DNA from: Lachnospiraceae bacterium | GTDB lineage: Bacteria; Bacillota; Clostridia; Lachnospirales; Lachnospiraceae | Assembly: GCA_045617045.1 (NCBI GenBank) | Contig: JAZLHV010000046.1 | Coordinates: 2,325 to 66,324 of the forward strand | Direction: 5' to 3' | Length of the DNA stretch: 64,000 nucleotides | Shown: piece after piece, positions 1-64,000 of the stretch | How the letters are laid out: each line of letters begins with the position of its first letter | Position numbering within the stretch: the stretch's first letter is position 1 | Program-made: the position numbers and the translations under genes | The notes under the pieces: model-generated | Told to the model about the DNA's origin: nothing | The model's input: only the letters and a program-made list of their open reading frames with translations | The model's database searches: none

Positions 1-804
1 AACACTGATATCGTCGGGAATTTTCAGACCGCGACGCTTGCACTCATCCATAACACCGGAGGCGATAAGATCGTTACCGCACATGATGGCGGTAGCACCG
101 CCCGCAAGCATACCGGGCACGTGGTAGGGGGCACTTTCCGCAACGTAGTAGCCGTGTGCGGTTAAGGATTCATCGTATTCGAGACCGTTTTCGAGAATGG
201 CTGTTTTGAAAGCATCATCACGCTGCTTGGAAACCCATGAGTTGGGCGAACCGCTCAAAAAAGCGATGCGTCTGTGGCCAAGCTCGGCAAGGCGGGAAAC
301 CACAAGGGAAATGCCCTCTCCGGAATCGGTACCTACGTAACCGACATTGGGGTTTAACTTTACAAAGTTATCAAGTAATGCTGAGGGAATGGTAGTCTTT
401 TCGAGCTGCTTCATCCATTCGTCGGAAAGCGTAAGCCCCATTAAAAAAGCACCCGAATAGCCATGCTTTAACATATATGTATCGTATTTGTCGCGAGCCT
501 GAAACGCAGCATTGATGGGGACGATTTTCACATCCCATTTGTCGCGGTAGGCCATTTGCTGAAAGCCTAATATAAGCTCGTAGCCGAAGTCACCTTCGGA
601 TTCATATTCCATATTTTCCACAAAGACGGCAAGCTTTTTTAAGTCATCCTTGCGCATGCGCTTTGTTTTATAGCCCATTTCAACGGCTGTGTCCAAAACA
701 AGCTGTCGTAATTCTTCACTGATGTCGGGCGCTCCGTTTAAGCCTTTTGATACTGTGCTGACGGCAATTCCGAGTCGGTTTGCAATTTCTTTAATGGTAG
801 CCAT
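1..804 (-). CDS. LacI-family transcriptional regulator (3' end runs off the window)
   Basis: Minus strand from ATG at 804 reads MATIKEIANRLGIAVSTVSKGLNGAPDISEELRQLVLDTAVEMGY, a LacI HTH; not in the ORF track because there is no stop in the window. Confidence 0.9.
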   Translation of the reverse strand, partial: MATIKEIANRLGIAVSTVSKGLNGAPDISEELRQLVLDTAVEMGYKTKRMRKDDLKKLAVFVENMEYESEGDFGYELILGFQQMAYRDKWDVKIVPINAAFQARDKYDTYMLKHGYSGAFLMGLTLSDEWMKQLEKTTIPSALLDNFVKLNPNVGYVGTDSGEGISLVVSRLAELGHRRIAFLSGSPNSWVSKQRDDAFKTAILENGLEYDESLTAHGYYVAESAPYHVPGMLAGGATAIMCGNDLIASGVMDECKRRGLKIPDDISV

Positions 805-982
805 ATTTAAATTCTCCCTTTTTCTATCATAAAGTATATAAGTGATTTTTTCGAAAAGCAAGGGGAAAATTGTATTGTAAATACGGCAAAAAGTAGCCTT
901 TCGGGTTGACTTTTACCCCTGAAAATGTTAGATTTATGGTGCACTACGAAAATTGACGAAAATTGTATCGGGGGATACATTT

Positions 983-2470
983 ATGAAAGAGTTAAAGCGC
1001 GGAGCGGGCATTCTTTTGGCTGTTAGCAGTCTGCCTTCGAAATACGGTATCGGTACACTGGGCAGTGAAGCCTACCATTTTGTAGATTTGCTGGTCGATT
1101 TAAGGCAGCGTTACTGGCAGGTACTTCCTATCGGACCGACCGGATTATATGACAGCCCTTATCAGGCGTTTTCCGCGTTCGCGGGCAATCCCTACTTGAT
1201 CGATCTTGAAGCTTTGGTACATGAAGGTTTGTTGACGGAAACCGAGATTTCGAATGTAAACTGGGGGAGCGAGAACACTAAAATCGACTACGCGGTTTTG
1301 TTTGAAAATCGTTATAAAGTTTTACACAAGGCTTTTATGCGTTTTGATGTGCGGAATGCTTCCTTTGTTTCTTTTAGCCGGGAAAACGCTTCGTGGCTTG
1401 ATGACTATGCTGTGTTTATGGCTATTAAAGAAAAGAACGGTTACAAGGGTTGGCAGGAATGGCCGCAGGGGCTTCGCAATCATAAAGAGGACAGCATATG
1501 TGCTTTTGCAAGTATTAATGAGGCATCTGTTCTTTTTTGGAAATTTCTGCAGTATGAATTCTTTTTGCAGTGGGGCAGACTCAAAATGTATGCCAATAGC
1601 CACGGGATTGAGATAATAGGTGAAGTTCCGTTATATGTTTCGGAGGACAGTGCGGATGTGTGGGCACGTCGCAATCTGTTTTCCATCAACAAAAACGGTT
1701 ATCTCGATGAAGTTGCCGGCTGTCCGCCGGATGCTTTGTCGGAGCGCGGACAGAAATGGGGCAATCCGCTCTATGACTGGAAAGCCTGCGAAAAAGAAAA
1801 TTATGCATGGTGGCGCGAACGTATCGCCATGACGGCCAAGATATATGATGTAATCCGCATCAATCATTTTGTGGGTATTGTTAAGGAATATGCGGTTCCC
1901 GCAAAGGATGTCGACGGAAAGAACGGCAAGTGGCGAAAGGGCCCCGGCAGAAATCTTACCGATGTAATTAATGAGGCGGCCGGTGAAACTACCATAATTG
2001 CCGAAGATTTTGGCACGGTTGTAATTCCCACGGTCAGAAAGCTTATGAATAAGCTTAACTGGGCAGGCATGAAAGTTTTGTTGTTTGCTTTTGACCAGGA
2101 TCCGCAGAATCCGTACCTGCCGCACAACTACGAGGATTCAAATTGCGTTGTGTACGGGACAACTCATGACAGTGATACATTGGTGGGCTATTTTAATGAT
2201 AAGAGCGAATATCAGATGGCTTTTCTGTATGAATATCTCGGCATTCGCAGAAAAGAAGAGATACCCGATGCATTTATAAGACTTGCATATTCATCTATTG
2301 CAAATGTTGTAATTCTCCAGATGCAGGATATACTTGCACTCGGTAACGAAGCCCGCATGAATCTTCCCGCAACAGTAGGTCAAAACTGGCGTTGGAGACT
2401 GTGGAATGACGCAATAAGCGAAGAGCGTCGTAACTTTGTGAGAACTCTTGCAAATATTTACCGCAGATGA
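983..2470 (+). CDS. malQ: 4-alpha-glucanotransferase (GH77 amylomaltase); predicted nucleophile Asp replaced by Asn
   Basis: GILLAVSSLPS, WQVLPIGP, SPYQAFSAFAGNP, WGNPLYDW, AEDFG, THD motifs; RINHF where GH77 enzymes have RIDHF. Confidence 0.9.
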   Translation: MKELKRGAGILLAVSSLPSKYGIGTLGSEAYHFVDLLVDLRQRYWQVLPIGPTGLYDSPYQAFSAFAGNPYLIDLEALVHEGLLTETEISNVNWGSENTKIDYAVLFENRYKVLHKAFMRFDVRNASFVSFSRENASWLDDYAVFMAIKEKNGYKGWQEWPQGLRNHKEDSICAFASINEASVLFWKFLQYEFFLQWGRLKMYANSHGIEIIGEVPLYVSEDSADVWARRNLFSINKNGYLDEVAGCPPDALSERGQKWGNPLYDWKACEKENYAWWRERIAMTAKIYDVIRINHFVGIVKEYAVPAKDVDGKNGKWRKGPGRNLTDVINEAAGETTIIAEDFGTVVIPTVRKLMNKLNWAGMKVLLFAFDQDPQNPYLPHNYEDSNCVVYGTTHDSDTLVGYFNDKSEYQMAFLYEYLGIRRKEEIPDAFIRLAYSSIANVVILQMQDILALGNEARMNLPATVGQNWRWRLWNDAISEERRNFVRTLANIYRR

Positions 2471-2640
2471 TTTAGCGTGCGGTGGTTAACAGCCACTAAT
2501 TATTAACGAACAATTAACAAAACACCACACAGGGTGAAATAGTTATATTTGTAATCAATAATGTTTCATCATGAAAACAGTACTGTTATATAATAAACAT
2601 GTGCTTGAGAAATCAAGCAAATTCCGAGAAAATTCCCCTT

Positions 2641-2690
2641 TTACACAAGCAAAACGCTCAGTCGCAAGACTGAGCGTTTTGTTTGTGTAA
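2641..2690. terminator. Long hairpin, probable bidirectional intrinsic terminator
   Basis: ttacacaagcaaaacgctcagtc-GCAA-gactgagcgttttgtttgtgtaa: 23-bp stem (one G-U) between convergent genes. Confidence 0.8.
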
Positions 2691-2694
2691 AAGG

Positions 2695-4971
2695 TCATTT
2701 TGTGCCTTCGATAATTTTCTTTTGCTCCAAAAGTTCTTTGGGAACTTCCTGACCGCAGGCTTTAATCTTCTGGATGACGTTTTCGAGATGGTGGAGCTTC
2801 TGAGCAATCTTTATCTCGTACTTTTCAATGATGTCGCCCAAAAGAGGGTTGGCCGACAACTTAACACGTAACTGTTTGTCGAAGGGGCAGTAAGTGAGCA
2901 TTATAGTGCGCACAACTTTGTTAAGACGAGGTGAGCCCTGACTTTCGTATACAATCCATGTAATGTAGTCACGCACAAACATTTCTTTGAAAGAGTTTTT
3001 GGCTTTAACAAGGCTCGATTTGATTTTTTCCTTGGTATCGGCGGAAAGCTCTGTGTTTTTGCGGTAGAACTGAATGTAATCAAAATATTCACTTGTTAAT
3101 GACTTGTCGCTTACATCGTTCCAACGGGCACCCTGAACGCGCTTGCACATTTCCCAGCGATATTCGCCGGTAAGTCTTGCAAGTGTCAGGAAAACGTCTT
3201 CAAGATGGAAGGCTGAAATCATAAAGCGCGAAGGCGTTGTGCGCTTGCGGCCTTCAATTTCCTGCCACATAACGCCGCGGGTACCGATGTTTGGCATTAA
3301 GATGATGTTCGGAAGAATGTGAACATCAATCATTTCCTTGGCAATGCCGATACCCTCATTGGTGTATATGGTTTCGTGGTTATAGGCTGTGTAGTCGACA
3401 GCTTCAATCTTGCGAAGTACCTCACAGAGAATGTCGGGCGTGAGGATGCAACTCTTAAGAGGCTTAATGATGTTGTGCTCGCTTAATATGGGTGTAAAGC
3501 TGCTCAAGCGGCCGAAGGTAACTTTGTTGACCATCGGGAACATATTTTCAAGCTCAAAAAGAACACGCTGTCCGGGGTCATTTGCCATTCTTGCCTCGAC
3601 ATCGGCAGCGATTTTGCCCTGAACTTTCTGCTCATGAAGATATGTAAGGTAGTCGGTGTCAAATTCATTACGGCTGGGATCTTTGCGCATTGTATATATA
3701 TCGTGCAACCATTCGTAAATGGTATAGATACCGTTAGTGGTGTCGCCATAGTATGAATCTGCGATTGAGTAAAGGTAATTTGAATTTTCAACGCCTGCAA
3801 GCTCTTCATCAACGTAGCCGAAGTTAAAGAACATTTTAAGCACTGTAGGAATCGAATAATCGCGTACACTCATCTGAAAAGCTTCGGTGTATACCTGATA
3901 GAAGACCTTTGTTAAGTCAAGGCGAAGCTTACGGGTGGCATCATCCGAGGCATCTTTGTCGGAAAGCTTTTTGTAGGCTTTAAGAAGAGTCCTGAATTCA
4001 CTTGCAACTTCCTCATCGACAGCGGAGTATTCAAGAATACGGTCGCAGGAACCTTTAAGCTCGGGATTTAACCGGTCGCCCGAAGCATTACCGTCATCGG
4101 AAACAGGTGCCTGTGCTGCCTGTGATACGGAACGGAACTCTTTGAATCTTGCATCGATAACGTCATCACTGATTATCCCGAGCTCTTTAATGTATACAAC
4201 CATTTCCTCGAGTATGCCTGTTATCTTGGCATAGTCGGGATTCTTGGAATCTATGCGCTTGGAAAGCGAAGCAAACAGGTCAAACAAATCAAGCCCGGAA
4301 TCCTGGATAAAAATGCCGGCGTGCTCGGAAAGATAGTCAAACATATTGGCACAACCGGACAGATAAGTGTGCAGGTCGTTGCTGGTTTTGGTGATAAAAC
4401 CGTTAAGATATGCAGGGCGGGCTGAAAGATTTAACTTTAATTCCTGCGGGAAATTTTTTACGGAAATGTAGTATTCACTCAGCCAGGCATCATCTTCGCC
4501 GGACTCATATTCAAAAGGCGTAAGCTCGTCAAGCTGCGGAAGTGCACGTGAAATTGCGTTGTTGCGTGAACATAAATCCAAATATGTTTCATAATATTTA
4601 CGGATATTTGCATAAAGTCCGTTGCAGATATTTTTAAGATGCGAATATCCTGCGTATATTTCGCAAAACTGGTTAACGGAGGAAGTAAATAAAAGCTTGC
4701 TTACTTCGGGGTTGGATTTGATAATCTGCGCCAATGAATTCCTGCCATTGTTGGGGAAAGAAATAAGAGCACTGTCTTCAATTACCTTGTATGTAAAGAA
4801 ACTGGAATCAAACGAGATATCTGAAATGCCGATTGCATCACCCTTCTTCAGAACAATTTCACCACCCGGAAAAGAAGCTATAACAGAACCTGATGCAATA
4901 ACATTTATAGCGTCTAAGGGATGACCTTCGGATAAGATAATCGAGTCTTTGACTACGGATTTAGCTGCCAT
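2695..4971 (-). CDS. Large conserved protein with a degenerate N-terminal cyclic-nucleotide-binding-like domain
   Basis: 758-aa ORF; N-terminus EGHPLDAINVIASGSV...LKKGDAIG resembles a cNMP-binding beta-roll; remainder not assigned. Confidence 0.6.
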   Translation of the reverse strand: MAAKSVVKDSIILSEGHPLDAINVIASGSVIASFPGGEIVLKKGDAIGISDISFDSSFFTYKVIEDSALISFPNNGRNSLAQIIKSNPEVSKLLFTSSVNQFCEIYAGYSHLKNICNGLYANIRKYYETYLDLCSRNNAISRALPQLDELTPFEYESGEDDAWLSEYYISVKNFPQELKLNLSARPAYLNGFITKTSNDLHTYLSGCANMFDYLSEHAGIFIQDSGLDLFDLFASLSKRIDSKNPDYAKITGILEEMVVYIKELGIISDDVIDARFKEFRSVSQAAQAPVSDDGNASGDRLNPELKGSCDRILEYSAVDEEVASEFRTLLKAYKKLSDKDASDDATRKLRLDLTKVFYQVYTEAFQMSVRDYSIPTVLKMFFNFGYVDEELAGVENSNYLYSIADSYYGDTTNGIYTIYEWLHDIYTMRKDPSRNEFDTDYLTYLHEQKVQGKIAADVEARMANDPGQRVLFELENMFPMVNKVTFGRLSSFTPILSEHNIIKPLKSCILTPDILCEVLRKIEAVDYTAYNHETIYTNEGIGIAKEMIDVHILPNIILMPNIGTRGVMWQEIEGRKRTTPSRFMISAFHLEDVFLTLARLTGEYRWEMCKRVQGARWNDVSDKSLTSEYFDYIQFYRKNTELSADTKEKIKSSLVKAKNSFKEMFVRDYITWIVYESQGSPRLNKVVRTIMLTYCPFDKQLRVKLSANPLLGDIIEKYEIKIAQKLHHLENVIQKIKACGQEVPKELLEQKKIIEGTK

Positions 4972-5124
4972 TGTAACCTCCGCAAAAGAAATGTGTATAA
5001 AGTATATGAAACCGATTACATATTATTATAACTTATTTACTGAAATGTTCAAGTTTCCGGCATCTTTTTGAGATAGATTGCACCTTGAGTTTTTAAAAAT
5101 CTATGTTACAATTTAGAAGTAATT

Positions 5125-5601
5125 TTGGGTCTTTATATGATTTATGGGAGGACACCGGTGAAGGATGTTAATTTAAGTGCGTTTCGCAGCGACGTAGAGC
5201 GGCTTGTTACTTACATACCTTGGCTAGAATCCAAGGTCGGCACTAAAGTTTCCAAGACATATGATGGCAAAGAAGTTGCTTCTTCGACATTTTCTTTCCC
5301 TGTATATGAGACGATGCTTTTAAACTTCGTAAATGAAGCGGCCAAGACTGAGCTGATGGATCGCAACTATGTGTACGCATATTCCAGCAACGCAATCCGC
5401 ACTGTCGAAGATGAGTTTAAGGCAATAGATGAAGCAACGGTTCAGCATGCGGAAGTTTTAGTCGGAATTTTAAGTAAATACGTTCTGGGCGGTATGACCA
5501 AAGGTACTTTGTGGACCGAGGCTGTACAGAACGGTGTTTTTTTGAAGGTATTAAAGAAAATGAAAGAGCTTCTGGAAATCTGGGATGCTCCGTTAGCATA
5601 G
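5125..5601 (+). CDS. Hypothetical protein
   Basis: 158-aa ORF, apparently co-transcribed with the downstream TetR gene. Confidence 0.7.
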   Translation: MGLYMIYGRTPVKDVNLSAFRSDVERLVTYIPWLESKVGTKVSKTYDGKEVASSTFSFPVYETMLLNFVNEAAKTELMDRNYVYAYSSNAIRTVEDEFKAIDEATVQHAEVLVGILSKYVLGGMTKGTLWTEAVQNGVFLKVLKKMKELLEIWDAPLA

Positions 5602-5619
5602 AGTTAGAGGTGTGGATTT

Positions 5620-6201
5620 ATGAGTGACAAGGCGGCAAAAAAGAAGCAGTTTATTCTTGACACCGCAAGGGTTGTCTTTTGCAATAAGGGCTACAAGGAT
5701 GTTACTATGAAGGACATCGTTGAAGCTTGTGAAATATCACGTGGCGGTCTTTATATTTATTTTGACAGCACGGAAAGCATTTTTAAGGAAATTCTTGAAT
5801 CTGAAATAAGTAGTCTGCCGAAGTCCTGCGATGATAATTACGACACCTCGGCGGGTGATTTGCTTGCCCTGTTTTTGAATGAGCAGAAGAAGGAAATCCT
5901 TAACGTTAAGGATGAACTTTCGGTTGCAATTTATGAGTACATGTTTGCTAAGCATGCCCAAAATGAGCCTGAGACTGTCGTTACAGGCAAGTTATCCGAT
6001 ATGACTGTTTTTTTACAGAACATTATTGACAAGGGAGTTGCGTCAGGCGAGTTCTATGCTGATGACTCCTTTGCTGTGGCCCGTAACATTATGTATACGC
6101 TTGCAGGCTTGAAAATAGCTGCAAAGACTGTCGGCGTAACCGAAAAGGACGTTGACAATGAACTTGTTTACCTTATGTGCGGCCTAATAGCGGAAGAATA
6201 A
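5620..6201 (+). CDS. TetR/AcrR-family regulator
   Basis: ILDTARVVFCNKGYKDVTMKDIVEACEISRGGLYIYF TetR HTH. Confidence 0.92.
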   Translation: MSDKAAKKKQFILDTARVVFCNKGYKDVTMKDIVEACEISRGGLYIYFDSTESIFKEILESEISSLPKSCDDNYDTSAGDLLALFLNEQKKEILNVKDELSVAIYEYMFAKHAQNEPETVVTGKLSDMTVFLQNIIDKGVASGEFYADDSFAVARNIMYTLAGLKIAAKTVGVTEKDVDNELVYLMCGLIAEE

Positions 6202-6205
6202 TATA

Positions 6206-6234
6206 CCCCCGGGCGCCCAGTGCCCGGGGCTTTT
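6206..6234 (+). terminator. Intrinsic terminator-like hairpin
   Basis: ccccgggc/gcccgggg stem followed by cTTTT. Confidence 0.6.
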
Positions 6235-6268
6235 ATATATTAAAAAGTGTAAAGGAGAAACGCTTACA

Positions 6269-9200
6269 ATGGGGAACGTAAGACGCATCTATGTGGAGAA
6301 GAAGGCACCTTTTGCTGTTAAGGCAGCAGAGCTTAAAGCCGATATTTCGAATTTCTTGTGTATAGCAGGTGTTACGGGGGTACGCGTGCTTATCAGGTAC
6401 GATGTCGAGAACATTTCGGATGATGTTTTCGACAAGGCATCACGAATGATTTTTTCGGAGCCTCCTGTAGACAACATTACGTTTGATTCTTTTGAGTACG
6501 GAGCAAACGACAGGGTTTTCAGCGTGGAATTTCTGCCCGGACAGTTTGACCAGCGTGCGGACTCAGCGGTTCAGTGTATCCAGTTTATAAGGGAGAGCGA
6601 ACAGCCGATAATCAGGACTGCGGTTACATATGTACTGTCAGGTGATATTACCGACGATGAGTTTAAGCGCATAAAGGCTTACTGCATCAATCCGGTCGAT
6701 TCCAGGGAAACCGGTCTTGTAAAGCCCGAAACATTGTCGCTTGATTACAAAGAACCCGATGATGTAATAGTGTTTGAAGGATTTAAGGATATGGACGAGC
6801 AGACGCTTAATAAGCTCTATTCGTCTCTTGGCCTTGCAATGACGTTCAAGGATTTTGAGCACATCCGGAAATATTTCCACGATGAAGAGCACAGAGATCC
6901 CACAATGACCGAAATAAGGGTGCTTGACACTTACTGGTCGGATCATTGCAGACACACAACTTTCTCGACAGAGCTTAAAGACGTAACCTTTGAAGACGGT
7001 TATTATCGTGCACCGATTGAGGGTTCTTACAAGGAGTACCTCGAAAGTCATCGGGAAATTTTCAAGGGTCGTTCGGATAAATACGTTTGCCTTATGGATC
7101 TTGCACTTATGGCTATGCGCAAGCTTAAGGCAGAGGGGCTGCTTGATGACATGGAAAAATCCGATGAAATCAATGCATGCTCTATTGTTGTTCCCGTTGA
7201 AATTGACGGAAAAGAAGAGGAGTGGCTTGTAAGTTTCAAAAATGAAACCCATAACCACCCTACGGAAATAGAGCCTTTCGGTGGCGCCGCAACCTGCCTG
7301 GGCGGTGCAATAAGAGACCCGCTTTCCGGTCGTTCATATGTATATCAGGCAATGCGTGTTACCGGTGCGGCAGACCCGACGGTTTCCGTTGCTGAAACTT
7401 TAAAGGGTAAGCTTTCACAAAAGAAGCTTGTTAAAGGTGCCGCAGCAGGTTACTCAAGCTATGGCAACCAGATTGGCCTTGCTACAGGTTATGTTAAAGA
7501 AATTTATCATCCGAATTATGTTGCGAAAAGAATGGAAATCGGTGCCGTTATGGGCGCCGCTCCGCGTGCAAATGTAATTCGTGAAAATTCAGATCCCGGA
7601 GACATTATCGTTCTTTTGGGCGGACGTACCGGACGTGACGGCTGTGGCGGTGCTACAGGTTCATCGAAGGTTCACACCGAAGCGTCGATTGAAACCTGCG
7701 GTGCTGAAGTTCAAAAGGGAAATGCGCCTACAGAGCGTAAGATTCAGAGACTGTTCAGACGTCCCGAGGTTACAAAGCTTATCAAAAAATGTAATGACTT
7801 TGGCGCAGGCGGTGTGTCCGTAGCTATCGGCGAGCTTGCAGACGGTCTTAAGATAAACCTTGACCTTGTACCCAAAAAGTATGCGGGCCTTGACGGTACG
7901 GAGCTTGCTATTTCCGAATCTCAGGAGCGTATGGCTGTTGTGGTAGATCCCAAAGATGCCGACAGATTCTTAGAATACGCAGCCGAGGAAAACTTAGAAG
8001 CGGTAAAGGTTGCCGTCGTTACCGAGAGCCCCAGGCTGGTGCTTTCATGGCGCGGCCGTGAAATCGTTAATCTTTCCCGTGCCTTCCTGGACACAAACGG
8101 TGCACATCAGGAGACCGGCGTATATGTTGAAATGCCGTCAGCGGATGATAACTTCTTTAAAAAGATTGCAATTCCCGCAGTTTCGGATGCGCTTAATGCC
8201 GGAAATGTCAAGGAAGCACTTACAGCTTCCCTGAGCGACTTAAATGTCTGCTCACAGAAAGGACTTGTTGAAAACTTTGACTCATCAATCGGTGCCGGAA
8301 GCGTTACGATGCCTTACGGCGGTGTTAAGCAGTTGACCGAGACCCAGGCAATGGTTGCAAAGCTTCCCGTATTAAAGGGCAATTGCGATACCGTTACCAT
8401 GATGAGCTATGGCTTTGACCCGTATCTGTCAACATGGTCGCCTTACCATGGCGCTGTGTATGCGGTTCTTACGTCAATGTCCAAAATACTTGCAAGCGGC
8501 GGTAACACTGAAAAGATTCGCTTTACCTTCCAGGAATATTTCAGACGTATGACGGAAGATCCCAAGCGCTGGAGCCAGCCCTTTGCAGCACTGCTGGGCG
8601 CTTTTGATGCACAGATGGGCTTTAAGCTTCCTTCTATAGGCGGCAAGGATTCCATGTCCGGTACGTTTAATGATATTGATGTTCCGCCTACACTTGTTTC
8701 TTTTGCCGTTGATGTTGCAAAAGAAGGTGACGTTATTACCCCTGAACTTAAGACGGCCGGTGATAAGCTTGTGTTCTTCCCTATAAAGCACAACGAGTAT
8801 GATCTTCCGGATTACGAGGCTGTTAAGAAGCTTTATGCATACATTTACGAGTGTGAAAAGAAGAAAATCGTGAAGGCTGCATATGTTACCGATTCAAACG
8901 GTATTGCTCCCGCTGCCATGAAGATGGCCTTCGGTAACGGCTTAGGCCTTAAGTTTAGCGAAGAGCTTAAGCCCGAGGACTTCTTTAAAAATGCTCTGGG
9001 CGGCATAATTATTGAAACCGCACCGAATGTAACATTTGAAACAGACGTTGAATTCGTTACCGTAGCCAAGGTTACGGATGATGGTTTCTTTGCATATAAG
9101 GGAGAAAAGCTTTCGGTCGACGATGCTGTCTTGACATGGAGTAAGCCCTTGGAGAAGGTATTCCCCACCAAGGCCTACAAGGGAACCGAAGCTCTTCAGG

Positions 9201-10048
9201 AAAGATTGTACAAGACTCCCTCCGTATATGTTTGCAAAAACAAAGTTGCGAAGCCCACGGTATTCATACCGGTATTCCCCGGCACCAACTGTGAATACGA
9301 TTCGGCAAAGGCCTTTGAAAGAGCCGGAGCGGATACTATCGTAAAGGTATTTAAAAACCTGTCTGCCGAAGACATAAAGGATTCTGTGGAGTGCTTCAAA
9401 GAAAGCATTTCAAAGGCACAGATAATTATGTTCCCGGGCGGATTTTCAGCCGGCGATGAGCCTGACGGCAGCGCAAAGTTCTTTGCAACGGCCTTCAAGA
9501 ATGAGGTGCTGAAAGAAGAAGTGATGAAGCTTCTTAATGAACGCGACGGACTTGCACTTGGTATTTGCAACGGCTTCCAGGCGCTCATTAAGCTTGGCCT
9601 TGTTCCGTACGGCGAAATACGCAACCAGACAGAAGACTCACCGACACTTACATATAACACCATAAACAGACACATATCCAAGATGGCATATATAAAGGTT
9701 ACGTCCAACAAGTCTCCATGGCTTAAAAATGCCGAGCTTGGCAAGGTTTACACGAACCCTGCATCTCATGGTGAGGGAAGATTCGTGGCGCCGAAAGAAT
9801 GGATTGACAAGTTGTTTGAAAACGGTCAGGTGGCAACAAGATACTGTTCGCCCGACGGTAAGATTTCAATGGACGAGGAATACAACATTAACGGTTCCTA
9901 TGAGGCTATTGAGGGTATCACATCACTTGACGGTCGTTGCCTTGGAAAGATGGCTCATTCGGAACGTCGCGGCAACAGCGTAGCCATTAATATTTACGGT
10001 GAGCAGGACTTGAAGATTTTTGAATCAGGCGTAGAATACTTTAAATAA
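6269..10048 (+). CDS. purL: Phosphoribosylformylglycinamidine synthase (large single-chain type)
   Basis: WSDHCRH, KNETHNHPT, SESQERM, PGGFSAGD, LGICNGFQ, GKMAHSER motifs. Confidence 0.97.
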   Translation: MGNVRRIYVEKKAPFAVKAAELKADISNFLCIAGVTGVRVLIRYDVENISDDVFDKASRMIFSEPPVDNITFDSFEYGANDRVFSVEFLPGQFDQRADSAVQCIQFIRESEQPIIRTAVTYVLSGDITDDEFKRIKAYCINPVDSRETGLVKPETLSLDYKEPDDVIVFEGFKDMDEQTLNKLYSSLGLAMTFKDFEHIRKYFHDEEHRDPTMTEIRVLDTYWSDHCRHTTFSTELKDVTFEDGYYRAPIEGSYKEYLESHREIFKGRSDKYVCLMDLALMAMRKLKAEGLLDDMEKSDEINACSIVVPVEIDGKEEEWLVSFKNETHNHPTEIEPFGGAATCLGGAIRDPLSGRSYVYQAMRVTGAADPTVSVAETLKGKLSQKKLVKGAAAGYSSYGNQIGLATGYVKEIYHPNYVAKRMEIGAVMGAAPRANVIRENSDPGDIIVLLGGRTGRDGCGGATGSSKVHTEASIETCGAEVQKGNAPTERKIQRLFRRPEVTKLIKKCNDFGAGGVSVAIGELADGLKINLDLVPKKYAGLDGTELAISESQERMAVVVDPKDADRFLEYAAEENLEAVKVAVVTESPRLVLSWRGREIVNLSRAFLDTNGAHQETGVYVEMPSADDNFFKKIAIPAVSDALNAGNVKEALTASLSDLNVCSQKGLVENFDSSIGAGSVTMPYGGVKQLTETQAMVAKLPVLKGNCDTVTMMSYGFDPYLSTWSPYHGAVYAVLTSMSKILASGGNTEKIRFTFQEYFRRMTEDPKRWSQPFAALLGAFDAQMGFKLPSIGGKDSMSGTFNDIDVPPTLVSFAVDVAKEGDVITPELKTAGDKLVFFPIKHNEYDLPDYEAVKKLYAYIYECEKKKIVKAAYVTDSNGIAPAAMKMAFGNGLGLKFSEELKPEDFFKNALGGIIIETAPNVTFETDVEFVTVAKVTDDGFFAYKGEKLSVDDAVLTWSKPLEKVFPTKAYKGTEALQERLYKTPSVYVCKNKVAKPTVFIPVFPGTNCEYDSAKAFERAGADTIVKVFKNLSAEDIKDSVECFKESISKAQIIMFPGGFSAGDEPDGSAKFFATAFKNEVLKEEVMKLLNERDGLALGICNGFQALIKLGLVPYGEIRNQTEDSPTLTYNTINRHISKMAYIKVTSNKSPWLKNAELGKVYTNPASHGEGRFVAPKEWIDKLFENGQVATRYCSPDGKISMDEEYNINGSYEAIEGITSLDGRCLGKMAHSERRGNSVAINIYGEQDLKIFESGVEYFK

Positions 10049-10674
10049 TGAATAACCGTAATTACCAGAAAGAACTTGATATTGAACTTGCAAAGGAAGG
10101 GTCGGATTCGAAAACCCTTCTTTTGCATGCATGCTGTGCACCGTGCTCGAGTCATTGCCTTACGTATCTTAAGGGCAGGATTACAATAAAGGTTTATTAC
10201 TATAATCCGAATATTGTAGACAAAGCAGAGCACGATTTGCGGGCAGCAGAGCTTAAAAGGCTTACGGACGAGCTGAACGCAGAGTACCCTGAAGCCTGTA
10301 TTGAGTACATTGAAGGTGCTTTTGAGCCAAATCGCTATCTTGATGCTGCCAAAGGGCTTGAAAAAGAACCCGAAGGTGGCGTAAGATGTACAAAATGCTT
10401 TGAATTGCGATTACGTGAAGCGGCGCGTACGGCTAAGGCCGAGGGAGCGGATTATTTTACGACAACCCTTACGATAAGCCCGCTTAAAAATGCCCGGCTG
10501 ATTAATGAAATCGGAGAGCGCATTGCCGCTGAAGAGGGCATTAAGTGGCTTCCTTCGGATTTTAAGAAAAAAGAAGGCTACAAGCATTCGGTTGAATTAT
10601 CCGCAAAGTACAATTTGTACAGACAAAATTTTTGCGGATGTCCTTTCAGCAAAGCTGCTTATAAAGCTGATTAA
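10048..10674 (+). CDS. queH: Epoxyqueuosine reductase QueH (DUF208)
   Basis: LLLHACCAPCS, YYYNPNI, RCTKCFELRL, YRQNFCGC. Confidence 0.92.
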   Translation: MNNRNYQKELDIELAKEGSDSKTLLLHACCAPCSSHCLTYLKGRITIKVYYYNPNIVDKAEHDLRAAELKRLTDELNAEYPEACIEYIEGAFEPNRYLDAAKGLEKEPEGGVRCTKCFELRLREAARTAKAEGADYFTTTLTISPLKNARLINEIGERIAAEEGIKWLPSDFKKKEGYKHSVELSAKYNLYRQNFCGCPFSKAAYKAD

Positions 10675-10808
10675 AGCTACTTTGAGGCTGAGAAAGCATA
10701 TGGAGACATAGTGTGAAAATAGATTTTTCACACCTCACTATTTGTGTTACCCACAAGGGGAGCGCTGAATGGTGAACTCCGGATTTCACAAGTGAAATGG
10801 AGATTTAT

Positions 10809-12572
10809 ATGAAAAAATTACTTGAACTGATTTCAGAAGAAGTTATGAGTGCGTTTGAAGCAGCCGGCTATGATAAGTCGGCCGGCAAGGTTAATGTTTC
10901 AAATCGCCCCGATTTATGCGAATACCAGTGCAACGGTGCAATGGCACTTGCCAAGCAGGCGCACTGTGCCCCTATACAGATTGCAAATGCGGTTGTGGAA
11001 AAGCTAAGCGGAAATTCTGCTTTTGCAAAAGTTGAAGCCGTAATGCCGGGCTTCATCAACATTAACGTAAGCGAAGATTTCCTGGCAGATTATGTTCGCA
11101 AAATGGCTGCAGACAAGAAATTCGGCTATGAGCTTCCCAACCAAAATATGATTATTGTAGATTACGGCGGGCCTAACGTTGCCAAGGCACTTCATGTAGG
11201 ACATTTGCGCCCTGCAATTATCGGTGAGAGCGTTAAGCGTATATTAAAATATGCGGGACACGATGTTATCGGCGACGTGCATTTGGGTGACTGGGGAACT
11301 CCTATGGGCCTTGTAATGACCGAAATTCAGGAGCGTAATCCTGACCTGCCTTATTTTGACGAATCCTTTACAGGCGATTACCCTGAAAATCCTCCGTTTA
11401 CGGTTCGCGATCTCGAGGAAATATATCCTACCGCTTCGGCAAAAAGCAAGGTTGACCCCGAATACAAAGCGCGCGCAATGGCATTTACTTATCAGCTGCA
11501 GAACGGCACGCGCGGAATCCGTGCACTCTGGGATCACATTATCGCTGTGTCGGTTACGGATATGAAGCGTATTTATGATATTTTGAATGTTCAGTTTGAT
11601 TTGTGGAACGGCGAAAGCACGGTTCAGTATCTTATTCCGGATATGGTTCGTGAATTAAAAGAAGGCGGATATGCTTACGAAAGTGACGGTGCTTTGGTAG
11701 TTGACGTTAAAGAGCCTACGGATACCAAAGAAGTTCCGCCTTGTCTGATTGTTAAATCGGACGGCGCAAGCCTTTACAATACTACCGATCTTGCAACGAT
11801 TAAGGAGCGTGTCGCAAAGTATAATCCCAAGCATATGATTTACATTACCGACAAGCGTCAGGATTTGTATTTTGAACAGGTGTTCCGTTGCGCCAAGAAG
11901 ACCCATATTGTAGGTGAAGACGTAGCACTTACTCACATTGGTTTCGGTACCATGAACGGTAAGGACGGAAAGCCGTTTAAGACCCGTGACGGCGGAGTTA
12001 TGCCGCTGGAGGTACTTATTTCGGATATTAAGTCCAAGATGTACGAAAAGATTTGCGAAAACAAGGAAATCGAAGAAACGGAAGCTCGCGCTACAGCTGA
12101 AATTGTCGGTATGAGTGCGCTTTTGTACGGAGACCTTTCCAATCAGGCAATGAAGGACTACATTTTTGATATCGACAGATTCACTTCTTTTGAAGGAAAT
12201 ACAGGTCCTTACATTCTTTATACAATTGTACGTATTAAGTCTATTCTCGAAAAATATAAGGCTCAGGGCAAAGATTTAACCGGCCTTACAATCGGAATGC
12301 CTGTAAATGCATCCGAAAAAGAGCTTATGAAAGCGTTAACCGGATTTTCACAAATGATGGAAACCGCGGTTAATGAACTTGCACCGCATAAGGTATGTGC
12401 TTACATTTACGATCTTGCAAATGCACTTAATTCTTTCTACCACGAGACAAAGATTCTTTCCGAAGAAGACGAGAGCAGAAAGCGTGAGTTTATAGCACTT
12501 ATCAGTTTAACAAAAGATATTCTTGAAACCTGTATCGATCTTTTGGGCTTCAAGGCACCGGAGAGAATGTAA
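10809..12572 (+). CDS. argS: Arginine--tRNA ligase
   Basis: [17 protein letters not shown] (HIGH-like), [16 protein letters not shown]. Confidence 0.96.
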
Positions 12573-13099
12573 TGAGAATCGGACACGGATATGATGTTCA
12601 CAAGCTCACCGAAGGGCGCAAACTGATCATCGGCGGCGTTGACATTCCCTACGAAAAGGGGTTATTGGGTCATTCGGATGCGGATGTACTGGTGCATGCG
12701 GTTATGGATGCACTGCTGGGGGCTGCGGCACTTGGCGATATCGGCCTTCATTTTCCCGACAATGACCCTGCGTATGAGGGTGCTGACAGCATTAAGCTGT
12801 TGGAGCATGTCGGCGATTTGCTGGAGTCAAAGTTATACTATGTCGAGAATATAGACGCAACTATTTTGGCTCAGGCGCCTAAAATGCGTCCTTTCATCGA
12901 CCTGATGAGGGCAAATATTGCGCATGCGCTCAAAATAGACGTATCCTGCGTAAACGTTAAGGCTACAACGGAAGAGGGACTTGGATTTACAGGGGCCAAA
13001 GAAGGCATTGCCGCTCATGCGGTTTGCTTACTGGGCTCTATGCAGCATGAAGGACGTTACGGTTGCCCGGAGTGCGGTGGCTGCAATGTTAAACCGTAG
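12572..13099 (+). CDS. ispF: 2-C-methyl-D-erythritol 2,4-cyclodiphosphate synthase with a short Cys-rich C-terminal tail
   Basis: [26 protein letters not shown]. Confidence 0.96.
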
Positions 13100-13180
13100 A
13101 AATATAACGTGTTTTGAATAGGGCTTTGGCATGTTGGGGGACGGCTGCGGCAATCGGGTTGTATGCTCGGGGGATTACTT

Positions 13181-14326
13181 ATGAAAAAGAAGACTATTAT
13201 TATTGTTGCTTTTGCAGTAATACTGTGTGCAATTATAGGAATCGGGGTTGTTGTGCATAACAGACCGCAAAATAATAACATAGTTGTTGAAACAGAAATA
13301 GAGCTCATGTCCGAAGCGGTAAAGAACATGGGGCCGGGTATCAGTATAGGGAATTCGCTGGATGCCACGGATGTATCGTGGGGAGGCCGCTCCGTTAAAG
13401 AATTTGAAACAGGGTGGCTTAATCCTGTTATCTCACCTGTCGTTATTCGCAATATTGTTAACACCGGTTTTAATACTGTCAGAATTCCGGTGACCTGGAA
13501 CCATCATTTTGATGCTAACGGAAATATTGACAGCGCGTGGCTTAATCGGGTAGAGGAAGTTGTAAATTACGTGTTAAACACAGGCGCATACTGTATCATT
13601 AATGTTCACCATGATACGGGTGCGGAAGGTTGGATCAGGGCAGAGCTTTCAAACTACAATCGTAACGAAGAACTTGTCAAAGCGTTGTGGACCAATATTG
13701 CCACGCGTTTTAAAGATTATTCGGGCAAATTGATTTTTGAAGGCTTCAATGAGATGCTTGACGACAACGCCGAATGGAACAATCCGTCCCAAGATTCGCT
13801 TGAAGCAATGAACCTTTATAATCAGTTGTTTGTGGACGCCGTGCGCGCTACGGGCGGCAACAATGCTATCCGTAATCTTATAGTGAATACTTACGCAGCA
13901 TCAACGACTGCCACGAATCTTAACGGCTTTGAACTTCCCAAAGATACTGCAGAGGGCCACTTGGGCGTAGAGTTTCATTGTTACGATCCGTGGGGGTTTA
14001 CCGGCAGCAATCTTTCCTGGGTTAAGGATACAGATACTTTTACCGATGATATTGCAGTTCAAATCGACGAAGCACTCAGGCGCGTGAATAATCGATTTGT
14101 AAAAGCAGGTATACCTGTTATTTGGGGTGAGTTCGGCTGCGAAGCTAAAGCTAACGATTCGCAGCGTTGCGAATATGTCACATACGTGGCAAGCCATGCC
14201 ACAAATTACGGCATTCCGGTAGTGTATTGGGATGATGGCGGCAAGATGCAGATTACAAGTCGATTTTTCAATGTTTCACCGCACAATTCAATTGCCGAAG
14301 CGATAATTGAAGCCTCAAAAAAGTAG
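13181..14326 (+). CDS. GH5 endoglucanase-like enzyme with N-terminal membrane anchor
   Basis: GISIGNSLD, VRIPVTW, INVHHD, FEGFNE (acid/base), WGEFG (nucleophile). Confidence 0.92.
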   Translation: MKKKTIIIVAFAVILCAIIGIGVVVHNRPQNNNIVVETEIELMSEAVKNMGPGISIGNSLDATDVSWGGRSVKEFETGWLNPVISPVVIRNIVNTGFNTVRIPVTWNHHFDANGNIDSAWLNRVEEVVNYVLNTGAYCIINVHHDTGAEGWIRAELSNYNRNEELVKALWTNIATRFKDYSGKLIFEGFNEMLDDNAEWNNPSQDSLEAMNLYNQLFVDAVRATGGNNAIRNLIVNTYAASTTATNLNGFELPKDTAEGHLGVEFHCYDPWGFTGSNLSWVKDTDTFTDDIAVQIDEALRRVNNRFVKAGIPVIWGEFGCEAKANDSQRCEYVTYVASHATNYGIPVVYWDDGGKMQITSRFFNVSPHNSIAEAIIEASKK

Positions 14327-14395
14327 GGGCTTTTACCGGGTACGTTACTTAAAAAATTGCCACTCAAAAAAGTTGATTTTTACTGAAGTTTTTGC

Positions 14396-14424
14396 TTGAC
14401 AATGGTACATCCTTTTTGTATACT
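14396..14424 (+). promoter_or_regulatory. Sigma-A promoter of the tRNA operon
   Basis: TTGACA-N17-TATACT just upstream of tRNA-Val. Confidence 0.8.
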
Positions 14425-14445
14425 AACAAGGTCGGTTATGTGACT

Positions 14446-14518
14446 GGGGTCTTAGCTCAGCTGGGAGAGCATCTGCCTTACAAGCAGAGGGTCATAGGTT
14501 CGAGCCCTATAGGCCCCA
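14446..14518 (+). tRNA. tRNA-Val (TAC)
   Basis: Cloverleaf; anticodon arm tctgc-ctTACaa-gcaga; TTCGA T-loop. Confidence 0.95.
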
Positions 14519-14542
14519 TTACTTACCTAATTTAATATCTAT

Positions 14543-14616
14543 GGCGAGATAGCTCAGTTGGCTAGAGCACGCGGTTCATACCCGCGGTGTCGAGGGTTCG
14601 AATCCCCCTCTCGCTA
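14543..14616 (+). tRNA. tRNA-Met (CAT), elongator-like
   Basis: Cloverleaf; cgcgg-ttCATac-ccgcg; G1 in the acceptor stem argues against initiator. Confidence 0.9.
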
Positions 14617-14623
14617 TGTAAAT

Positions 14624-14696
14624 CGGGGTGTGGCTCAGGTGGTAGAGCGCCACGTTAGGGACGTGGAGGCCGCAAGTTCAAGTCTTGTCACTCCGA
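14624..14696 (+). tRNA. tRNA-Pro with AGG anticodon; prophage integration target
   Basis: C1-G72/A73; anticodon arm ccacg-ttAGGga-cgtgg (anticodon 14657-14659); 3' part duplicated at attR. Confidence 0.9.
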
Positions 14697-14699
14697 CTA
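14674..14699 (+). repeat. attL core
   Basis: aagttcaagtcttgtcactccgacta, identical to 47300-47325; spans the tRNA T-loop and 3' acceptor strand. Confidence 0.95.
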
Positions 14700-14706
14700 T
14701 AAAGAA

Positions 14707-14741
14707 AAGCCTACAAATCAACGTTTGTAGGCTCTTTTTTT
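14707..14741 (+). terminator. Phage-supplied terminator for the tRNA operon
   Basis: agcctacaaa/tttgtaggct stem then a T-run, just inside attL. Confidence 0.8.
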
Positions 14742-14815
14742 GCTTAAAAACCGCACTTTCAAAAGGGTACTTTTACAACGTATTTACGCACTTTACAACG
14801 TATAGTTGTAAAATC

Positions 14816-14837
14816 TCACGCCACGCTTCACGCCACG
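14816..14837 (+). promoter_or_regulatory. Putative integrase arm-type sites (left arm)
   Basis: tcacgccacg twice with 12-bp period; the same pair recurs at 47232-47253; tttacaacgtat is also repeated twice within 14771-14813. Confidence 0.7.
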
Positions 14838-14844
14838 AAATTGT

Positions 14845-15834
14845 TTAAAAAATAGATTTCCATACTTCTGCGGAAATCTCCCTTTTGCCTTTATCGGTTT
14901 TTGTTTTCATTGCGTGAGCATACACTTCTTTTAATGTGGTATCAGTTTCCCACCCACCAAGATACATTACATCTTTCATCGGCACGTTTTGTGACAACAA
15001 TTTGCTTGCGAAGTAATGGCGCAGCTTGTGGATTGAAAAATTGTTAATGCCGAGTTCGTTTTGTGTCCGCAACAGGTAATTGGATATGCTCTGTGGACTA
15101 CCATTATATATATATCCCTGTTTGCGTATTGCATCTGCTATCTCCGGGGCAATTGGTATCGTTCTTGTAGAAGATGTTGTCTTGGTTGATTTTACAACCC
15201 ATTTATTCTTAATGTCTTCCACAAGTGCCTTGTCTATGGTAAGCATATTATCGTCTGCCAAATCATCAACAGTAAGAGCGCAGATTTCGGAACGCCTTAA
15301 GCCATTACAGGCTAATCCGATCGGAATATAAAACATTGTGTCTTGCGAACACGCCAATATCCTTTTGACTTCTTCGTCTGTGGGTATATAAGGCTCTTTT
15401 TTGACCTTTTGGGGCAATGTAACACGAAACTTGACATCTTGCCTATGGAAACCCAAAACCGATGAAATAAAGCCATTTAGCGAGCGTACTGTTTTAGGTG
15501 CTTTAGTCTTCGCAAGTTCGTTTACACACTTCTGCACATCTGATTGCGTTATTTCTGCTATATCCAATTTGATAAACCACGAAGGTAGTCTACCAATGTA
15601 TAGCGTATACTCTCGTATGGAACGTGGAGACAGGACATTCTTTTTTGCTTCGATATACTCTTTACAAGCGTGTTGAAACGAGCCTTGGCGTTCTACCTTC
15701 TTGCCTATCTTTTGATTAATTAATCGAAGTGCTTCCGTCTGGGATGGTTTGTCTTTGACAGTAACAGAGTATGTCTTTCCATCTACAACGTGCCGGATGC
15801 GATAACTTCCACTTGGTAACTTTTGAATGTACAT
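14845..15834 (-). CDS. int: Tyrosine integrase
   Basis: GLRRSEI (R), KT (K), HKLRH (HxxR), LGGW (H/W), EVYAH (Y); start chosen from the RBS before MYIQK. Confidence 0.95.
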   Translation of the reverse strand: MYIQKLPSGSYRIRHVVDGKTYSVTVKDKPSQTEALRLINQKIGKKVERQGSFQHACKEYIEAKKNVLSPRSIREYTLYIGRLPSWFIKLDIAEITQSDVQKCVNELAKTKAPKTVRSLNGFISSVLGFHRQDVKFRVTLPQKVKKEPYIPTDEEVKRILACSQDTMFYIPIGLACNGLRRSEICALTVDDLADDNMLTIDKALVEDIKNKWVVKSTKTTSSTRTIPIAPEIADAIRKQGYIYNGSPQSISNYLLRTQNELGINNFSIHKLRHYFASKLLSQNVPMKDVMYLGGWETDTTLKEVYAHAMKTKTDKGKREISAEVWKSIF

Positions 15835-15990
15835 AAACTCACCTTCTTTCTCACACTTTTTTAAATTAAAAAGTTTCATTTTGTGTGGCGCACCACATTT
15901 TCTTGTGACTCATTCAGCGAATAAAATTAAGTGACTTTTCACAGTTGACTTATATTTTGTAACAAGCGTTATTTGTATATATTTCCGATA

Positions 15991-16019
15991 TTGAAACATA
16001 CAAACATTTGTTCTAATAT
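15991..16019 (+). promoter_or_regulatory. Putative promoter with a LexA-box-like site in the spacer
   Basis: TTGAAA-N17-TAATAT; AAAC-attt-GTTC at 16002-16013 is one mismatch from the Firmicute GAAC-N4-GTTC box. Confidence 0.5.
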
Positions 16020-16042
16020 ACAAGCACAAAGGGGATGATGCT

Positions 16043-16165
16043 ATGGACAACATCAATGTAACAATTGAGCAATTAAAGGGAGAAATCTGTAAATTGATAA
16101 CTGATTGCAATAACCTTCAATTGCTTAAAACAATTTATTGCTTTTTGTTAAGGCTTAAAAAGTGA
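16043..16165 (+). CDS. 40-aa small protein convergent with the repressor (candidate antirepressor)
   Basis: RBS aaagggga; MDNINVTIEQLKGEICKLITDCNNLQLLKTIYCFLLRLKK; below the ORF-track cutoff. Confidence 0.6.
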   Translation: MDNINVTIEQLKGEICKLITDCNNLQLLKTIYCFLLRLKK

Positions 16166-16482
16166 ACAAAATCGTATGCCGATTTTCTGTCTTTCGGAGA
16201 TAGCGTTTGTAATTCCTTAATACAGGCTTGCAAATCGTTATCTTCGTAAACATCGGCTAACAAGGTGCCGAGTTCTTCTTCGCTATCCCAACCCATTAGG
16301 TATCCCGGAGAACAGTTGAGAACTCGTGCCAAGTCTTCTATCTTATCAATTCCCATATTCTTAATGTCTTTTGACTCATAACGTGATACTGTACTTTCGG
16401 CAATACCCAAGGCACTCGCTACATCCTTAAGAGTTAATCCAAGTTCTTGTCTTCGTGCTTTAATGATTTTATATATCTCCAT
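16135..16482 (-). CDS. CI-like XRE repressor, 115 aa, without an S24 peptidase domain
   Basis: IKARRQELGLTLKDVASALGIAESTVSRYES...LARVLNCSPGYLMGW; RBS ggaggtg; divergent from the cro-like gene. Confidence 0.9.
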   Translation of the reverse strand: MEIYKIIKARRQELGLTLKDVASALGIAESTVSRYESKDIKNMGIDKIEDLARVLNCSPGYLMGWDSEEELGTLLADVYEDNDLQACIKELQTLSPKDRKSAYDFVHFLSLNKKQ

Positions 16483-16540
16483 ATAAAACACCTCCTGTAA
16501 GCGCATAATAACACTATTCTTGATTAAATGCAAAAATAAT

Positions 16541-16870
16541 TTGCGAAAACACAAAAAATATTATTGACAAAATGCATTTTAGATGTATGATGTATTTAGG
16601 ACTTGCGGATACGCAAGTTACTATACAGAAAGGGGTGCATTATGGTTAACACAAATATGTTGAAGGCGAAATATATGCTTAAAGGGTTAACACAGGAAGA
16701 AGTTGCCGATAAAATCGGCATAAATCCAAGCACATTGAGTCTTAAACAGAACAACGAGCCGGGATATGTTTTCTCTATTGCAGAAGTTGAGAAACTTGCA
16801 AAAGTTCTCAACATCAGTAAAAGGGAACTTACGGCAATTTTTTTTGCTTAAAAACTTGCGGAAACGCAAG
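16541..16870. promoter_or_regulatory. Lysis/lysogeny switch: palindromic operators and rightward promoter
   Basis: TTGCG-N4-CGCAA at 16601-16618 (acttgcg-gata-cgcaagt) and 16855-16870, imperfect copy at 16541-16554; TTGACA 16564-16569 and TATGAT 16586-16591. Confidence 0.75.
16642..16851 (+). CDS. Cro-like XRE HTH protein
   Basis: MVNTNMLKAKYMLKGLTQEEVADKIGINPSTLSLK. Confidence 0.85.
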   Translation: MVNTNMLKAKYMLKGLTQEEVADKIGINPSTLSLKQNNEPGYVFSIAEVEKLAKVLNISKRELTAIFFA

Positions 16871-16881
16871 AAGGGGTTGAA

Positions 16882-17127
16882 ATGCCAAGGGTAAATTTAA
16901 ACAAGCGCAAGTACAAAATATCGGATTTCAGTAAATGGCTTAAAGGCGAAATGTTCGCACAGGGGTTAACGCAGACTTATGTAGCTGCGGAATTGGGTAC
17001 AAGTCAACAGAATTTCTCTAAAAAGTTAAAGTCAAGTGATTTTTCTTACAAAGAACTTCTTACGATTTTCCAATTGTTACAGACCGATGATTTAACGATT
17101 TGCAGATTAATGAAGGAGTCAAAATGA
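16882..17127 (+). CDS. XRE-like HTH protein
   Basis: GLTQTYVAAELGTSQQNFSKKLK. Confidence 0.8.
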   Translation: MPRVNLNKRKYKISDFSKWLKGEMFAQGLTQTYVAAELGTSQQNFSKKLKSSDFSYKELLTIFQLLQTDDLTICRLMKESK

Positions 17128-17660
17128 AAAATTTAATATTGAGCGTTCTCTTAAGCGGTTTGGTGGTTTTCTTGAAAATTGATGATTACTACTCTCGCCA
17201 ATATATCGAGTACGCAGAACAAGAGCCAAGTGTTTATCTTCCGATCAATGAACAGGTGCTTGCAGATATCCCGGAGATTGAAACCCAAGAGACAGAGACA
17301 AAGACCTTAAGTGATGAAGATTTCGAATTAATCGCAAGGGTGGTAATGAGCGAAGCAAGTATATGCGACATCAACGTAAAAGTGGCAATAGCGCAGACAG
17401 TAATTAATCGTTGGTTGTCGGGCAAATGGGGAGAGACGATTGCTGATGTTGTATATTATCCCAATGCCTTTTCGACACAAGACAACGGAGATGTAACCGA
17501 GAGATGTAGATATGCGGTTACTGTTGCTATCGAAGATATGCCGTATCCCGAAGATATGTACTACTTTCGCACAGGGCATTATCACAATTTTGGTTATGAC
17601 TACGCACAGGTAGGTCAATTTTATTTTTCAACGGAAGGAGCGAACGATGGGAACAATTGA
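17124..17660 (+). CDS. SleB-like cell wall hydrolase (Hydrolase_2) with N-terminal hydrophobic anchor
   Basis: LIARVVMSEA, VAIAQTVINR, DVVYYPNAFS, YYF...GQFYF. Confidence 0.75.
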   Translation: MKNLILSVLLSGLVVFLKIDDYYSRQYIEYAEQEPSVYLPINEQVLADIPEIETQETETKTLSDEDFELIARVVMSEASICDINVKVAIAQTVINRWLSGKWGETIADVVYYPNAFSTQDNGDVTERCRYAVTVAIEDMPYPEDMYYFRTGHYHNFGYDYAQVGQFYFSTEGANDGNN

Positions 17661-17835
17661 AATTAGGCGTTTAAGAGAACAGACACGAGCAATGACAGAT
17701 GAACAGTTAAACATTGTTGTCGAAGAGATACCGAGTTCTATCCTGTTTCTTGAATTAATGAGACGAGATGCAGAAAAGGACACAGTAATTAATCAAATTA
17801 AGAACGCTACACAGATATTGAAGGGAGACGAGTAA
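17647..17835 (+). CDS. Phage hypothetical protein
   Basis: 62-aa ORF with RBS, coupled to its neighbours. Confidence 0.7.
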   Translation: MGTIEIRRLREQTRAMTDEQLNIVVEEIPSSILFLELMRRDAEKDTVINQIKNATQILKGDE

Positions 17836-18320
17836 TGACTTTACGTGAATTAACACAAGATATGCTCGACATCTTGGCATTAGCCGAAGAAGGCGAGTTA
17901 GACGAAGAAGCATTGAAAGATACCTTTGAAGGTGTCGAAGGTGCTTTCGAAGATAAGTGCGATGGATATGCAGAAGTTATCGCAGAACTTAACGCAGATG
18001 CGGACAAATTGAAAGCAGAGATTAAAAGACTTACCGAGCGCAAATCGACCATTGAGAACAACATTTCCAAAATCAAATCAAATCTTGAATTTGCAATGCG
18101 TACTGTCGGTAAGGAAAAGTTTAAGACCGAGATGCACAGTTTTGGTATCCAAAAGAATGGTGGTTTAAGACCGCTTCTCATTACAGGTTTTGTACCGATG
18201 GAGTTTTACACAACCCCGGAGCCTGTTGTAGACAACAACAAAGTGCGAGAGTTCCTAAAAGACAACACTTGCGAATGGGCAGAACTTGGAGAATACGGCA
18301 CACACTTAACAATTAGATAG
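17835..18320 (+). CDS. Siphovirus Gp157-family protein
   Basis: LKDTFEGVEGAFEDKCDGYAEVIAELNADADKLKAEIKRLTERK coiled coil in the recombination module. Confidence 0.85.
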   Translation: MTLRELTQDMLDILALAEEGELDEEALKDTFEGVEGAFEDKCDGYAEVIAELNADADKLKAEIKRLTERKSTIENNISKIKSNLEFAMRTVGKEKFKTEMHSFGIQKNGGLRPLLITGFVPMEFYTTPEPVVDNNKVREFLKDNTCEWAELGEYGTHLTIR

Positions 18321-18333
18321 GGGGATTTGAATA

Positions 18334-18939
18334 ATGGCAATTTTACAGAAGTTAGCAGACATACAAGACAGATTATTTGTACCGAAGAGCAACGTTAACG
18401 ATTTCGGTCACTACAATTATCGTTCCTGTGAAGACATCTTAAAAGCGGTAAAGCCTATCTGCAAGGAACTTGGATGCGTTCTCTATATCACCAATGACCT
18501 TGTGGAGATTGGCAACAGAAATTATGTATCAACAACAGTAACACTCGCAGACATTGAAACAGGCGAAAGCGTTGTATCAACCGCACACGCTCGTGAAGAA
18601 GAAACCAAAAAGGGTATGGATGGCTCGCAGATAACCGGGGCATCAAGTTCCTACGCAAGAAAGTATGCGCTTGCCGGACTTTTCTGCATCGACAACGAGC
18701 AAGACTCCGATGCAACCAACAAGGGTGACAAGACCGAAAGCAAAGACTTGTCAAAGACGATGCTTGTAGACAAAGGACACATTGCAACCATCAAAGCGCA
18801 GCTTGAAGAAAAAGGCATTAACGAAAAGAGTTTCTTCATTTGTCTTGGCAAACAGGTAGGCAGAAAGATAAGCACTTTTGAAGAAATCACAATTCACGAG
18901 TTCAAGGTTGCGATGGAAATGTTTGGGGCAACAAAATGA
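18334..18939 (+). CDS. erf: ERF-family ssDNA annealing recombinase
   Basis: YNYRSCEDIL, QITGASSSYARKYALAGLFCID...DSD. Confidence 0.9.
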   Translation: MAILQKLADIQDRLFVPKSNVNDFGHYNYRSCEDILKAVKPICKELGCVLYITNDLVEIGNRNYVSTTVTLADIETGESVVSTAHAREEETKKGMDGSQITGASSSYARKYALAGLFCIDNEQDSDATNKGDKTESKDLSKTMLVDKGHIATIKAQLEEKGINEKSFFICLGKQVGRKISTFEEITIHEFKVAMEMFGATK

Positions 18940-19460
18940 CGTTTAAAGCCAAATTTAAGGACATTACGAGAGAGTGGAACAACAACATAATTAACATCAC
19001 ATTTTCTCTTCTTGACGGCAATTTGAACGAAATAAACGGCATCCAAGATAAGACCTTATCGGTTGAAGTTAAGGAGTACAGAAAAAAGCGAAGTCTTGAT
19101 GCAAATGCATACCTTTGGGTGCTTTGTTCGAAGATGGCAGATGCACTTAAGACTTCCAAAGATGAAGTGTACGAAGAACTCTTGCAGAGATACGGATACA
19201 TCTACAAAGACGAAGACGGATACATCACAGTAACAGTTAAAGCCTGTGTCGATATGTCGAAGATACAAGGACATTGGAAGTTCTACAAAGGCAATGACAC
19301 ATTTTCAAGTTACTTAATGATTAAAGGCACTTCCGAGTATGACACAAGCGAAATGGCACACTTTCTCGATATGGCAATTTTGGAAGCACAGGCACTTGGA
19401 ATTGAGACCGAGACACCCAATGAAATTGAGAGGATGAAAGCACTATGGGGAAAAGGTTAA
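18936..19460 (+). CDS. NinB-like recombination accessory protein
   Basis: KKRSLDANAYLW and TSEYDTSEMAHFLD motifs. Confidence 0.55.
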   Translation: MTFKAKFKDITREWNNNIINITFSLLDGNLNEINGIQDKTLSVEVKEYRKKRSLDANAYLWVLCSKMADALKTSKDEVYEELLQRYGYIYKDEDGYITVTVKACVDMSKIQGHWKFYKGNDTFSSYLMIKGTSEYDTSEMAHFLDMAILEAQALGIETETPNEIERMKALWGKG

Positions 19461-19741
19461 CAAGCGTTTTTACAGATGATTTAGACCATTGCTATTACAC
19501 AGGCTCTCCGATCGTGGAGAGACATCACATTTTCGAAGGTAGGCAAGGTAATAAACCCAAGAGCGAAAAGTACGGATTTATCATTCCACTTCGCCCGGAC
19601 TTACACCCAAATGGTGCTTATGCATCACAACAAGGAAGAGACTTGGACAGACCATTAAAGCAGATGGCACAACGCTATTACGAAGCGCATTACGGCACAC
19701 GAGAACAGTTTATTGAAGAATTTGGAAAATCTTATTTATAA
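19445..19741 (+). CDS. Putative small HNH-like/Zn-binding nuclease
   Basis: CYYTG...HHIF.G...LRPDLH pattern typical of nin-region nucleases. Confidence 0.5.
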   Translation: MGKRLTSVFTDDLDHCYYTGSPIVERHHIFEGRQGNKPKSEKYGFIIPLRPDLHPNGAYASQQGRDLDRPLKQMAQRYYEAHYGTREQFIEEFGKSYL

Positions 19742-19752
19742 GGAGACTAAAA

Positions 19753-20157
19753 ATGAACAAAGTTATTTTAATGGGTAGAGCAACACGAGATGCAGAAGTG
19801 CGTTACTCACAAGACAATAAGGCAATTGCAAAGTACACACTTGCCGTTGACAGAATTAAAAAACAGGGCGAAGAGAGTGCAGATTTCATCAATTGCGTTG
19901 CTTTTGATAAAGCCGGAGAGTTTGCAGAAAAGTACATCCGCAAGGGTACAAAGTTACTTGTTAGCGGTCATATACAGACAGGCTCGTACACCAACAAAGA
20001 CGGACAGAAAGTTTATACAACAGATGTAATTATCGAAACACAAGAATTTGCAGAGTCAAAGAGTGCAGACAGTTCCGCAACTACAACACCCAATGGATTT
20101 ATGAATATCCCGGAAGGCGTAGACGAAGAATTACCCTTTGCACAACCTAACCGCTAA
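19753..20157 (+). CDS. ssb: Single-stranded DNA-binding protein
   Basis: MNKVILMGR, ADFINCVAF, GSYTNKDGQKVYTT, acidic tail EELPF. Confidence 0.95.
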   Translation: MNKVILMGRATRDAEVRYSQDNKAIAKYTLAVDRIKKQGEESADFINCVAFDKAGEFAEKYIRKGTKLLVSGHIQTGSYTNKDGQKVYTTDVIIETQEFAESKSADSSATTTPNGFMNIPEGVDEELPFAQPNR

Positions 20158-20177
20158 TCATTTAAGGGGGAATAACA

Positions 20178-20471
20178 ATGGCAGATAAAAGACACATACG
20201 AGACCTTGTGCATCTTATCTTGATACAGAACACGAAGGCACGAAATAGTGACCGCTTTTTATATTGCGAAGTGGTTAAGAGACTTAATCCCGAATTGGCA
20301 CATAAGCCTTTTACCGAAGCAATGATGAACGCAAACATACCCAATATGGAAACTGTGAGACGTTCCAGAGCGTTACTACAAGCGAAGTTCGAACACTTAA
20401 GACCTTCTTCCGATGTTGAAGCAATGCGGTCACTTCAAGAAGAAGAGTACAGGCATTTCGTGAAGGATTAG
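20178..20471 (+). CDS. Phage hypothetical protein
   Basis: 97-aa ORF with RBS. Confidence 0.7.
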   Translation: MADKRHIRDLVHLILIQNTKARNSDRFLYCEVVKRLNPELAHKPFTEAMMNANIPNMETVRRSRALLQAKFEHLRPSSDVEAMRSLQEEEYRHFVKD

Positions 20472-20473
20472 CA

Positions 20474-21004
20474 ATGGCAGAACGGAGAATGTTTACGAAG
20501 AAGATTACCGAGTCTGATGCTTTCCTTGAAATGCCAATGTCAACGCAATGCCTGTACTTTCACTTAAATATGTACGCAGATGATGACGGATTTGTCAATG
20601 CTCCAAAAAAGGTTATGCGATTGGTTGGGGCAAACGAAGACGATTATAAATTACTGATTGCTAAATCGTTCATCATTACTTTTGAGTCCGGCGTAATCGT
20701 TATTAAGCATTGGAAAATGCACAATTATATCCAATCCGATAGGTACAAACCTACCGATTACGAAGCAGAGAGAAAGATGCTTTTTTTGAAGCAAAACAAG
20801 GCATATACGCTTGATGAAAGTAAGGCGCAAAAACCTATGTATACAAAATGTATACAAAACGTATCCATAGGTAAGGATAGGATAGGTAAGGATAGTATAG
20901 GTAATAATAATACGCACAAGAACAAATTCAATAACTTTGAAAACAAGCAAAATTATGATTTCGAAGAAATAGAAAGAAAGTTGGTGGAGAATGAAAAAAA
21001 GTAA
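20474..21004 (+). CDS. Phage replisome organiser / replication initiator
   Basis: MAERRMFTKKITESDAFLEMPMSTQCLYFHL, DDDGF, VIVIKHWKMHN. Confidence 0.9.
   Translation: MAERRMFTKKITESDAFLEMPMSTQCLYFHLNMYADDDGFVNAPKKVMRLVGANEDDYKLLIAKSFIITFESGVIVIKHWKMHNYIQSDRYKPTDYEAERKMLFLKQNKAYTLDESKAQKPMYTKCIQNVSIGKDRIGKDSIGNNNTHKNKFNNFENKQNYDFEEIERKLVENEKK
20837..20904 (+). repeat. Putative origin iterons inside the initiator gene
   Basis: atgtatacaaa x2 plus a degenerate copy; ataggtaaggatag x2 plus a partial copy; followed by AT-rich DNA. Confidence 0.7.
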
Positions 21005-21293
21005 TTACATACCACGTAAGAATAATTCGTATTTCATCGAACAGAGCAAGAGACTTAAGCAGCTTGAACGAAATCTTGAATACGAGACCAAGAACAACGT
21101 AGCAGAACTGTACGCCTGTATCTGCAAAGTGCTTATGGAAAACCACAATTTTACCGCAGATGAAGTGGCAGACTTGTTTAACGAGACCACACAAGTTTGG
21201 GAAGCGTTGGTAGAAAATGACACCATCAAAAATATGGTTGATTGGTGCGAGAAGACCACAGGAGTTGAATTAAGGGGTACAGACAATGTATGA
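20991..21293 (+). CDS. Phage hypothetical protein
   Basis: 100-aa ORF in the early operon. Confidence 0.7.
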   Translation: MKKSNYIPRKNNSYFIEQSKRLKQLERNLEYETKNNVAELYACICKVLMENHNFTADEVADLFNETTQVWEALVENDTIKNMVDWCEKTTGVELRGTDNV

Positions 21294-21780
21294 GCAATTA
21301 AGCATCTTTGACTTATACCCTACAAACACAGAAAAAGGCTCATATCCACCTATTATTGATGCACTTGATAAAGAATTACGCAAAATGTTTAAAACCGCTA
21401 AAAACGGCAAATACGAAGTGTGGCAACACGTTAAGCATTTTGGTAAACGATACACCCTTTACGTTGATGCAAACGATTGGGATTTAACAGACATCATCAA
21501 ACGTTACAAAGCGTATCAATTAGAAGTTAGCGTATGCGCTTTTCCTTCGATGACACATCCGGGTATGCAAAATCTAATGATATCGACAATGTGGCTAACC
21601 AAGGGGTATCAAGAGAACACATCGGAGATTAATTCAAAAATCTGTACTTTTTCTATGCACGAGTGCAACAAGGTTGAATTGTGGAAGGTTGCCGAAAGTT
21701 TGGATGATATCAATTGTCCACACTCGTGTTGTCGAATGTGTGATAACAGGTTGTGCGGAGCAAGATGTAATGGAGCGTAA
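21286..21780 (+). CDS. Phage hypothetical protein (N-terminal QLSIF, C-terminal Cys cluster)
   Basis: MYEQLSIFDL ... CPHSCCRMCDNRLCGARC. Confidence 0.7.
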   Translation: MYEQLSIFDLYPTNTEKGSYPPIIDALDKELRKMFKTAKNGKYEVWQHVKHFGKRYTLYVDANDWDLTDIIKRYKAYQLEVSVCAFPSMTHPGMQNLMISTMWLTKGYQENTSEINSKICTFSMHECNKVELWKVAESLDDINCPHSCCRMCDNRLCGARCNGA

Positions 21781-21783
21781 ATA

Positions 21784-21948
21784 ATGAAAGAAAAAAGCGT
21801 TACAAAGACCATTGAAGAAGTAAAAGAAGAAATCTGCGACAAGTATTGCAAGTTCATTGCCGAGTTTAACAAAGGGGAAAAGACAGATGCCGAGTTTTTG
21901 ACATTTTTGGAAGAACATTGCGAAGTCTGTCCGTTAAACAAACTATGA
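21784..21948 (+). CDS. 54-aa Cys-containing phage protein
   Basis: MKEKSVTKTIEEVKEEICDKYCKF...HCEVCPLNKL, read manually. Confidence 0.65.
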   Translation: MKEKSVTKTIEEVKEEICDKYCKFIAEFNKGEKTDAEFLTFLEEHCEVCPLNKL

Positions 21949-22613
21949 AGACACTTGAAGGACAGATAGGTTTATTTGATTTTCAACCCGATCTAAAAAC
22001 ACAACCGCAGATTAGTAAGCAAGAACAAGCAAGACAGGAAAAGAAAGACAAGGCTTTGTTCCAAGAGCAGAAACAAGATGCTTGGGATAGGACACACCCA
22101 CAGAACATAGAGCCAAACGGCATACTACCTTGTGAGAATTGCGGTGGTATTCCAAGAATTGAGCAATTTTCAGTATCCGATGCGAGATTTTCTGTTGTCT
22201 GCGAATGTGGTGTTGAGTCAGTTAGGAATCCGGGAAGTTGGCTTGACCTGTCAAACACAAGGCAAGAAGCAATAGACCATTGGAACAAAGGATACCGCAG
22301 AATGAATCCACTACAAGACGGAACAAAGCGCACACACGATGAAATGTTTAAGTGGGATTTCGACACGTACAGAAGTTGTCCGCAGATGCTTTCAATGTTT
22401 AAACGAGTGCTTAACAAGGCAACACAGAAAGTGTGCGAGTGCTACTACCAAATAGAGCAACCAAGAGTGTGGATGCCGAAACCTTGCATACAGGTAAATG
22501 AAAAGAGAAACGGATACATCTCTGTACATCAGTATCAAACCATAGCTGCGCTTGTTGAAGAGTGGGATTTTCCAGAATTGGAACAATGGGCGAGAGAACA
22601 TTACGAAGGGTAG
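21945..22613 (+). CDS. Protein with a Lar-like (restriction alleviation) zinc-finger domain
   Basis: LPCENCGG...VVCECG...QEAIDHWN matches the Lar_restr_allev pattern. Confidence 0.6.
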   Translation: MKTLEGQIGLFDFQPDLKTQPQISKQEQARQEKKDKALFQEQKQDAWDRTHPQNIEPNGILPCENCGGIPRIEQFSVSDARFSVVCECGVESVRNPGSWLDLSNTRQEAIDHWNKGYRRMNPLQDGTKRTHDEMFKWDFDTYRSCPQMLSMFKRVLNKATQKVCECYYQIEQPRVWMPKPCIQVNEKRNGYISVHQYQTIAALVEEWDFPELEQWAREHYEG

Positions 22614-22619
22614 GAAATA

Positions 22620-23332
22620 ATGAAGATAAGAAAAGTACATTGCTTATTCGAGCAAAGCGGAACGTTTAAAAACGAGTTTATCAAATTGGGAGTTCCGGCA
22701 GAAGATTACGATATCCAAAACGAGTTTGGACAGACCGACCACATCATTGACTTGTTTACAGAAATTCGGGGGGGGGGTATGACGGAAAGCCTTCTATATT
22801 CGATGAAATGACACAGGATGATTTGATTATGGCGTTCTTCCCTTGCATACGATTTGAAAATCAAATAAACATTTCGCTTCGTGGACAAGCACACGGAATG
22901 GAGAATTGGACAGACAAGCAGAAAGTAGAAAACTGTATGCGGATACAAAACGAAGTGAACGAATTTTATCAATTGGTTAGCAAATTGTTTCTTCTCTGCG
23001 AAGAAAAAGGGTTGCGAATGATTTTAGAAAATCCTTATAGCAAGGAGCATTACTTACAACGTTATTGGTGCATACAACCAAGCATCATAGATATGGACAG
23101 AACGGAGCGCGGGGATTACTTCGTTAAGCCTACACAATTTTGGTTTTTCAATTGCGCTCCAGAGCAGAACGTTATTTTCGAGGTAATTTCCATTAACGCC
23201 CTTGGCGTTGGCGAAGACAGATTGAGTAAAGCACATTGCAACAAAATTGGCAAAGACGTTTCGATTAAGACCGCCCGATCAATGATACATCCACACTATG
23301 CTAACAGATTTATTAGGGAGTTTATTTTATGA
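22620..23332 (+). pseudogene. DNA cytosine-C5 methyltransferase-like gene split by a frameshift at G10 (22768-22777)
   Basis: CLFEQSG (motif I-like) upstream; FFPC (catalytic PC), ENP and KPTQFW downstream; YDGKPSIFDEMTQ continues in the shifted frame; G8 or G11 would fuse the halves. Confidence 0.75.
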
Positions 23333-23821
23333 AGGACTTAATTATTAAGCCTATATCACTAAAAGATGCAAACGCTTATGTAGAAGAAAACCATAGACAC
23401 CACAGGAAGACACAAGGACACAAATTTAGCATTGGCGTTTTTTCGGGGGGGGGTGCTACGTGGCGTTGCGATAGTTGGAAGACCATTATCAAGACATCTT
23501 GACGATGGAGAAACATTAGAAGTCTTGCGGTTATGCACAGACGGAACATACAACGCTTGCTCCATCCTATATGGCAGATGCGCAAAGATTTCAAAGGATA
23601 TGGGTTATCACAAAATCATTACTTACATTTTGGAAGAAGAACAGGGAACATCCCTTAAAGCAAGTGGGTGGACTCTTGAAGAAGAAAACGTAGGTGGTGG
23701 AAGTTGGGAAAATTGCTCACGCAGAGAAGATGACAGAACGTATCAGCAAATGACACTATTTTCCGAGCGTGAGAAGTACCCAATCGGTAAAAAGAAAAGG
23801 TATTCACGAATTTTAGATTAA
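23329..23821 (+). pseudogene. XF1762-family (GNAT/Mom-like) gene split by a frameshift at G9 (23445-23453)
   Basis: KPISLKDANAYVEENHRHH...GHKFSIGVF, then VLRGVAIVGRP...LEVLRLCTDGTYNACSILYG...ITY.L..E.GTSLKASGW in the +1 frame; G8 restores the frame. Confidence 0.75.
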
Positions 23822-23830
23822 GGAGAGTAT

Positions 23831-24442
23831 ATGAAATTTTCAATTATAATCCCTGTTCACAATGCAGAGGACAGGATTACAAGAGCATTAGACATCATAG
23901 CATCGCAGACATTCAAGGATTACGAATTAATCTGCGTGTGTGATGCCTGTACAGACAGAAGCGCAAGTATATGTAGGGGGTACACAAAAAACGTGTACGA
24001 AGTCGATTTCGGCAATGATGGATTAACTCGCAGCTACGGACTCGACAGAGCGCAAGGCGAGTGGGTGATGTTCCACGATGATGACGATTTCATACTTGCA
24101 GACGATGTGTTGGAGAACTTAAACAAAGCACTTACAGATAATTTCGACATCCTGTGTTGCGGTTTCGTATGGAAGGGTTACGGAATAATGACACCCTTTT
24201 ATATGAACGATGAAAGCAAAGGTTTGTGGGTGAACGTCTGGAGCAAAGTATGGAGACGTTCTGCAATTGGAGACATTCGCTTTCCGAACGTACATAGCGT
24301 AAGTGATATGCATTTCAACAATGCGGTGATGTCACAGGAAGGCATAAGGATAGCAACGCTTAATTATCCATTTTATTACTACAACTATATGCGGAAGGGG
24401 AGCATCACAGAGATAGATGAGCGGAAGAAGATTAACAAGTGA
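23831..24442 (+). CDS. Glycosyltransferase family 2 (GT-A)
   Basis: FSIIIPVHN, LICVCDACTD, GEWVMFHDDDD (DxD), VWSKVWRR. Confidence 0.9.
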   Translation: MKFSIIIPVHNAEDRITRALDIIASQTFKDYELICVCDACTDRSASICRGYTKNVYEVDFGNDGLTRSYGLDRAQGEWVMFHDDDDFILADDVLENLNKALTDNFDILCCGFVWKGYGIMTPFYMNDESKGLWVNVWSKVWRRSAIGDIRFPNVHSVSDMHFNNAVMSQEGIRIATLNYPFYYYNYMRKGSITEIDERKKINK

Positions 24443-25052
24443 TGATAAGTCCAAAATCATTGAAATGTACAAAAGCGGTTACTCCCAACAAAATATAGCA
24501 GATAGTTTGGGTTGTGGGCGTGAAGCGGTATGCAGAGCGTTGAAGAACGCAAGAGAACAGGGATTGATAACCGAGCGTGATACTGTGAGTGGTGAGTACC
24601 GAAAGCACTTTACTATTGCATCCAAGTATGATGTGGAACTGATTAAGGCTTATAACCAAGGTCTCAATTATACCGAGATAGCAGAAATTACCGGGATGAG
24701 TAAAAGTGGCGTAGGAAAGCGTGTGCGCAAATTAATCCTTGATGGAAGACTTGTGCCACGAACAGAGACCGCACCCAAGCGAACAAGAGTGTATAAGCCG
24801 AGAGAGAAAAGCAAGAAGGCGTTAGGGTACAAATTGAATGAAACACCTGTTAAATGCACTCTTAATGTTTGCGCTACTTGTGTATATGGCTATGAGAGAC
24901 CCAACCAAACGCACAAGTGCCGATTTGCGCTTTGTACAGGAAGGTGCCGGAGTTTACTTACAAACCCACCTATGACCGCACAAAAGTGCCTTGTGTACGA
25001 GAAGATAACCAAAACAAACCCACGAAGGAAGGATATTGAAGATGGACTTTGA
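24417..25052 (+). CDS. Tandem-HTH protein with Cys-rich C-terminus (possible late regulator)
   Basis: GYSQQNIADSLGCGREAVCR and GLNYTEIAEITGMSKSGVGKR; CxxxxCxxC. Confidence 0.65.
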   Translation: MSGRRLTSDDKSKIIEMYKSGYSQQNIADSLGCGREAVCRALKNAREQGLITERDTVSGEYRKHFTIASKYDVELIKAYNQGLNYTEIAEITGMSKSGVGKRVRKLILDGRLVPRTETAPKRTRVYKPREKSKKALGYKLNETPVKCTLNVCATCVYGYERPNQTHKCRFALCTGRCRSLLTNPPMTAQKCLVYEKITKTNPRRKDIEDGL

Positions 25053-25221
25053 CGAGAAGAAAGCACTTGAAGAAGAACTTGAAATGGTAAGAGCGAAACG
25101 CTTCGACAATAATATGTGCGACCATTGGAGTGATTACAATTACAAAATTGATCGGGAGTGTTTTGCAAAGGAACAGGAACTTGAAGAACGCTTGGCGCAG
25201 CTGAAAAAGGAGCAGAAATGA
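25036..25221 (+). CDS. Phage hypothetical protein
   Basis: 61-aa ORF with overlapping start/stop. Confidence 0.6.
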   Translation: MKMDFDEKKALEEELEMVRAKRFDNNMCDHWSDYNYKIDRECFAKEQELEERLAQLKKEQK

Positions 25222-25418
25222 ACGAAAACAAATGTATCGGTTGCCCCAACTATCAACTTCTGCAAGACACGAATTGGCGTTATTGCAAGGGCAACAAATG
25301 TGAGGTTGAAATCCGAGCAGACGCAATACGGAAATTTGCGGAATACATGAATAATGTAGCACACATTGATGTTAGCGAATATCTGTATTGGTACGAAAAG
25401 GAGCAGACGAATGACTAA
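25218..25418 (+). CDS. Phage hypothetical protein (IRAD paralogue 1)
   Basis: EIRADAIRKFAEY. Confidence 0.65.
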   Translation: MNENKCIGCPNYQLLQDTNWRYCKGNKCEVEIRADAIRKFAEYMNNVAHIDVSEYLYWYEKEQTND

Positions 25419-25614
25419 TTTCCATTTTACAAAAAATCCTTTCTTCAGTGACGAGTTGCTCGATGCTTGTAATAAAGACCTCGCAGAATACGAAAATTCA
25501 ATCCGAGCAGACGAAAGACGGAAGTTTGCGGAGTGGTGTAAATCAAAAGGTTATAGTTGTTACGATTGGAGAATGTTAATTGAACAGTACGAAAAGGAGA
25601 GCAACAATGCTTAA
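25411..25614 (+). CDS. Phage hypothetical protein (IRAD paralogue 2)
   Basis: SIRADERRKFAEW. Confidence 0.65.
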   Translation: MTNFHFTKNPFFSDELLDACNKDLAEYENSIRADERRKFAEWCKSKGYSCYDWRMLIEQYEKESNNA

Positions 25615-25834
25615 TTGTAAAGAATGTGATTGCCAAAAAGAATGCAATGCAAGAAGCGAATATGAAGATATTATGCAGACTTGCACAGACTTTAGAGCAT
25701 TTGTGAATGGCATAAGAGCAGACGAAAGAGCAAAGACGATTGAGGAATTTGCTCAAAACCTTAAGTTAAAAACACATATGGAGAATAGATTAATCGACAT
25801 CCTTGCCGAGCAAATGAAAGGGGAGGACAAATGA
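25607..25834 (+). CDS. Phage hypothetical protein (IRAD paralogue 3)
   Basis: GIRADERAKTIEEFAQ. Confidence 0.65.
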   Translation: MLNCKECDCQKECNARSEYEDIMQTCTDFRAFVNGIRADERAKTIEEFAQNLKLKTHMENRLIDILAEQMKGEDK

Positions 25835-26031
25835 AAATTGAAACATTCCGAGTGCGACAGTATTCAAGCAAGAAAGTAACAGTAATTTGCGTTGACGGAA
25901 AGCCTTTTTGTACGGCAAGGGGAAATAATACCATTGCAAAAATCATCGGCAGACTTAACGGCTACAATACCGACCTTACAGACAAGGCACTTGAAAGTGA
26001 TATTGACAATTTTATCGGAATTAAGAAGTAG
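25831..26031 (+). CDS. Phage hypothetical protein
   Basis: 66-aa ORF, RBS gggagga. Confidence 0.65.
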   Translation: MKIETFRVRQYSSKKVTVICVDGKPFCTARGNNTIAKIIGRLNGYNTDLTDKALESDIDNFIGIKK

Positions 26032-26043
26032 AGGTGAAAGCAG

Positions 26044-26328
26044 ATGAATAAAATACCAAAGAAAATAGTCAAAATGATAGAAGAACGAAACCGACTTAAT
26101 GAAGAAATTGTTGAGTTTGTTAACGAAGAAATTGGAAATGACGTAGATTGGAACACCGACCACGCAGATATAGTAAGCGAAGATAATATTACGGGCAATG
26201 AACAAGGTGACGAGAATTGCCAAGAATGGTGCGACCAAACTATGTGGGGAGAAGATTGCGGTTGCGGATTCTACTATTGGGAAACTGAAGTAAAAGGGAA
26301 AATTTTAAGAATGGACTTTGGATTTTGA
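26044..26328 (+). CDS. Phage hypothetical protein (acidic)
   Basis: 94-aa ORF, RBS gaggtg. Confidence 0.7.
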   Translation: MNKIPKKIVKMIEERNRLNEEIVEFVNEEIGNDVDWNTDHADIVSEDNITGNEQGDENCQEWCDQTMWGEDCGCGFYYWETEVKGKILRMDFGF

Positions 26329-26330
26329 AA

Positions 26331-26632
26331 GGAGAACAAAAATGACAAATAGAGAGGCAGTTAACAGAATAATCGACCATATGGCTGTCCATAAAATGCG
26401 TGAGCCGAGAGCAATTAATATTTCAACCGCATTAAAAATGGCAATCGAGGCACTTGAAAAACAGATACCGAAGAAACCATTGAATGTTATGGAAAGCATA
26501 GAAGATTTGCGTTTCGATTGGACTTGTCCTACTTGCAAAAGACAATTTGTAAATGCACTTTATAGTGTAAATCATTGTGTCGATTGCGGACAAAAACTTG
26601 ATTGGGGGGAGAACAAAAATGACAAATAGAGA
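26331..26632 (+). repeat. 25-bp direct repeat bracketing one gene
   Basis: ggagaacaaaaatgacaaatagaga at 26331-26355 and 26608-26632 (RBS plus first codons). Confidence 0.85.
26342..26629 (+). CDS. Zinc-ribbon phage protein
   Basis: KQIPKKP...CPTC...CVDCGQKLDW. Confidence 0.75.
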   Translation: MTNREAVNRIIDHMAVHKMREPRAINISTALKMAIEALEKQIPKKPLNVMESIEDLRFDWTCPTCKRQFVNALYSVNHCVDCGQKLDWGENKNDK

Positions 26633-27014
26633 ATTTTACGCAGAACAGATTTTGGATATTGCGTGTCAACGTCGTTTATTTGGGGTGGACAAAAAGACGA
26701 ATAACCCTTATGCATGTAGAGCAATGGTGTGTGGAGATTGCACATTCTACGGTAAGCCGGATTGTGCGAAACAGTTTACCGAGTGGTGCAATTCAGAATA
26801 TATCGAGCCTTGTCCTTTTGAAAAAGACGAGTTGGTCGAGGTTTCAGATGACGGAAAAGAATGGCACTTGAGGTTTTTTTCGCACATTGAAAATGGCGTG
26901 TACCATACTGTTTTTGCTTTTCACAAAAGTAATGAAACACCACGCACAACAAAGTGGGGTTTCTGTCAAAAGTACGGAACATTAGGTGGGTTGGTTAAGG
27001 AGAGTGAAGAATGA
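26619..27014 (+). CDS. Phage hypothetical protein
   Basis: MTNREFYAEQILDIAC...VEVSDDGKEWHLRFF. Confidence 0.7.
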   Translation: MTNREFYAEQILDIACQRRLFGVDKKTNNPYACRAMVCGDCTFYGKPDCAKQFTEWCNSEYIEPCPFEKDELVEVSDDGKEWHLRFFSHIENGVYHTVFAFHKSNETPRTTKWGFCQKYGTLGGLVKESEE

Positions 27015-27295
27015 ACATTAGCAAAGACCTAATCATTACAGACCTACATTGCGAAGATTGTGCAAACTTTGAAGTGTGCCAATACTACACTTGCGATAAA
27101 ACAAAGTCCAAAGACCATATCTGCGGTAATTTCAGTTTGTACATTGAGAGTCTACGCAAGGAAATTAGTGATTTGCCTTACGATTACAACACAGGATTTC
27201 GCAAAGGATTCGCTAAAGGAGTTATGGCAAGCATTGGCACTATCGAGGAAAAGTACAAAGACGAATTGAGGTGGAATGAAAATGAAGATACCTAA
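27011..27295 (+). CDS. Phage hypothetical protein
   Basis: 94-aa Cys-containing ORF. Confidence 0.65.
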   Translation: MNISKDLIITDLHCEDCANFEVCQYYTCDKTKSKDHICGNFSLYIESLRKEISDLPYDYNTGFRKGFAKGVMASIGTIEEKYKDELRWNENEDT

Positions 27296-27458
27296 TTACA
27301 GAATGTGGCATATCAACAACAGAATTGATGTTAGGTACGATTTGTACACTTGGGCGTTGCCGATTCACATAAGGCACGATATGAATTTCTGTTTGGGTTT
27401 AAAGGAGACAATTATCGGTTTCCTGTGTTTTGAAATACGAATTATGCAAAGGAGATAA
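27276..27458 (+). CDS. Phage hypothetical protein
   Basis: ~60-aa ORF. Confidence 0.5.
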   Translation: MKMKIPNYRMWHINNRIDVRYDLYTWALPIHIRHDMNFCLGLKETIIGFLCFEIRIMQRR

Positions 27459-27555
27459 AAAGTGAGAATTTTAGCTGCGCTTGGAATTGTTTTTATAACT
27501 AACATTGTCGGTCTCGTAGGAGCATACATCACAGAAAAAATAAGGGAGAAAAGAT

Positions 27556-27808
27556 ATGACAAACAAAGATTACAGAGAATGGATTAAAGAACGTGACGAA
27601 GCGGTTAGGTCTTTAGATGTTGATACATTTACGAAATTCTATACCAAGTGGCAAGAGAAGGGCATATATCAGTTGCCCCTTGCCCGATCGTAAAGTCACA
27701 GAAATGGCAATGTACAAAATGGCGTTTAATATCCCGGAGATGCCTACCGCAATCAAGATTAAGGCTCTTAATTGGTTGAAGAACAGGGGGTACGATGCGC
27801 TGATATGA
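27556..27808 (+). pseudogene. Small phage gene with an apparent +1 frameshift at C4 (27676-27679)
   Basis: MTNKDYREWIKERDEAVRSLDV...GIYQLP stops at 27693; PLPDRKVTEMAMYKMA...WLKNRGY continues in the adjacent frame; removing one C fuses them. Confidence 0.55.
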
Positions 27809-27978
27809 AAAAGGAATGTCCGATATGCCACAAGTTAGTTGATGAAAAATTTATGGTATGGCTTAACTTCTGTAATTATTGCCCTACCTGTTACGAAATT
27901 AAGAGATTGGAGACATTTAACGATGATAAGCAAAAGGCAAGCGAAGAGACTCTTAAAGGCAACAAGAGTACTCCGTAG
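27805..27978 (+). CDS. Small zinc-finger protein
   Basis: CPIC...CNYCPTC. Confidence 0.55.
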   Translation: MKKECPICHKLVDEKFMVWLNFCNYCPTCYEIKRLETFNDDKQKASEETLKGNKSTP

Positions 27979-28105
27979 CAAATTAGACCACGAGACAGAT
28001 ATAAACGAGCGTGTGCGCCTATTTTGGCGCATACAGGGTATGTTTGATGCATACACGATTATGCAGAGCAAGAAAGACTTGTACATTGAAGGAGAAAAGG
28101 TATGA
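27923..28105 (+). CDS. Phage hypothetical protein
   Basis: MISKRQAKRLLKATR..., coupled to the downstream GT start. Confidence 0.55.
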   Translation: MISKRQAKRLLKATRVLRSKLDHETDINERVRLFWRIQGMFDAYTIMQSKKDLYIEGEKV

Positions 28106-28980
28106 TTAACATTATTTGCCCACCACTTACCGCAACAGGTGGCACAGAAGCGTTACACCAATTGTGCGCAGAACTTATTAAGCAAGGCAGAAAAGCACAG
28201 ATAGTTTATTCCTATGAGTGCGAAAAGCCTTGCCCTGTAACCTTCGAAAGTTACAATTGCCCTTACTCTTTTACCGCAGACGATATCGAAGAAAATGCGT
28301 TTGTGGTGCCGGAGATATTCTGCGATGCGGTAAAGAGCGTTAAGAACGCAAAGAAGTATATTTGGTGGCTATCAGTAATCAATGCTCGCTTTTCGGAAGA
28401 TACGCTTAAGGATGAAAGCATCATACATCTTTATCAAAGCGAGTTTGCGAGACAGTTCCTTATCAACAAAGGAATTGCAAAGAACAAAATGTATGCCGTA
28501 TCGGATTACATTAACCCTATCTTTCTTGAAAATGTTGGAAACCCTTATACAAGAGACAACGTGGTATTGTTTAATTCTGCAAAGGGTATCGAAGCAATAC
28601 AGTATATGATATCCAAAGCAGACTCACGCATTAAATTCCAAGCGGTTAAGGGATTGCAACCAAGAGAAATACGAGACTTAATGTTGCAGAGCAAAGTGTA
28701 TGTTGACTTCGGGCATTGTCCGGGCAAAGACAGGATGCCAAGAGAAGCACTTGCAAGTGGGTTATGCGTAATTACATCTCGCATAGGTGGGTTTGATAAT
28801 AACGTGGATATACCAATACCCAACAAATACAAGACCAACAATCTAACTGATGCGCTCAATATGGTATATGACCTTATGGAGAACTATTACGAGAAGCGGT
28901 TGGAGTTCTTCGAAGCAAAAGAGAAAATCTTCGCAGAACAGGAAAACTTTGCACTTGAAGTAAGTAAGGCTTTTCCTTAA
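28102..28980 (+). CDS. GT-B fold glycosyltransferase (GT4-like)
   Basis: TGGTEALHQL...G, FVVPE, VYVDFGHCPGKDRMPREALASGLCVITS. Confidence 0.8.
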   Translation: MINIICPPLTATGGTEALHQLCAELIKQGRKAQIVYSYECEKPCPVTFESYNCPYSFTADDIEENAFVVPEIFCDAVKSVKNAKKYIWWLSVINARFSEDTLKDESIIHLYQSEFARQFLINKGIAKNKMYAVSDYINPIFLENVGNPYTRDNVVLFNSAKGIEAIQYMISKADSRIKFQAVKGLQPREIRDLMLQSKVYVDFGHCPGKDRMPREALASGLCVITSRIGGFDNNVDIPIPNKYKTNNLTDALNMVYDLMENYYEKRLEFFEAKEKIFAEQENFALEVSKAFP

Positions 28981-29009
28981 ACTGAAAGAAACGAAGGGAG
29001 AGCAAACAA

Positions 29010-29204
29010 ATGACAAACAGAGAATATGTTAACAGTTTATCCGATAAAGAATTTGCCGAGTGGGTGCGTACAGATTTGGGCGTGTATGATGATGCATACT
29101 GTGAGAAATGCCCAAAGAAAGCAACCTGTACCCAATGCGACCAATTAGACATTGACTCGCTTACGTGGTGGTTAGGACAGGAATTTGCTCCAAAAACTAA
29201 TTAA
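29010..29204 (+). CDS. Phage hypothetical protein
   Basis: MTNREYVNSLSDKEFAEW...CEKC...WLGQE. Confidence 0.65.
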   Translation: MTNREYVNSLSDKEFAEWVRTDLGVYDDAYCEKCPKKATCTQCDQLDIDSLTWWLGQEFAPKTN

Positions 29205-29265
29205 TGGTAAAATATATACATAATATTGTACGCTTTCACGATCGGGCGAAAGTAAGGACTAATGG

Positions 29266-29297
29266 GAGTCGGTGATTGATATCATCGGCTCTTTTTT
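29266..29297 (+). terminator. Intrinsic terminator at the early/late boundary
   Basis: gagtcggtga/tcatcggctc stem plus T6. Confidence 0.75.
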
Positions 29298-29319
29298 GTT
29301 TACAGGGAAAGGAAAACAA

Positions 29320-29958
29320 ATGAAAAAACAACCAAACATACTACTCGCAATGCCTTGTAAAAGTGATATTCCTGTGGAGACAGTTAACAGTCTTATGGGA
29401 TTAAATTTCAAGGGTGCTATACGTATCTTGCAAGGCTCTTTAATTGATGACTCACGAGAGAACATAGCACAGGATGTCATCAAAGATGGTTTCGACTATC
29501 TCCTATTCGTTGACTCCGATATGGTGTTCGAAGAAGATGCATTAGACAAGCTGCTTGCAGACGATAAGGACATTGTAACAGGAATTTGCTTTAAACGAGT
29601 GTTTCCGTACACTCCGGCAATCTACAAAGAAGACGATGGTAACAAAATCTATATGGACTACCCCAAAGATGCGCTCTTTGAAATCAATGCCTGTGGTATG
29701 GCGTTCTGCTTAATCAAGGCAGATGTGCTTAAGGAAGTCTATACCGAGTTCGGCACAATGTTTAAACGTGCTTATCCTCTGGGTGAGGACTTGTCATTCT
29801 GTCGCAGATGGTTAGCACTTAATGAGAAAGACAACGGCAACAGAAAAATCTATTGTGACTCTCGTGTGAAAGTAGGACACATCGGCACACAGATAGTTAC
29901 CGAAAAGACGTATGACATTGTAAGGACAAGGTATGAACAAAGTAATACAGACAAGTAA
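29320..29958 (+). CDS. GT-A fold glycosyltransferase
   Basis: ILLAMP, SRENIA, YLLFVDSDMVF (DxD), GEDLSFC, DSRVKVGHIG. Confidence 0.85.
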   Translation: MKKQPNILLAMPCKSDIPVETVNSLMGLNFKGAIRILQGSLIDDSRENIAQDVIKDGFDYLLFVDSDMVFEEDALDKLLADDKDIVTGICFKRVFPYTPAIYKEDDGNKIYMDYPKDALFEINACGMAFCLIKADVLKEVYTEFGTMFKRAYPLGEDLSFCRRWLALNEKDNGNRKIYCDSRVKVGHIGTQIVTEKTYDIVRTRYEQSNTDK

Positions 29959-30382
29959 GAAATACGAGCGTTTGGCAAACAAGGTAATCAGTTCCGTAGA
30001 TGCTTTACATTTCATAAAGGATTGCGGTATCAAGATTGCCTACCTTACAAGCACAGAAGAAAAGAAAAGCAATAAGAAAATCGTATATGCAGATTGTCGC
30101 AAGGTAGATGAGATATATTCGCCTTGGTGCAAGTACGATTTCATAATAACCTTCTATACCACCAATTGTGTAATGCTTGATAACAATCAGTTGAAGATAC
30201 TTGCGTATCACGAATTATTGCACGTAGGCATTGATGAGAAGACAACGGATGTTAAGTATGTCACAGTTCCGCACGATATAGAAGACTTTACAGATATAGT
30301 AGATAAGTTCGGTCTGCATTGGAATGAGTATGGTGCAGACACACCAAAGTTTGAAGATATTGTGGCGTATGAGCGAGAGTAA
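29933..30382 (+). CDS. Putative phage metallopeptidase
   Basis: YDFIITF...ILAYHELLHVG...PHDIEDF..IV..FG (HExxH). Confidence 0.8.
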   Translation: MNKVIQTSKKYERLANKVISSVDALHFIKDCGIKIAYLTSTEEKKSNKKIVYADCRKVDEIYSPWCKYDFIITFYTTNCVMLDNNQLKILAYHELLHVGIDEKTTDVKYVTVPHDIEDFTDIVDKFGLHWNEYGADTPKFEDIVAYERE

Positions 30383-30770
30383 AGAAAACCTTGTGTCACT
30401 TGCGACACGAACAAAGGAAGAACAACGTAATATCGCAACGATGGGTGGCAAGGCATCGGGAGAAGCACGAAGACAAAAAAAGACTATGTCAGAAATGGCA
30501 AAATATGTACTCTCCTGTCCACTTAACGAGCAAGGCATAGCGAGAATGAAACGTGCCGGATGTAAGGTTGATGAGAAAAACCCTACGATGCTAACCGCTA
30601 TGATTGTTGGACAAGTTCACGCAGCTATAAATGGCTCGCAGAAAAGCGCAGACTTTATACGCTCGTTGATAGATGGAAAGAGCGCAGATGAAACAAGCGC
30701 AAAAGACTTTATTTCTGCACTCAATGGGGATAGCACGATAGGTACTGAAGATGGCATCATCGAAGAATAA
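30369..30770 (+). CDS. Terminase small subunit (putative)
   Basis: NLVSL..RTKEEQRNIATMGGKASGEARR; directly upstream of TerL. Confidence 0.7.
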   Translation: MSESKENLVSLATRTKEEQRNIATMGGKASGEARRQKKTMSEMAKYVLSCPLNEQGIARMKRAGCKVDEKNPTMLTAMIVGQVHAAINGSQKSADFIRSLIDGKSADETSAKDFISALNGDSTIGTEDGIIEE

Positions 30771-32064
30771 AGGCTTTAAGCCTACACCATTTTCAATTAA
30801 ACAAAAGTTGGTCTTGGAGTGGTGGACAGATAATTCCAAGTACAAAGATAAAGACGGAATAATCTGCGATGGCTCGATACGAAGCGGTAAGACAACAGTA
30901 ATGAGCCTGTCTTTCGTTCTGTGGGCAATGTCTACTTTCGATGGCGAAAACTTTGCAATGTGCGGTAAGACAATTAACTCTTTCCGCAGAAACGTGCTTA
31001 AGCAATTGAAGAAGATGCTTAAGGCACTAAACGTTGGATGCATAGAACACAGGAGCGAAAACTACATCACCATAACAATGGGTGATACCGAGAACGATTT
31101 TTATTTGTTCGGTGGTAAAGACGAAGCGAGCCAAGACCTTATACAAGGTATCACGCTTGCCGGACTTTTCTGCGATGAAGTCGCATTGATGCCCGAATCG
31201 TTTGTTAACCAAGCGGTTGCGAGATGTTCTGTTGAAGGCTCTAAAATTTGGTTTAACTGTAACCCAGAATCACCCGACCATTTCTTCAAACTTGATTGGA
31301 TAGATAAGTTAACCGAGAAGAACTTAATACGCATCCACTTCACAATGGATGATAACCCAAGTCTATCGGATGCGATTAAAGACAGATACAGGCGTATGTA
31401 TAGTGGCGTGTTCTATGACCGCTTTATCCTTGGCTTATGGGTACTTGCAAGTGGGTTAATATTCAAGTTCTTTGCAGAGAATAGCGAGCCTTACCTTTGT
31501 GATGATGAAGACACATTAAACCGAGCATACTCAAAAATTGTAATGGGTATCGACTTTGGTGGTAATGGCTCAATGACAACCTTCTGCCTTATGGGGTACA
31601 TTGGTAACTACTACGAATTTAGAGTACTTGAAGAAGATGCATTACAATTAAGTGACTCGATCGGGGCAAAGGAAATCTGCGACAAGTTTATTGAGTTTTA
31701 CGAAAAGAGCATTGCTATCTATGGGCGTGTCGATTGGATATTCCCGGATAGTGCAAGTACAACAATGATTAATTCGCTTATCGCATCGGCTCGTGAAAAG
31801 GGATTGCGCTACAACAACATTGTAGGATGCCGAAAGAACGAGATAAGCGAAAGACCAAAGACAGTAGACCTTCTGTTAAACACAGGTAGGCTAAAGATTA
31901 ACCGCAGATGCAAAGCCACGATTAAGGCAATATCGCAGCTACGTTGGGATGAGAAAAACACAGACGTTCCCGAAGACAAGAACATAGGCAACGTTAACGA
32001 TAGATGGGATGCATTTTGCTATACCATTCTTGATTTTATAGAGTTCATAGACTTAAGGAGATAA
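30751..32064 (+). CDS. Terminase large subunit (PBSX-like)
   Basis: DGSIRSGKT (Walker A), LFCDEVALMP (Walker B), NCNPESPDH, GIDFG nuclease domain. Confidence 0.95.
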   Translation: MASSKNKGFKPTPFSIKQKLVLEWWTDNSKYKDKDGIICDGSIRSGKTTVMSLSFVLWAMSTFDGENFAMCGKTINSFRRNVLKQLKKMLKALNVGCIEHRSENYITITMGDTENDFYLFGGKDEASQDLIQGITLAGLFCDEVALMPESFVNQAVARCSVEGSKIWFNCNPESPDHFFKLDWIDKLTEKNLIRIHFTMDDNPSLSDAIKDRYRRMYSGVFYDRFILGLWVLASGLIFKFFAENSEPYLCDDEDTLNRAYSKIVMGIDFGGNGSMTTFCLMGYIGNYYEFRVLEEDALQLSDSIGAKEICDKFIEFYEKSIAIYGRVDWIFPDSASTTMINSLIASAREKGLRYNNIVGCRKNEISERPKTVDLLLNTGRLKINRRCKATIKAISQLRWDEKNTDVPEDKNIGNVNDRWDAFCYTILDFIEFIDLRR

Positions 32065-32069
32065 CCAAA

Positions 32070-33482
32070 ATGGAAAAAGACGCAATCCTAAAGGTACTTG
32101 ACGAAATCGGCATTGATTACAACGAGAAAGCACAGAACATTATAGACCTGTGCGATGATTGGTATTGCAATCGTACCGAACACAAAAAGACAACGATTAA
32201 CAATATTGAAGTAAGCATCCCTTCAATCAATTTCGCCAAGCGTTGTTGTTCCGATGATGCAAACCTTTGCGAAGTGGTGGAAGTTAATAGCGCAGACAAC
32301 GAAGAAGCGTTCAAGAACATCAATGCGATACTTAAACGAAACCGCTTTGCGAAGATGTTTCGCAAACAGTTGGAGCGTTTAAGTGCAAGTGGTACAGTTG
32401 GTGCTTATGTGTACCTTAAGAACGCACAGGGCGTTGTGGAAAACGGACAGACCATAATTAAGAGTGGAGACTTGGCAATCAACTACGCATACGCAGAAAA
32501 CATCGTGCCGATTACTGTCGAAAATGACGAAGTAACCGAGTGCGCATTTATGGGTAGCAACATTAAGCGTGGCAAACGTGAGGATGTGCTTGTAGTCTTC
32601 AAAATGGGCGAAGAAGGGCGTTATTACGCAGACTCATATTATTTTACCGATGGTAAAGAAAATGTAGAAAAAAGGGCGCATATCGAATTAGGCGAGACCA
32701 AGCCTTTTGCGATAATGGTAATTGCAGAAGTTAACAATATCGAAGATATGGAAGGTTACGGATTGCCGAAATTGTACTCTTCCATCCCGGTGTTTAAAGC
32801 GTTGGACTTGGCATATTACATCCTGTATGGAGACTTGGACAAGGGCGAAAAGTTAGTGTTCATTAACGAGTTACTTACTTGCATCCAAAAGGACATTAAC
32901 GGAAATCCTTACCTTACCAAAGAGCAAAAGGAACTCTTCGTACTGTTAGGCGAGAAGTTACCCACACAGGATGATGTTATCAAAGAGTATAACCCGATTA
33001 TCCGCATTGACGAAATAACGAAAGTGTTCGAAACGCTTTTGTCTATCCTGTCTTTGACATTTGGTTTCGGCACGAAGAAATACACTTTTGAGAACGGACA
33101 AATTAAGACCGCATCCGAGTACATCGGAGAGAGACAGGATTGTATGCAAGAGGTTAACAAGCAACGTGGAGAAGCGGTAACGTACATCACAGACCTTGTT
33201 AACGCAATCAAGTGGTTTTCAAACGCTTTCGATGGTGGAAATTACAACCTTGAAGATGAAATCCTTGTAGACTTTGACGATAGTTACATCGAAGACAAGG
33301 CAAGCAAGGTAGAGCGTGAGCGAGACGATGCATTGTCTTTCGGCATACCCAAGTTAACAATATGGTACTTGATGGATGCTTATAATTTGACCGAAGAAGA
33401 AGCAACGGCACTTGTGGTAGCAGATGCAGAACAGAAACAGTTAGACGATACCATAGATGCAAACTTAAACGAGAACGATTAA
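32070..33482 (+). CDS. Portal protein (A118/SPP1-like)
   Basis: Follows TerL; 470 aa; TATE-like KTASE, VDFDDSYIED. Confidence 0.85.
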   Translation: MEKDAILKVLDEIGIDYNEKAQNIIDLCDDWYCNRTEHKKTTINNIEVSIPSINFAKRCCSDDANLCEVVEVNSADNEEAFKNINAILKRNRFAKMFRKQLERLSASGTVGAYVYLKNAQGVVENGQTIIKSGDLAINYAYAENIVPITVENDEVTECAFMGSNIKRGKREDVLVVFKMGEEGRYYADSYYFTDGKENVEKRAHIELGETKPFAIMVIAEVNNIEDMEGYGLPKLYSSIPVFKALDLAYYILYGDLDKGEKLVFINELLTCIQKDINGNPYLTKEQKELFVLLGEKLPTQDDVIKEYNPIIRIDEITKVFETLLSILSLTFGFGTKKYTFENGQIKTASEYIGERQDCMQEVNKQRGEAVTYITDLVNAIKWFSNAFDGGNYNLEDEILVDFDDSYIEDKASKVERERDDALSFGIPKLTIWYLMDAYNLTEEEATALVVADAEQKQLDDTIDANLNEND

Positions 33483-33489
33483 AAGGAAG

Positions 33490-34830
33490 GTGGCACAGAT
33501 GCTAAACGATGAACAATTGGAAATCATAAGTGAATCACTTGTGCCACTTTTTGATTACCTTGAACACGAGATTATCTGCGACATCGCACGTAGGGTTAAG
33601 GGTGCGATGATGTACACTCGTACCGCAGAATTACAGGCAATGGAAATGCGTGCGCTTGGGTTTGCTCCGGCAAAGATTAGAGCAGAAGTAAATAAACTGT
33701 TACGATCGGATAAAGAGTTCCAAAAGGTAGTCGAGAAGAACACGCTCGAATACAAGAAAGCGGTTAAAGAACTGATTGCAGATATTGTCAAGAAAGCACA
33801 GGAAGAAGGCAATAAGATTGTTGCTAATGCCGGAGAAATGTCTTGGATTGACGATATGCGAGTATGGAATGACAATGGCGAGAATATATCGAAAGATTAT
33901 CTATCGTCAATGGTTAAAGCCTACCAAGACCAAATTAAAGACGAGTTCTTCAATTTAAGTGGCACAACGGCATTTAAGAGCATAAGCGGTACGGAATCCG
34001 TTGCCAATGCCTTTAGGATGGAATTAAACAAAGCAATAATCAAATTGTCGAGTGGTACGTTTTCACAAGAAAAGGTAATCACAGACACGATACATTCTCT
34101 TGCACAAAGCGGTTTACGGACTATTGACTATTCAAGTGGCAGAACGTTGCAGCTTGATAGTGAGGTTAGGCTCTGCATAAGAACAGGGTGTCACCAAATA
34201 AGTGGCGAGATACAGAAGCAGAACATTGAAGATACAGGCGTTAACCTTGTGTATGTGTCAGAACACGCAAACGCACGAAATAAAGGCGAAGGCATCGAAA
34301 ATCACGAAGAATGGCAAGGCAAGGTTTACTATATCCACAAAGCAGATTATAGCGAAGAAGCAAAACGCATAGGGCAAGACGAAATTAAAGACCTGTGGCA
34401 AGAGACAGGGTATTCTTTAACCGATGAACATATAAGCAATCCTTTAGGGTTGTATGGGTACAATTGCAGACACAGAACACATCCTTGGTGGGAAGGTGCA
34501 AGCATCTTACCCAGACGTATAGAGAAGAAACCGAGTATCCATTACAATGGCAAGGAGTTAGATGGATATGCGCAGACACAGGAAATGCGCAGACAAGAAC
34601 GTGCAATCCGTAATATGAAGCGTGAGCGTGAAGCACTTAATACTCTTAAAATGCCTACCGCAGAGATTGATGCAAAGATTAAGAACGCCACCAAGACTTA
34701 CAGAGAGTTTTGTGCGCTCTGCGGTGTTCCTATGTCATACACGCATTTAGAGTACGAGTGCGGAACAAGTGACCTGTCAAAAACAGATGCTTGGAAAAGG
34801 TACGCTAATTTGAATGATAATTTAAAATAG
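33490..34830 (+). CDS. Minor capsid protein (Phage_min_cap2-like)
   Basis: IICDIARR, VSEHANAR, HEEWQGKVY, GLYGYNCRH..HPW, QERAIR..KRE. Confidence 0.85.
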   Translation: MAQMLNDEQLEIISESLVPLFDYLEHEIICDIARRVKGAMMYTRTAELQAMEMRALGFAPAKIRAEVNKLLRSDKEFQKVVEKNTLEYKKAVKELIADIVKKAQEEGNKIVANAGEMSWIDDMRVWNDNGENISKDYLSSMVKAYQDQIKDEFFNLSGTTAFKSISGTESVANAFRMELNKAIIKLSSGTFSQEKVITDTIHSLAQSGLRTIDYSSGRTLQLDSEVRLCIRTGCHQISGEIQKQNIEDTGVNLVYVSEHANARNKGEGIENHEEWQGKVYYIHKADYSEEAKRIGQDEIKDLWQETGYSLTDEHISNPLGLYGYNCRHRTHPWWEGASILPRRIEKKPSIHYNGKELDGYAQTQEMRRQERAIRNMKREREALNTLKMPTAEIDAKIKNATKTYREFCALCGVPMSYTHLEYECGTSDLSKTDAWKRYANLNDNLK

Positions 34831-34838
34831 GCTATAAT
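34810..34838 (+). promoter_or_regulatory. Sigma-A promoter inside the head module
   Basis: TTGAAT-N17-TATAAT. Confidence 0.7.
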
Positions 34839-34865
34839 AAAGATACAAGATTTTGTGGGGTTTAT

Positions 34866-35021
34866 ATGAGCAAAGATGTTAAGATGCCGGACAAGGACAC
34901 GCTTTACAACGTGATAAAGTCCATTGTGGAAAGTGAACACGATGTAGAAATAAGACCACTTGCGAGTGGCGAAATTGCAATATATAAACTCGATCGGAAA
35001 AAACAGAAGATTGACCTTTAA
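34866..35021 (+). CDS. 51-aa moron-like protein
   Basis: MSKDVKMPDKDTLYNVIKSIVESEHDVEIRPLASGEIAIYKLDRKKQKIDL between its own promoter and terminator. Confidence 0.65.
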   Translation: MSKDVKMPDKDTLYNVIKSIVESEHDVEIRPLASGEIAIYKLDRKKQKIDL

Positions 35022-35047
35022 TCGAGTGGGATTAAAGAAGTGCTAAT

Positions 35048-35084
35048 GAGAGCAGACGAATAAAAACGTTTGCTCTCTTTTTTA
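35048..35084 (+). terminator. Intrinsic terminator
   Basis: gagagcagacg/cgtttgctctc stem plus T-run. Confidence 0.75.
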
Positions 35085-35131
35085 TTTGAATTTATCGAAG
35101 TTGTCATTATATACCTCCTTTCAAAATCAGT

Positions 35132-35197
35132 ACGCATAAGCGGTCAAACAAGGTACTCCCCCTTCCTTGCGGTGTAGTTCGACTCTGCACTATGCGT
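35132..35197 (+). ncRNA. tRNA-like structured element upstream of the scaffold gene
   Basis: acgcata/tatgcgt 7-bp stem; gtgtag-TTCGACT-ctgcac T-arm; caagg/ccttg arm; reduced D-arm. Confidence 0.45.
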
Positions 35198-35249
35198 TTT
35201 CCCTACCGCAGAAAGTGCGGTCAACAAATCATTTAAGGAGATTAAACGA

Positions 35250-35816
35250 ATGAAGAACATTGAAAACATTTTAAAGGATTGCGGTATTGCCGTAACCGAA
35301 GAACAATTGGCAAACGTCAACAAGAGCGTTGCGGAGAACTACAAGACCATTGCAGAAGTCGAGAAGAAGGATGCAAAGATTGAGACCTTAACCGCAAAGG
35401 TAAAGGAGACCGAAGAAGCACTTAAAACCTTCGATGGCATAGATGCAGAAGGTCTTAAAAAGCAGATTGCAGACTTGACCAAGTCTTTATCGGACAAGGA
35501 TACAGAGTATGCACAGAAGATGGCAGACCGAGATTTTAACGATGTAGTCAATCGGGCAATTGCAGATGCCAAAGGCAAGAACGCAAAGGCAATCATCTCC
35601 CTGTTGGATGTAGATACCTTAAAGGCATCAAAAAACCAAACAGAAGATGTCGCAAAAGCAATCAAGTCTTTGACCGAAGCAGAAGACTCAAAGTTCTTAT
35701 TCGAAAGTGCCGAGAAGGTTACAAATCCTATCGGTACATTCAGTAGCAGAACACATCAACCAACATCACTTGATGATAAGTATAAGGGCAATCCTTACTA
35801 TCATCCCACCAAATAA
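35250..35816 (+). CDS. Capsid scaffolding protein (GP20-like)
   Basis: Coiled coil, KGKNAKAIISLLD, FLFE; directly before the capsid gene. Confidence 0.85.
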   Translation: MKNIENILKDCGIAVTEEQLANVNKSVAENYKTIAEVEKKDAKIETLTAKVKETEEALKTFDGIDAEGLKKQIADLTKSLSDKDTEYAQKMADRDFNDVVNRAIADAKGKNAKAIISLLDVDTLKASKNQTEDVAKAIKSLTEAEDSKFLFESAEKVTNPIGTFSSRTHQPTSLDDKYKGNPYYHPTK

Positions 35817-35827
35817 GGAGAAAAATT

Positions 35828-36688
35828 ATGTCAGTTTTATATGGCGGTCTCAATGTAGACGAAAAGTACAAGGGTATTCTTGAGCCTAACCTTTACTATG
35901 GCTCTGTTTTTGCGGATGGAAAGACTTTCACATCCAAGTACGAAGAGAATGGTGCCGGTGGCATTTTCGTACACAAATTAAACACATCCAAAGTTGAAGT
36001 AGGCACTCCCGGTAGGGATTTCACAGATGAGTTAACAACCGACTCTCTCATCCCGATCGTAATGAACAATAATTATCAGAAGTCAAAGAAAATCTATGGC
36101 GTACAGGCAGCTGCCGTTGCTATGGATGTAGCAGACGAACAGTTAAGCGTTGCAACACAGGAAATTTCCGAAGGTATGACACTTGGCGGTCTTGCTTGTC
36201 TCGTACACGAAGCCGGAACAACCGCTTCATCTACCGCAGCTATCACAACCGCTAACCTTAAGAAGTTAGTGCTTGCAGACCGCAAGGCAATCGTTAAGGC
36301 AAAGGGTAAAGCAGACGTTATCTTAATGTCTCCCGATACATTTGCTACCGCACTTGAGAACTTCGGTAGCGAGTTCACACCTGTTGCAAACGATTTCGTT
36401 AACGCAAACGGACAGATTGCAAAGTGGTTAGGCTTTGACGTATACGAGTGTAACGCTCTCGCAGAGACAACCGCATCCTACTACGATGCAACAGGCACAA
36501 AGCAGACATCAACGCTTTCTAACGTTGACTACATTATGTACAACCACGAAGCATTGAGCATCATCCCCAACTTCAATATGGCTCGTATCATCGACTCCGA
36601 GAACTTTGCCGGCTCCAAGGCACAGGTTGAATTGAATGTAGGTATGAAAGTTACATCCGATGCACAGGTTGTTGTTAAGAAGCATTAA
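35828..36688 (+). CDS. Major capsid protein
   Basis: 286 aa after the scaffold; NVDEKYKGILEPNLY, SENFAGSKAQVE. Confidence 0.8.
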   Translation: MSVLYGGLNVDEKYKGILEPNLYYGSVFADGKTFTSKYEENGAGGIFVHKLNTSKVEVGTPGRDFTDELTTDSLIPIVMNNNYQKSKKIYGVQAAAVAMDVADEQLSVATQEISEGMTLGGLACLVHEAGTTASSTAAITTANLKKLVLADRKAIVKAKGKADVILMSPDTFATALENFGSEFTPVANDFVNANGQIAKWLGFDVYECNALAETTASYYDATGTKQTSTLSNVDYIMYNHEALSIIPNFNMARIIDSENFAGSKAQVELNVGMKVTSDAQVVVKKH

Positions 36689-36716
36689 TTAGAAATGGCA
36701 GAAGGGAGTCAGTAAT

Positions 36717-37076
36717 ATGTCACAGATAGTCTCTTGGGAGTATTACGGCTCCCTTCATTCAAAAGTAACACAAAGCACCTTTGATACCTACGAAGCACTC
36801 GCAGAAGTTAAATGCCGAGAAGTTATAGGCGCAATCAAGTGGGGATTAATAAACGAAAGCACTTTCGGTTATGACGTTCTCAAAGATTGCATATGTAATG
36901 TTATCGACAAAATGGTAGACGATGAAAATAGCGGTAGAGGAAGAGGATTAGCAAGCGTGTCAAACGATGGTTACTCCGAGACCTACGCTATTAAAGACGA
37001 AGCAGACCTTCGAAACGATATGCGGTCATCTATTAAAGGATGGTTAAGCGGTACAGGATTGGTAGGTGCTTATTGA
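36717..37076 (+). CDS. Head-tail connector/adaptor
   Basis: Position; SVSNDGYSETY...WLSGTGL. Confidence 0.7.
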   Translation: MSQIVSWEYYGSLHSKVTQSTFDTYEALAEVKCREVIGAIKWGLINESTFGYDVLKDCICNVIDKMVDDENSGRGRGLASVSNDGYSETYAIKDEADLRNDMRSSIKGWLSGTGLVGAY

Positions 37077-37492
37077 TGTTATTCACAGATGTAGCAACAG
37101 TATACAACCACTATGTTGATAACAATGTTGATAAGTGGAAAAGAACTGTCATTAAGGGTGTGCAATGGAGTCACAACAAGATTGAGACTTCTGTAAGCAA
37201 TGGAACACAAACGCAGACAAGAGTTGAGTCCGTTACGATTGACTTCGGTAGGGATTACGGAAACGCAACGTATAGCGCAGCTAAAGAGTTCGCTACAAGT
37301 CACAACGGATGGACATTAAACAACAAAAGCAAGTTAGATGTTATGGTGCTTGGCGAAGTCACAACAGAAATCAGCGCAAGTTATCCTTTGGACAGACTTT
37401 TCACAGATTACCAATATGTTGGCACAGTTTCATCGGTTAGTGATAACCGAAACAGAGACTTTTTGAAAACCATAAAGGTGGTGCTTAAGTAA
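37076..37492 (+). CDS. Head closure protein (putative)
   Basis: Position in the A118-like neck module. Confidence 0.6.
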   Translation: MLFTDVATVYNHYVDNNVDKWKRTVIKGVQWSHNKIETSVSNGTQTQTRVESVTIDFGRDYGNATYSAAKEFATSHNGWTLNNKSKLDVMVLGEVTTEISASYPLDRLFTDYQYVGTVSSVSDNRNRDFLKTIKVVLK

Positions 37493-37857
37493 TGGCATAC
37501 AATTATACGGCAACCTTTGACCTTGGTAAGACAATGCAACGTCTTGGCTTGGAAGAACAGGGCAAAGTAAGTAAGTTTGTTGCATCCCAAGTACTTGCGT
37601 TAAGCGAGCCTTATGTACCCTTCGATGAGCTGGGACTATATGATAACCCCGGAAGGCTCATAGAAAGCGGTCACTTGGAAGGCACAGACGTTGTATGGCG
37701 TACACCTTATGCAAGATACCTTTATTATCACCCAGAGTTTCACTTCCAAGGCGCAACAATGCGTGGGGCGTATTGGGTAGACAGAATGTTACAAAATGGT
37801 GGTACACAGGCTATTGAAGATAGCGCACAGAAATATATTAGGGGATTAAGTAAATGA
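37492..37857 (+). CDS. Minor capsid/tail completion protein
   Basis: YVPFD..G.L..S...VVWRTPYARYLYY...GAYWVDRM. Confidence 0.7.
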   Translation: MAYNYTATFDLGKTMQRLGLEEQGKVSKFVASQVLALSEPYVPFDELGLYDNPGRLIESGHLEGTDVVWRTPYARYLYYHPEFHFQGATMRGAYWVDRMLQNGGTQAIEDSAQKYIRGLSK

Positions 37858-38255
37858 CTATATCCGAATCAATAATAGCGTGGTTACTCACGTACAACGC
37901 ACAACTTAACAAAATTGATACAGATATCCTGTCGGACTCCGTATTAACCTATGCGCTTTCTAAAGAGCCTACTGTTAACATCAAACACTACTTAAGTGGT
38001 AAAAAAGAGCATACAGAACATTATCAGTTATCGGCTCGTCTCAATTCGCAGATTAATTCAAACCGCATCAATAACCAAGCGTTCTTCGAAGGCTTGGAGA
38101 AATGGGTTATCGAACAGGACAGAGACGGAAACCGACCTGTAATTGACAATGCAAGCGTTAACAAAATTAGCGTATCTTCTGCTTACTACTTGGGGCAGAC
38201 AAACGAAAACACAAGCGTTTATTCGCTAACAATAGCAATTAATTACACAGTTTAA
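37854..38255 (+). CDS. Tail terminator-like protein (putative)
   Basis: Position immediately before the tail tube gene. Confidence 0.6.
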   Translation: MTISESIIAWLLTYNAQLNKIDTDILSDSVLTYALSKEPTVNIKHYLSGKKEHTEHYQLSARLNSQINSNRINNQAFFEGLEKWVIEQDRDGNRPVIDNASVNKISVSSAYYLGQTNENTSVYSLTIAINYTV

Positions 38256-38267
38256 GGAGACAAGACT

Positions 38268-38741
38268 ATGCGTGAAAAATTGATGCATTTTATAAATGTA
38301 GGCTCTTCTACAACCGCATCGTATGTTCTGCTTGGTGATGGTATCGAGTCTCTTACAGAAGAGTTCAATCCTACCATTGATACCAAACAGTACATTAACC
38401 AGAGCAACGCTACTTCTCGTGTTACATCATACGCTCCGGCAATTGATGTATCGAGAGAGTACATTCTCAACGATGAGTTGCAGACGTGGTTAGACGAGCG
38501 TGTACGCACACTTCCCACAGGTGTTGATGCAGAGACCGATTACATTCGCTTGAATGTATACGAAACCACATCAACGGCAAGCGTGTACAAAGCCGTAAAA
38601 CGTAAATGTGCGGTTGCAATCAACAGTACAGGTGGTGATGCCGGAGCAGAAATCATTGATGGATTTTCCATTAATGGTATGGGTGATGGCATACAGGGTA
38701 CATTCAATGTATCTTCCAAGACCTTTACGCCTTCGGTTTAA
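38268..38741 (+). CDS. Major tail (tube) protein
   Basis: LLGDGIESLTEEFNPTIDTKQYI...VTSYAP. Confidence 0.75.
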   Translation: MREKLMHFINVGSSTTASYVLLGDGIESLTEEFNPTIDTKQYINQSNATSRVTSYAPAIDVSREYILNDELQTWLDERVRTLPTGVDAETDYIRLNVYETTSTASVYKAVKRKCAVAINSTGGDAGAEIIDGFSINGMGDGIQGTFNVSSKTFTPSV

Positions 38742-38815
38742 GTTAGGTGTTAATTTACTTTAACATAAGGCTCGTGCGCCAACCTTTCCCGGTGTACGAG
38801 CCTTCGTAGGAAAGG

Positions 38816-39232
38816 ATGTTAAATATGGAGCAAATAAGAGTAAGCAAGGGCATTGAGATAGGAGTCAATGATAATGGAGACACCATTACGCTTGACGTTA
38901 ACAATGCTCTTTTTTTGAAGAAATACAACGCAATGATTTCAACGCTAACCAAATTAGCGAATGAGATTGAAAGCATCGAAGATGATGCAAAAACAGACGA
39001 AGAACAGGTCGAAATTGTCACAGATACAATGAAGCGCATCACAAGTGAGATTGATGTATTGATCGGAGAGAACACTTGCAAAAAAGTGTTCGGAGATATT
39101 GTACCTTTACCCTTTGCGGTATTGGAGTTTTTAGAGCAGCTTAATCCCATTATTGAGAAGTACGCAAAGGCGAAAAGCGAGAAGATAAACACAAAGTACA
39201 ACACTAACCGCAAGGGTGGTAAGCGTGTTTAA
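38816..39232 (+). CDS. Tail assembly chaperone
   Basis: Position; LIGENTCKKVFG. Confidence 0.65.
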   Translation: MLNMEQIRVSKGIEIGVNDNGDTITLDVNNALFLKKYNAMISTLTKLANEIESIEDDAKTDEEQVEIVTDTMKRITSEIDVLIGENTCKKVFGDIVPLPFAVLEFLEQLNPIIEKYAKAKSEKINTKYNTNRKGGKRV

Positions 39233-39782
39233 TATTTTGCTTGACGATTACCCAACCGAGTGGAATGGGTACGCATTAAATACCGATTTTCGCACAGGCG
39301 TACAAATAGTAATGGCGAGTGCTGATGAAGAATTAAGCAATGCAGAGCGTACAGTAATTGCCGTTAACCTTCTGTTTAAAGAAGCATACCCACAAGATGC
39401 AGACGAAATCGAAGAATGTATCAAGTGGTTTATGAATGGGTGGAGTCACGATAACCACAAATCAAGTTCTCACGAAAACGTGATGGATTTTGACCAAGAC
39501 CAAGGGCGTATATATAGCGCATTTTTAAGCCAATACAGAATTGATTTAAACAATGCAGATATGCACTTTTGGAGATTTATGTACTTGTTGTCTAACCTTG
39601 AAGAATGTGCCTTTACACGAGTTATTGACATACGCACGAAGAAAATTACAGGCAAGATGTCAAAGCAAGAGCAAACGGCATATACGGATGCTAAAAAGGT
39701 ATACAAGATTAGGCACGAGTCGGACAACATCGACAAGCAAGCAGAAGATGAAGCAATGGAAGAGTTTAGGAAGTATTTGTAG
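39225..39782 (+). CDS. Gp15-family tail assembly protein
   Basis: LNTDFR...DFDQDQGRIYSAFLSQYRIDL...MHFWRF..LL. Confidence 0.8.
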   Translation: MFNILLDDYPTEWNGYALNTDFRTGVQIVMASADEELSNAERTVIAVNLLFKEAYPQDADEIEECIKWFMNGWSHDNHKSSSHENVMDFDQDQGRIYSAFLSQYRIDLNNADMHFWRFMYLLSNLEECAFTRVIDIRTKKITGKMSKQEQTAYTDAKKVYKIRHESDNIDKQAEDEAMEEFRKYL

Positions 39783-39792
39783 GAGTTAAGTT

Positions 39793-41319
39793 ATGCACGA
39801 TGCAGAAATTAGGGTAAAAACCAAGGTTGATGTAAGCGAACTTAAGAAAGTTAAGGAAGAGATTAAAGCATCTGGAGAACAGGCAGAGAAGACCGATTTT
39901 GACATACAGAAGTTTGCTATGCGAATGTCAAAACTTGCATTGAAAATCGGCATTGTTGTCGGTTTGATTGGTAAGGGTGTTCACGCTATTGTAAGCGGTC
40001 TTAAGACAGGCTTGCAAAACCTTGCCAAGTATGGTGGTAGTTACAACGATGCAATGAGCAATCTTAAGTCTGCAACGCTCACAATGAGTAACGCACTTGC
40101 TACCGCTTTTGCGCCAATTGTGGAAACGATAATCCCTTACCTTGTAAAGTTAGCCGATTGGGTAACAATAGCTGCGGACAAGATAGCGCAATTCTTTGCG
40201 GTGCTATCCGGGAACAGTTCTTACACCAAGGCAACCAAGCAGAACGTAGATTATGCGAAAAGTCTTGAAAAGGTTAATAAGCAACTTGCCGGATTTGATG
40301 AGTTAAACAATATGTCATCAAATGGCGAGCAAAACAACCCAGAGGGAATGTTTGAAGAAGTTGCCGTAGACGAAAGCAAGTTCAAGTGGTTAACGTGGCT
40401 TAAAGACACGCTTAAGGAAATAGAAGGCTTGGGCGCAACAATTCTTGGGTTATTCCTTGGTTGGAAAGTCACGTCTGCTTTCTTTGGTGGATTGAGCAAG
40501 GTGTCAATTGCCTGTGGCTTAATTGTCGGTGGCATTGTGGCAATTATCGAAGCAATAAAACAATGGGTAGATACAGGCGAAATCACAAATCAGTATTTAA
40601 TAATGCTTGAAAGTGGCATTGTGGCAATCGGTATTGCTATTTCGTTATTAACAGGAAATTTCATTCCCTTAATCATATCTGCGGTAGTTGGGTTAGTAAC
40701 CTTAATCGTTGCCAAATGGGATGAGATTGTTGCTTGGCTTAAGAAAGCGTGGGAAAAAGTTTCTTCATACGTTAAATCGCATTGGAACAGTTTTGTAACC
40801 GATGTAAAGCGTGGACTTAACCATTTCAAAGAGTTTTTTGTAGGCATTTTCAATTCCATTAAGGATGGCGTACTAAACGCTTTCAATGGTATATGGAACG
40901 GCATAAAGAAAGTTATCAATTGGATTTTGGGCGGTATCGAAGGAATGATTAACGGAGTAATTAAAGGCATTAACTTCCTTATCGACAAATTGAATGGCTT
41001 TGGTTTTGACTTACCCGATATCTTGGGTGGCGGTCACGTAGGCTTTACCATTAGAAATTTAGAGGAAATCTCAATGCCGAGACTTGCAACAGGTGGTATT
41101 GTCGACAGACCTACAACCGCATTGATCGGAGAGAACGGAAGAGAAGCGGTTATGCCGTTAGAAAACAATACCGAGTGGATGGATGCACTTGCAGACAAAT
41201 TGGCAAGCAAGATAAATGGTGCTTTCGAAGTAGTTCCCAACTCAAAGGGCATTTTCAACGTAGTGAGAAAAGAAGCACAGGCATTTACGAGAAACACAGG
41301 AAGTCCGGCATTTTTTTAA
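39793..41319 (+). CDS. Tape measure protein (short, 508 aa)
   Basis: Amphipathic W-spaced repeats, hydrophobic central segments, PRLATGGIVDRPTTALIGENGREAVMPL. Confidence 0.85.
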   Translation: MHDAEIRVKTKVDVSELKKVKEEIKASGEQAEKTDFDIQKFAMRMSKLALKIGIVVGLIGKGVHAIVSGLKTGLQNLAKYGGSYNDAMSNLKSATLTMSNALATAFAPIVETIIPYLVKLADWVTIAADKIAQFFAVLSGNSSYTKATKQNVDYAKSLEKVNKQLAGFDELNNMSSNGEQNNPEGMFEEVAVDESKFKWLTWLKDTLKEIEGLGATILGLFLGWKVTSAFFGGLSKVSIACGLIVGGIVAIIEAIKQWVDTGEITNQYLIMLESGIVAIGIAISLLTGNFIPLIISAVVGLVTLIVAKWDEIVAWLKKAWEKVSSYVKSHWNSFVTDVKRGLNHFKEFFVGIFNSIKDGVLNAFNGIWNGIKKVINWILGGIEGMINGVIKGINFLIDKLNGFGFDLPDILGGGHVGFTIRNLEEISMPRLATGGIVDRPTTALIGENGREAVMPLENNTEWMDALADKLASKINGAFEVVPNSKGIFNVVRKEAQAFTRNTGSPAFF

Positions 41320-41328
41320 GGAGAAATT

Positions 41329-41727
41329 ATGTATAACGGATACTTAATTCAAATCGCAAGCACATACAACATTCCATTAAATGTTATGGTGGCAAGTTCC
41401 TACAAAGTTACTTACTCAACGCTCGACCTTGATAGTTATCGAGATGGTGCCGGAGTGTTGCACAGAAATGCAATAAGACGAGTTCCAACAGTTGAAGTTA
41501 AATTGGACTCGATAAGCGGTAGTACACTCAATGCTATTTTGAGTTCTATTGCAAGCCACTATTTGAACGCAACCGAGAAGAGTGTTAATGCTTCGGTGTT
41601 CATTCCCGAAACAAACGATTACTACAACGGCAAGTTTTACATTCCAGACATTAATCTGTCTATCAGCAAAGTAAGTAACACAGATGTCTACTACGATGAA
41701 GTAACACTTAAGTTTATCGGGTATTAA
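41329..41727 (+). CDS. Distal tail protein (putative)
   Basis: Follows TMP; DSYRDGAGVLHR. Confidence 0.6.
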   Translation: MYNGYLIQIASTYNIPLNVMVASSYKVTYSTLDLDSYRDGAGVLHRNAIRRVPTVEVKLDSISGSTLNAILSSIASHYLNATEKSVNASVFIPETNDYYNGKFYIPDINLSISKVSNTDVYYDEVTLKFIGY

Positions 41728-41736
41728 GGAGCGCAA

Positions 41737-44004
41737 ATGATTGATTATCGGTACGCATCGTTATTCAACGATGATAGCGTAACTAAAAACTTAATATTGC
41801 ACTTTAGTGACGATGTGGAGTTTTCCAATAATGAGATTTTCGAAGAGTCATTAACTCTTCACGAAAGCATTACATCGGGCGAAGAATTAAATTTTGGCGA
41901 AACTGTTGCGAGTACTTTAGAAGTCTCGATTACGAACAAAACAGACTCACTTAAAGGCGAAACCTTTACGGCTATTTTGGTTTTGGATAACCACACAGAC
42001 TATCCATTTACGATCGGAATGTACAAGGTTGTTGAAGATACATTAAGTGCAGACAGAACACGCAGAACACTCACTTGTGAAGATGCTCTTGCAGATGTTA
42101 TCAACACAGATGTTGTCGAGTGGTACAACGGATTGTTTGAAAACTCAACCACTATTTCGCTTGGGGCAATGCGTAGTTCATTAGCTGCGCACTTTGGTTT
42201 AACCGAAGAGTCTGCAACGCTTTGCAATGACTTAATGAGCGTTTCCAAAACTGTTGATGCATCCGAGATGAGTGGTAAAGCGGTACTGTTCGCAATGTGT
42301 CAAATCAATGGTTGTTTTCCGCATATCACGAGAGACAACCACCTTCGCTATATAGTTCTTGGGGTGGTTAATGACAATCCTTACGAAATCGACACATACA
42401 GGTCTTGTATTTACGAAGGGTACAAGTGCAATGCTATAACCCGATTGCAGATTAGAAGCGAAGAAAACGATATAGGCGTTATTGTTGGTGACAATGACAA
42501 CAACGTGTACATTGTCGAAGATAATTTCCTTTTATACGGCAAGGGAACGGAAGAACTTACCACGATTGCCACCAATTTGTACAACGTTATCTCGATACCT
42601 TGGTATAAGCCTTGCGAGATTGAAGTAAGAGCAAACCTGTGCGTAGAAGTTGGAGATGCAATAGAGTTAACCGCAACAGACGGAACAGTAATTAACTCTT
42701 ATTTGCTTGAACGTACCGCAAGTGGAATACAGGCTATTTTCGACACAATAAGGGCAGATGGTAAAGAATATCGTAGCGAAGAATTAAACGGCTATACGAG
42801 TCAAATAAAGGCTTTAAAGGGCAGATATAACGTGCTTGAACGTAGCATTGAAGAAACACGCTCAACAATCGGTCACGTTGAAGAAGGACAAACACTTGTA
42901 TCTATGATATCGCAGACCGCAGAAGGTCTCACAAGCGAAATTATCAATAGACAGGATGCAGACAATAGCGTAAGAGATACGCTTACCCAGACCGCCACAT
43001 CTCTGTCAAACCAAATCGAATATTTGCAGAGAGAGATTGACGGAGAAACAACCCTTTATCACGTTAACGAAGCACCTACTTTGTACAACTATCCGGCGTG
43101 GGATTTCTGTACAAACATTCCCTGTAACAATACTGTACAACTTGGTAATGGTGTTCCTTTTATCTATACCGAAGCAGATTACCAAGCAAACATAAGAGCG
43201 TTGGCGTATGACGATACTAACAACATTTCCTACCGCTTCAAAAAGACCGAAGGTCAATGGGGTTGGATTGCAATAGGTGACTCCGATTACACGTACATAA
43301 TGCAACGCATTTCCGAATTGGAGCAGACAGACGAAAGCATTAGCCTTCGTGTAACGCAGATACAGGGCAACACTTACACCAAGACCGAAACCGAGTCAAA
43401 GATACAGGTAAGTGCAAACGGCATTTTATCAACAGTTAGCCAATCGTACCAATCCAAGAGCGCAGCTACAACGATGCAATCGCAGATAGACCAACAGGCT
43501 AATCAAATAACCGCAAAGGTCTCAAAAACAGGTGGTACGGCATCAAGTTTTGCTTGGAGTTTGACCGATAGTGCATTTACCTTAACGAGTGGCAACAGAC
43601 AAGTATTTAGATGTGATGCAAACGGCATCACAGTAAACGGCTATGCAACCGCTAATGACCTGTCTGCACTATCCCTTGAAGTAAACGGCAAAGCAACGAT
43701 TAGTGATTTATCCGCAGCTACGGCACGAATAAGCAATCTTGAAGTAGACCACGTAAGCGTAGCAAATTTCAATGCGTTGAGTGTTACAGTAAACGGCAAG
43801 GCATCAATTAGCGAAGTATCTGCCGACTCGATTGCATCCAAGGTTGCAAGTTTAGGCTCTTTGTATTGCGCAAGATTTTACTGTAACTCGATTGAGCCAC
43901 AGGAATACTTAAGAGTCCCGGCTGGTGGAGAGTTCTACTTTGGTGATGTCAAGGTAGTAGTACGAAGCATAGGCGGTCAATATGTCTTGGCACTCGATTA
44001 TTAA
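41737..44004 (+). CDS. Baseplate hub/Tal-like tail protein with coiled-coil extension
   Basis: 755 aa; repeated SQTAEGLTSE / IDQQANQITAKV stalk-type segments. Confidence 0.75.
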   Translation: MIDYRYASLFNDDSVTKNLILHFSDDVEFSNNEIFEESLTLHESITSGEELNFGETVASTLEVSITNKTDSLKGETFTAILVLDNHTDYPFTIGMYKVVEDTLSADRTRRTLTCEDALADVINTDVVEWYNGLFENSTTISLGAMRSSLAAHFGLTEESATLCNDLMSVSKTVDASEMSGKAVLFAMCQINGCFPHITRDNHLRYIVLGVVNDNPYEIDTYRSCIYEGYKCNAITRLQIRSEENDIGVIVGDNDNNVYIVEDNFLLYGKGTEELTTIATNLYNVISIPWYKPCEIEVRANLCVEVGDAIELTATDGTVINSYLLERTASGIQAIFDTIRADGKEYRSEELNGYTSQIKALKGRYNVLERSIEETRSTIGHVEEGQTLVSMISQTAEGLTSEIINRQDADNSVRDTLTQTATSLSNQIEYLQREIDGETTLYHVNEAPTLYNYPAWDFCTNIPCNNTVQLGNGVPFIYTEADYQANIRALAYDDTNNISYRFKKTEGQWGWIAIGDSDYTYIMQRISELEQTDESISLRVTQIQGNTYTKTETESKIQVSANGILSTVSQSYQSKSAATTMQSQIDQQANQITAKVSKTGGTASSFAWSLTDSAFTLTSGNRQVFRCDANGITVNGYATANDLSALSLEVNGKATISDLSAATARISNLEVDHVSVANFNALSVTVNGKASISEVSADSIASKVASLGSLYCARFYCNSIEPQEYLRVPAGGEFYFGDVKVVVRSIGGQYVLALDY

Positions 44005-44013
44005 GGAGAACTT

Positions 44014-44208
44014 ATGACGAACACACAAATAATTGAAGCAAGAGTACTTATCGAGAATTTCATAGATGAAAAGGTTGCACAAGGCATCCCGATCGAAGTT
44101 ATGCGTTTAATTGTCGAAAGTACTCTCGCAAAGATAAATAAAGTTGTAGATATCGAAGTCAACAAAGAAATCAAGGCTCAAAAAGAAGAGCAGAAAGAAG
44201 GCAATTAA
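44014..44208 (+). CDS. Phage hypothetical protein
   Basis: 64-aa ORF between Tal and the fibre gene. Confidence 0.65.
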   Translation: MTNTQIIEARVLIENFIDEKVAQGIPIEVMRLIVESTLAKINKVVDIEVNKEIKAQKEEQKEGN

Positions 44209-44924
44209 TGAGTTATACCGAATATGTTAAGCAGACTTGGGATACAACATCATACGTCAATCCAACACGTATGAATCACATCGAAAGCGGAATCAAGTCG
44301 AACTCCGATGGCATCACTTCGCTAAACAATGATTTAGCGACAAATCCGTTAAAGACAGAATATGTGTCATTTAGTGGAGATGTTTTATCGCAAGCACTTT
44401 CGCAAACAAAGTCACTTGTTGTCGGTTTAACCGCAAGCACAACCACTAATCTACCTACAACAGAGAATATGTGGAAATACGCTTATGTAACAGTCAAAAG
44501 ACGTTCTGCGTCACAAATATGGGTTGAGATAGACGCTGAAACAACGGGTATGAAAGCGGTTAACTTTTACAACGGCTCAACGTGGAAAGGGTGGCAAATC
44601 TTTTCGTTTAACTCCGATTTAGCGTATATTTCAACGCAAATAAACACTCAATACGGAAATTTGCTATTTCAAAAGTGGGGCAAAATCGTAACAGTACAAA
44701 ATGTGGGCGACTTACACGATATACCGAATGGTAGTTTCACTTTTAGCTCAATTCCAAGTGGTTACTCTCCAAGAACTGACTTTAACGTTGACGCAAAAAG
44801 ACCCGCGAGTAGTTTTGAAATGCGCTTTCAATTTACCGCAAACGCAATTACTTGCTACAACTATGGTGGTGTCGCAAGCGGTACTGTAAACACTACTTTA
44901 CACGCAACGTATATAACCGCTTAA
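44208..44924 (+). CDS. Tail fibre/receptor-binding protein, expressed orientation (anchor + module A + module B)
   Basis: RMNHIESGI anchor; LNNDL and FNSDL junctions; WKGW knob-like motif; GKIVTV C-terminal domain. Confidence 0.8.
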   Translation: MSYTEYVKQTWDTTSYVNPTRMNHIESGIKSNSDGITSLNNDLATNPLKTEYVSFSGDVLSQALSQTKSLVVGLTASTTTNLPTTENMWKYAYVTVKRRSASQIWVEIDAETTGMKAVNFYNGSTWKGWQIFSFNSDLAYISTQINTQYGNLLFQKWGKIVTVQNVGDLHDIPNGSFTFSSIPSGYSPRTDFNVDAKRPASSFEMRFQFTANAITCYNYGGVASGTVNTTLHATYITA

Positions 44925-45423
44925 ACGTACACAACCCTAATTATTCCCGATAATGCGCCCATACCATACACAAGAATTTCTGTGCTACTAACCTTACATT
45001 CCATTGGACTACTTGACGTTGAGATAACTGTTGCCGAAAGAATTGTACCGCTTATGTTGTGCCTTACCGCCACATAATGCGTAAAAGGTTGAACGTATGA
45101 ATTGGGCGCAAGGGTAAAATTAATATCCGTACTTTTCGGCAAATCGGAGTTTGTCGCAATTTGATGTGCCGTAACGGAATTGCTATCAATGAGAACGTGA
45201 TACGTTGTGTTTGTGCTTGCACTCGATATTGTCATTGATTGAAAGCGTGACGTTGCATAAGTGTATGTGCCAAAATAGTAATCGTGGTCTTGCCATATCG
45301 CACGAAAATTTATGGGTTTTTCATCAGTACCAAGTGCGTTTTTTACCGCTAAAACAAACTCGTTAAACGTATTTGCGATTATGCTCATTGCCTTGTTGTG
45401 TTGCGCAAAATCATTGTTTTACG
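44320..45423. repeat. Four putative recombination sites of a nested inversion locus
   Basis: CG-NN-WAA-[spacer]-TTT-NN-CG: 44320-44339(+) and 45404-45423(-) share spacer CAATGA; 44605-44624(+) and 45137-45156(-) share spacer CTCCGA. Confidence 0.85.
44921..45418 (-). CDS. Silent inverted fibre cassette (module C + module D)
   Basis: Minus-strand frame is open from NNDF (site at 45404-45423) through ATNSDL to a stop overlapping the fibre stop at TTAA 44921-44924; no obvious RBS of its own. Confidence 0.75.
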   Translation of the reverse strand, partial: NNDFAQHNKAMSIIANTFNEFVLAVKNALGTDEKPINFRAIWQDHDYYFGTYTYATSRFQSMTISSASTNTTYHVLIDSNSVTAHQIATNSDLPKSTDINFTLAPNSYVQPFTHYVAVRHNISGTILSATVISTSSSPMECKVSSTEILVYGMGALSGIIRVVYV

Positions 45424-45447
45424 AAAAATTTTAAGGAGATAAACAGA

Positions 45448-45792
45448 ATGAGAAGCATTAAAAAATGTTGCGAGTTAATTCAACTTAACGCATCTGATTG
45501 CGATGTACCTTTGGATAATCCTATTTATGCGCTTTGTACCGAAATTATGAATATTGAAAAGGCGTACAAAGAAGAACATCCCGAAAGCGCAGATTATCGC
45601 AGAGGATTAAGCGAAGGTATTAACAAACATACCGAAATCACAACAGTAGATGCACAATATCTTATTGATTACCTTGAAAATTGGAAGGATGAAAGCAACG
45701 AAGCAATCATACTTACAATTCAAAATGACATCTTAAAAGTTTTTGTAAATCACGAAGCGTTGGAACAGTTTCCGGAAAGCGTGAGCGAATGA
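45448..45792 (+). CDS. Phage hypothetical protein
   Basis: 114-aa ORF with RBS aaggag directly after the invertible locus. Confidence 0.65.
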   Translation: MRSIKKCCELIQLNASDCDVPLDNPIYALCTEIMNIEKAYKEEHPESADYRRGLSEGINKHTEITTVDAQYLIDYLENWKDESNEAIILTIQNDILKVFVNHEALEQFPESVSE

Positions 45793-46199
45793 CAGAGATA
45801 TTAACAACCGCTATCACAGGACTTGTGGCAATCATTGTCTGCGTTCTAAATAACCGAGCAACGATTAAGGCAAGCGAGACAAAGCAGAAAGCAAACCTTG
45901 ATGCCGTAGAGAAGAAATCCAAAGAAGAGACAACTGCATTAAAGGTTGGTGTACAAGCGTTATTAAGGGCGCAGATGATACACGATTACAACAAGTGGAG
46001 TGATGAAGGTTTTGCACCTATTTATGCACGAGAGAATTTTGAAAATTGTTGGAAGGTGTACGAAACGCTTGGGGAAAATGGAGTTATGAACGATATTCAC
46101 GAGAAGTTTAAAAAACTTCCCACAAGAAAACCTGTTTCAAGAAACAATTCGACACAGGTACGCACAAACATTACGCCTGTGTTCGTTGAAAAAGAATAA
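45789..46199 (+). CDS. Membrane-anchored lysis-module protein
   Basis: N-terminal TM segment; GVQALLR...YETLGENGV. Confidence 0.65.
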   Translation: MTEILTTAITGLVAIIVCVLNNRATIKASETKQKANLDAVEKKSKEETTALKVGVQALLRAQMIHDYNKWSDEGFAPIYARENFENCWKVYETLGENGVMNDIHEKFKKLPTRKPVSRNNSTQVRTNITPVFVEKE

Positions 46200-46205
46200 A
46201 GGAGA

Positions 46206-46415
46206 ATGGCTATGAGTATGAAAGAGTATTTAATTGATTTGGCAAAGCGAGTTGTTAAGACCGCAGCTGAAACCGCATTAGGCGTTATTGGTGCAAGTGC
46301 GGTTACGATCGGAGACATTGACTTTAAATTTATGCTTGGTGCGGTGACATTATCTGCCGTATCAACAGTTCTTATCAACCTTGCAAACATTCCTACGAAA
46401 GAAGACCAAAGATAA
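46206..46415 (+). CDS. Holin (r1t-like)
   Basis: DLAKRVVKTAAETALGVIG...IDF...LSAVSTVLINLANIP; two TM segments before the endolysin. Confidence 0.8.
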   Translation: MAMSMKEYLIDLAKRVVKTAAETALGVIGASAVTIGDIDFKFMLGAVTLSAVSTVLINLANIPTKEDQR

Positions 46416-47227
46416 TGTTAAGATATGATATTTTAGCGAAAGCATCCGAGTATATCGGCTTAAAAGAAATCCCAGACAACAACATTATATTCAACACACA
46501 TTATTACGGAAGAGAAGTTAATAGTCCGTCTTATGCGTGGTGTTGTGCTTTTGTTTGGGATATTTTCAGAATGTGCAACGCATCCAAATATTTCTATGGT
46601 GGAAATAAAATGAACGGATGCACAACACTTCTTAATTTCTACAAAAATAATTATCCACATTGGGTACACACAGACATTAACCGAATGAAATCGGGAGACC
46701 TTGTGTTCTATCAGTTCGATGCTGATTATTACGCAGACCACATCGGCATTTTCGATAGCAAGATTTCTGATACACGCTTCTATGCCGTTGAAGGCAACAC
46801 CACAAGTGGCGTGATTGGAGACCAAGCCAACGGATACGGAGTGTATCGTAGAAACAGACCGATGTCTTGCGTTATGGCGTTTGTGAGCATTGAGTTTGAA
46901 GATGACGATACAAAAGCCGTAGAGAAAACGCACAAGGTCAAAAAGGGCGAAACATTGGGTTACATTGCTAATATGTACGGCTCAACAGTTCCGGCAATAT
47001 TAAGCGCAAACCCTTCAATTACAAACGCTAACCTTATCTACGTTAACCAAATTATTGTTATTCCTGTACACGAAGACGAAGCACCCAAAACGTACACAGT
47101 TGTCAAAGGAGACACATTAAGTGGCATTGGCAAGAAATGTGGCGTGGCGTGGCGTGAGATTGCTACGCTAAATGGCATTAGTTTTCCGTACATCATAAGA
47201 CCAAATCAAGTGTTAAGGTTACGATAA
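46415..47227 (+). CDS. Endolysin: CHAP amidase plus two LysM domains
   Basis: WCCAFV (Cys), DHIGI (His), VEGNT; HKVKKGETL and YTVVKGDTLSGIG. Confidence 0.92.
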   Translation: MLRYDILAKASEYIGLKEIPDNNIIFNTHYYGREVNSPSYAWCCAFVWDIFRMCNASKYFYGGNKMNGCTTLLNFYKNNYPHWVHTDINRMKSGDLVFYQFDADYYADHIGIFDSKISDTRFYAVEGNTTSGVIGDQANGYGVYRRNRPMSCVMAFVSIEFEDDDTKAVEKTHKVKKGETLGYIANMYGSTVPAILSANPSITNANLIYVNQIIVIPVHEDEAPKTYTVVKGDTLSGIGKKCGVAWREIATLNGISFPYIIRPNQVLRLR

Positions 47228-47231
47228 CTTT

Positions 47232-47253
47232 TCACGCCACGTTTTACGCCACG
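47232..47253 (+). promoter_or_regulatory. Putative integrase arm-type sites (right arm)
   Basis: tcacgccacg/ttacgccacg with 12-bp period, matching 14816-14837. Confidence 0.7.
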
Positions 47254-47299
47254 AAACCCACAAAGCCTTTAAAATGGCGTTTCTTGGCAATGCGTAGAA

Positions 47300-47325
47300 A
47301 AGTTCAAGTCTTGTCACTCCGACTA
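47300..47325 (+). repeat. attR core
   Basis: Identical to 14674-14699. Confidence 0.95.
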
Positions 47326-47355
47326 AAAGGAATCTGCGAATGCAGATTCTTTTTT
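47326..47355. terminator. Bidirectional terminator, probably the original tRNA-operon terminator
   Basis: aaaggaatctgc-gaat-gcagattcttttt. Confidence 0.8.
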
Positions 47356-47360
47356 GTTTT

Positions 47361-47385
47361 GTCGGAGTGACAAGACTTGAACTTT
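47361..47385 (-). repeat. Inverted copy of the att core
   Basis: gtcggagtgacaagacttgaacttt is the exact reverse complement of 47299-47323. Confidence 0.9.
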
Positions 47386-47432
47386 CAGCCCACAGAAATT
47401 CAAATGTCTCAAAGTATGTGGGTAAATCAATT

Positions 47433-47705
47433 GGGCTCATGTTACCCGCGGTTGCGGTGCAGCTTATATTCTCCTTTGTAGCAAGCTGGAATAACTTCTT
47501 TATTCCCGGTATGTTGCTTGACAAGGCAGAGTTAAAAACGGTTCCCATTATGGTAGCCACACTTAGAAGTGCCGATTACTCCAAGTTTGATATGGGTAAG
47601 GTTTACATGTTTATTTTGTTGGCAATCCTTCCCGTAGTAGTCGTGTACGTTTTCTTATCCAAGTTCATTATCAGAGGCGTCTCTGAGGGCTCGGTTAAGG
47701 GTTAA
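47433..47705 (+). pseudogene. C-terminal fragment of a carbohydrate ABC transporter permease
   Basis: LMLPAVAVQLIFSFVASWNNFFIP...ILPVVVVYVFLSKFIIRGVSEGSVKG; N-terminal part and EAA loop missing; left boundary approximate. Confidence 0.85.
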
Positions 47706-47856
47706 AATGCATATTCCAATCTCCTAAATGTTTTTGGGACCGGCCGCTGAGAATTCTCCGAATTGCCTCGCGGCCGGTTCTTTTTTTGTCGATTTCCTGC
47801 AAAAAGAATGGTATAATAAAACAGTTATCTTTAACCTAAATTGTAAGGAGATTGAA

Positions 47857-48783
47857 ATGTATATGGAATACGCAGGATATTTATTTGTTCATTTTACAGG
47901 TGAGAATCTTGAAAACGGCGAGCAGATATACTTTTCGGTAAGCCGCGACGGCTTGCACTGGCAGGATCTTAATGACGCAAAACCGGTTCTTACCGCTAAA
48001 GGCGGCACAAACGGTGCACGAGATCCTTTTGTGATAAGGGTTAAAAAGAACGGAAAAGATAAATATTACATTATTGCGACTGATTTAAATATTCACAACA
48101 GTAAAAACTGGCATCAGGCACAGTATGACGGCAGCCGCAGCCTTTTTGTGTGGGAATCAGATAACCTTATCGATTGGGCCGGACCTTACTTAAGAGAGGT
48201 TGCAATATCGGGAGCCGGTTGCCTGTGGGCCCCTGAGGCGATATACGATGAAGAACGTGATGAAATTATGGTTTTCTTTGCGTCAATGACAAAGTTTGAG
48301 GGTGACGAGTCACATAAGCAGAGGATTTTTTATACGTACACCAAAGATTTTGAAACATTTTCCGAACCGCGCGTTTTCATAGAGAAGGATAATCATGTAA
48401 TTGATACTACCATGATTAAAGCCGGCGATAAATTTTACAGGTACTCCAAGGACGAAACTCACAAAAACATAAATGTGGATGTTGCCGACTGCCTTAAGCC
48501 GGAAGCGTTTAAAGAATTGTACTCGGATACATTGTGCGATTTATATGGCGTAGAGGGACCGGAAATATTCAAGTTTAACGACCGCGAGGAGTGGTGTCTG
48601 ATAGTTGACAGGTTTGCCACTCATGCAGGGTATCTTCCGATGGTGACAAGCGATTTGGCAAGCGGAAATTTCAGAGTACTGGATGATTCGGAGTATGATT
48701 TCGGCACGACTTTAAAGCGCCACGGCGGTATTATGAACATTACAGAGATCGAGTATAGGGCCCTTACCGAAAAGTTTTTATAG
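47857..48783 (+). CDS. GH43-like glycoside hydrolase
   Basis: GYLFVHF, GARDPF, YIIATDL, LWAPEA, VIDTT, VEGP, RHGG. Confidence 0.85.
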   Translation: MYMEYAGYLFVHFTGENLENGEQIYFSVSRDGLHWQDLNDAKPVLTAKGGTNGARDPFVIRVKKNGKDKYYIIATDLNIHNSKNWHQAQYDGSRSLFVWESDNLIDWAGPYLREVAISGAGCLWAPEAIYDEERDEIMVFFASMTKFEGDESHKQRIFYTYTKDFETFSEPRVFIEKDNHVIDTTMIKAGDKFYRYSKDETHKNINVDVADCLKPEAFKELYSDTLCDLYGVEGPEIFKFNDREEWCLIVDRFATHAGYLPMVTSDLASGNFRVLDDSEYDFGTTLKRHGGIMNITEIEYRALTEKFL

Positions 48784-48850
48784 GCTGACGGAAGGATAGA
48801 TTTTAATGGGTAGTGTTTAAGTATACGGCAAAGATTGGAAAGAAGGTAAA

Positions 48851-49036
48851 GTGATGGCGGGTTATGCTACATGTGACACGTGTTCAAATTACGTGTACGA
48901 CGAAGAATATGACTGCTATGAGTGTATGGTGAATATGGATGAGGACGATTACGGTCGCCTTATGGCTGATTCGAGATTTCAGTGTCCGTATTACAGCGAA
49001 GATAATGAATATGCAGTTGTCAGAAAACAGAATTAG
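48851..49036 (+). CDS. Small Cys-rich conserved protein (DUF6472-like)
   Basis: CDTCSNYVYDEE...MDEDD...CPYY..DNEYAVVRKQ. Confidence 0.7.
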   Translation: MMAGYATCDTCSNYVYDEEYDCYECMVNMDEDDYGRLMADSRFQCPYYSEDNEYAVVRKQN

Positions 49037-49058
49037 AAATTTAAGGGTATAGAAATTT

Positions 49059-50372
49059 ATGGCATTAAAGAATTTTGTAATAAAGGGTGATATCTGCTAC
49101 AGTGAGTCACTCAAAAAAATAGAATGTGTGGAGAACGGTTATGTTGTGTGCCTGGACGGAAAATGTGCAGGCGTATTTGAGACGCTGCCCGAAAAGTATG
49201 CGTCGTTTGAGGTTGTTGACTGCACCGGCAAGCTTGTAATGCCGGGCATGGTTGATTTGCACATCCATGCGCCTCAGTTTGCCTTCAGAGGGCTCGGAAT
49301 GGACTTAGAACTCTTAGAATGGCTCAAAAAGTATACTTTTCCCGAAGAGGCAAAGTATGCGGATGTGGATTATGCCGAAAAGGCTTACGGCGTTTTTGCA
49401 AATCGTTTAAAGAACAGCGCTACCACGCGAGCTTCAATTTTTGCAACCATCCATAATGACGCTACGATAATGCTTATGGATATGCTTGAAGAAGCAGGTT
49501 TATGCGCCTATGTCGGCAAAGTTAACATGGATACCGATGCTCCCGACGATTTGCGCGAAGAAAGTGCCTACAAATCTGCTTTTGACACGTTTAAGTGGGT
49601 AAATAACGTAAAGGATCGCTACAAGTATGTTAAGCCTATATTGACGCCAAGATTTTTGCCAAGCTGTTCACATACTCTGATGTCCGAGCTTTCCGAGGTT
49701 CAAAAAGCTTTCGGGCTTCCCGTACAGTCGCATCTTTCCGAAAATCCCGGTGAGGTTGAGCTTGTGAAGCGGCTTTACCCCAAGGCGGCTTTTTACGGAG
49801 ACGGATATGACAGATACGGCCTTTTCGGGAAAACGCAGAAGACCATTATGGCTCACTGTATTTACTGTACACCCGAGGAAATAGACCGCATTAAGGAAAA
49901 TGGTGTGTATGTGGCGCACTGCGCGGCTTCCAACATGAATTTGTCGTCCGGTATCGCTCCGATTCGCAAATATGTTGATATGGGTATAAGAGTCGGCATC
50001 GGAACCGATGTGGCGGGCGGCGAGTCCGAGTCTATGTTCAGGGCTGTGTCGGATGCCGTTCAGGTGTCTAAACTTTACTGGAGACTTGTAGATAACGAGT
50101 GTGCTCCGCTTACATTTGACGAGGCATTTTACCTGGCAACGGTGGGCGGCGGTGATTTCTTTGGCAAAGTCGGAACGTTTAAAGAAGACTATGAATTCGA
50201 TGCTGTTGTAATTGATGATTACGATTTATCTGTTATGAATAATCTATCCGTCAGAAATCGTCTCGAAAGGGCTGTGTACCTTGAGGCCGACTCGGATAAG
50301 ATAGTTAAAAAATACGTCGGAGGACGTGAAATTGTGCTCAAGAGCGCAGTTTACAACATGCTTTATGGCTAA
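49059..50372 (+). CDS. guaD: Guanine deaminase
   Basis: PGMVDLHIHAPQF, TPRF, QSHLSEN, MAHCIY, GIGTDVAGG. Confidence 0.9.
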   Translation: MALKNFVIKGDICYSESLKKIECVENGYVVCLDGKCAGVFETLPEKYASFEVVDCTGKLVMPGMVDLHIHAPQFAFRGLGMDLELLEWLKKYTFPEEAKYADVDYAEKAYGVFANRLKNSATTRASIFATIHNDATIMLMDMLEEAGLCAYVGKVNMDTDAPDDLREESAYKSAFDTFKWVNNVKDRYKYVKPILTPRFLPSCSHTLMSELSEVQKAFGLPVQSHLSENPGEVELVKRLYPKAAFYGDGYDRYGLFGKTQKTIMAHCIYCTPEEIDRIKENGVYVAHCAASNMNLSSGIAPIRKYVDMGIRVGIGTDVAGGESESMFRAVSDAVQVSKLYWRLVDNECAPLTFDEAFYLATVGGGDFFGKVGTFKEDYEFDAVVIDDYDLSVMNNLSVRNRLERAVYLEADSDKIVKKYVGGREIVLKSAVYNMLYG

Positions 50373-51519
50373 TAATACAGGCTTGTGCCCTTATGCAAAA
50401 AAATGCGGCGGTTGCCGCTTTATAGATACCGATTATGCAGTGCAACTGCAACAAAAAGAAGCATATGTCGAAAAACTTTTGAAACCATTCGTAAAGTTAT
50501 CCGGTATTACAGGCATGGATAATCCGTTTCATTATCGCAACAAAGTTTCGGCGGCTTTTGGCATGGATGCCCATCATAATCCCATTTCGGGAATTTATGA
50601 GGAAAAGACGCACAGAGTCGTTAATATAGATAACTGTCTGATAGAAGATGAGCGTGCCGATGCAATTATCGTTACGGTGCGCGGCCTTCTTAAATCTTTT
50701 AAAATAAAGGTTTACAACGAAGACAGCGGTTATGGACTGTTGCGCCATATATTGGTGCGTGTCGGGAAAACTTCGGGGGAAATAATGGTAGTTTTAGTGA
50801 CGGCTTCGCCGATTTTCCCTTCAAAAAACAATTTTTGCAAGGCACTTTTACAAAAACATCCCGAGATTACAACGATTGTCCAAAATGTAAACGAACGCAC
50901 GGATTCACTGGTGCTTTCGGACCGTGAAAACGTTTTATACGGCAAAGGTTACATAGAAGATACCCTATGCGGAAAGGTCTTCAGAATTTCGTCGCGTTCT
51001 TTTTGTCAGATAAACCCGATACAGACGGAGGTGCTGTATGGCAAGGCTGTCGAATATGCACACTTAACCGGGCATGAGACCGTTCTTGACGCATATTCGG
51101 GAATCGGTACAATCGGTATTATTGCCGCATCAAAAGCCGGTAAGGTTATAAGTGTAGAGCTTAACAGGGATGCGGTTCGCGACGGTATAGCCAATGCCCG
51201 CAAAAACAAAATTTCCAATATTGATTTTTACACCAATGACGCCGGCGAGTTTATGCAACAGCTTGCAGCCAAGAAGGCTCATGTGGATGTGGTGTTTATG
51301 GATCCGCCGAGAAGCGGTTCGAGCGAGGCTTTTATAAAGAGTATATTTGCGCTTAAGCCTTCGCGCATCGTATATGTCTCATGCGGCCCGGATACGTTGG
51401 CGCGCGATCTTAAAATGCTTACGCAGGGCGGCTACAAAGTTAAGAAGGCTGAATGCGTCGATATGTTCCCGCATACGGCGACGGAGCATGTCGAGACTGT
51501 GTGCCTGCTGCAGGCATAG
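50365..51519 (+). CDS. rlmD: 23S rRNA (uracil-C5)-methyltransferase
   Basis: CPYAKKCGGC, YRNK, SFCQIN, LDAYSGIG, DPPRSG, YVSC, DMFPHT. Confidence 0.92.
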   Translation: MANNTGLCPYAKKCGGCRFIDTDYAVQLQQKEAYVEKLLKPFVKLSGITGMDNPFHYRNKVSAAFGMDAHHNPISGIYEEKTHRVVNIDNCLIEDERADAIIVTVRGLLKSFKIKVYNEDSGYGLLRHILVRVGKTSGEIMVVLVTASPIFPSKNNFCKALLQKHPEITTIVQNVNERTDSLVLSDRENVLYGKGYIEDTLCGKVFRISSRSFCQINPIQTEVLYGKAVEYAHLTGHETVLDAYSGIGTIGIIAASKAGKVISVELNRDAVRDGIANARKNKISNIDFYTNDAGEFMQQLAAKKAHVDVVFMDPPRSGSSEAFIKSIFALKPSRIVYVSCGPDTLARDLKMLTQGGYKVKKAECVDMFPHTATEHVETVCLLQA

Positions 51520-51536
51520 CGTGAAAAGGAAAATTA

Positions 51537-52772
51537 TTGATGAAAAAACTTTTGTTTGTGGTGAATACGTTAAGCACGGCAGGGGCTGAAAATGCGCTTG
51601 TCGAGCTTCTTTCACGACTTGACCCGGCAAAATATGAGATTAACCTGTATGTTCTTATGAATCAGGGAAATCTGATTGATGAGGTGCCGGGCTATGTAAA
51701 ACTTTTGAATAAGAATTTTGATAAGTGTAATGTTTTAGATAAAATCGGTAAAAAGCATATTATCAGGCATGTGCTTATCACGATGTTTAAGCATGGCGCG
51801 ATATTTAAGCTTTTACCCTATGTTGTGCGTGAATTGGCGCGAATGCTGAAAGAAGGTAAATTTTTAAAGGACAAACTACTGTGGCAGGTTATGGCATGCG
51901 GGGCCGACAGGTTTACGGATAACTTTGACCTTGCCGTAGCGTTTCACGAGGGTGGTTCCTCGTATTACGTAAGCAGATATGTGAATGCGGTCCGAAAGGT
52001 TTCTTTTTTACATATTTCGTATAGTGATGCAGGCTATTGCAGAAGCCTGGATGATGGAATATATGATGCGTTTGAACGGATTTTCGGAGTCTCATATGAG
52101 GTTGTAACCGAATTTTTGAAGGTTTATCCGGAACTTTCATCGAAAGTCGGTGTGCTCCATAATTTAATCAGCATTGAAAAATTACTTGCAAAGGCCGGTG
52201 AAGGCGCAGGCTTTAACGATGAGTTTGACGGCACGCGCATAATTACGGTCGGAAGACTTCATAAACAAAAGGCTTATGAAATATCCATTGCGGCTGCAAG
52301 GCTTTTGAAAGATCGCGGCCACAAGGTAAGGTGGTATGTTTTAGGTGAAGGCGAAGAACGTTCTTTCCTTGAAAGAGAGATAAAACGGTTAAAAGTAGAG
52401 AATGAGTTCCTGCTGATGGGGAATGTTGAAAATCCGTATCCGTATTTTAAAGCCTGCGACATTTATGTGCATGCTTCCAAATTTGAAGGTAAGTCAATTG
52501 CAATACAGGAAGCCCAAATTTTCGAAAGACCCATAATTACCACCAATTGTAACGGAAATCGCGAGCAGGTGGTGCATGAATACGATGGGCTTTTGTGTGA
52601 GATCGAACCGCAACAAATCTGTGAATGCATCGAAAGATTAATTAACGATAAAGAAACTGCCGCGCTGTATGCTAAGCGTGCGCACGAAAAGATTGTTGCT
52701 TTGCTGGAAAAAGAAAATGATTTGAATAAGTTATTATCACTGGTGAGTGAGGAGGACGCAAAATGTCAATAA
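51537..52772 (+). CDS. GT4 glycosyltransferase
   Basis: AGAENAL, TVGRLHKQKAY, NPYPYFKACDIYV.ASKFEG...EA. Confidence 0.9.
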   Translation: MMKKLLFVVNTLSTAGAENALVELLSRLDPAKYEINLYVLMNQGNLIDEVPGYVKLLNKNFDKCNVLDKIGKKHIIRHVLITMFKHGAIFKLLPYVVRELARMLKEGKFLKDKLLWQVMACGADRFTDNFDLAVAFHEGGSSYYVSRYVNAVRKVSFLHISYSDAGYCRSLDDGIYDAFERIFGVSYEVVTEFLKVYPELSSKVGVLHNLISIEKLLAKAGEGAGFNDEFDGTRIITVGRLHKQKAYEISIAAARLLKDRGHKVRWYVLGEGEERSFLEREIKRLKVENEFLLMGNVENPYPYFKACDIYVHASKFEGKSIAIQEAQIFERPIITTNCNGNREQVVHEYDGLLCEIEPQQICECIERLINDKETAALYAKRAHEKIVALLEKENDLNKLLSLVSEEDAKCQ

Positions 52773-53695
52773 ATGTCGTTTCGTACATGGGTAAGTTAGG
52801 GTTTGATTTAAGAAGGTGGTTTCCTAAACTGACAAGCTATATGTTTTTGCATGTGCAGGCAGTGATACGAGACAGGGAAACAAAGGCTGCAATAGAGCGG
52901 ATTATGGCGCAGGATGTTAAGAAGCCTTTGTTCGTAAACGTTGAGACGATAAACCGTTGTAACGGGACATGTCCGTTCTGCCCTGCAAATGTAAAGGCCG
53001 AGTCGAGACCGTTAAAGAAAATGACCGATGAATTGTTTTACAAAATCATCGGTGACCTTGAAACAATCGATTACGATAACGTAATTTCGCTTTACATTAA
53101 CAACGAGCCGTTTCTTGATACAAGAATGCCGCAAATGCTTAAGTATACCAGAGAGCATTTAAAGAAAGCCACAATTCTTGTTTTTACAAACGGTACTATG
53201 CTAAAACCGGAAATTCTTGATGAAATAGCCGGTTCTTTTGACCGCATGTATATTAATAATTACAACGCAAAATATGAATTACTGCCCAGCAGTAAAGCAG
53301 TGCTTGAGTACGTTACCGCGCATGAAGAAAAGTTTAAAAATGTGAAAATCGATATTCAAATGAGATATGCCAATGAATATCTTGCAAATCGTGCGGGAAC
53401 CGCACCCAATAAACCGGCCGGTAAGAAGGTGTTTAAGTGGCGTTGTATTATGCCTTACACGGATATGAGTATTTTCCCGGACGGTACATTTGGATTGTGC
53501 TGTAATGACACTATGGAAGTAACGAATTTCGGAAACGTAAATGATGACAGCCTTATTAACGTATTTAACGGTAAGGCTATAAATGATGTGCGCGTGGCAA
53601 TCAAAGACGGTCGTGACGGATATTCTTATTGCAGCCGTTGCGATGTTATTGATTCGGGTATCCGCTTAAGATTTCTTAAAAACCGAATCGTATAG
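52763..53695 (+). CDS. Radical SAM/SPASM-domain protein
   Basis: CNGTCPFC (CxxxCxxC), NEPFL, TNG, C-terminal C..P...LCC...CSRCD. Confidence 0.9.
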   Translation: MSINVVSYMGKLGFDLRRWFPKLTSYMFLHVQAVIRDRETKAAIERIMAQDVKKPLFVNVETINRCNGTCPFCPANVKAESRPLKKMTDELFYKIIGDLETIDYDNVISLYINNEPFLDTRMPQMLKYTREHLKKATILVFTNGTMLKPEILDEIAGSFDRMYINNYNAKYELLPSSKAVLEYVTAHEEKFKNVKIDIQMRYANEYLANRAGTAPNKPAGKKVFKWRCIMPYTDMSIFPDGTFGLCCNDTMEVTNFGNVNDDSLINVFNGKAINDVRVAIKDGRDGYSYCSRCDVIDSGIRLRFLKNRIV

Positions 53696-53744
53696 TGTCC
53701 ATGGGGACGTTCCTTTTGTCTTTCGCTGTTCTATGTAACATGGT

Positions 53745-54680
53745 ATGTTAACGGAGGGGTATATGTCTAAAAAGCAAGATAGTAATCTGATTCCCGAATG
53801 GGTGTTAAAAACCAGGAAAAATTGGGCAATTTCCGATGCAAAAAGAGATGAGGGGCTTACCGAACCTGAAGATGTTAAGATTTTCAAGAACCTTTCGTAT
53901 TCCGATTATGGAACGGCAAGTCTGCTGGACGTGTATGTTCCGTTAAACGCATCGTCTGAAGACAGGTTGCCTGTAATCATAAATATTCATGGCGGCGGAT
54001 ATTTTTACGGAGATAAAGAACTGTATCGTTTTTATGCCATGGATATGGTTCATGATGGCTTTGCTGTTGTAAATATTAATTACAGACTTTGCCCGGAAAA
54101 CAAATTTCCCGCCGCAATAGAGGACATTAATGATGTATTCGTGTGGGTAGAGGCACATGCCGCCGAATACGGTCTGGATGCATCAAAAATATTTATGATG
54201 GGAGATTCGGCGGGGGCACAGCTGGTGAGCCACTATGCTGCCATAAATTCCAATCCGGGATTCGCAAAATACTATTCACTTAAGACTCATAATCTTAAAA
54301 TTTCAGGTATCAGTCTGGCATGCGGTTTTTATGATTTGCTTAAAAATTACAGGTTAAGGTATATTGAAAGCGCAAATGCCTGTTATTTCGGCAATTTTAA
54401 GCCCCAAAAGATTGCAATGCTTAATGTGCTTAAAGCAATCGATGCAAATTATCCGCCGGCGTTCATATTTACCGCGCCCAATGATTTTTTGTATAAAAAC
54501 TGTAAACCGATGGCTGCTCTGATTAATAAGCGTGGTGGAAGAGCTGTTGCAAAAGTATACGGGACACCGGATATGAAAAAGGTTGCACATGTATTTCACT
54601 GTAACTTAAAGACTGAAATCGGTGCGACCGCAAGACGCGACCAGGGCGCATTCTTTAACGAGTGCCTGAAGACAAAATGA
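53745..54680 (+). CDS. Alpha/beta hydrolase (HSL-like esterase)
   Basis: IHGGG, GDSAGA, HVF. Confidence 0.9.
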   Translation: MLTEGYMSKKQDSNLIPEWVLKTRKNWAISDAKRDEGLTEPEDVKIFKNLSYSDYGTASLLDVYVPLNASSEDRLPVIINIHGGGYFYGDKELYRFYAMDMVHDGFAVVNINYRLCPENKFPAAIEDINDVFVWVEAHAAEYGLDASKIFMMGDSAGAQLVSHYAAINSNPGFAKYYSLKTHNLKISGISLACGFYDLLKNYRLRYIESANACYFGNFKPQKIAMLNVLKAIDANYPPAFIFTAPNDFLYKNCKPMAALINKRGGRAVAKVYGTPDMKKVAHVFHCNLKTEIGATARRDQGAFFNECLKTK

Positions 54681-54796
54681 TTAGGAAGTCATGCCTCGAA
54701 AAATCTTAGCATGACCGCCGCAGATTTTAAGCGGCTATGGCTATAAACTACCCATATGGGTGGTTGTCTGAAGGTAAGATGTAGGTTAATATCAAT

Positions 54797-55474
54797 TTGG
54801 ATTTTCAATATGGGAGGTATGAAATGTCATTATTAGATTCTCTTGCAAATCAGCTTTCAAGTAAAGCCTCGAATGCGATTAATTCAGGCGTCAGAAAGGC
54901 AAGCAAAGCACTTTCGGAAACTGTTTCCAAAGGCGCCAACAAGGCACTCACAAATCTTTCTTTGTCGAAAAAGTCTTTCAAGTTTGACGCAATTCCCGAA
55001 ACGGTTGAGCAGTTTAAAGCATTGGATGAATTTTCAAAGCTTAAGGATCCTTATGCTACCGCGGCGCTTACAGTTGTTGCTTTTGCCGCATATGCCCAAA
55101 ATCCCGAAGAGGGCGTTAAAATGTTTAATGCACTTCGCGGGCCGGAGCCTTTATCCAACCATGATATCGAGCTTACGCACGATTGCCTTATGAACGATAA
55201 GGAATATATCCCGTTGTCGTATTTTGAGGGCGCGACGGTCGAAAATAACTATACACCCAAGACTCCTTACGAAGTTAAGGTATATGAGGGCGCACATTCA
55301 AACGATTCCTTAAAAGAAGGCTACATGAAGCTGTTTGTGCAGTCTTCGGGTGCAGATTCACAGCGCCATATCACCTTACGCACCAAGAAGTCAACCGGCG
55401 AGTGGTTCCTGCACGACCATGCCGCAATTTTAATGTCAATCAGAGTACCTAAAGCTGCCGATCCGTGGGCATAA
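54797..55474 (+). CDS. Conserved hypothetical protein (DUF6935-like)
   Basis: SYFEGATVENNYTP, SSGADSQR. Confidence 0.6.
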   Translation: MDFQYGRYEMSLLDSLANQLSSKASNAINSGVRKASKALSETVSKGANKALTNLSLSKKSFKFDAIPETVEQFKALDEFSKLKDPYATAALTVVAFAAYAQNPEEGVKMFNALRGPEPLSNHDIELTHDCLMNDKEYIPLSYFEGATVENNYTPKTPYEVKVYEGAHSNDSLKEGYMKLFVQSSGADSQRHITLRTKKSTGEWFLHDHAAILMSIRVPKAADPWA

Positions 55475-55607
55475 GCTTTTGTACAAGTCACGATAGATAC
55501 ACAAAATATTGTATATATAAATGCCGTATGTGGTTTTCACATACGGCATTTTGTGTTAAACTTAATTTGATATGGAATGCTTTTGAATATTACGAAAAAA
55601 GAAGGAT

Positions 55608-57728
55608 ATGAAGATGAAAAATAAAAGAGCAGCTAAACTGGCTGTATTATTGGCTGCCTCAATGTGCCTGGCAGCGTGCGGCAACGGTACAACATCAGCA
55701 GGTACCAATGATTCACAAATAAGCGCTTCGGCGGATGTTACGGGTACGGTTTCGAATTTGGACGTCACCCCTACGGCGGAGCCCACACAGGAGCCTGAAG
55801 CCGGTCCGTTAAAGACCGACGGATATACGGTTACCTATGCGGAAGGCGTCGAAATCGGCACATATGCGTACGCAGAGACTCTTACAACCCGTGCGGTTTC
55901 GGCTGTAACCGTAACGGACGGTGCTTTCATAAGCTGGCGCAAGATGCCGGGAGATGATAATGATACCTGCTTTTTACTTAAGCGTAACGGAAAAGAGGTA
56001 TATAACGGCGGCAAAACCTGCTATAAAGATGCATCCGGTAAAGGCGGCGATACATATGAACTTTCGGTAATGAAGGGCAAAGATGTTCTTTCAACCGAGA
56101 AAATAGTGTGCGCATCCAAGGATTATTATGAGCTTACACTGGTGCGCCCCGAAATGCAGCGTATGCCCAATTATAAGTATGCGCAGTATAGCGCCAACGA
56201 TTTTTCAACAGGCGATTTGGACGGCGACGGCGAGCTTGAGCTTATAGTTAAATGGTATCCCGATAATGCCCAGGACAATTCCAAAGATGGCTATACAGGC
56301 ACGACTATTCTCGACGCTTACGATATTGATTACACCACCATGACCGCGTCACTTATGTGGCGTATCGATCTTGGCATCAACATACGTTCCGGTGCTCACT
56401 ATACACAGTTTCAGGTATGGGATTATGACGGCGACGGAAATGCCGAGCTTATATGCAAGACAGCTGACGGTTCCACTACCTATGATGCCGATTTAAATGA
56501 AACCGGCCATGTCGGAGAGTTATCCATGACGGGGCTGGATACTTCCAAGCGAGGCAAGCCCGAAACCTATGATTTCAGGCAATTCGACGGACGTTTGGGG
56601 CGCATAGTGTTAGGTCAGGAATACCTGACTGCTTTTGACGGTCCCACAGGTGAAATTATAGATACGGTTAAATATGTGCCGGAGCGAGGCCCTTGGGATG
56701 AGGCCAAGAAACGTTATGATACCTCAATGTGGGGCGTAGATGCAAACGGCAAGGGCGTTGAAAAGAATGATGGCTACGCCAACCGCGCCGACAGATTTTT
56801 GGCAGGTACGGCTTATCTTGACGATGGAAGCGCATGCGCTATTATGTGTCGCGGATATTATGGACGCAGCTGCATTACGGCATGGAAGCTTATTAACGAT
56901 AAGCTCGTAATGAAATGGGCTTTTGACGCTGCCGCAGACGGACAGTATGCTGCGCAGGGTAATCATCAGCTTTCGATTAATGATGTAGACGGCGACGGCT
57001 ACGATGAAATAATCTACGGCGCAATGTGCGTCGATAACGATGGCAATGTAATGTACTCGACCGGCTTGGGGCATGGCGATGCAATGCATATAAGCGATTG
57101 GAATAACGACGGAAGGCTTGAAGTTTTCAGCGTTCACGAGCATACGGATGCCGAGTACAGTGTTGAACTTCACGATGCCGCTACAGGTGAGATTTTGTGG
57201 GGAGTCGGTCTTGGCAAGGATGTAGGCCGCGGTGTTGCAGCGGATATCGATCCCGAGCATGACGGCGCCGAGATGTGGAGTGCATCCAGAAACGGTACAT
57301 ATGATTGCAACGGTAACCTTCTTTACGATGAAAAGCCGAGCGTTAACTTTTCACTTTACTGGGACGGCGATCTTTCCATGGAGTTGTTTGACTCAAATAA
57401 TTCCGAAGATTTAGTGCCGCAGATTCAGAAGTGGGATTACAAAGAACATACACTTAATGTTTTGACGGAAGCCTCAGGGTGTCAGGCCAATAACGGCACC
57501 AAGGCCAATGCATGCCTGATTGCCGACATCTTAGGTGACTGGCGTGAAGAAGTAATTGTGCGGGAAGTTGAAGACCCCTGCAAGATACGTATATATACTA
57601 CGGGCATTGAAACAGAGTATTCTTTTGACTGTCTGCTTACAAACACTACATACAGAGAGGGCGTTGCATGGCAGAATACCGCTTACAACCAACCCGCAAA
57701 TCTGCCTTATTTACTGAAGGAGAACTGA
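55608..57728 (+). CDS. Rhamnogalacturonan lyase (PL11) lipoprotein
   Basis: Lipobox LAAC; GDLDGDGELE, NIRSGAHYTQF, RGYY, QGNH, GHGDAMH, NNGTKAN, YNQP. Confidence 0.9.
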   Translation: MKMKNKRAAKLAVLLAASMCLAACGNGTTSAGTNDSQISASADVTGTVSNLDVTPTAEPTQEPEAGPLKTDGYTVTYAEGVEIGTYAYAETLTTRAVSAVTVTDGAFISWRKMPGDDNDTCFLLKRNGKEVYNGGKTCYKDASGKGGDTYELSVMKGKDVLSTEKIVCASKDYYELTLVRPEMQRMPNYKYAQYSANDFSTGDLDGDGELELIVKWYPDNAQDNSKDGYTGTTILDAYDIDYTTMTASLMWRIDLGINIRSGAHYTQFQVWDYDGDGNAELICKTADGSTTYDADLNETGHVGELSMTGLDTSKRGKPETYDFRQFDGRLGRIVLGQEYLTAFDGPTGEIIDTVKYVPERGPWDEAKKRYDTSMWGVDANGKGVEKNDGYANRADRFLAGTAYLDDGSACAIMCRGYYGRSCITAWKLINDKLVMKWAFDAAADGQYAAQGNHQLSINDVDGDGYDEIIYGAMCVDNDGNVMYSTGLGHGDAMHISDWNNDGRLEVFSVHEHTDAEYSVELHDAATGEILWGVGLGKDVGRGVAADIDPEHDGAEMWSASRNGTYDCNGNLLYDEKPSVNFSLYWDGDLSMELFDSNNSEDLVPQIQKWDYKEHTLNVLTEASGCQANNGTKANACLIADILGDWREEVIVREVEDPCKIRIYTTGIETEYSFDCLLTNTTYREGVAWQNTAYNQPANLPYLLKEN

Positions 57729-57729
57729 A

Positions 57730-58485
57730 ATGTATTCTTTTGACGCAGTTAAAGAAACCGAAAATGTTGTTGAGTGGATAAAAGATTTTTTTGCCGGCAA
57801 CGGTCCCGATTGTAAAGCCGTTATCGGAATTTCGGGCGGAAAGGACAGTTCCGTTGTCGCTGCTTTGTGCGTTAAGGCACTCGGAGCTTCCAAGGTTACA
57901 GGCGTACTGATGCCAAAGGGCGTTCAGGCCGACATATCGGCTTCAAAACTTTTGGTAAAGCATTTAGGTATCGAAAGCTTCGAAGTGAATATAAAGGATG
58001 CCGTAGACGGTGAAATTGCGGCAATAGAGGCTTCGGGGCTGAAACTTTCGGCACAGGCGCTCACAAATCTTCCGCCGCGTATACGCATGTCAACCGTATA
58101 TGCTGTCAGCCAGTGTGTAAACGGACGTGTCGCAAATACTTGCAACCTTTCCGAAGACTGGGTGGGATATTCAACCAGATACGGCGATTCCGTAGGCGAT
58201 TTCAGCCCCCTTTCCCGTTATACGGTTCAGGAGGTTAAGGCTATAGGCCGCGTGCTGGGCCTGCCTGCCGAGCTTGTAGATAAGGTACCGATTGACGGCC
58301 TGTGCGGTAAGACCGATGAAGACAATCTGGGCTTTACATATGCAACGCTTGATAAATATATTCGCGAAGGCATATGTGAAGATGCAGCTGTTAAGGAAAG
58401 AATCGATACCCTTCACAAACGTAACCTTTTTAAACTGAAGCTGATGCCGGTATATGAAAACGGTATCGCCACTTTGGCACAGTGA
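57730..58485 (+). CDS. nadE: NH3-dependent NAD+ synthetase
   Basis: IGISGGKDS, RIRM, NLSE..VGYST.YGD, DEDNLGFTY. Confidence 0.92.
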   Translation: MYSFDAVKETENVVEWIKDFFAGNGPDCKAVIGISGGKDSSVVAALCVKALGASKVTGVLMPKGVQADISASKLLVKHLGIESFEVNIKDAVDGEIAAIEASGLKLSAQALTNLPPRIRMSTVYAVSQCVNGRVANTCNLSEDWVGYSTRYGDSVGDFSPLSRYTVQEVKAIGRVLGLPAELVDKVPIDGLCGKTDEDNLGFTYATLDKYIREGICEDAAVKERIDTLHKRNLFKLKLMPVYENGIATLAQ

Positions 58486-59549
58486 TAATGAAAAAATCAT
58501 TTGTAAATGCGTATGTAAAACCATTTGCGGTAACAATAGTCTTGCTGGGCGTGATTATTGCAGGAGTTTTCGCAAACTCCAAAAAGAACGCTTCTTATAC
58601 GGAAAACCTGATCGCTATGGACACTACGATGACACTTACGGAGTACGGCACCGATACAATAAGCTCTGCCATGCGGGAATGTCTCAGGGAAATTGTTCTT
58701 GAAGACAACCTTTTAAGTGTCACAAATCCCAATAGCGAGATTTATAAACTCAACCGTGCAAAAGAAAAATTTTCTGTTGAAAAAAATGTTTTTGACTTGA
58801 TCGAAAAGTCTGTAAAGACATGTGACATGACAGGCAAAAACCTTGATATTTCAATATATCCGCTGGTGAGGGCGTGGGGATTTACGACAGAAGACTACCG
58901 GGTTTTGGAGGAGGCTTTTATAGATGATTTGCTGAGGTTTGTTGACTGTGACGGTATTAAGCTTGACCGCAACGGTTATTATGTAACACTTCCCGACAAT
59001 GCGGAAATCGATCTTGGTGCGGTTGCCAAGGGAAACCTTGGCAATGTATTGCGGGATATACTTGAAAGTCACGGCGTTAAGTCCGCCAACTTAAATCTTG
59101 GCGGTAATGTCGTTTTGATCGGCGCTAAGCCCGATGGCAGCAAATTTAACATTGCGGTTGTTAATCCCGATAACGTAAACGGGTTTATCGGAATTTTGAA
59201 CGTTTCGGATACATCTGTGGTTACGTCAGGTGCCTATGAAAGGTTTTTCGAAGATGACAACGGCAATGTATACGGTCACATCATTAATCCCAAGACAGGA
59301 TATCCGGCTGCGTCCGGGTACAAGTCCGTAACCGTAGTATGCAAGGATTCTTTTCTGGCCGATGCATATTCAACGGCTCTTTATGTAATGGGGCCTGCGG
59401 ATGCTGAGAAGTTTTACAGACAAAACAGCGATTTTGAATTCATAGGCGTATCGGATGATAGTTTGATTTATGTTTCGGAAGGCTTAAAAGATGTCTTTTT
59501 GCCGGGAGAGGATATGGCCGATAAAATAGTTTATGTGGAGAGGTATTAA
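58482..59549 (+). CDS. apbE: FAD:protein FMN transferase
   Basis: AMDT, DLGAVAKG, NLGGNV, VTSGAYER, HIINPKTG, ADAYSTA. Confidence 0.92.
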   Translation: MIMKKSFVNAYVKPFAVTIVLLGVIIAGVFANSKKNASYTENLIAMDTTMTLTEYGTDTISSAMRECLREIVLEDNLLSVTNPNSEIYKLNRAKEKFSVEKNVFDLIEKSVKTCDMTGKNLDISIYPLVRAWGFTTEDYRVLEEAFIDDLLRFVDCDGIKLDRNGYYVTLPDNAEIDLGAVAKGNLGNVLRDILESHGVKSANLNLGGNVVLIGAKPDGSKFNIAVVNPDNVNGFIGILNVSDTSVVTSGAYERFFEDDNGNVYGHIINPKTGYPAASGYKSVTVVCKDSFLADAYSTALYVMGPADAEKFYRQNSDFEFIGVSDDSLIYVSEGLKDVFLPGEDMADKIVYVERY

Positions 59550-61081
59550 TGTATAAAGCTTTGTTTGCAAAAATAAAAGAAGCGTTGTTTTCAGTATTGC
59601 CGATTACTCTGATAGTTGTATTTGCTTCATTTACTCCCCTGTATGATTTGTCGCGGCAGGAGTTGACGGTATTTGGCATATGTTCGGCATGCATGATTAT
59701 AGGAATTGCGCTGTTTAATTTAGGGGCCGATCTTGCCATGATGCCTATGGGTGAATATGTCGGAAGCGGTCTTGCCAAGACAGGTAATCTCAAGGCGTTG
59801 TTAGGTACGTGTTTTTTGCTGGGAGTGCTGATTACAATGGCGGAGCCTGATTTAACGGTTTTGGCCGATCAGGTGTCAGCGGTCATGAACAGCACTGTAT
59901 TAATAATCGCAGTGGGGGTGGGCGTCGGCCTGTTTTTATTGTTTTCGATTTTGAAAATAGTATTCAAAAAAAGTCTGGCGTCAATGCTTATGTTGTTCTA
60001 TATGGCGTTGTTTGCCCTTTCGGCATTGTTGATTGAAACCGGCCGTGATAACTTTTTGCCGCTTTCTTTTGATTCGGGCGGTGTTACAACCGGACCTATT
60101 ACGGTTCCGTTCATTATGGCACTGGGAGTCGGTATTGCAACGACTATCGGCGGACGTAATGCCAATGAAAATTCGTTCGGACTTATTGCGCTATGCTCTA
60201 TCGGACCGATGCTTGCGGTTTTGATGCTGTCGTTGTTTTCGAGCGGTTCGCTCACATATTCTTTGCCGGATTATTCACTTAATACAATTTTAAATAACGG
60301 GATTGGCTCAATTTTAGCTTCGGTTGCGGTGGAAGTATTTAAAGCTTTAGGCCTTATTGTTTTATTTTTCCTGGTGCTGCAGGCAGTTTTGCTGAAATTG
60401 CCGCAAGGCAAGGTTGTTAAGATATTTATCGGTATAGCGTATACGTTTGCCGGGCTTGTTCTTTTCTTAACATCGGCGGCGGTAGGCTTCGTGCCGGTCG
60501 GCTTCTTAATCGGTTCACAGTTGGTGAGTCACAAGCTTTCGGTTATTGCCGTTGCAGGATTGGTAATCGGAATTGTGACTGTGCTTGCGGAGCCGGCAAT
60601 TCATGTTTTGAATAAGCAGGTTGAAGAAATAACCGACGGCGCGGTTACAAAACGCTCTATGCTTATAGCACTTGCAATAGGTGTCGGCGTGGCAATCGGT
60701 CTTTCACTTGTCAGGATTGTCGCAGGATTTTCACTTTTGTATTACGTAATTCCCGGATATTTTATTTCGCTGTGTCTGTCTCTTTTTGTGCCCCAAATTT
60801 ATACAGCCATTGCGTTTGACTCGGGCGGTGTCGCATCCGGACCGTTAACCTCAAGCTTTATTTTACCCTTAGCAATCGGTGTGTGTGCCTCGGTATGGGG
60901 CGCTGAAGGCGTTCTCCAATATGCGTTCGGCGTGGTTTCAATGGTGGCGATGGCACCGTTGATTACCATACAGGTTTTGGGCTTTAAGGCAATTGCCTCA
61001 AGGGCAGTGCGTGAGCGCAAGGTTATGAAGCGTATTTTAGATGCGGATGATGAACAGATAATATATTTTGAGATGAAATAG
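59549..61081 (+). CDS. DUF1538 membrane protein (two fused repeats)
   Basis: AEPDL...DSGGVTTGP and AEPAI...DSGGVASGP. Confidence 0.88.
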   Translation: MYKALFAKIKEALFSVLPITLIVVFASFTPLYDLSRQELTVFGICSACMIIGIALFNLGADLAMMPMGEYVGSGLAKTGNLKALLGTCFLLGVLITMAEPDLTVLADQVSAVMNSTVLIIAVGVGVGLFLLFSILKIVFKKSLASMLMLFYMALFALSALLIETGRDNFLPLSFDSGGVTTGPITVPFIMALGVGIATTIGGRNANENSFGLIALCSIGPMLAVLMLSLFSSGSLTYSLPDYSLNTILNNGIGSILASVAVEVFKALGLIVLFFLVLQAVLLKLPQGKVVKIFIGIAYTFAGLVLFLTSAAVGFVPVGFLIGSQLVSHKLSVIAVAGLVIGIVTVLAEPAIHVLNKQVEEITDGAVTKRSMLIALAIGVGVAIGLSLVRIVAGFSLLYYVIPGYFISLCLSLFVPQIYTAIAFDSGGVASGPLTSSFILPLAIGVCASVWGAEGVLQYAFGVVSMVAMAPLITIQVLGFKAIASRAVRERKVMKRILDADDEQIIYFEMK

Positions 61082-61088
61082 GTGGAAA

Positions 61089-61466
61089 ATGGCACAGGCA
61101 AAAACAAACAAAGAAAACACATCTACAAATTCCCTGATGCTGATGGTTACAATTGTGGACAGACGCAAGGCGGAGTTTTACACCGATCTTATACAGTCGC
61201 TTGGCGCGAATGTTTCTTTTACGTCATTCGGTGAAGGCACCGCGGATGCCGGCATGATGTCGCTTATGGGACTTACAAATTCCGAGAAGGCTGTTCTTTT
61301 CAGTGTAATTCGTAAAGACAGGCAAAAAGAAATTCTGGAAACCCTGGATGATAAATTTAAATCCATAAAAAACGGAAAAGGTGTATGTGTTACAATTCCG
61401 TTCTCGAGTGTAATCGGTGTAAATCTTTTTAATTTTTTGTGTGATAATCGCATGACATTAATGTAA
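61089..61466 (+). CDS. P-II-like regulatory protein
   Basis: LMVTIVDR...GEGTA...EKAVL...GKGVCVTIP. Confidence 0.75.
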   Translation: MAQAKTNKENTSTNSLMLMVTIVDRRKAEFYTDLIQSLGANVSFTSFGEGTADAGMMSLMGLTNSEKAVLFSVIRKDRQKEILETLDDKFKSIKNGKGVCVTIPFSSVIGVNLFNFLCDNRMTLM

Positions 61467-61501
61467 CAGGGCAGTGCGGTATTAGATTTTGGAGGCAAAA
61501 T

Positions 61502-61837
61502 ATGTCAGATATTACTTATGAAATGGTTATTTGTATAGTAAACGCGGGTTATTCGGATACTGTTATGGAGGCAGCCAAGACCGCAGGAGCGCGTGGCGGA
61601 ACGGTTCTTCATGCAAGGGGGACGGCCAATAAAGAGGCGGAGGCCTTTTTCCAAATATCGATTGAACCCGAGAAAGATCTTGTGATGATGATTGTTCCTT
61701 CAAATATTAAGGACGCGGTATTACATGAGATTTATCAAAAAGCCGGGTTAGATTCAAAGGGGCAGGGAATTGCTTTTTCGCTTCCGGTGGACAAAACAGT
61801 GGGACTGGGGAAGGTATCGGAGTCTGCAAAAGAATGA
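61502..61837 (+). CDS. P-II family regulatory protein
   Basis: AAKTAGARGGTVLHARGT...GQGIAFSLPV. Confidence 0.85.
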   Translation: MSDITYEMVICIVNAGYSDTVMEAAKTAGARGGTVLHARGTANKEAEAFFQISIEPEKDLVMMIVPSNIKDAVLHEIYQKAGLDSKGQGIAFSLPVDKTVGLGKVSESAKE

Positions 61838-61927
61838 TGAAGTAAAAATTTTTGAGTTGTATTAATGATAACTTAATTCAGCAATATTATAATTTTTACA
61901 CTAAATTAAGATAAGCAGGGATTTCTG

Positions 61928-64000
61928 ATGGTAAATGTAATAGCCCGAATAGGTTTTATATTGATAAATGTTCTTTTCATATTCTTAACGGTAAAAACGT
62001 TTTGCAAACGCACTAAACTCGGTAATAATCTGGGGCGTGCGCTTCTTTTGATATATTTGATTTTGTGGGCATATACGGTTAACAACTATTGTCACGATGG
62101 AAAATTCTCAGAATATCTGGTTGGTCTTGAACATATTCTGACAGGTTGGGCGCTTTTGTCGCTTCTTTTGTTCGCATATGCATTTACCGAGCGCGAGATT
62201 AAGGCGGGGTACAGAGCCTGCTTCGGTGCTCTTGTGCTGGTGGATACGGTGATTTTGTTTACCAATCCCATCAATCATTACGCCGGCGGTTATGCAGTGC
62301 GTGAAAAGGGAGAACTTTCTTACACGTACATGACCCCCAATCTTTTGTATTACTACCATATTTTTGTATGTTGTCTGCTTATTTTCTTTGTATATTATAC
62401 TATGCTGAGGCGTGTTGTCGTAACGTCAAAGTATTATAGGTTAAAGTATGATGCGATACTTATTGTTTTGACGTTGTCCATTGTGTTGAACGCTTTGTTT
62501 ACGCTTAACCGGGAAATGTTTTTTGACCTGTCAAAGCTTGCTTTTATGTTTGGCATTCTTTTCATGTACGGTTGTGTGTATTTGTTTAAGCCAATAGGGT
62601 TAATGCCGAAACTTCGCAGATATGTAGATGATAACATTTCAGACGCTACCGCACTGTATGACTGTGACGGTAAGCTTTTGGATATGAATGATTCGGGCAA
62701 GCGCCTGTTTGACGGCAAGGATTTTTCAACCGTAGATAAAATGATGGATATAATCGGTAATCCGCCTGTAGGAAAATCGATGTATGTTTCGGATAATCCG
62801 GCCACAAAGAAGGCCTATGAGGTTATTTACACCCCCATACATGATGAGAAAAACTATCTTGTATCCACGGTATTTATATTCCACGATGCGACCGAAACAG
62901 AGCGTCAGCTTAAAAAAGAACATCATATAGCAACATTCGATCAGCTTACGGGTTCTTATAATCGTTTGGGCTTCCTGGAGGAGGCCGAAAAGTATATTAA
63001 AAAGCATGGTTCCGAGGGCGCGTATGCATTAATTATCAGCGGTATCAATAACTTTAAAGGCTTTAACAGTTTGTACGGTACGCGTAGCGGCGATATTGCG
63101 CTTAAAGAAATAGCTTCGATATATCATAATTATCACCATGAATTTCCGATGATTTACGGTCGTACTGCCGAGGGCAAATTCGGGTGCATAGTTCCGATTG
63201 AATATGTTGATGCAATTGTAAATGCGCTGTCCAGTATTCCGCTTAAAATCGGTGATGACACCGAGGTAAAGATAGAAATGTCGCATGGCTTTGTGCTGAT
63301 GAGAGATCTTTCGCAAAGCGTTTCGCATTACTACGAGCTGGCACTTTTGGCACTTGCAAGGTGCAAGAAATCTTCAAAGGTTCAGCTTTTGGAATATACG
63401 CAAAGCATGGAAGACGAGCAGCATCGTAAGCAGCTTCTTTTGACCGAGATGCGCGATGCCATTGAAAAGAATGAGTTCTTTATAGAGATACAGCCCCAGA
63501 TAGATTTAAAAACAAATCGTGTGTCCGGCGGCGAAGCTCTTGTGAGATGGCATCATCCGTCCCTTGGCAGAATTGCGCCCGGCGATTTTGTGCCGCTGTT
63601 TGAAAGTAACGGTTTCATAACCGAACTCGATCAGTTTGTGTGGGAGCAGGCCGCCAAGACAATTGCCTATTTTGAAGAAAACGGCATTTTCGCAGGCCCG
63701 CTTTCGGTCAATGTTTCGCAGGTGGATATTGAAAGCATAGATGTACCCGCAAAGCTTGCGGAAATCGTTGATAAGTATGATATCATGCCTTCAAAGCTTC
63801 ACATTGAGATAACGGAAAGCGCATGTGCCGAGAACCGTTATTCACTTATACGTACTTTAAAGGAATTGCGGGCTAAAGGCTTTATCGTGGAAATCGATGA
63901 TTTCGGAAGCGGTTATTCTTCTTTAAATGCACTTATGGATATTCCGTTTGATGTTGTAAAGCTGGATATGGTATTCATGAAAGATTCCAATTTTGACGAA
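61928..64000 (+). CDS. Membrane sensor with PAS, degenerate GGDEF and EAL domains (3' end runs off the window)
   Basis: Hydrophobic N-terminus; D.LTG.YNR; RTAEGKF at the GGDEF position; GGEALVRW, EITES, EIDDFGSGYSS in the same frame as ATG 61928. Confidence 0.85.
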   Translation, partial: MVNVIARIGFILINVLFIFLTVKTFCKRTKLGNNLGRALLLIYLILWAYTVNNYCHDGKFSEYLVGLEHILTGWALLSLLLFAYAFTEREIKAGYRACFGALVLVDTVILFTNPINHYAGGYAVREKGELSYTYMTPNLLYYYHIFVCCLLIFFVYYTMLRRVVVTSKYYRLKYDAILIVLTLSIVLNALFTLNREMFFDLSKLAFMFGILFMYGCVYLFKPIGLMPKLRRYVDDNISDATALYDCDGKLLDMNDSGKRLFDGKDFSTVDKMMDIIGNPPVGKSMYVSDNPATKKAYEVIYTPIHDEKNYLVSTVFIFHDATETERQLKKEHHIATFDQLTGSYNRLGFLEEAEKYIKKHGSEGAYALIISGINNFKGFNSLYGTRSGDIALKEIASIYHNYHHEFPMIYGRTAEGKFGCIVPIEYVDAIVNALSSIPLKIGDDTEVKIEMSHGFVLMRDLSQSVSHYYELALLALARCKKSSKVQLLEYTQSMEDEQHRKQLLLTEMRDAIEKNEFFIEIQPQIDLKTNRVSGGEALVRWHHPSLGRIAPGDFVPLFESNGFITELDQFVWEQAAKTIAYFEENGIFAGPLSVNVSQVDIESIDVPAKLAEIVDKYDIMPSKLHIEITESACAENRYSLIRTLKELRAKGFIVEIDDFGSGYSSLNALMDIPFDVVKLDMVFMKDSNFDE

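What the first reader, a model, noticed from the sequence alone, without database searches (positions are those of the whole stretch)
14700..47299. GATC and AGCT survive in the prophage almost only where they overlap CG or GCWGC contexts
Seen (manual scan, may miss a few): 17 GATC in 32.6 kb, at 15319, 17243, 19510, 21990, 23277, 25150, 27686, 29240, 31659, 33704, 34992, 36055, 39061, 41124, 42012, 44091 and 46307. All are CGATC or GATCG, and 11 are CGATCG. About 21 AGCT were seen, all within GCAGCT or AGCTGC except 37628. I saw no GGCC. Host flanks are rich in GATC and AAGCTT in all contexts. Established: Sau3AI- and AluI-type enzymes are blocked by m5C at the site cytosine, and G(m5C)WGC would methylate the AGCT cytosine on one strand. 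Inference: sites were purged by restriction except where an overlapping cytosine methylase (the phage C5-MTase-like gene or a previous host enzyme) shields them. This predicts CG-containing (GATCG/CGATCG-like) and GCWGC specificities.
Basis: partly seen in the sequence, partly recalled or inferred. Interest (0 to 1): 0.68.

Follow-up and report, generated by a model that had tools for sequence, protein, structure and literature searches.

The report
Restriction-proofed prophage with evenly spaced leftover sites
A gut-bacterium prophage has erased about thirty short restriction-enzyme target words from its DNA, even changing its proteins to do so. The few GATC and AGCT sites it keeps all sit inside two longer words, spaced about 1-2.5 kb apart, which passive survival does not explain.

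Summary

- **Site counts.** In the prophage (14700-47299) all 17 GATC lie in CCGATC (consensus YCCGATCR). 21 of 23 AGCT lie in GCAGCT. GGCC and CTAG are absent, and CATG and CGCG occur twice each.
- **Breadth.** About 27 pentamers are also nearly absent: 24 occurrences of 31 words against about 1,400 expected. Synonymous-codon shuffling does not reproduce the loss.
- **Proteins.** Dipeptides that cannot be encoded without a banned word are missing: Gly-Pro 0/14, Asp-Pro 0/16, Ala-Ala 12/44.

- A CG overlap is not enough: ACGATC, GCGATC and TCGATC are absent unless the other side reads GG.
- GCWGC is itself purged. Every GCNGC is GCAGCT.
- The phage's methylase-like gene does have a cytosine-5 methylase fold. 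But it is frameshifted, and it is absent from a relative that obeys the CCGATC rule.

The new finding is that both site families are evenly spaced (GATC gaps 888-3006 bp, P about 3e-6; GCAGCT P about 2e-5).

My best reading is that the two words are shielded or poorly cut sites, tolerated only when isolated because the enzymes involved must bridge two sites. A positively selected signal is a live rival.

The parts
14700..47299 (.). The prophage: a siphovirus-type temperate phage integrated at tRNA-Pro. This is the zone of extreme short-word avoidance.
   Evidence: 26-bp att cores at 14674-14699 and 47300-47325. PHROG hits to integrase, Gam, Erf, NinB, DnaD-like loader, terminase, portal, capsid and tape measure. 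24 occurrences of 31 banned words against about 1,400 expected. The nearest banned word on the left is at 14669 and on the right at 47386.
15316..46312 (.). Family 1: 17 GATC sites, all inside YCCGATCR. GATC starts at 15319 (both strands), 17243+, 19510+, 21990+, 23277+, 25150-, 27686+, 29240-, 31659-, 33704-, 34992-, 36055+, 39061-, 41124-, 42012-, 44091+ and 46307-.
   Evidence: Sub-forms: CCGATCGTA/G x7, CCGATCAAT x5, CCGATCGAR x3. The sites occupy all three reading frames and both orientations, and orientation is random. Gaps run from 888 to 3006 bp with CV 0.29 and P = 3e-6.
15021..46268 (.). Family 2: 21 GCAGCT/AGCTGC sites. AGCT starts at 15023, 16983, 18800, 21061, 22544, 24032, 25199, 27473, 29549, 30623, 31937, 34151, 36109, 36238, 37279, 39138, 40170, 42183, 43464, 43716 and 46265. 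These are the only GCNGC in the prophage.
   Evidence: 11 sites encode all 12 Ala-Ala dipeptides. 18 of 20 gaps are 1032-2549 bp, CV 0.41, P = 2e-5.
22620..23332 (+). Compact cytosine-5 DNA-methylase-like gene, split into two frames by a G10 tract (22768-22777).
   Evidence: Motifs FEQSG, FFPC and ENP. Intact homologues of 237 aa exist. AF2 model pLDDT 84.5; Foldseek top hits are M.HaeIII, DNMT3 and M.HhaI. No PF00145 hit.
23329..23821 (+). XF1762-family (Mom-like) putative DNA-modification gene, split by a G9 tract (23445-23453).
   Evidence: NF045478 matches both halves, E = 1e-10 and 1.3e-42. A weak PF25680 (Mom) match.
21918..22613 (+). Protein with a weak Lar-like (restriction alleviation) zinc-ribbon match, conserved in the relative.
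   Evidence: PF14354 E = 0.0013 and TIGR03655 E = 0.004, both below their cut-offs. 67% identical in the relative.
25346..26749 (.). Small-gene block holding 10 of the 24 residual banned words. Probably the most recently acquired DNA in the prophage.

Best explanation
**Shown.** This temperate phage of a gut Lachnospiraceae-type bacterium has been purged of about 31 short words. These are six palindromic tetramers plus about 27 pentamers, typical targets of Type II, IIS and III restriction enzymes. The purge reached amino-acid sequence.

GATC, AGCT and GCNGC are tolerated only inside two longer asymmetric words, YCCGATCR and GCAGCT. One correct flank on either strand is enough. Copies lie about 0.9-1 kb or more apart and rarely more than 2.5-3 kb apart.

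**Inferred.**
1. The two words are made harmless by a sequence-specific modification laid on one strand by an asymmetric-site methylase. That enzyme could belong to the phage's usual hosts. For GCAGCT it could be the phage's own phase-variable C5-methylase-like enzyme. Alternatively the words are intrinsically poor substrates.
2. The protection is incomplete.
3. The remaining danger comes from enzymes that must bridge two copies of their site before cutting. Examples are Sau3AI-type IIE enzymes for GATC and Type IIS enzymes such as BbvI for GCAGC. An isolated copy is then refractory.
4. Selection therefore removes copies only until the survivors are isolated, which leaves a near-jammed, evenly spaced set.

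For GCAGCT the supply of sites is forced, because Ala-Ala cannot be written without GCNGC. That explains both the loss of most Ala-Ala dipeptides and the upper limit on gaps.
For: **Breadth and sharpness of the purge**
- Word counts and boundaries.
- Codon usage is not the cause.
- The host genome does not share the avoidance and is not enriched in the two words.
- Unrelated gut Clostridia phages share many banned words (ACTGG, CACTG, CCTGA, CCTGC, CTAAG, CTCAG, GCCGC, GGACC).

**Protein-level cost**
- Gly-Pro 0/14, Asp-Pro 0/16, His-Gly 1/9, Ala-Ala 12/44. Host flanks are normal.
- All 12 Ala-Ala use GCAGCT or AGCTGC. Ala-Ala is still depleted 4-fold, so GCAGCT is tolerated but not free.

**Exemption behaves like a shield**
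- One flank is sufficient. TTGATCGG is kept, while TGATC is otherwise absent.
- After YCCGAT, C is not avoided (18 of 49). After RCCGAT it never occurs (0 of 40).
- The same CCGATC exemption appears in a 50-77% identical relative: GATC 8 observed against 179 expected, 5 of 8 in CCGATC.

**Spacing**
- GATC minimum gap 888 bp, P = 5e-5; CV P = 3e-6.
- GCAGCT has only 2 of 20 gaps under 1 kb, P < 3e-6.
- The two close GCAGCT pairs are Ala-Ala codons in the capsid and tail genes.
- Survivors are also over-dispersed in the relative (P = 0.03) and in an unrelated phage, L064, where all 12 GATC lie in GATCTGG (P = 0.013).

**Established knowledge**
- Sau3AI and many Type IIS enzymes loop DNA between two sites. 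Optimum loop sizes run from under 75 to about 500 bp (PMC1474071).
- Type IIE enzymes leave isolated sites refractory (PMC4081073).
Against: - No methylase with either specificity was identified. The host assembly (94% complete) has no PF00145 or PF02086 hit. Its only visible restriction system is of the MvaI/BcnI type.
- The phage methylase-like gene is out of frame. It is also absent from the relative that follows the CCGATC rule.
- DNA looping does not fall off sharply at 1 kb, so a hard 0.9-1 kb exclusion is not predicted quantitatively.
- GATC can always be removed synonymously, so a merely tolerated site should drift to low density. Under a hard-core model, 17 of at most 21 packable positions are filled. 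That implies a preference for the site (activity about 3 against about 0.4-0.5 if neutral).
- The extended forms CCGATCGTAA (x5) and CCGATCAAT (x5) are longer than typical methylase targets.
- CCAG survivors are context-limited (YCCAGA) but not evenly spaced.
Confidence: 0.4

Rival explanations
1. The two words are functional signals kept by positive selection. They would be binding, loading or marking sites that some phage or host machine needs about once per 1-2.5 kb. They persist despite containing banned words, which are purged everywhere else.
For: - Both a lower and an upper bound on gaps are significant: maximum gap P = 0.003 for GATC and 4e-4 for GCAGCT.
- Occupancy is 81-90% of the maximal packing.
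- The 9-10-mers CCGATCGTAA and CCGATCAAT occur 5 times each, against about 0.06 expected.
- The sites are written into coding DNA in all frames and both orientations.
- L064's most enriched 8-mer is AGATCTGG: 10 observed against 0.7 expected.
- Earlier scan notes report similar evenly spaced GATC-containing words in other rumen or gut phages. These are leads only.
Against: - No factor or process is identified.
- Orientation is random, so there is no Chi-like polarity.
- The words are not enriched in the host genome: CCGATC O/E 0.58, CGCAGCT 0.88.
- Site positions are not conserved in the relative.
- CCGATC is close to neutral expectation once CCGAT frequency is taken into account.
- For GCAGCT, the forced Ala-Ala supply explains the upper bound without positive selection.
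- If these sites were cleavable, purging the other roughly 100 GATC would bring little benefit.
Confidence: 0.25
2. One reading: sites survive where an m5C methylase of CG-containing (GATCG/CGATCG) and GCWGC specificity overlaps them. The methylase is the phage's own C5 enzyme or one from a previous host.
For: - All GATC overlap a CG, and 11 are CGATCG.
- G(m5C)WGC would methylate the AGCT cytosine on one strand (established enzymology).
- The phage gene has a C5-methylase fold.
Against: - CG overlap is insufficient (0 of 40 after RCCGAT).
- CGCG is purged.
- GCWGC is itself purged outside GCAGCT (22 of 22 followed by T).
- The gene is frameshifted, absent from the CCGATC-rule relative, and present in phages without the GCAGCT rule.
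Confidence: 0.08
3. No shield and no function. Many separate enzymes with 5-7-bp specificities each ban a subset of contexts. YCCGATCR and GCAGCT are simply the contexts that none of them covers, as seems to hold for CCAG, which survives only as YCCAGA.
For: - CCAG survivors (15 of 17 YCCAGA) are what is left after ACCAG, CTGGC, CCAGC, CCAGG and ACTGG are banned.
- Other phages spare other contexts: GGATC in L011, L012, L078 and L158.
Against: - It needs many ad hoc words to ban ACGATCH, TCGATCH, GCGATC, TGATCH and the rest while sparing the same cores when the far side is GG.
- It does not explain the even spacing.
- It does not explain the exclusive use of GCAGCT for Ala-Ala.
Confidence: 0.15
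4. Artefact: an assembly error, a synthetic or designed sequence, or a by-product of codon usage or composition.
For: The cleanliness and regular spacing look designed.
Against: - The element is bounded by att repeats at a tRNA gene in a metagenome-assembled genome.
- Natural relatives from other samples share synteny, the CCGATC exemption and the dipeptide losses.
- Codon-preserving shuffles give 4-40 times more sites.
Confidence: 0.02

Closest known systems
Restriction-site (palindrome) avoidance in phage genomes. Examples recalled from my own knowledge: Bacillus phages lacking GGCC, Staphylococcus phage K lacking GATC, and the surveys by Sharp 1986 and Rocha 2001.
   Same: Short restriction targets are depleted far below expectation in a phage but not in its host. 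The depletion ends at the phage boundaries.
   Different: - The breadth: about 31 words at once, many of them asymmetric pentamers.
- The purge reaches protein sequence, with whole dipeptides eliminated.
- The residual sites are confined to two longer words and are evenly spaced.
Refractory isolated sites of two-site (Type IIE/IIF/IIS) restriction enzymes. Examples: EcoRII on T3/T7 DNA (from my own knowledge), NaeI, and Sau3AI looping (PMC4081073, PMC1474071).
   Same: Sparse sites escape enzymes that must bridge two copies. Sau3AI (GATC) is such an enzyme. The observed exclusion distance of about 0.9-1 kb lies beyond the measured optimal loop sizes.
   Different: Here the spacing would be an evolved, genome-wide arrangement for two site families at once. 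It is combined with a strict flank requirement. None of this has been shown experimentally for this phage.
Phage-borne multispecific or orphan C5 methylases that protect against host restriction. Examples from my own knowledge: SPbeta, phi3T, rho11 and SPR of Bacillus subtilis, with GGCC, GCNGC and other specificities.
   Same: A temperate Firmicute phage carries a C5-methylase-fold gene among its early genes. GGCC and GCNGC are among the words at stake.
   Different: - The enzyme here is a 237-aa minimal family without a recognisable target-recognition domain or Pfam match.
- It is phase-variable and off in this assembly.
- GGCC and GCNGC are purged rather than protected.
Phage Mu Mom adenine modification
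   Same: An XF1762/Mom-like gene lies next to the methylase-like gene. It may be a second DNA-modification function that broadens protection.
   Different: There is only a weak N-terminal Pfam match to Mom. The gene is split at a G9 tract. Mom's known target, (C/G)A(G/C)N(C/T) from my own knowledge, does not fit GATC.
Chi sites and other over-represented polar octamers
   Same: A short asymmetric word recurs regularly along the genome.
   Different: Orientation here is random, and the words are not enriched in the host genome.

Membership tests
Restriction-site avoidance by a phage | Target words depleted relative to composition- and codon-aware expectation | tested here: met
   Markov O/E is 0-0.32 for six tetramers. 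27 pentamers have O/E of 0.06 or less. Synonymous shuffles give 4-40 times more sites.
Restriction-site avoidance by a phage | Depletion confined to the mobile element and not shared by the host chromosome | tested here: met
   A genome-wide scan finds only this region. Host O/E for most of the words is 0.5-1.8. Banned words resume at 14669 and 47386.
Restriction-site avoidance by a phage | Cognate restriction enzymes exist in the host range | tested here: inconclusive
   Only one R-M system was found in this assembly, of the MvaI/BcnI type; CCWGG is absent from the prophage. Enzymes for the other words were not identified. Shared banned words in unrelated gut Clostridia phages suggest community-wide systems.
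Shielding of residual sites by an overlapping methylase | Residual sites share a flank that defines a methylase target, and one flank suffices | tested here: met
   17 of 17 GATC are in YCCGATC on either strand. 21 of 23 AGCT are in GCAGCT.
Shielding of residual sites by an overlapping methylase | A methylase of matching specificity is encoded by the phage or host | tested here: not met
   The host has no PF00145 or PF02086 hit. The phage C5-like gene is frameshifted, of unknown specificity, and absent from the relative that obeys the CCGATC rule.
Shielding of residual sites by an overlapping methylase | The sites are actually modified | not testable with these tools
   This needs SMRT, nanopore or bisulfite data.
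Cytosine-5 DNA methyltransferase (gene at 22620-23332) | Class I Rossmann methylase fold with motif I (FxGxG-like), motif IV (PC) and motif VI (ENV-like) | tested here: met
   FEQSG, FFPC and ENP are conserved in 30 homologues. The best Foldseek matches are M.HaeIII, DNMT3A/B and M.HhaI, E about 1e-4, TM 0.34-0.44.
Cytosine-5 DNA methyltransferase (gene at 22620-23332) | Match to the family profile (PF00145) and an intact reading frame | tested here: not met
   No PF00145 hit at E <= 0.01. The frame is broken at the G10 tract; G11 or G8 would restore it.
Chi-like polar signal | Strand or orientation bias, and over-representation in the host genome | tested here: not met
   Orientation fits no two-domain pattern better than chance (P = 0.36-0.5). 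Host O/E is 0.58 and 0.88.
Two-site-enzyme evasion by site spacing | Residual sites are over-dispersed, with a minimum distance beyond efficient looping | tested here: met
   GATC minimum gap 888 bp (P = 5e-5). 18 of 20 GCAGCT gaps are 1032 bp or more. Measured loop optima are under 75 to about 500 bp (PMC1474071).
Two-site-enzyme evasion by site spacing | The restricting enzymes require two sites, and isolated sites escape in vivo | not testable with these tools
   The enzymes are unknown. Plating and cleavage assays are needed.

The most novel reading that the evidence does not exclude
YCCGATCR and (C)GCAGCT are not leftovers. They are a deliberately maintained, ruler-spaced signal: one copy per 1-2.5 kb, never closer than about 0.9 kb, and orientation-free. 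Temperate phages of gut and rumen Lachnospiraceae would write it into their coding DNA. It could serve as evenly distributed modification marks that let a scanning defence or repair machine read the DNA as 'self'. Each lineage would use a different GATC-containing word: GATCTGG in L064, with others reported in earlier scan notes.
Probability: 0.22. Interest if true: 0.85.

Novelty: new variant of a known kind. Interest (0 to 1): 0.66.

Why it matters
Restriction avoidance is textbook, but three aspects here are not.

1. **Scale.** About 31 words are removed at once, far enough that whole dipeptides (Gly-Pro, Asp-Pro, Trp-Pro, most Ala-Ala and His-Gly) are missing from the phage proteome. This puts a number on how strongly a gut community's restriction systems can constrain protein sequence.
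2. **Exemption rule.** The rule (YCCGATCR, GCAGCT, one flank sufficient) makes sharp, testable predictions about an unidentified modification specificity.
3. **Even spacing.** If it reflects two-site enzymes, site distance is an evolved anti-restriction trait. If it reflects positive selection, it is a new kind of genome-wide phage signal.

Either outcome bears on designing phages or DNA vectors that must cross restriction barriers in gut Firmicutes. It also bears on reading the defence repertoire of uncultured hosts from phage sequence alone.

Tried and rejected
- **Synthetic or designed sequence.** Rejected: natural att sites, and natural relatives share the traits.
- **Codon usage.** Rejected by the synonymous shuffle.
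- **Longer repeat or mobile element around the sites.** Rejected: flanks beyond about 10 bp are unrelated.
- **Fixed reading frame or gene position.** Rejected for this phage. In L064 the GATCTGG sites are frame-locked to Asp-Leu.
- **Co-location of the two families.** Nearest-neighbour distances are what two independent regular series would give. This was checked by hand from the positions; no script was run.
- **Chi-like polarity around pac and att.** I saw an apparent + / - split, but it is not significant.
- **Host Chi or uptake signal.** Rejected: the words are not enriched in the host.
- **Host-genome exemption of YCCGATC.** Absent.
- **Close relatives.** Megablast against phage records found nothing. 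Same-genus genomes have no close TerL. The best public TerL is 80% identical, and its 8-kb contig does not avoid GATC.
- **Link between the methylase family and the GCAGCT rule.** Not seen in three other phages.
- **Literature.** No papers found for CCGATC or GCAGCT as methylase motifs, or for restriction avoidance affecting dipeptides.
- Closed. Poly-G length variation, excision and read support could not be examined.
- **Fetching the rest of the relative by handle.** Failed. I tiled it with three look-ups instead.

Full report
**What is there.** The interval 14700-47299 is a complete temperate siphovirus-type prophage.
- It is bounded by a 26-bp direct repeat: 14674-14699, the 3' end of tRNA-Pro, and 47300-47325.
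- It encodes an integrase, a Mu Gam-like protein, Erf, NinB, a DnaD-like loader, large terminase, portal, capsid and tape measure.
- The genome is a 2.43-Mb, 42% GC metagenome-assembled genome in 58 contigs.
- The closest terminase relatives lie in Roseburia, Agathobacter, Acetatifactor and other Lachnospiraceae assemblies.

**Check of the observation.**
- There are 17 GATC at exactly the listed positions. All overlap a CG, and 11 are CGATCG.
- There are 23 AGCT. 21 are in GCAGCT/AGCTGC, and the exceptions are 37628 and 44745.
- GGCC is absent.
- Maximal-order Markov expectations are 115, 73 and 34 for GATC, AGCT and GGCC.
- I shuffled synonymous codons among positions, keeping protein sequences and codon usage. 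This gives GATC 84+-8 (15 observed in genes), AGCT 71+-8 (21), CATG 81 (2), CGCG 50 (2), GGCC 31 (0) and CTAG 30 (0). Codon usage is therefore not the cause.
- In the flanks only 6 of 45 GATC and 13 of 127 AGCT have the special contexts.

**The avoidance is far broader than reported.**
- CTAG (0), GGCC (0), CATG (2) and CGCG (2) are gone. So are about 27 pentamers, each expected 22-57 times. Among them are CTAAG, GAACC, CTCAG, ACTGG, CCTGA, CCTGC, CTGGC, CGTCC, GCCGC, AGCCC, CCAGG, GGACC, ACAGC, CACTG and ACGAC.
- Together these 31 words occur 24 times against about 1,400 expected. Ten of the 24 lie in one small-gene block, 25346-26749.
- The clean zone stops at the att cores. A sliding scan of the whole genome finds no other such region.
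- The host genome does not avoid these words, apart from CTAG and, partly, GATC.
- Among 93 loci of related and unrelated phages fetched here, the median number of such banned words is 4. This prophage has 53. Several unrelated gut Clostridia phages share many of the same pentamers. That points to community-wide restriction systems rather than a quirk of this sequence.

**The purge has reshaped the proteins.** Dipeptides that cannot be encoded without a banned word are missing.

| Dipeptide | Forced word | Observed | Expected |
|---|---|---|---|
| Gly-Pro | GGNCC | 0 | 14 |
| Asp-Pro | GATCC or GACCC | 0 | 16 |
| Trp-Pro | GGCC | 0 | 3 |
| His-Gly | CATGG or CACGG | 1 | 9 |
| Ala-Ala | GCNGC | 12 | 44 |

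- Host-flank genes show no such loss (Ala-Ala 65 observed, 67 expected).
- A relative shows similar losses (Ala-Ala 5/44, Gly-Pro 0/17).
- I found no paper describing this effect.

**The rule for the survivors is sharper than 'overlaps CG or GCWGC'.**
- All 17 GATC are CCGATC on one strand or the other. The base before is Y in 17 of 17 and the base after is R in 16 of 17.
- After YCCGAT, C follows in 18 of 49 cases, so it is not avoided. After RCCGAT it follows in 0 of 40. ACGATC, TCGATC and TGATC occur only when the far side reads GG. One correct flank is therefore enough, on either strand.
- For the second family the exception is mutual. 21 of 23 AGCT are GCAGCT. All 22 GCAGC are followed by T. 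GCCGC/GCGGC is absent, so every GCNGC in the prophage is GCAGCT.
- All 12 Ala-Ala dipeptides are written GCA-GCT or (A)-GCT-GCG.

- A CpG-type or CGATCG-type methylase does not fit, because a CG overlap is insufficient and CGCG is purged.
- A GCWGC methylase does not fit, because GCWGC is itself purged.
- The exempt objects are two asymmetric words, YCCGATCR and GCAGCT.

**The phage methylase-like gene.**
- The two pieces at 22620-23332 align to an abundant 237-aa family with conserved FEQSG, FFPC and ENP motifs.
- An AlphaFold model of an intact member (pLDDT 84.5) matches cytosine-5 DNA methylases best: M.HaeIII, DNMT3A/B and M.HhaI, at E about 1e-4 and TM 0.34-0.44. The fold assignment is supported.
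- Pfam PF00145 does not detect it.
- The frame is broken at a G10 tract. The neighbouring XF1762/Mom-like gene is broken at a G9 tract.

**A syntenic relative.** I tiled a 34.3-kb contig from a public run. It is 50-77% identical in protein.
- It lacks this two-gene insertion.
- It nevertheless has only 8 GATC against 179 expected, and 5 of the 8 are CCGATC.
- It shows no GCAGCT rule.
- The phage gene therefore cannot explain the CCGATC exemption. It could at most relate to GCAGCT.
- Three other phages carrying homologues show no such rule.

**The host assembly.** It has no PF00145 or PF02086 hit. Its one visible system is an MvaI/BcnI-family endonuclease with an N4/N6 methylase. This is consistent with the absence of CCWGG from the prophage, but not with either exempt word.

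**The new observation: even spacing.**
- GATC gaps run from 888 to 3006 bp with CV 0.29. None of 200,000 random placements is as regular.
- I then used a stricter null that draws sites only from positions already carrying the right flanks. This gives P(CV) = 3e-6, P(minimum gap) = 5e-5 and P(maximum gap) = 0.003.
- For GCAGCT, 18 of 20 gaps are 1032-2549 bp. P(CV) = 2e-5, P(no more than 2 gaps under 1 kb) < 3e-6, and P(maximum gap) = 4e-4.
- Among 2,330 k-mers of similar abundance, CCGATC has the second-lowest CV as scored (0.39), because the double site at 15319 adds a 2-bp gap. With that pair merged its CV is 0.29, below every other k-mer. GCAGC is also among the lowest, at 0.48.
- The two short GCAGCT gaps are Ala-Ala codons in the capsid and tail genes.
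- Orientation is random.
- Sites fall in all reading frames, and flanks beyond about 10 bp are unrelated.
- Survivors are also over-dispersed in the relative (P = 0.03). The same holds in an unrelated IMG/VR phage, L064, where all 12 GATC lie in GATCTGG (P = 0.013).
- CCAG, which survives only as YCCAGA, is not evenly spaced.

**How it most likely works.**

*Shown:*
- extreme restriction-driven word avoidance;
- two exempt asymmetric words for which one flank is enough;
- a cost even for the exempt word, since Ala-Ala is depleted 4-fold although GCAGCT is allowed;
- exclusion of neighbours within about 0.9-1 kb.

*Inferred:*
- The words are shielded by a one-strand modification from an asymmetric-site methylase, or are poor substrates.
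- The residual risk comes from enzymes that must bridge two sites.
- Sau3AI (GATC) and many Type IIS enzymes do bridge two sites, with optimal loops from under 75 to about 500 bp (PMC1474071). Type IIE enzymes leave isolated sites refractory (PMC4081073).
- Thinning that stops once the survivors are isolated leaves a near-jammed set with gaps between d and about 2d. That matches GCAGCT well, because its supply is forced by Ala-Ala.

I put this composite at about 0.4.

*Its weak points:*
- no matching methylase was found;
- looping has no sharp cut-off at 1 kb;
- GATC fills 17 of at most 21 packable positions, which implies a preference for the site rather than mere tolerance;
- CCGATCGTAA and CCGATCAAT recur five times each.

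These points feed the main rival, a positively selected ruler-spaced signal (about 0.25). Earlier scan notes on other rumen and gut phages raise a similar idea: GATC only in GGATCC, and a one-strand CAGATCRY. I treat those as leads, not evidence.

**Limits.**
Read support, tract-length variation and excision were not examined.
- No methylation data exist here.
- Host range and the restricting enzymes are unknown.
- The nearest public relatives are only 50-80% identical.

Noticed in passing
window 14700-47299 (all prophage genes): Dipeptides that cannot be encoded without a banned word are missing from the phage proteome: Gly-Pro 0/14, Asp-Pro 0/16, Trp-Pro 0/3, His-Gly 1/9, Ala-Ala 12/44, Ala-Gly 12/38. 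Host-flank genes are normal. A relative shows Ala-Ala 5/44 and Gly-Pro 0/17, and L064 shows Gly-Pro 1/11.
   Followed up: partly
window 25346-26749: 10 of the 24 residual banned words cluster in a 1.4-kb block of small genes. This suggests recently acquired DNA that has not yet been purged.
   Followed up: no
window 22620-23821: The C5-methylase-like gene and the XF1762/Mom-like gene form a 1.2-kb insertion relative to the syntenic relative. There the Lar-like gene abuts the glycosyltransferase gene directly. Both genes are broken at poly-G tracts (G10, G9). Many database homologues of the methylase-like protein are also truncated to 169-205 aa, which suggests frequent phase variation.
   Followed up: partly
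L064 (IMG/VR UViG 3300020112_000136), 398-16110: An unrelated 18-kb phage contig has 12 GATC against 80 expected, all in GATCTGG. Eleven are in one orientation and frame-locked as GAT-CTG-G (Asp-Leu). AGATCTGG is its most enriched 8-mer, 10 observed against 0.7 expected. It shares many banned pentamers with this prophage.
   Followed up: partly
L011, L012, L078, L158: In several other gut phages the surviving GATC sites are mostly GGATC (for example 16 of 19 in L158). Context-limited survival of GATC therefore recurs, with different spared words.
   Followed up: no
genome contig C26:508-2805: The only restriction-modification system seen in the host assembly. It pairs an MvaI/BcnI-family endonuclease fused to an HTH domain with an SPPY-motif N4/N6 methylase, next to a UvrD-like helicase. 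CCWGG is absent from the prophage.
   Followed up: partly
window 14700-47299: GCAG is followed by A in 184 of 208 cases, and CGCAGA is the most enriched hexamer (63 observed, 12 expected). CCAG survives only as YCCAGA (15 of 17). The allowed vocabulary around CAG/CTG is very narrow.
   Followed up: no
window 14624-14697: ARAGORN calls the tRNA-Pro at the attachment site with an AGG anticodon, which is unusual for bacteria.
   Followed up: no
L154 (Logan SRR24145995_48619): The closest public terminase relative (80% identical) sits on an 8-kb contig with 17 GATC in all contexts. GATC purging therefore differs between close relatives and must evolve or recombine quickly.
   Followed up: no

Follow-up and report, generated by a model that had tools for sequence, protein, structure and literature searches.

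Poly-G tracts of variable length point to ON/OFF switching of two DNA-modification genes in a prophage

Results

Two adjacent prophage genes are each out of frame at a poly-G tract

The 64-kb stretch of DNA analyzed here (the window) comes from a draft genome of 2.43 Mb in 58 contigs that is 94% complete and is probably a MAG. Two neighboring genes, hereafter gene 1 and gene 2, occupy the early/middle region of a ~32-kb prophage within it, and each is interrupted at a long run of G (Table 1). The integrase gene of this prophage (14845–15879, minus strand) adjoins a tRNA cluster, and further downstream of it lie genes for an ERF recombinase (18334), the large terminase (30751), the portal (32070), and a minor capsid protein (33490). 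An earlier note, made from the window by itself, placed the pair between a Lar-like gene and a family-2 glycosyltransferase (GT2). The GT2 assignment is firm, but the upstream gene stays below threshold as a Lar-family member (19.4 bits against a PF14354 cut-off of 28.6, and 17.5 bits against a TIGR03655 cut-off of 39.6), and we treat its zinc-ribbon segment as context outside the switch. A Lar-family gene is found upstream of the Mom-like gene in one relative, L147. Searched with blastn against the INPHARED phages, the window returned nothing beyond a 107-bp match to two Bacteroides phages, and a search of public sequencing runs found a single run, which shares 5% of the window's words.

The G10 run of gene 1 and the G9 run of gene 2 are, as the earlier note had it, the two longest G runs of the window, and they are the sole runs of G or C longer than six. 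The remainder consists of a single G6, with no C run of six or more, and an i.i.d. model predicts 0.11 G runs of at least nine per window. Gene 1 begins at an ATG (22620) with an AGGAAA ribosome-binding site upstream, and as assembled its frame runs for 63 codons to a stop at 22809–22811, while the remaining 174 codons, up to 23332, lie in the −1 frame. Gene 2 begins at 23329 with an ATG that overlaps the stop of gene 1 (ATGA), meets a premature stop at 23500–23502, and continues in the +1 frame to its end at 23821. Frame arithmetic confirms that both genes are out of frame as written and that G8 or G11 repairs gene 1, just as G8 or G11 repairs gene 2. The tracts fall at nt 149–158 of gene 1 and nt 117–125 of gene 2, and once restored, the products (236 and 163 aa) can be aligned over their whole length with intact homologs, at up to 68% identity for gene 1 and up to 84% for gene 2. 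GGG is the rarest glycine codon of the prophage (10% of its Gly codons), and GGGGGG encodes just one of its 25 other Gly-Gly dipeptides. From the codon usage of the prophage, an Arg-Gly-Gly sequence written as an unbroken G run has a chance of ~0.2%.

Table 1 Features of the two-gene locus and its flanks (window coordinates).
Feature	Position	Strand	Remarks
Upstream gene with a weak Lar-like zinc-ribbon segment; context outside the switch	21918..22613	+	PF14354 sub-threshold
Gene 1, small predicted C5-methyltransferase-fold DNA-modification gene, phrog_757-like	22620..23332	+	Frameshifted: 63-aa N-terminal fragment, rest in −1 frame
G10 tract of gene 1, Arg-Gly-Gly codons ('EIRGGY')	22768..22777	+	OFF length; G8/G11 in frame
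Gene 2, XF1762-family Mom-like GNAT	23329..23821	+	Frameshifted; NF045478, PF25680, phrog_1384
G9 tract of gene 2, beta-hairpin turn, codons 39–41 (Ser-Gly-Gly)	23445..23453	+	OFF length; G8/G11 in frame
Family-2 glycosyltransferase (GT2), downstream context	23831..24442	+	PF00535, E 1.9e-20

Gene 2 is a Mom-like member of the XF1762 family

Gene 2 matches the XF1762 family profile NF045478 over positions 2–138 of 143 (194.6 bits, cut-off 50), exceeds the gathering cut-off of the Pfam Mom family (PF25680, 35.9 bits against 27.1), and matches phrog_1384, which is annotated as Mom-like. Its family numbers ~3,000 proteins. We then turned to structure. An AF2 model of an 84%-identical relative (pLDDT 87.8) retrieves Mom of phage Mu (8BV8) as its first Foldseek match (E 4.5e-8, TM 0.69, 17% identity), and the two share a GNAT fold. 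At the sequence level, the XF1762 profile finds no match to Mu Mom 8BV8 with HMMER. The suggestion of the earlier note that XF1762 proteins are Mom-like is thus borne out by two family profiles, a phage orthologous group, and the best structural match, and the label is justified.

Mu Mom moves glycine from Gly-tRNA(Gly) onto adenine N6, giving 6-NcmdA, and its activity requires an HTH-like insertion at residues ~175–209 (Silva et al. 2026, PMC13219725). The catalytic residues of Mu Mom are R111, S124, D149, and R151, and R54, R66, S77, S107, and S111 are invariant among the XF1762 proteins. The latter have ~160 residues against 231 in Mu Mom, and the PF25680 match in gene 2 stops at profile position 149 of 202. 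Residues 121–153 of the modeled relative form a lower-confidence segment with one helix, and the essential HTH-like insertion of Mu Mom may be absent or reduced in gene 2. Because the protein is ~70 residues shorter and its Pfam match ends so early, we keep to "Mom-like"; a shared Mom chemistry would be a step beyond fold and family. Judged by that resemblance, gene 2 most likely modifies adenine N6 as Mu Mom does. Control differs between the two: Mu governs mom by means of Dam, OxyR, and Com instead of a repeat. No tRNA-Gly gene lies near gene 2, and a literature search found no paper that mentions XF1762.

Gene 1 has the predicted fold of a DNA cytosine-C5 methyltransferase

Restored gene 1 has no match in Pfam or NCBIfam at E values up to 1, PF00145 included, and matches phrog_757, annotated "DNA methyltransferase" (E 4.8e-20). 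Its homologs are more than 8,000 unnamed proteins that match it over the full length, carry no Pfam domain, and reach 68% identity, and a profile built from 73 sequences of the family finds no match in a PDB sequence search. An AF2 model of an intact, 67%-identical homolog (pLDDT 92.6, pTM 0.89) is confident, and its best 36 Foldseek matches are all DNA cytosine-C5 methyltransferase entries (DNMT3A/3B/3L, DNMT1, DIM2, MET1, and DNMT2), with E values down to 4e-6, a TM score of ~0.5, and a probability of 1.0 for the best. At the level of fold, then, the earlier description of gene 1 as C5-methyltransferase-like holds, in the match to DNMT catalytic domains and in the invariance of two of its motifs.

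All 73 family sequences share three invariant motifs: FEQSGTFK, FFPC (motif IV), and ENP (motif VI-like). In the last of these, Pro replaces the Val of the Glu-Asn-Val of motif VI, and the FxGxG of motif I is absent from all 73, with FEQSGTFK in its stead. Gene 1 shares with the DNA cytosine-C5 methyltransferases (PF00145; DNMT3A/3B) the fold, the Pro-Cys, the Glu-Asn-Pro, and an acidic residue after strand 2. It differs from them in its lack of any Pfam or PDB sequence match, in its motif I, and in its small size, ~236 aa, with no separate target-recognition domain recognizable in the homolog model. Gene 1 thus has, as modeled, a C5-methyltransferase fold yet fails the PF00145 profile. Since this fold comes with a catalytic Pro-Cys and a Glu-Asn-Pro, the product is most likely an active enzyme that modifies DNA at pyrimidine C5.

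Repeats recur at fixed codons in relatives of gene 1

Loci with gene 1 homologs were gathered by protein similarity alone, which gave 9 viral, 2 usable genomic, and 51 metagenomic loci (62 plus the window). Their DNA was aligned, and a script scored the frame between the conserved anchors GTFK, FFPC, and ENP. One of four loci on genome contigs, from Prevotella (L078), was rejected as a chimera that has only the first 59 residues in common with the family. A repeat is present in 27 of 47 clusters formed at 93% identity, and 11 of those 27 include alleles that are out of frame (OFF) as opposed to in frame (ON). The repeats comprise G6–G11, C9, (GA)8, and (AAGAC)7, and in 15 of the 63 copies the frame shifts exactly at the repeat. 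Length varies even between close relatives: one set of 11 sequences, clustered at 93% identity or above, has G7 once, G8 seven times, and G9 three times. Such runs are concentrated in the gene itself, since 38 of the 40 G/C runs of at least seven lie inside 41 kb of gene 1 sequence as opposed to 251 kb of flank (292 kb in total), a 117-fold enrichment whose binomial p of ~1e-30 is somewhat inflated by relatedness.

Several positions in the gene carry these repeats. At the nt 149 site ("EIRGGY"), the G10 of the window and the G7 of L090 are out of frame and the G11 of L002 and the G8 of L081 are in frame; the same site holds (GA)8 in frame in L009 and (AAGAC)7 out of frame in L010. About 13 nt further downstream, a "Y.GGAS" site is in frame with G8 in twelve loci and, in a different flanking context, with G7 or G9 in four, and it is out of frame with G6, G7, G9, or G10 in ten. 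A third site, at nt 383 ("RGG"), has an in-frame G8 or G9 in five loci and an out-of-frame G7 in two; elsewhere in the gene, C9 (nt 452) and G8 (nt 545) preserve the frame. Among database proteins with "EIRGGY" (n = 5, 62–65% identical to that of the window), the RGG is written as an unbroken G8 at nt 140–156 in 12 of 12 contigs, and L131–L133 and L135–L143 have G8 in frame at the site used by the window. With G8 in all twelve of these contigs, G8 is the usual ON length in this clade, and the G10 of the window is +2 from it, or −1 from the G11 of L002. In the homolog model, the tract maps to the end of helix 45–53 and the loop that follows. A nonsense codon is present in one gene 1 homolog, L008.

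Tracts in gene 2 relatives and in other modification genes

In-gene runs are rarer in gene 2 than in gene 1: 65 viral loci contain six of at least seven nucleotides, a 4.3-fold enrichment (p 0.005). One of them, the G8 of L019, sits at the same hairpin turn as the G9 of the window. A second site, near nt 351, is in frame as G12 (L016), G8 (L018), G7 (L021), and G11 (L022), and it is out of frame as G9 in L039, where removal of one G restores the C terminus of the family. The closest relatives of gene 2 are 79–84% identical to it. Three frameshifted copies with GAG-G7 at the codons used by the window (L144, L145, and L146) come from three different samples and were found through three database ORFs that begin just past the tract. 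Intact relatives have, at these codons, G8 after GAG (L148) and G7 after GAA (L147). In the window the preceding codon is TCG, so G8 is the ON length and the observed G9 is +1. The model places this tract at a hairpin turn between strands 32–38 and 41–49.

Comparable tracts in the flanks of these loci fall in other DNA-modification genes. A canonical C5-methyltransferase with ENVPG and QRRRR motifs (L068) and a ParB-methyltransferase (L026) are each split at a G8, an NPPF methyltransferase contains an in-frame G8 (L039), and a second gene 1 homolog contains an in-frame G10 (L063).

The earlier note had read both tracts as phase-variable and called for a comparison of lengths between homologous prophages. 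That comparison finds variable lengths in both genes, with ON and OFF alleles at the same codons in many independent assemblies, and upholds the reading. The tracts sit at conserved codons and, going by the models, in structurally tolerant positions. The further proposal that the two genes form a cassette did not survive. In motif scans of ~140 loci, genes 1 and 2 occur together in the window, L002, and L063 only, adjacent but in the opposite order in L002 and 2.5 kb apart in L063, and we reject a conserved two-gene cassette.

Alternative explanations for the frameshifts

Miscounting of homopolymers by the assembler or polisher could in principle have turned in-frame tracts (e.g., G11 and G8) into the lengths seen here. 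Long G runs are difficult on every sequencing platform, the source is a 58-contig, 94%-complete draft genome that is probably a MAG, and a possible extra C at 27676–27679 might be another indel error. Many of the relatives, moreover, are single metagenome consensus contigs, and errors of assembly could account for some of the individual OFF calls. However, each of the 16 A/T runs of 7–8 in the window falls within an open frame or at the end of a gene; because none of them breaks a gene, the assembly has no general homopolymer problem. Out-of-frame lengths also recur at the same sites in independent MEGAHIT, SPAdes, JGI, and Logan assemblies of many samples, and even with a miscount in the window the loci would remain contingency tracts. 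We consider consensus error unlikely as the source of the two frameshifts.

A defective prophage, in which mutable runs have gathered fixed inactivating mutations without adaptive switching, would equally leave both genes OFF, and the nonsense codon of L008 shows that members of the gene 1 family do decay. The C4 run at 27676–27679, 4 kb downstream, bears on this as a possible third frameshift. The earlier note had listed it as a third indel; the joined reading across it matches phrog_38706 weakly (E 0.0045) where neither half matches alone, but no relatives of the region were found in viral contigs. It keeps decay or sporadic error as minor alternatives. Against decay, the rest of the ~32-kb prophage consists of intact long ORFs, among them those for the integrase, ERF, terminase, portal, and minor capsid protein. 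Relatives of just 62–84% identity retain the tracts at identical codons, against codon usage, in-frame lengths predominate, and three repeat types share one loop of gene 1. Decay leaves the maintenance of these repeats unexplained and is improbable as the whole account. Programmed recoding would make the out-of-frame length the functional one, with the full-length protein arising through ribosomal frameshifting or slippage of RNA polymerase on the G run; it seems very improbable. Long homopolymers can slip in transcription, so that OFF alleles may leak full-length protein, and the stop of the 63-aa fragment does overlap an ATG (ATGA, 22808–22811). Programmed sites, however, hold one fixed out-of-frame length, whereas lengths here span G6–G12, most relatives are in frame, copies differ in their shift (−1, +1, or +2), and no conserved stimulatory element was noticed in the course of these comparisons.

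Discussion

We consider it likely, on the comparison of tracts and frames across relatives, that the G10 and G9 runs act as slipped-strand contingency switches, each controlling one DNA-modification gene independently of the other, and that the assembly has captured both genes in the OFF state. When the polymerase slips, as the prophage is copied along with the host chromosome or as the phage grows lytically, Gs would be gained or lost, and each gene would, at whatever switching rate the tracts confer, flip reversibly between ON (in frame) and OFF (out of frame). Since the two switches would act independently, a lysate could contain up to four DNA-modification states, with OFF/OFF as the majority state in this assembly. 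Because of the ATGA overlap, an OFF gene 1 may also reduce translation of gene 2. The DNA of ON phages would be modified at pyrimidine C5, adenine N6, or both and would escape ordinary restriction, while OFF phages would avoid modification-dependent (Type IV) nucleases or the costs of modification. Such virion subpopulations, and the anti-restriction role that we infer for them, would likely benefit the phage as bet-hedging; modification may also burden the lysogen.

Bacteria classically use repeats to drive phase variation of their DNA methyltransferases. Poly-G tracts in the receptor-binding genes of Campylobacter phages were reportedly described by Sorensen et al. in 2021. Bacterial phasevarions (Type III mod, Type I hsd, and Type IIG cj0031) resemble the genes described here in their repeat-driven ON/OFF control of DNA modification, in the placement of the tract toward the 5′ part of the gene, and in the co-occurrence of ON and OFF alleles in populations. 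Their enzymes, however, are chromosomal components of restriction-modification systems and global regulators, whereas genes 1 and 2 are phage-borne orphans that presumably act on phage DNA.

The closest experimental precedent in phages is in T2, where agt switches at poly-A runs and trades off TgvAB against McrBC (Gomez, Barrick and Waters, bioRxiv 2025, PMC12633550). Contingency loci of T2/T4 phages comprise the poly-A runs of agt and rIIA, and the T2 runs span A6–A9, with variants at 1e-4 to 1e-3 in laboratory lysates (PMC12633550). The likeness to T2 agt extends to an in-gene homopolymer, a reversible frameshift, a DNA-modification enzyme, and, as proposed for the present genes, a trade-off between two kinds of restriction. 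Unlike in T2, the repeats are long poly-G tracts (G7–G12) or GA and AAGAC repeats, they are carried by temperate phages of uncultured bacteria, and they are conserved throughout entire gene families. Fixed ON and OFF alleles are found in natural samples, and the enzymes are a C5-methyltransferase-fold protein and a Mom-like GNAT. A search of the literature found no report of repeat-switched Mom-like or phrog_757-like genes in phages. The mechanism itself is thus already known, both as repeat-driven phase variation of DNA-modifying enzymes and in the recently described phage contingency loci. The new elements are the gene families themselves, tracts that are conserved family-wide, one loop that accommodates three types of repeat, and a natural polymorphism of ON and OFF alleles among temperate phages.

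A broader reading is plausible, although we advance it only tentatively. Gene 1 may belong to a very large family of minimal enzymes that have the C5-methyltransferase fold but no target-recognition domain. In most of its lineages, a hypermutable repeat (poly-G, poly-C, GA, or AAGAC) would persist at one of a few surface positions, and ON/OFF switching would be under selection family-wide. Together with an independently switched Mom-like partner, such a switch would create four heritable DNA-modification states, by which a temperate phage would hedge its bets between ordinary restriction and restriction that depends on modification. Because the cofactor loop of gene 1 differs from the SAM-binding FxGxG, the group that it installs might be other than methyl.

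For phages, the proposal of such switching is very recent and comes from laboratory lysates of T-even phages (PMC12633550). Here, two unrelated families of phage DNA-modification genes have long slippery tracts at fixed codons, and both ON and OFF alleles turn up in many samples from gut, rumen, and bioreactors. The natural occurrence of both alleles implies that modifying its DNA sometimes harms the phage, probably because modified DNA is attacked by modification-dependent nucleases or because the lysogen bears a cost. Two groups emerge as candidates for biochemical study: the unnamed gene 1 family of more than 8,000 proteins and, among Mom-like enzymes, the XF1762 branch. For the annotation of metagenomes, frameshifted phage modification genes should not be dismissed as pseudogenes or errors.

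Results and discussion

A single protein position in the family of gene 1, the small C5-methyltransferase-fold gene of the window, hosts three repeat types: poly-G, (GA)8 and (AAGAC)7. At the loop that carries the poly-G tract in the window, the L009 homologue has (GA)8 and keeps its frame, and the L010 homologue has the pentanucleotide repeat (AAGAC)7 and a broken frame. In the window itself, gene 1 is cut short at 63 aa by a stop that shares bases with the ATG opening the 174-aa C-terminal frame, and re-initiation at this ATGA in the OFF state could yield a gene 1 fragment without motif I (FEQSGTFK).

Other gene 1 homologues are altered in different ways. In L078 (Prevotella sp. oral taxon 376), an unrelated C-terminal part is joined to the family's first 59 residues, and because the break point falls directly after the repeat-loop position, the gene is chimeric. 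The homologue in an isolate-genome prophage (L008) has G8 in frame, yet contains an in-frame TGA ('IDKN*MLRGDYY'), representing either a nonsense mutation or read-through. Compared with its close relative L088, the L093 homologue is longer by ~45 nt, inserted in frame within the helical region that follows motif IV (FFPC).

Poly-G tracts are also found in other DNA-modification genes. A canonical C5 cytosine methyltransferase with ENVPG, QRRRR and GNS motifs, located near an XF1762-family (Mom-like) gene in L068, is divided between two frames by a G8 run, and the ParB-domain DNA methyltransferase of L026 appears to be split at its own G8 run. A second poly-G, G9, is present in L026. In L039, an NPPF-motif methyltransferase-like gene with G8 in frame ('KRGGY') lies immediately upstream of an XF1762 gene that loses its frame at G9; like the window, this locus thus has two modification genes that each carry a tract.

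A C4 run in the window, away from any long repeat, may be a third frameshift. Dropping one C merges two short ORFs into a single 83-aa reading, and only this joined reading matches phrog_38706, weakly (E 0.0045).

Coordinates of features in the window and in related loci (L, local numbering)
Locus	Coordinates	Feature	Site within feature
Window	22808-22811	ATGA overlap	
Window	27556-27808	Joined ORFs	C4, 27676-27679
L008		Gene 1 homologue	TGA, 4470-4472
L009	1916-2160	Gene 1 homologue	
L010	4001-4260	Gene 1 homologue	
L078	3001-3600	Gene 1 homologue	
L093	976-1780	Gene 1 homologue	
L026	5412-6222	ParB-domain methyltransferase	G8, 5957-5964
L026	165-173	G9 run	
L039	3382-3927	NPPF-motif gene	
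L068	1447-2998	C5 cytosine methyltransferase	G8, 1937-1944
L134	1731-2417	PAPS-reductase family, near gene 1 homologue	
L142	4354-5109	PAPS-reductase family, near gene 1 homologue	
L143	4342-5097	PAPS-reductase family, near gene 1 homologue	

On several phage contigs (L134, L142 and L143), PAPS-reductase-family genes lie at most 1-2 kb from gene 1 homologues. This proximity suggests that the two families share a common DNA-modification slot in these phage genomes.

What the first reader, a model, noticed from the sequence alone, without database searches (positions are those of the whole stretch)
44208..45423. Nested double-inversion tail-fibre shufflon with two spacer classes and no adjacent recombinase
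Seen: four 20-bp sites share dyad arms around a 6-bp asymmetric spacer. S1 cgctaaa-CAATGA-tttagcg (44320-44339, +), S2 cgtttaa-CTCCGA-tttagcg (44605-44624, +), S2' cgacaaa-CTCCGA-tttgccg (45137-45156, -) and S1' cgtaaaa-CAATGA-ttttgcg (45404-45423, -). S1/S1' and S2/S2' are nested inverted pairs, all in the same codon phase (NNDL/NNDF, NSDL/NSDL). S1-S2 is 285 bp and S1'-S2' is 267 bp, both multiples of 3. The two cassettes meet tail-to-tail at overlapping stops (TTAA 44921-44924). Predicted products: anchor+A+B 238 aa (current), +A+D 210 aa, +C+D 204 aa, +C+B 232 aa. Established: inverted arms flanking a 6-8 bp overlap that must match between partners is tyrosine-recombinase site architecture, and fibre-switching inversions are known from Mu, P1 and plasmid shufflons. 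Inference: two orthogonal spacers let the middle domain and the tip domain switch independently, a 2x2 combinatorial host-range switch. The only recombinase in the prophage is the integrase ~29 kb away, and its att core does not resemble these arms, so the catalyst may act in trans.
Basis: partly seen in the sequence, partly recalled or inferred. Interest (0 to 1): 0.92.

Follow-up and report, generated by a model that had tools for sequence, protein, structure and literature searches.

The report
Two-level flip switch in phage tail tip
A prophage in a gut or rumen Clostridia-type genome carries, behind its last tail gene, a silent backwards spare copy of the gene's two outer modules, laid out so that flipping DNA at two nested pairs of short sites would give four tail-tip versions; the layout is real and recurs in two other phages, but flipping itself and the enzyme remain unproven, and the general kind of switch is already known.

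Summary
All four 20-bp sites, their codon phase, the 285 and 267 bp spacings, the overlapping stops and the four predicted products (238, 210, 204, 232 aa) are exactly as stated.

It is more than chance:
- Two inverted 11-mers arise in 0.6% of codon shuffles.
- Four of about 35 genome-wide motif sites lie in this 1.1 kb.
- Two unrelated metagenomic phages (L002, L034) carry the same architecture with one cassette.
- Against the closest homologue (L001), nucleotide identity breaks at S1 and recovers at S2.
- Heads like B and D occur as stand-alone tips in other proteins.

Best reading (0.6): a programmed site-specific inversion switch of the receptor-binding tip, using two heterospecific cores and served in trans.

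- The AAA...TTT dyad largely follows from L-N-x-D-L codons.
- The integrase is about 2 kb away in the circular phage, not 29 kb. It is still an unlikely invertase, because L034 has near-identical site arms but an unrelated integrase.

The genome has no serine recombinase. No reads or flipped relatives could be obtained, so flipping is undemonstrated.

Precedents are the Rin shufflon, a recombinase-less bifidophage inversion locus, and nested hsdS and PglX inversions. This is a new variant of a known kind.

The parts
44208..44924 (+). Expressed tail-tip gene (238 aa): constant N-terminal anchor + module A + module B
   Evidence: ORF. The anchor is conserved in more than 100 phage proteins with variable C-termini. 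The gene is last before the lysis genes.
44208..44319 (+). Constant anchor (residues 1-37, KQTWDTTSYVNPTRMNHIE.GI...)
   Evidence: Invariant columns. It shares 80-95% nucleotide identity with L001 up to S1.
44320..44339 (+). S1, outer site, core CAATGA (codes S-L-N-N-D-L-A)
   Evidence: (I4).
44340..44604 (+). Module A (proximal beta domain ending W..W)
   Evidence: Identity to L001 drops to about 25-35% here. An A-like domain is the terminal domain in P0005.
44605..44624 (+). S2, inner site, core CTCCGA (S-F-N-S-D-L-A)
   Evidence: Identity to L001 rises again at this point.
44625..44921 (+). Module B (distal head)
   Evidence: A B-like head is fused directly to the anchor in L020. P0002 is homologous over this module.
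44921..44924 (.). TTAA holding the stop codons of both convergent frames
44924..45136 (-). Module D (silent alternative head)
   Evidence: Open frame. It is 38% identical to the head of P0124, which follows 'ISQLNSDL' there.
45137..45156 (-). S2', partner of S2, core CTCCGA (A-T-N-S-D-L-P)
45157..45403 (-). Module C (silent alternative proximal module; predicted helix followed by strands)
   Evidence: low-confidence model. No homologues found.
45404..45423 (-). S1', partner of S1, core CAATGA. Its left arm contains the stop TAA, so the cassette has no start of its own.
   Evidence: I4. No promoter-like site lies upstream and there is no AAGGAG before the ATG at 45388.
41737..44004 (+). Tal-like tail protein (755 aa) upstream. 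Context only.
   Evidence: phrog_18190 and phrog_6616. 36% identical to the L034 counterpart.
14845..15879 (-). Prophage integrase, lambda-type tyrosine recombinase. It is the nearest recombinase, about 2 kb from S1' in the circular phage.
   Evidence: att cores at 14675-14700 and 47299-47325; arm-type CACGCCACG repeats.

Best explanation
The locus is a two-level programmed DNA-inversion switch for the receptor-binding tip of a siphovirus-type prophage.

One promoter-driven gene start, the 37-residue anchor, is followed by modules A and B. A convergent cassette with no start codon and no promoter holds the alternatives C and D.

Recombination between S1 and S1' (core CAATGA) flips the whole 1.1-kb unit and gives anchor+C+D. 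Recombination between S2 and S2' (core CTCCGA) flips only the inner 0.5 kb and exchanges the heads B and D. Four in-frame proteins result.

Partner sites share their central hexamer and the two pairs do not. A recombinase that needs identical overlap sequences would therefore neither delete module A (S1 x S2) nor cross the two levels.

Shown here: the anatomy, the reading frames, the recurrence in other phages, the mosaic breakpoints, and the autonomy of heads B and D.

Inferred: that inversion actually occurs, that the enzyme is a tyrosine recombinase, and that it acts in trans. It could come from the host (XerD or the Xer-like protein) or from an element that was not assembled. It is probably not the phage integrase.
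For: - The sites, phase and products are exact.
- The arrangement is unlikely by chance.
- The cassette frame is open for 164 codons without a promoter-like site or a proper ribosome-binding site.
- The same architecture occurs with other cores in L002 (AAATTCAGATTTA) and L034 (a 22-bp perfect inverted repeat, TAAA-CTCAAG-TTTA). Both are in phase and tail-to-tail.
- Partner sites are identical at synonymous positions while their flanks diverge at once.
- Identity between this phage and L001 breaks at S1 and recovers at S2.
- Heads like B and D are used as autonomous tips in other proteins.
- The genome has no serine recombinase but does have tyrosine recombinases, including XerD and an Xer-like protein.
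- Published precedent exists for trans-acting invertases and for a phage inversion locus with no recombinase.
Against: - No read-level or comparative evidence shows a flipped state.
- The AAA-N6-TTT dyad follows largely from L-N-x-D-L codons, and it is also present where there is no cassette.
- No dedicated invertase lies in the prophage or in the 94%-complete genome.
- The candidate dif site resembles the fibre sites only weakly.
- Modules C and D are near-orphans and could not be modelled.
Confidence: 0.6

Rival explanations
1. Frozen orphan. The architecture was built by a site-specific inversion or cassette-exchange system, but this lysogen lacks the recombinase, so the gene is locked as anchor+A+B.
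For: No dedicated invertase is present in the prophage or the genome. The closest homologue, L001, has the sites but no cassette. A single orientation is assembled without a contig break.
Against: The 164-codon silent frame is intact. The cores are still identical in both pairs. The genome is a 94%-complete assembly that may lack mobile elements.
Confidence: 0.2
2. The phage integrase performs the inversion as well as integration.
For: It is the nearest recombinase, about 2 kb away in the circular phage. L034 has the same gene order.
Against: The integrases of this phage and L034 are barely related (26% identity, E = 0.016), yet their fibre sites share CGCTAAA-N6-TTTA. The att core AAGTTCAAGTCTTGTCACTCCGACTA and the CACGCCACG arm repeats are unlike the fibre sites. 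The enzyme is an arm-dependent lambda-type integrase.
Confidence: 0.07
3. Recombinase-independent flipping through short homology, by phage Erf or host RecA annealing or by replication template switching at the 11-22 bp inverted repeats.
For: The prophage encodes Erf, Gp157 and SSB. Inversions at the pneumococcal spnIII locus were reported to be independent of all known site-specific recombinases (title of PMC6620402).
Against: Identity of 11-13 bp is very short for homology-driven exchange. L034 lacks an Erf homologue. This model does not predict the sharp confinement of identity to the core or the distinct cores of the two levels.
Confidence: 0.07
4. No switch. The 155-aa reverse ORF is an independent gene, and the repeats reflect a conserved L-N-x-D-L linker peptide inherited from module exchange.
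For: There is an in-frame ATG at 45388. The linker motif and its dyad also occur without partners.
Against: There is no promoter-like site or AAGGAG ribosome-binding site. The frame is open upstream of the ATG exactly to S1'. Partner sites are identical at synonymous positions, and three independent loci share the layout.
Confidence: 0.06

Closest known systems
Second inversion locus of tRNA-Met-integrated Bifidobacterium prophages 689b-1 / Bb423phi2 (Mavrich et al. 2018, PMC6109161)
   Same: About 500 bp of a tail-region gene's 3' end plus a small reverse gene segment, a short crossover site (8 bp), no flanking recombinase, and a proposed trans invertase.
   Different: That locus has one level and both orientations were seen between phages. 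Here there are two nested levels with different cores, and no flipped form has been seen.
Rin shufflon of Bifidobacterium and Eggerthella prophages (PMC6109161, PMC8778435)
   Same: A constant receptor-binding-protein N-terminus, startless C-terminal cassettes, short in-frame sites, and tyrosine-recombinase logic.
   Different: Rin has an adjacent dedicated armless tyrosine invertase and one asymmetric 11-bp site class shared by all cassettes. Here there is no invertase, the sites are dyad-like, and there are two core classes.
Mu G/Gin, P1 C/Cin, e14 Pin, p15B Min serine-invertase fibre switches
   Same: Inversion fuses a constant fibre N-terminus to alternative C-termini in order to change host range.
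   Different: Those systems have an adjacent serine invertase, 26-bp sites with a 2-bp core, and an enhancer. No Resolvase-domain gene is present in this genome.
Phase-variable Type I R-M hsdS loci (pneumococcal SpnD39III / PsrA-CreX, PMC4948785; epigenetic invertons, PMC7672463) and nested PglX inversions (PMC9881135)
   Same: Distinct inverted-repeat pairs allow two domains of one protein to be exchanged separately. Nested inversions give intermediate variants.
   Different: The target is host defence specificity, not a phage tip. The repeats are usually longer and a recombinase is usually adjacent.
C. difficile RecV master tyrosine recombinase (PMC5903667)
   Same: A clostridial tyrosine recombinase acts in trans on several unlinked switches that have different inverted repeats.
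   Different: Those are promoter or regulatory switches of the host. No RecV-type gene was identified here.

Membership tests
Serine-invertase fibre switch (Gin/Cin/Pin/Min) | Adjacent serine recombinase with a Resolvase domain | tested here: not met
   PF00239 gave no match in the whole 94%-complete genome. None appeared among the prophage ORFs that were scanned.
Serine-invertase fibre switch (Gin/Cin/Pin/Min) | 26-bp sites made of 12-bp half-sites around an asymmetric 2-bp core | tested here: not met
   Identity between partners is only 11-13 bp. The dyad centre of S1 is the palindromic AT.
Rin/Rci-type tyrosine shufflon | Dedicated armless tyrosine invertase next to the cassettes | tested here: not met
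   The only PF00589 hit on the contig is the lambda-type integrase. L034 likewise has only an integrase.
Rin/Rci-type tyrosine shufflon | Startless C-terminal cassettes, each preceded by an in-frame crossover site | tested here: met
Rin/Rci-type tyrosine shufflon | Alternative orientations observed in reads or in related genomes | tested here: inconclusive
   No runs were served. No relatives of this phage exist in the collections, so the test has no power.
Recombinase-less phage inversion locus (Bb423phi2 type) | Short in-frame inverted sites around the 3' end of a tail-region gene, with no flanking recombinase | tested here: met
Recombinase-less phage inversion locus (Bb423phi2 type) | Both orientations documented | tested here: inconclusive
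   Same as above: no data could be obtained.
Xer/dif-type site | Arms matching the host dif site (ATAA-N6-TTATGT type) | tested here: not met
   The candidate dif site is C32:53779, ATTTACATAA-CTAAAA-TTATGTCAACC. It shares only TAA..TTA with the fibre sites.

The most novel reading that the evidence does not exclude
The L-N-x-D-L-coded TAAA-N6-TTTA element may be a portable recombination site shared by fibre-tip genes of unrelated Clostridia phages. A conserved trans-acting tyrosine recombinase, possibly the host Xer pair, would serve it. The freely variable central hexamer would act as an address. One enzyme could then run two orthogonal inversion levels in a single gene, a natural counterpart of heterospecific lox sites, and could also exchange cassettes between phages.
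Probability: 0.2. Interest if true: 0.75.

Novelty: new variant of a known kind. Interest (0 to 1): 0.5.

Why it matters
If the switch is active, one 1.2-kb locus gives a temperate gut or rumen phage four receptor-binding tips from two independently switchable modules, without carrying its own invertase. That would tie phage host range to a recombinase of the host or of a co-resident element.

It would also be a natural case of orthogonal crossover cores keeping two inversion levels apart. This bears on how phage host range is predicted from genomes, because silent cassettes are missed by gene callers, and on the design of recombinase-based genetic switches.

Tried and rejected
- Sequencing-run look-ups for three phage stretches and one host stretch found nothing.
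- No relative of this phage was found in INPHARED phages, IMG/VR or 400 genomes of the same family.
- Searches for proteins matching the flipped forms of this phage and of L034 found nothing.
- AlphaFold2 models of the 238-aa protein and of the cassette had pLDDT 49 and 44. Fold searches were therefore not run.
- Pfam, PHROGs and PDB searches gave no family for the tip protein or the cassette.
- The Xer-like gene on C35 sits in a housekeeping context, not in a shufflon.
- One IS110-family gene lies at the edge of contig C8. A chance 12-mer match nearby falls inside an ordinary gene.
- No other paired sites with matching cores exist in the genome.
- Other phages that carry the anchor but lack the LN.DL linker have no reverse cassettes.

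Full report
**1. The observation**

- S1 cgctaaaCAATGAtttagcg, 44320-44339
- S2 cgtttaaCTCCGAtttagcg, 44605-44624
- S2' cgacaaaCTCCGAtttgccg, 45137-45156, reverse strand
- S1' cgtaaaaCAATGAttttgcg, 45404-45423, reverse strand

The expressed ORF is 44208-44924 (238 aa). The reverse frame is open from NNDF down to a stop that overlaps the forward stop in TTAA 44921-44924. It is preceded by TAA, so it has no start of its own at the site. Inverting the DNA in silico at the hexamers gives products of 238, 210, 204 and 232 aa.

Several results put this beyond chance:
- At least two inverted 11-mers between the gene and the 506 bp downstream arise in 0.64% of codon shuffles. That figure is before asking for shared phase, nesting, a shared motif, or coincidence of the outer site with the start of the open reverse frame.

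**2. Context**

The gene order is tape measure (39793-41319), Dit (DUF6711), a 755-aa Tal-like protein, a 64-aa gene, this gene, the reverse cassette, a 114-aa gene, a 136-aa gene, holin, and a CHAP-LysM endolysin. This is the usual position of a siphovirus receptor-binding tip gene. The protein itself matches no family in Pfam, PHROGs or the PDB.

Its first 30 or so residues (KQTWDTTSYVNPTRMNHIE.GI) are a widespread constant anchor. It is fused to more than 100 different short C-termini in metagenomic phage proteins.

**3. Relatives**

Only a small subfamily continues after the anchor with KSNSDG..LN.DL.

L001 is the closest homologue (45% identity). It has both site positions, cgctaaaCACGGAtttggcg and ..gaCTCCGAtttggcg, but no cassette. 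The next gene follows 30 bp after the stop.

A codon alignment of the window gene with L001 shows a mosaic:
- 80-95% nucleotide identity in the anchor
- a drop to about 25-35% immediately after S1
- a return to 50-76% at S2

S1 and S2 are therefore mosaic breakpoints.

L002 has one startless reverse cassette. Its 5' end carries AAATTCAGATTTA, identical to the site in the forward gene and in the same phase.

L034 is a 22-kb phage contig. It has a 22-bp perfect inverted repeat, CGCTAAA-CTCAAG-TTTAACAA, between its tip gene and a 97-codon reverse cassette that lies in a 395-bp gap.

In all four site pairs of the three loci:
- the partners are phase-matched
- the partners are identical at synonymous positions
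- in the window and in L002, the sequences diverge immediately outside an 11-13 bp core

Peptide conservation alone does not predict that pattern.

Heads like B and D are autonomous:
- L020 encodes the anchor plus a B-like head.
- P0124 encodes a different N-terminus, then ISQLNSDL, then a D-like head.

This makes the hybrid products A+D and C+B plausible.

No promoter-like or terminator-like site flanks the cassette. The in-frame ATG at 45388 lacks the AAGGAG that precedes the neighbouring genes.

**4.

(a) The AAA-N6-TTT dyad is what L-N-x-D-L gives when Leu is CTA or TTA and Asp is GAT. The same dyad occurs at sites without a partner cassette in L001, L003 and L035. The 7-bp arms with outer CG are specific to this window. 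One arm position does covary across the four sites (T/A, A/T, C/G), which is a modest hint of selection at the DNA level (read).

(b) The integrase at 14845-15879 is 28 kb away only in the integrated map. Joining the att cores (14675-14700 and 47299-47325) places it about 2 kb from S1'. L034 has the same arrangement.

It is nevertheless an unlikely invertase:
- The two phages' integrases are barely related (26% identity, E = 0.016), although their fibre sites share CGCTAAA-N6-TTTA.
- The att core and the CACGCCACG arm repeats are unlike the fibre sites.
- The two phages share no other recombinase.

(c) No evidence of flipping could be obtained. No sequencing runs are served for this genome. 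No relatives were found in phage, viral or family-level genome collections. No database protein corresponds to a flipped form. The assembly holds no alternative contig.

(d) The structure models were too poor to use (pLDDT 44 and 49). They suggest only a helix followed by all-beta modules, with S1 in a helix and S2 in a linker.

**5. The enzyme**

The genome (94% complete) has no Resolvase-domain gene. It has six PF00589 hits:
- XerD, 294 aa, above the TIGR02225 cut-off
- a 356-aa Xer-like protein in a housekeeping context
- a 425-aa integrase
- a 354-aa phage-type integrase at a contig end
- the prophage integrase
- a pseudogene

There is also one IS110-family gene. The best candidate dif site, ATTTACATAA-CTAAAA-TTATGTCAACC, shares only TAA..TTA with the fibre sites. 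The prophage also encodes Erf, Gp157 and SSB. The catalyst therefore remains unidentified.

The most economical reading is a trans-acting tyrosine recombinase. It rests on three points: serine recombinases are absent, identity is confined to the core, and the two levels have different cores. It is an inference.

**6. Comparison with known systems**

- Mavrich et al. 2018 described the Rin shufflon, with an adjacent tyrosine invertase and 11-bp rix sites. In other bifidophages they described a roughly 500-bp inversion at an 8-bp site with no flanking recombinase, and proposed a trans invertase.
- Rin also occurs in Eggerthella prophages.
- RecV of C. difficile is a trans-acting clostridial tyrosine invertase.
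- Nested or multi-repeat inversions that exchange two parts of one protein are known for hsdS and PglX.
- Earlier notes of this scan, which are unchecked, report many fibre shufflons in gut-Firmicute phages. Some have no recombinase and some have 'orthogonal cores'. One cites a site, AAACTCGGATTTA, that is close to S2.

The present locus is thus a new variant of a known kind: two nested levels with heterospecific cores in a tip gene, and no cognate invertase. It is not a new kind.

**7. Verdict**

| Reading | Confidence |
|---|---|
| Functional inversion switch served in trans | 0.6 |
| Frozen orphan | 0.2 |
| Integrase performs the inversion | 0.07 |
| Short-homology flipping | 0.07 |
| No switch | 0.06 |

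Interest: 0.5.

Noticed in passing
window 43536-43555 and 45889-45908: A 19/20 inverted repeat (TACGGCATCAAGTTTTGCTT / AAGCAAACCTTGATGCCGTA) brackets the whole fibre region. One arm lies in the Tal gene and the other in the 136-aa gene (I3). By my rough estimate about 5e-4 such pairs are expected in this 3 kb. Inversion there would fuse Tal to an antisense frame, so any function is unclear.
   Followed up: partly
window 14817-14845 and 47230-47258: Tandem CACGCCACG repeats lie next to both prophage ends. They are probably arm-type integrase binding sites. The att core AAGTTCAAGTCTTGTCACTCCGACTA is the 3' end of a tRNA gene.
   Followed up: partly
window 47299-47385: An inverted second copy of the att core (47362-47385) faces attR across a hairpin followed by a T-run, next to a truncated ABC-permease frame. 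Another first-stage note reports the same feature.
   Followed up: no
window 43632-43823: Three copies of a 36-nt unit lie in the Tal C-terminus, coding VNGxA(T/S)IS(D/E)(L/V)SA (D1). The protein region looks like a repeated fibre-shaft motif.
   Followed up: no
L034 10001-10760: An independent phage contig carries a 22-bp perfect inverted repeat (CGCTAAACTCAAGTTTAACAA) between its 142-aa tip gene and a 97-codon reverse cassette. The cassette has a head-like 'FTGLPxP' motif.
   Followed up: yes
genome C32:53779-53806: Best candidate chromosomal dif site, ATTTACATAA-CTAAAA-TTATGTCAACC. It was found on both strands of the pattern scan.
   Followed up: partly
window 18334-20157: The prophage recombination module comprises Gp157 (17835-18320), Erf (18334-18939), a weak NinB-like protein (18936-19460) and SSB (19753-20157).
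   Followed up: no
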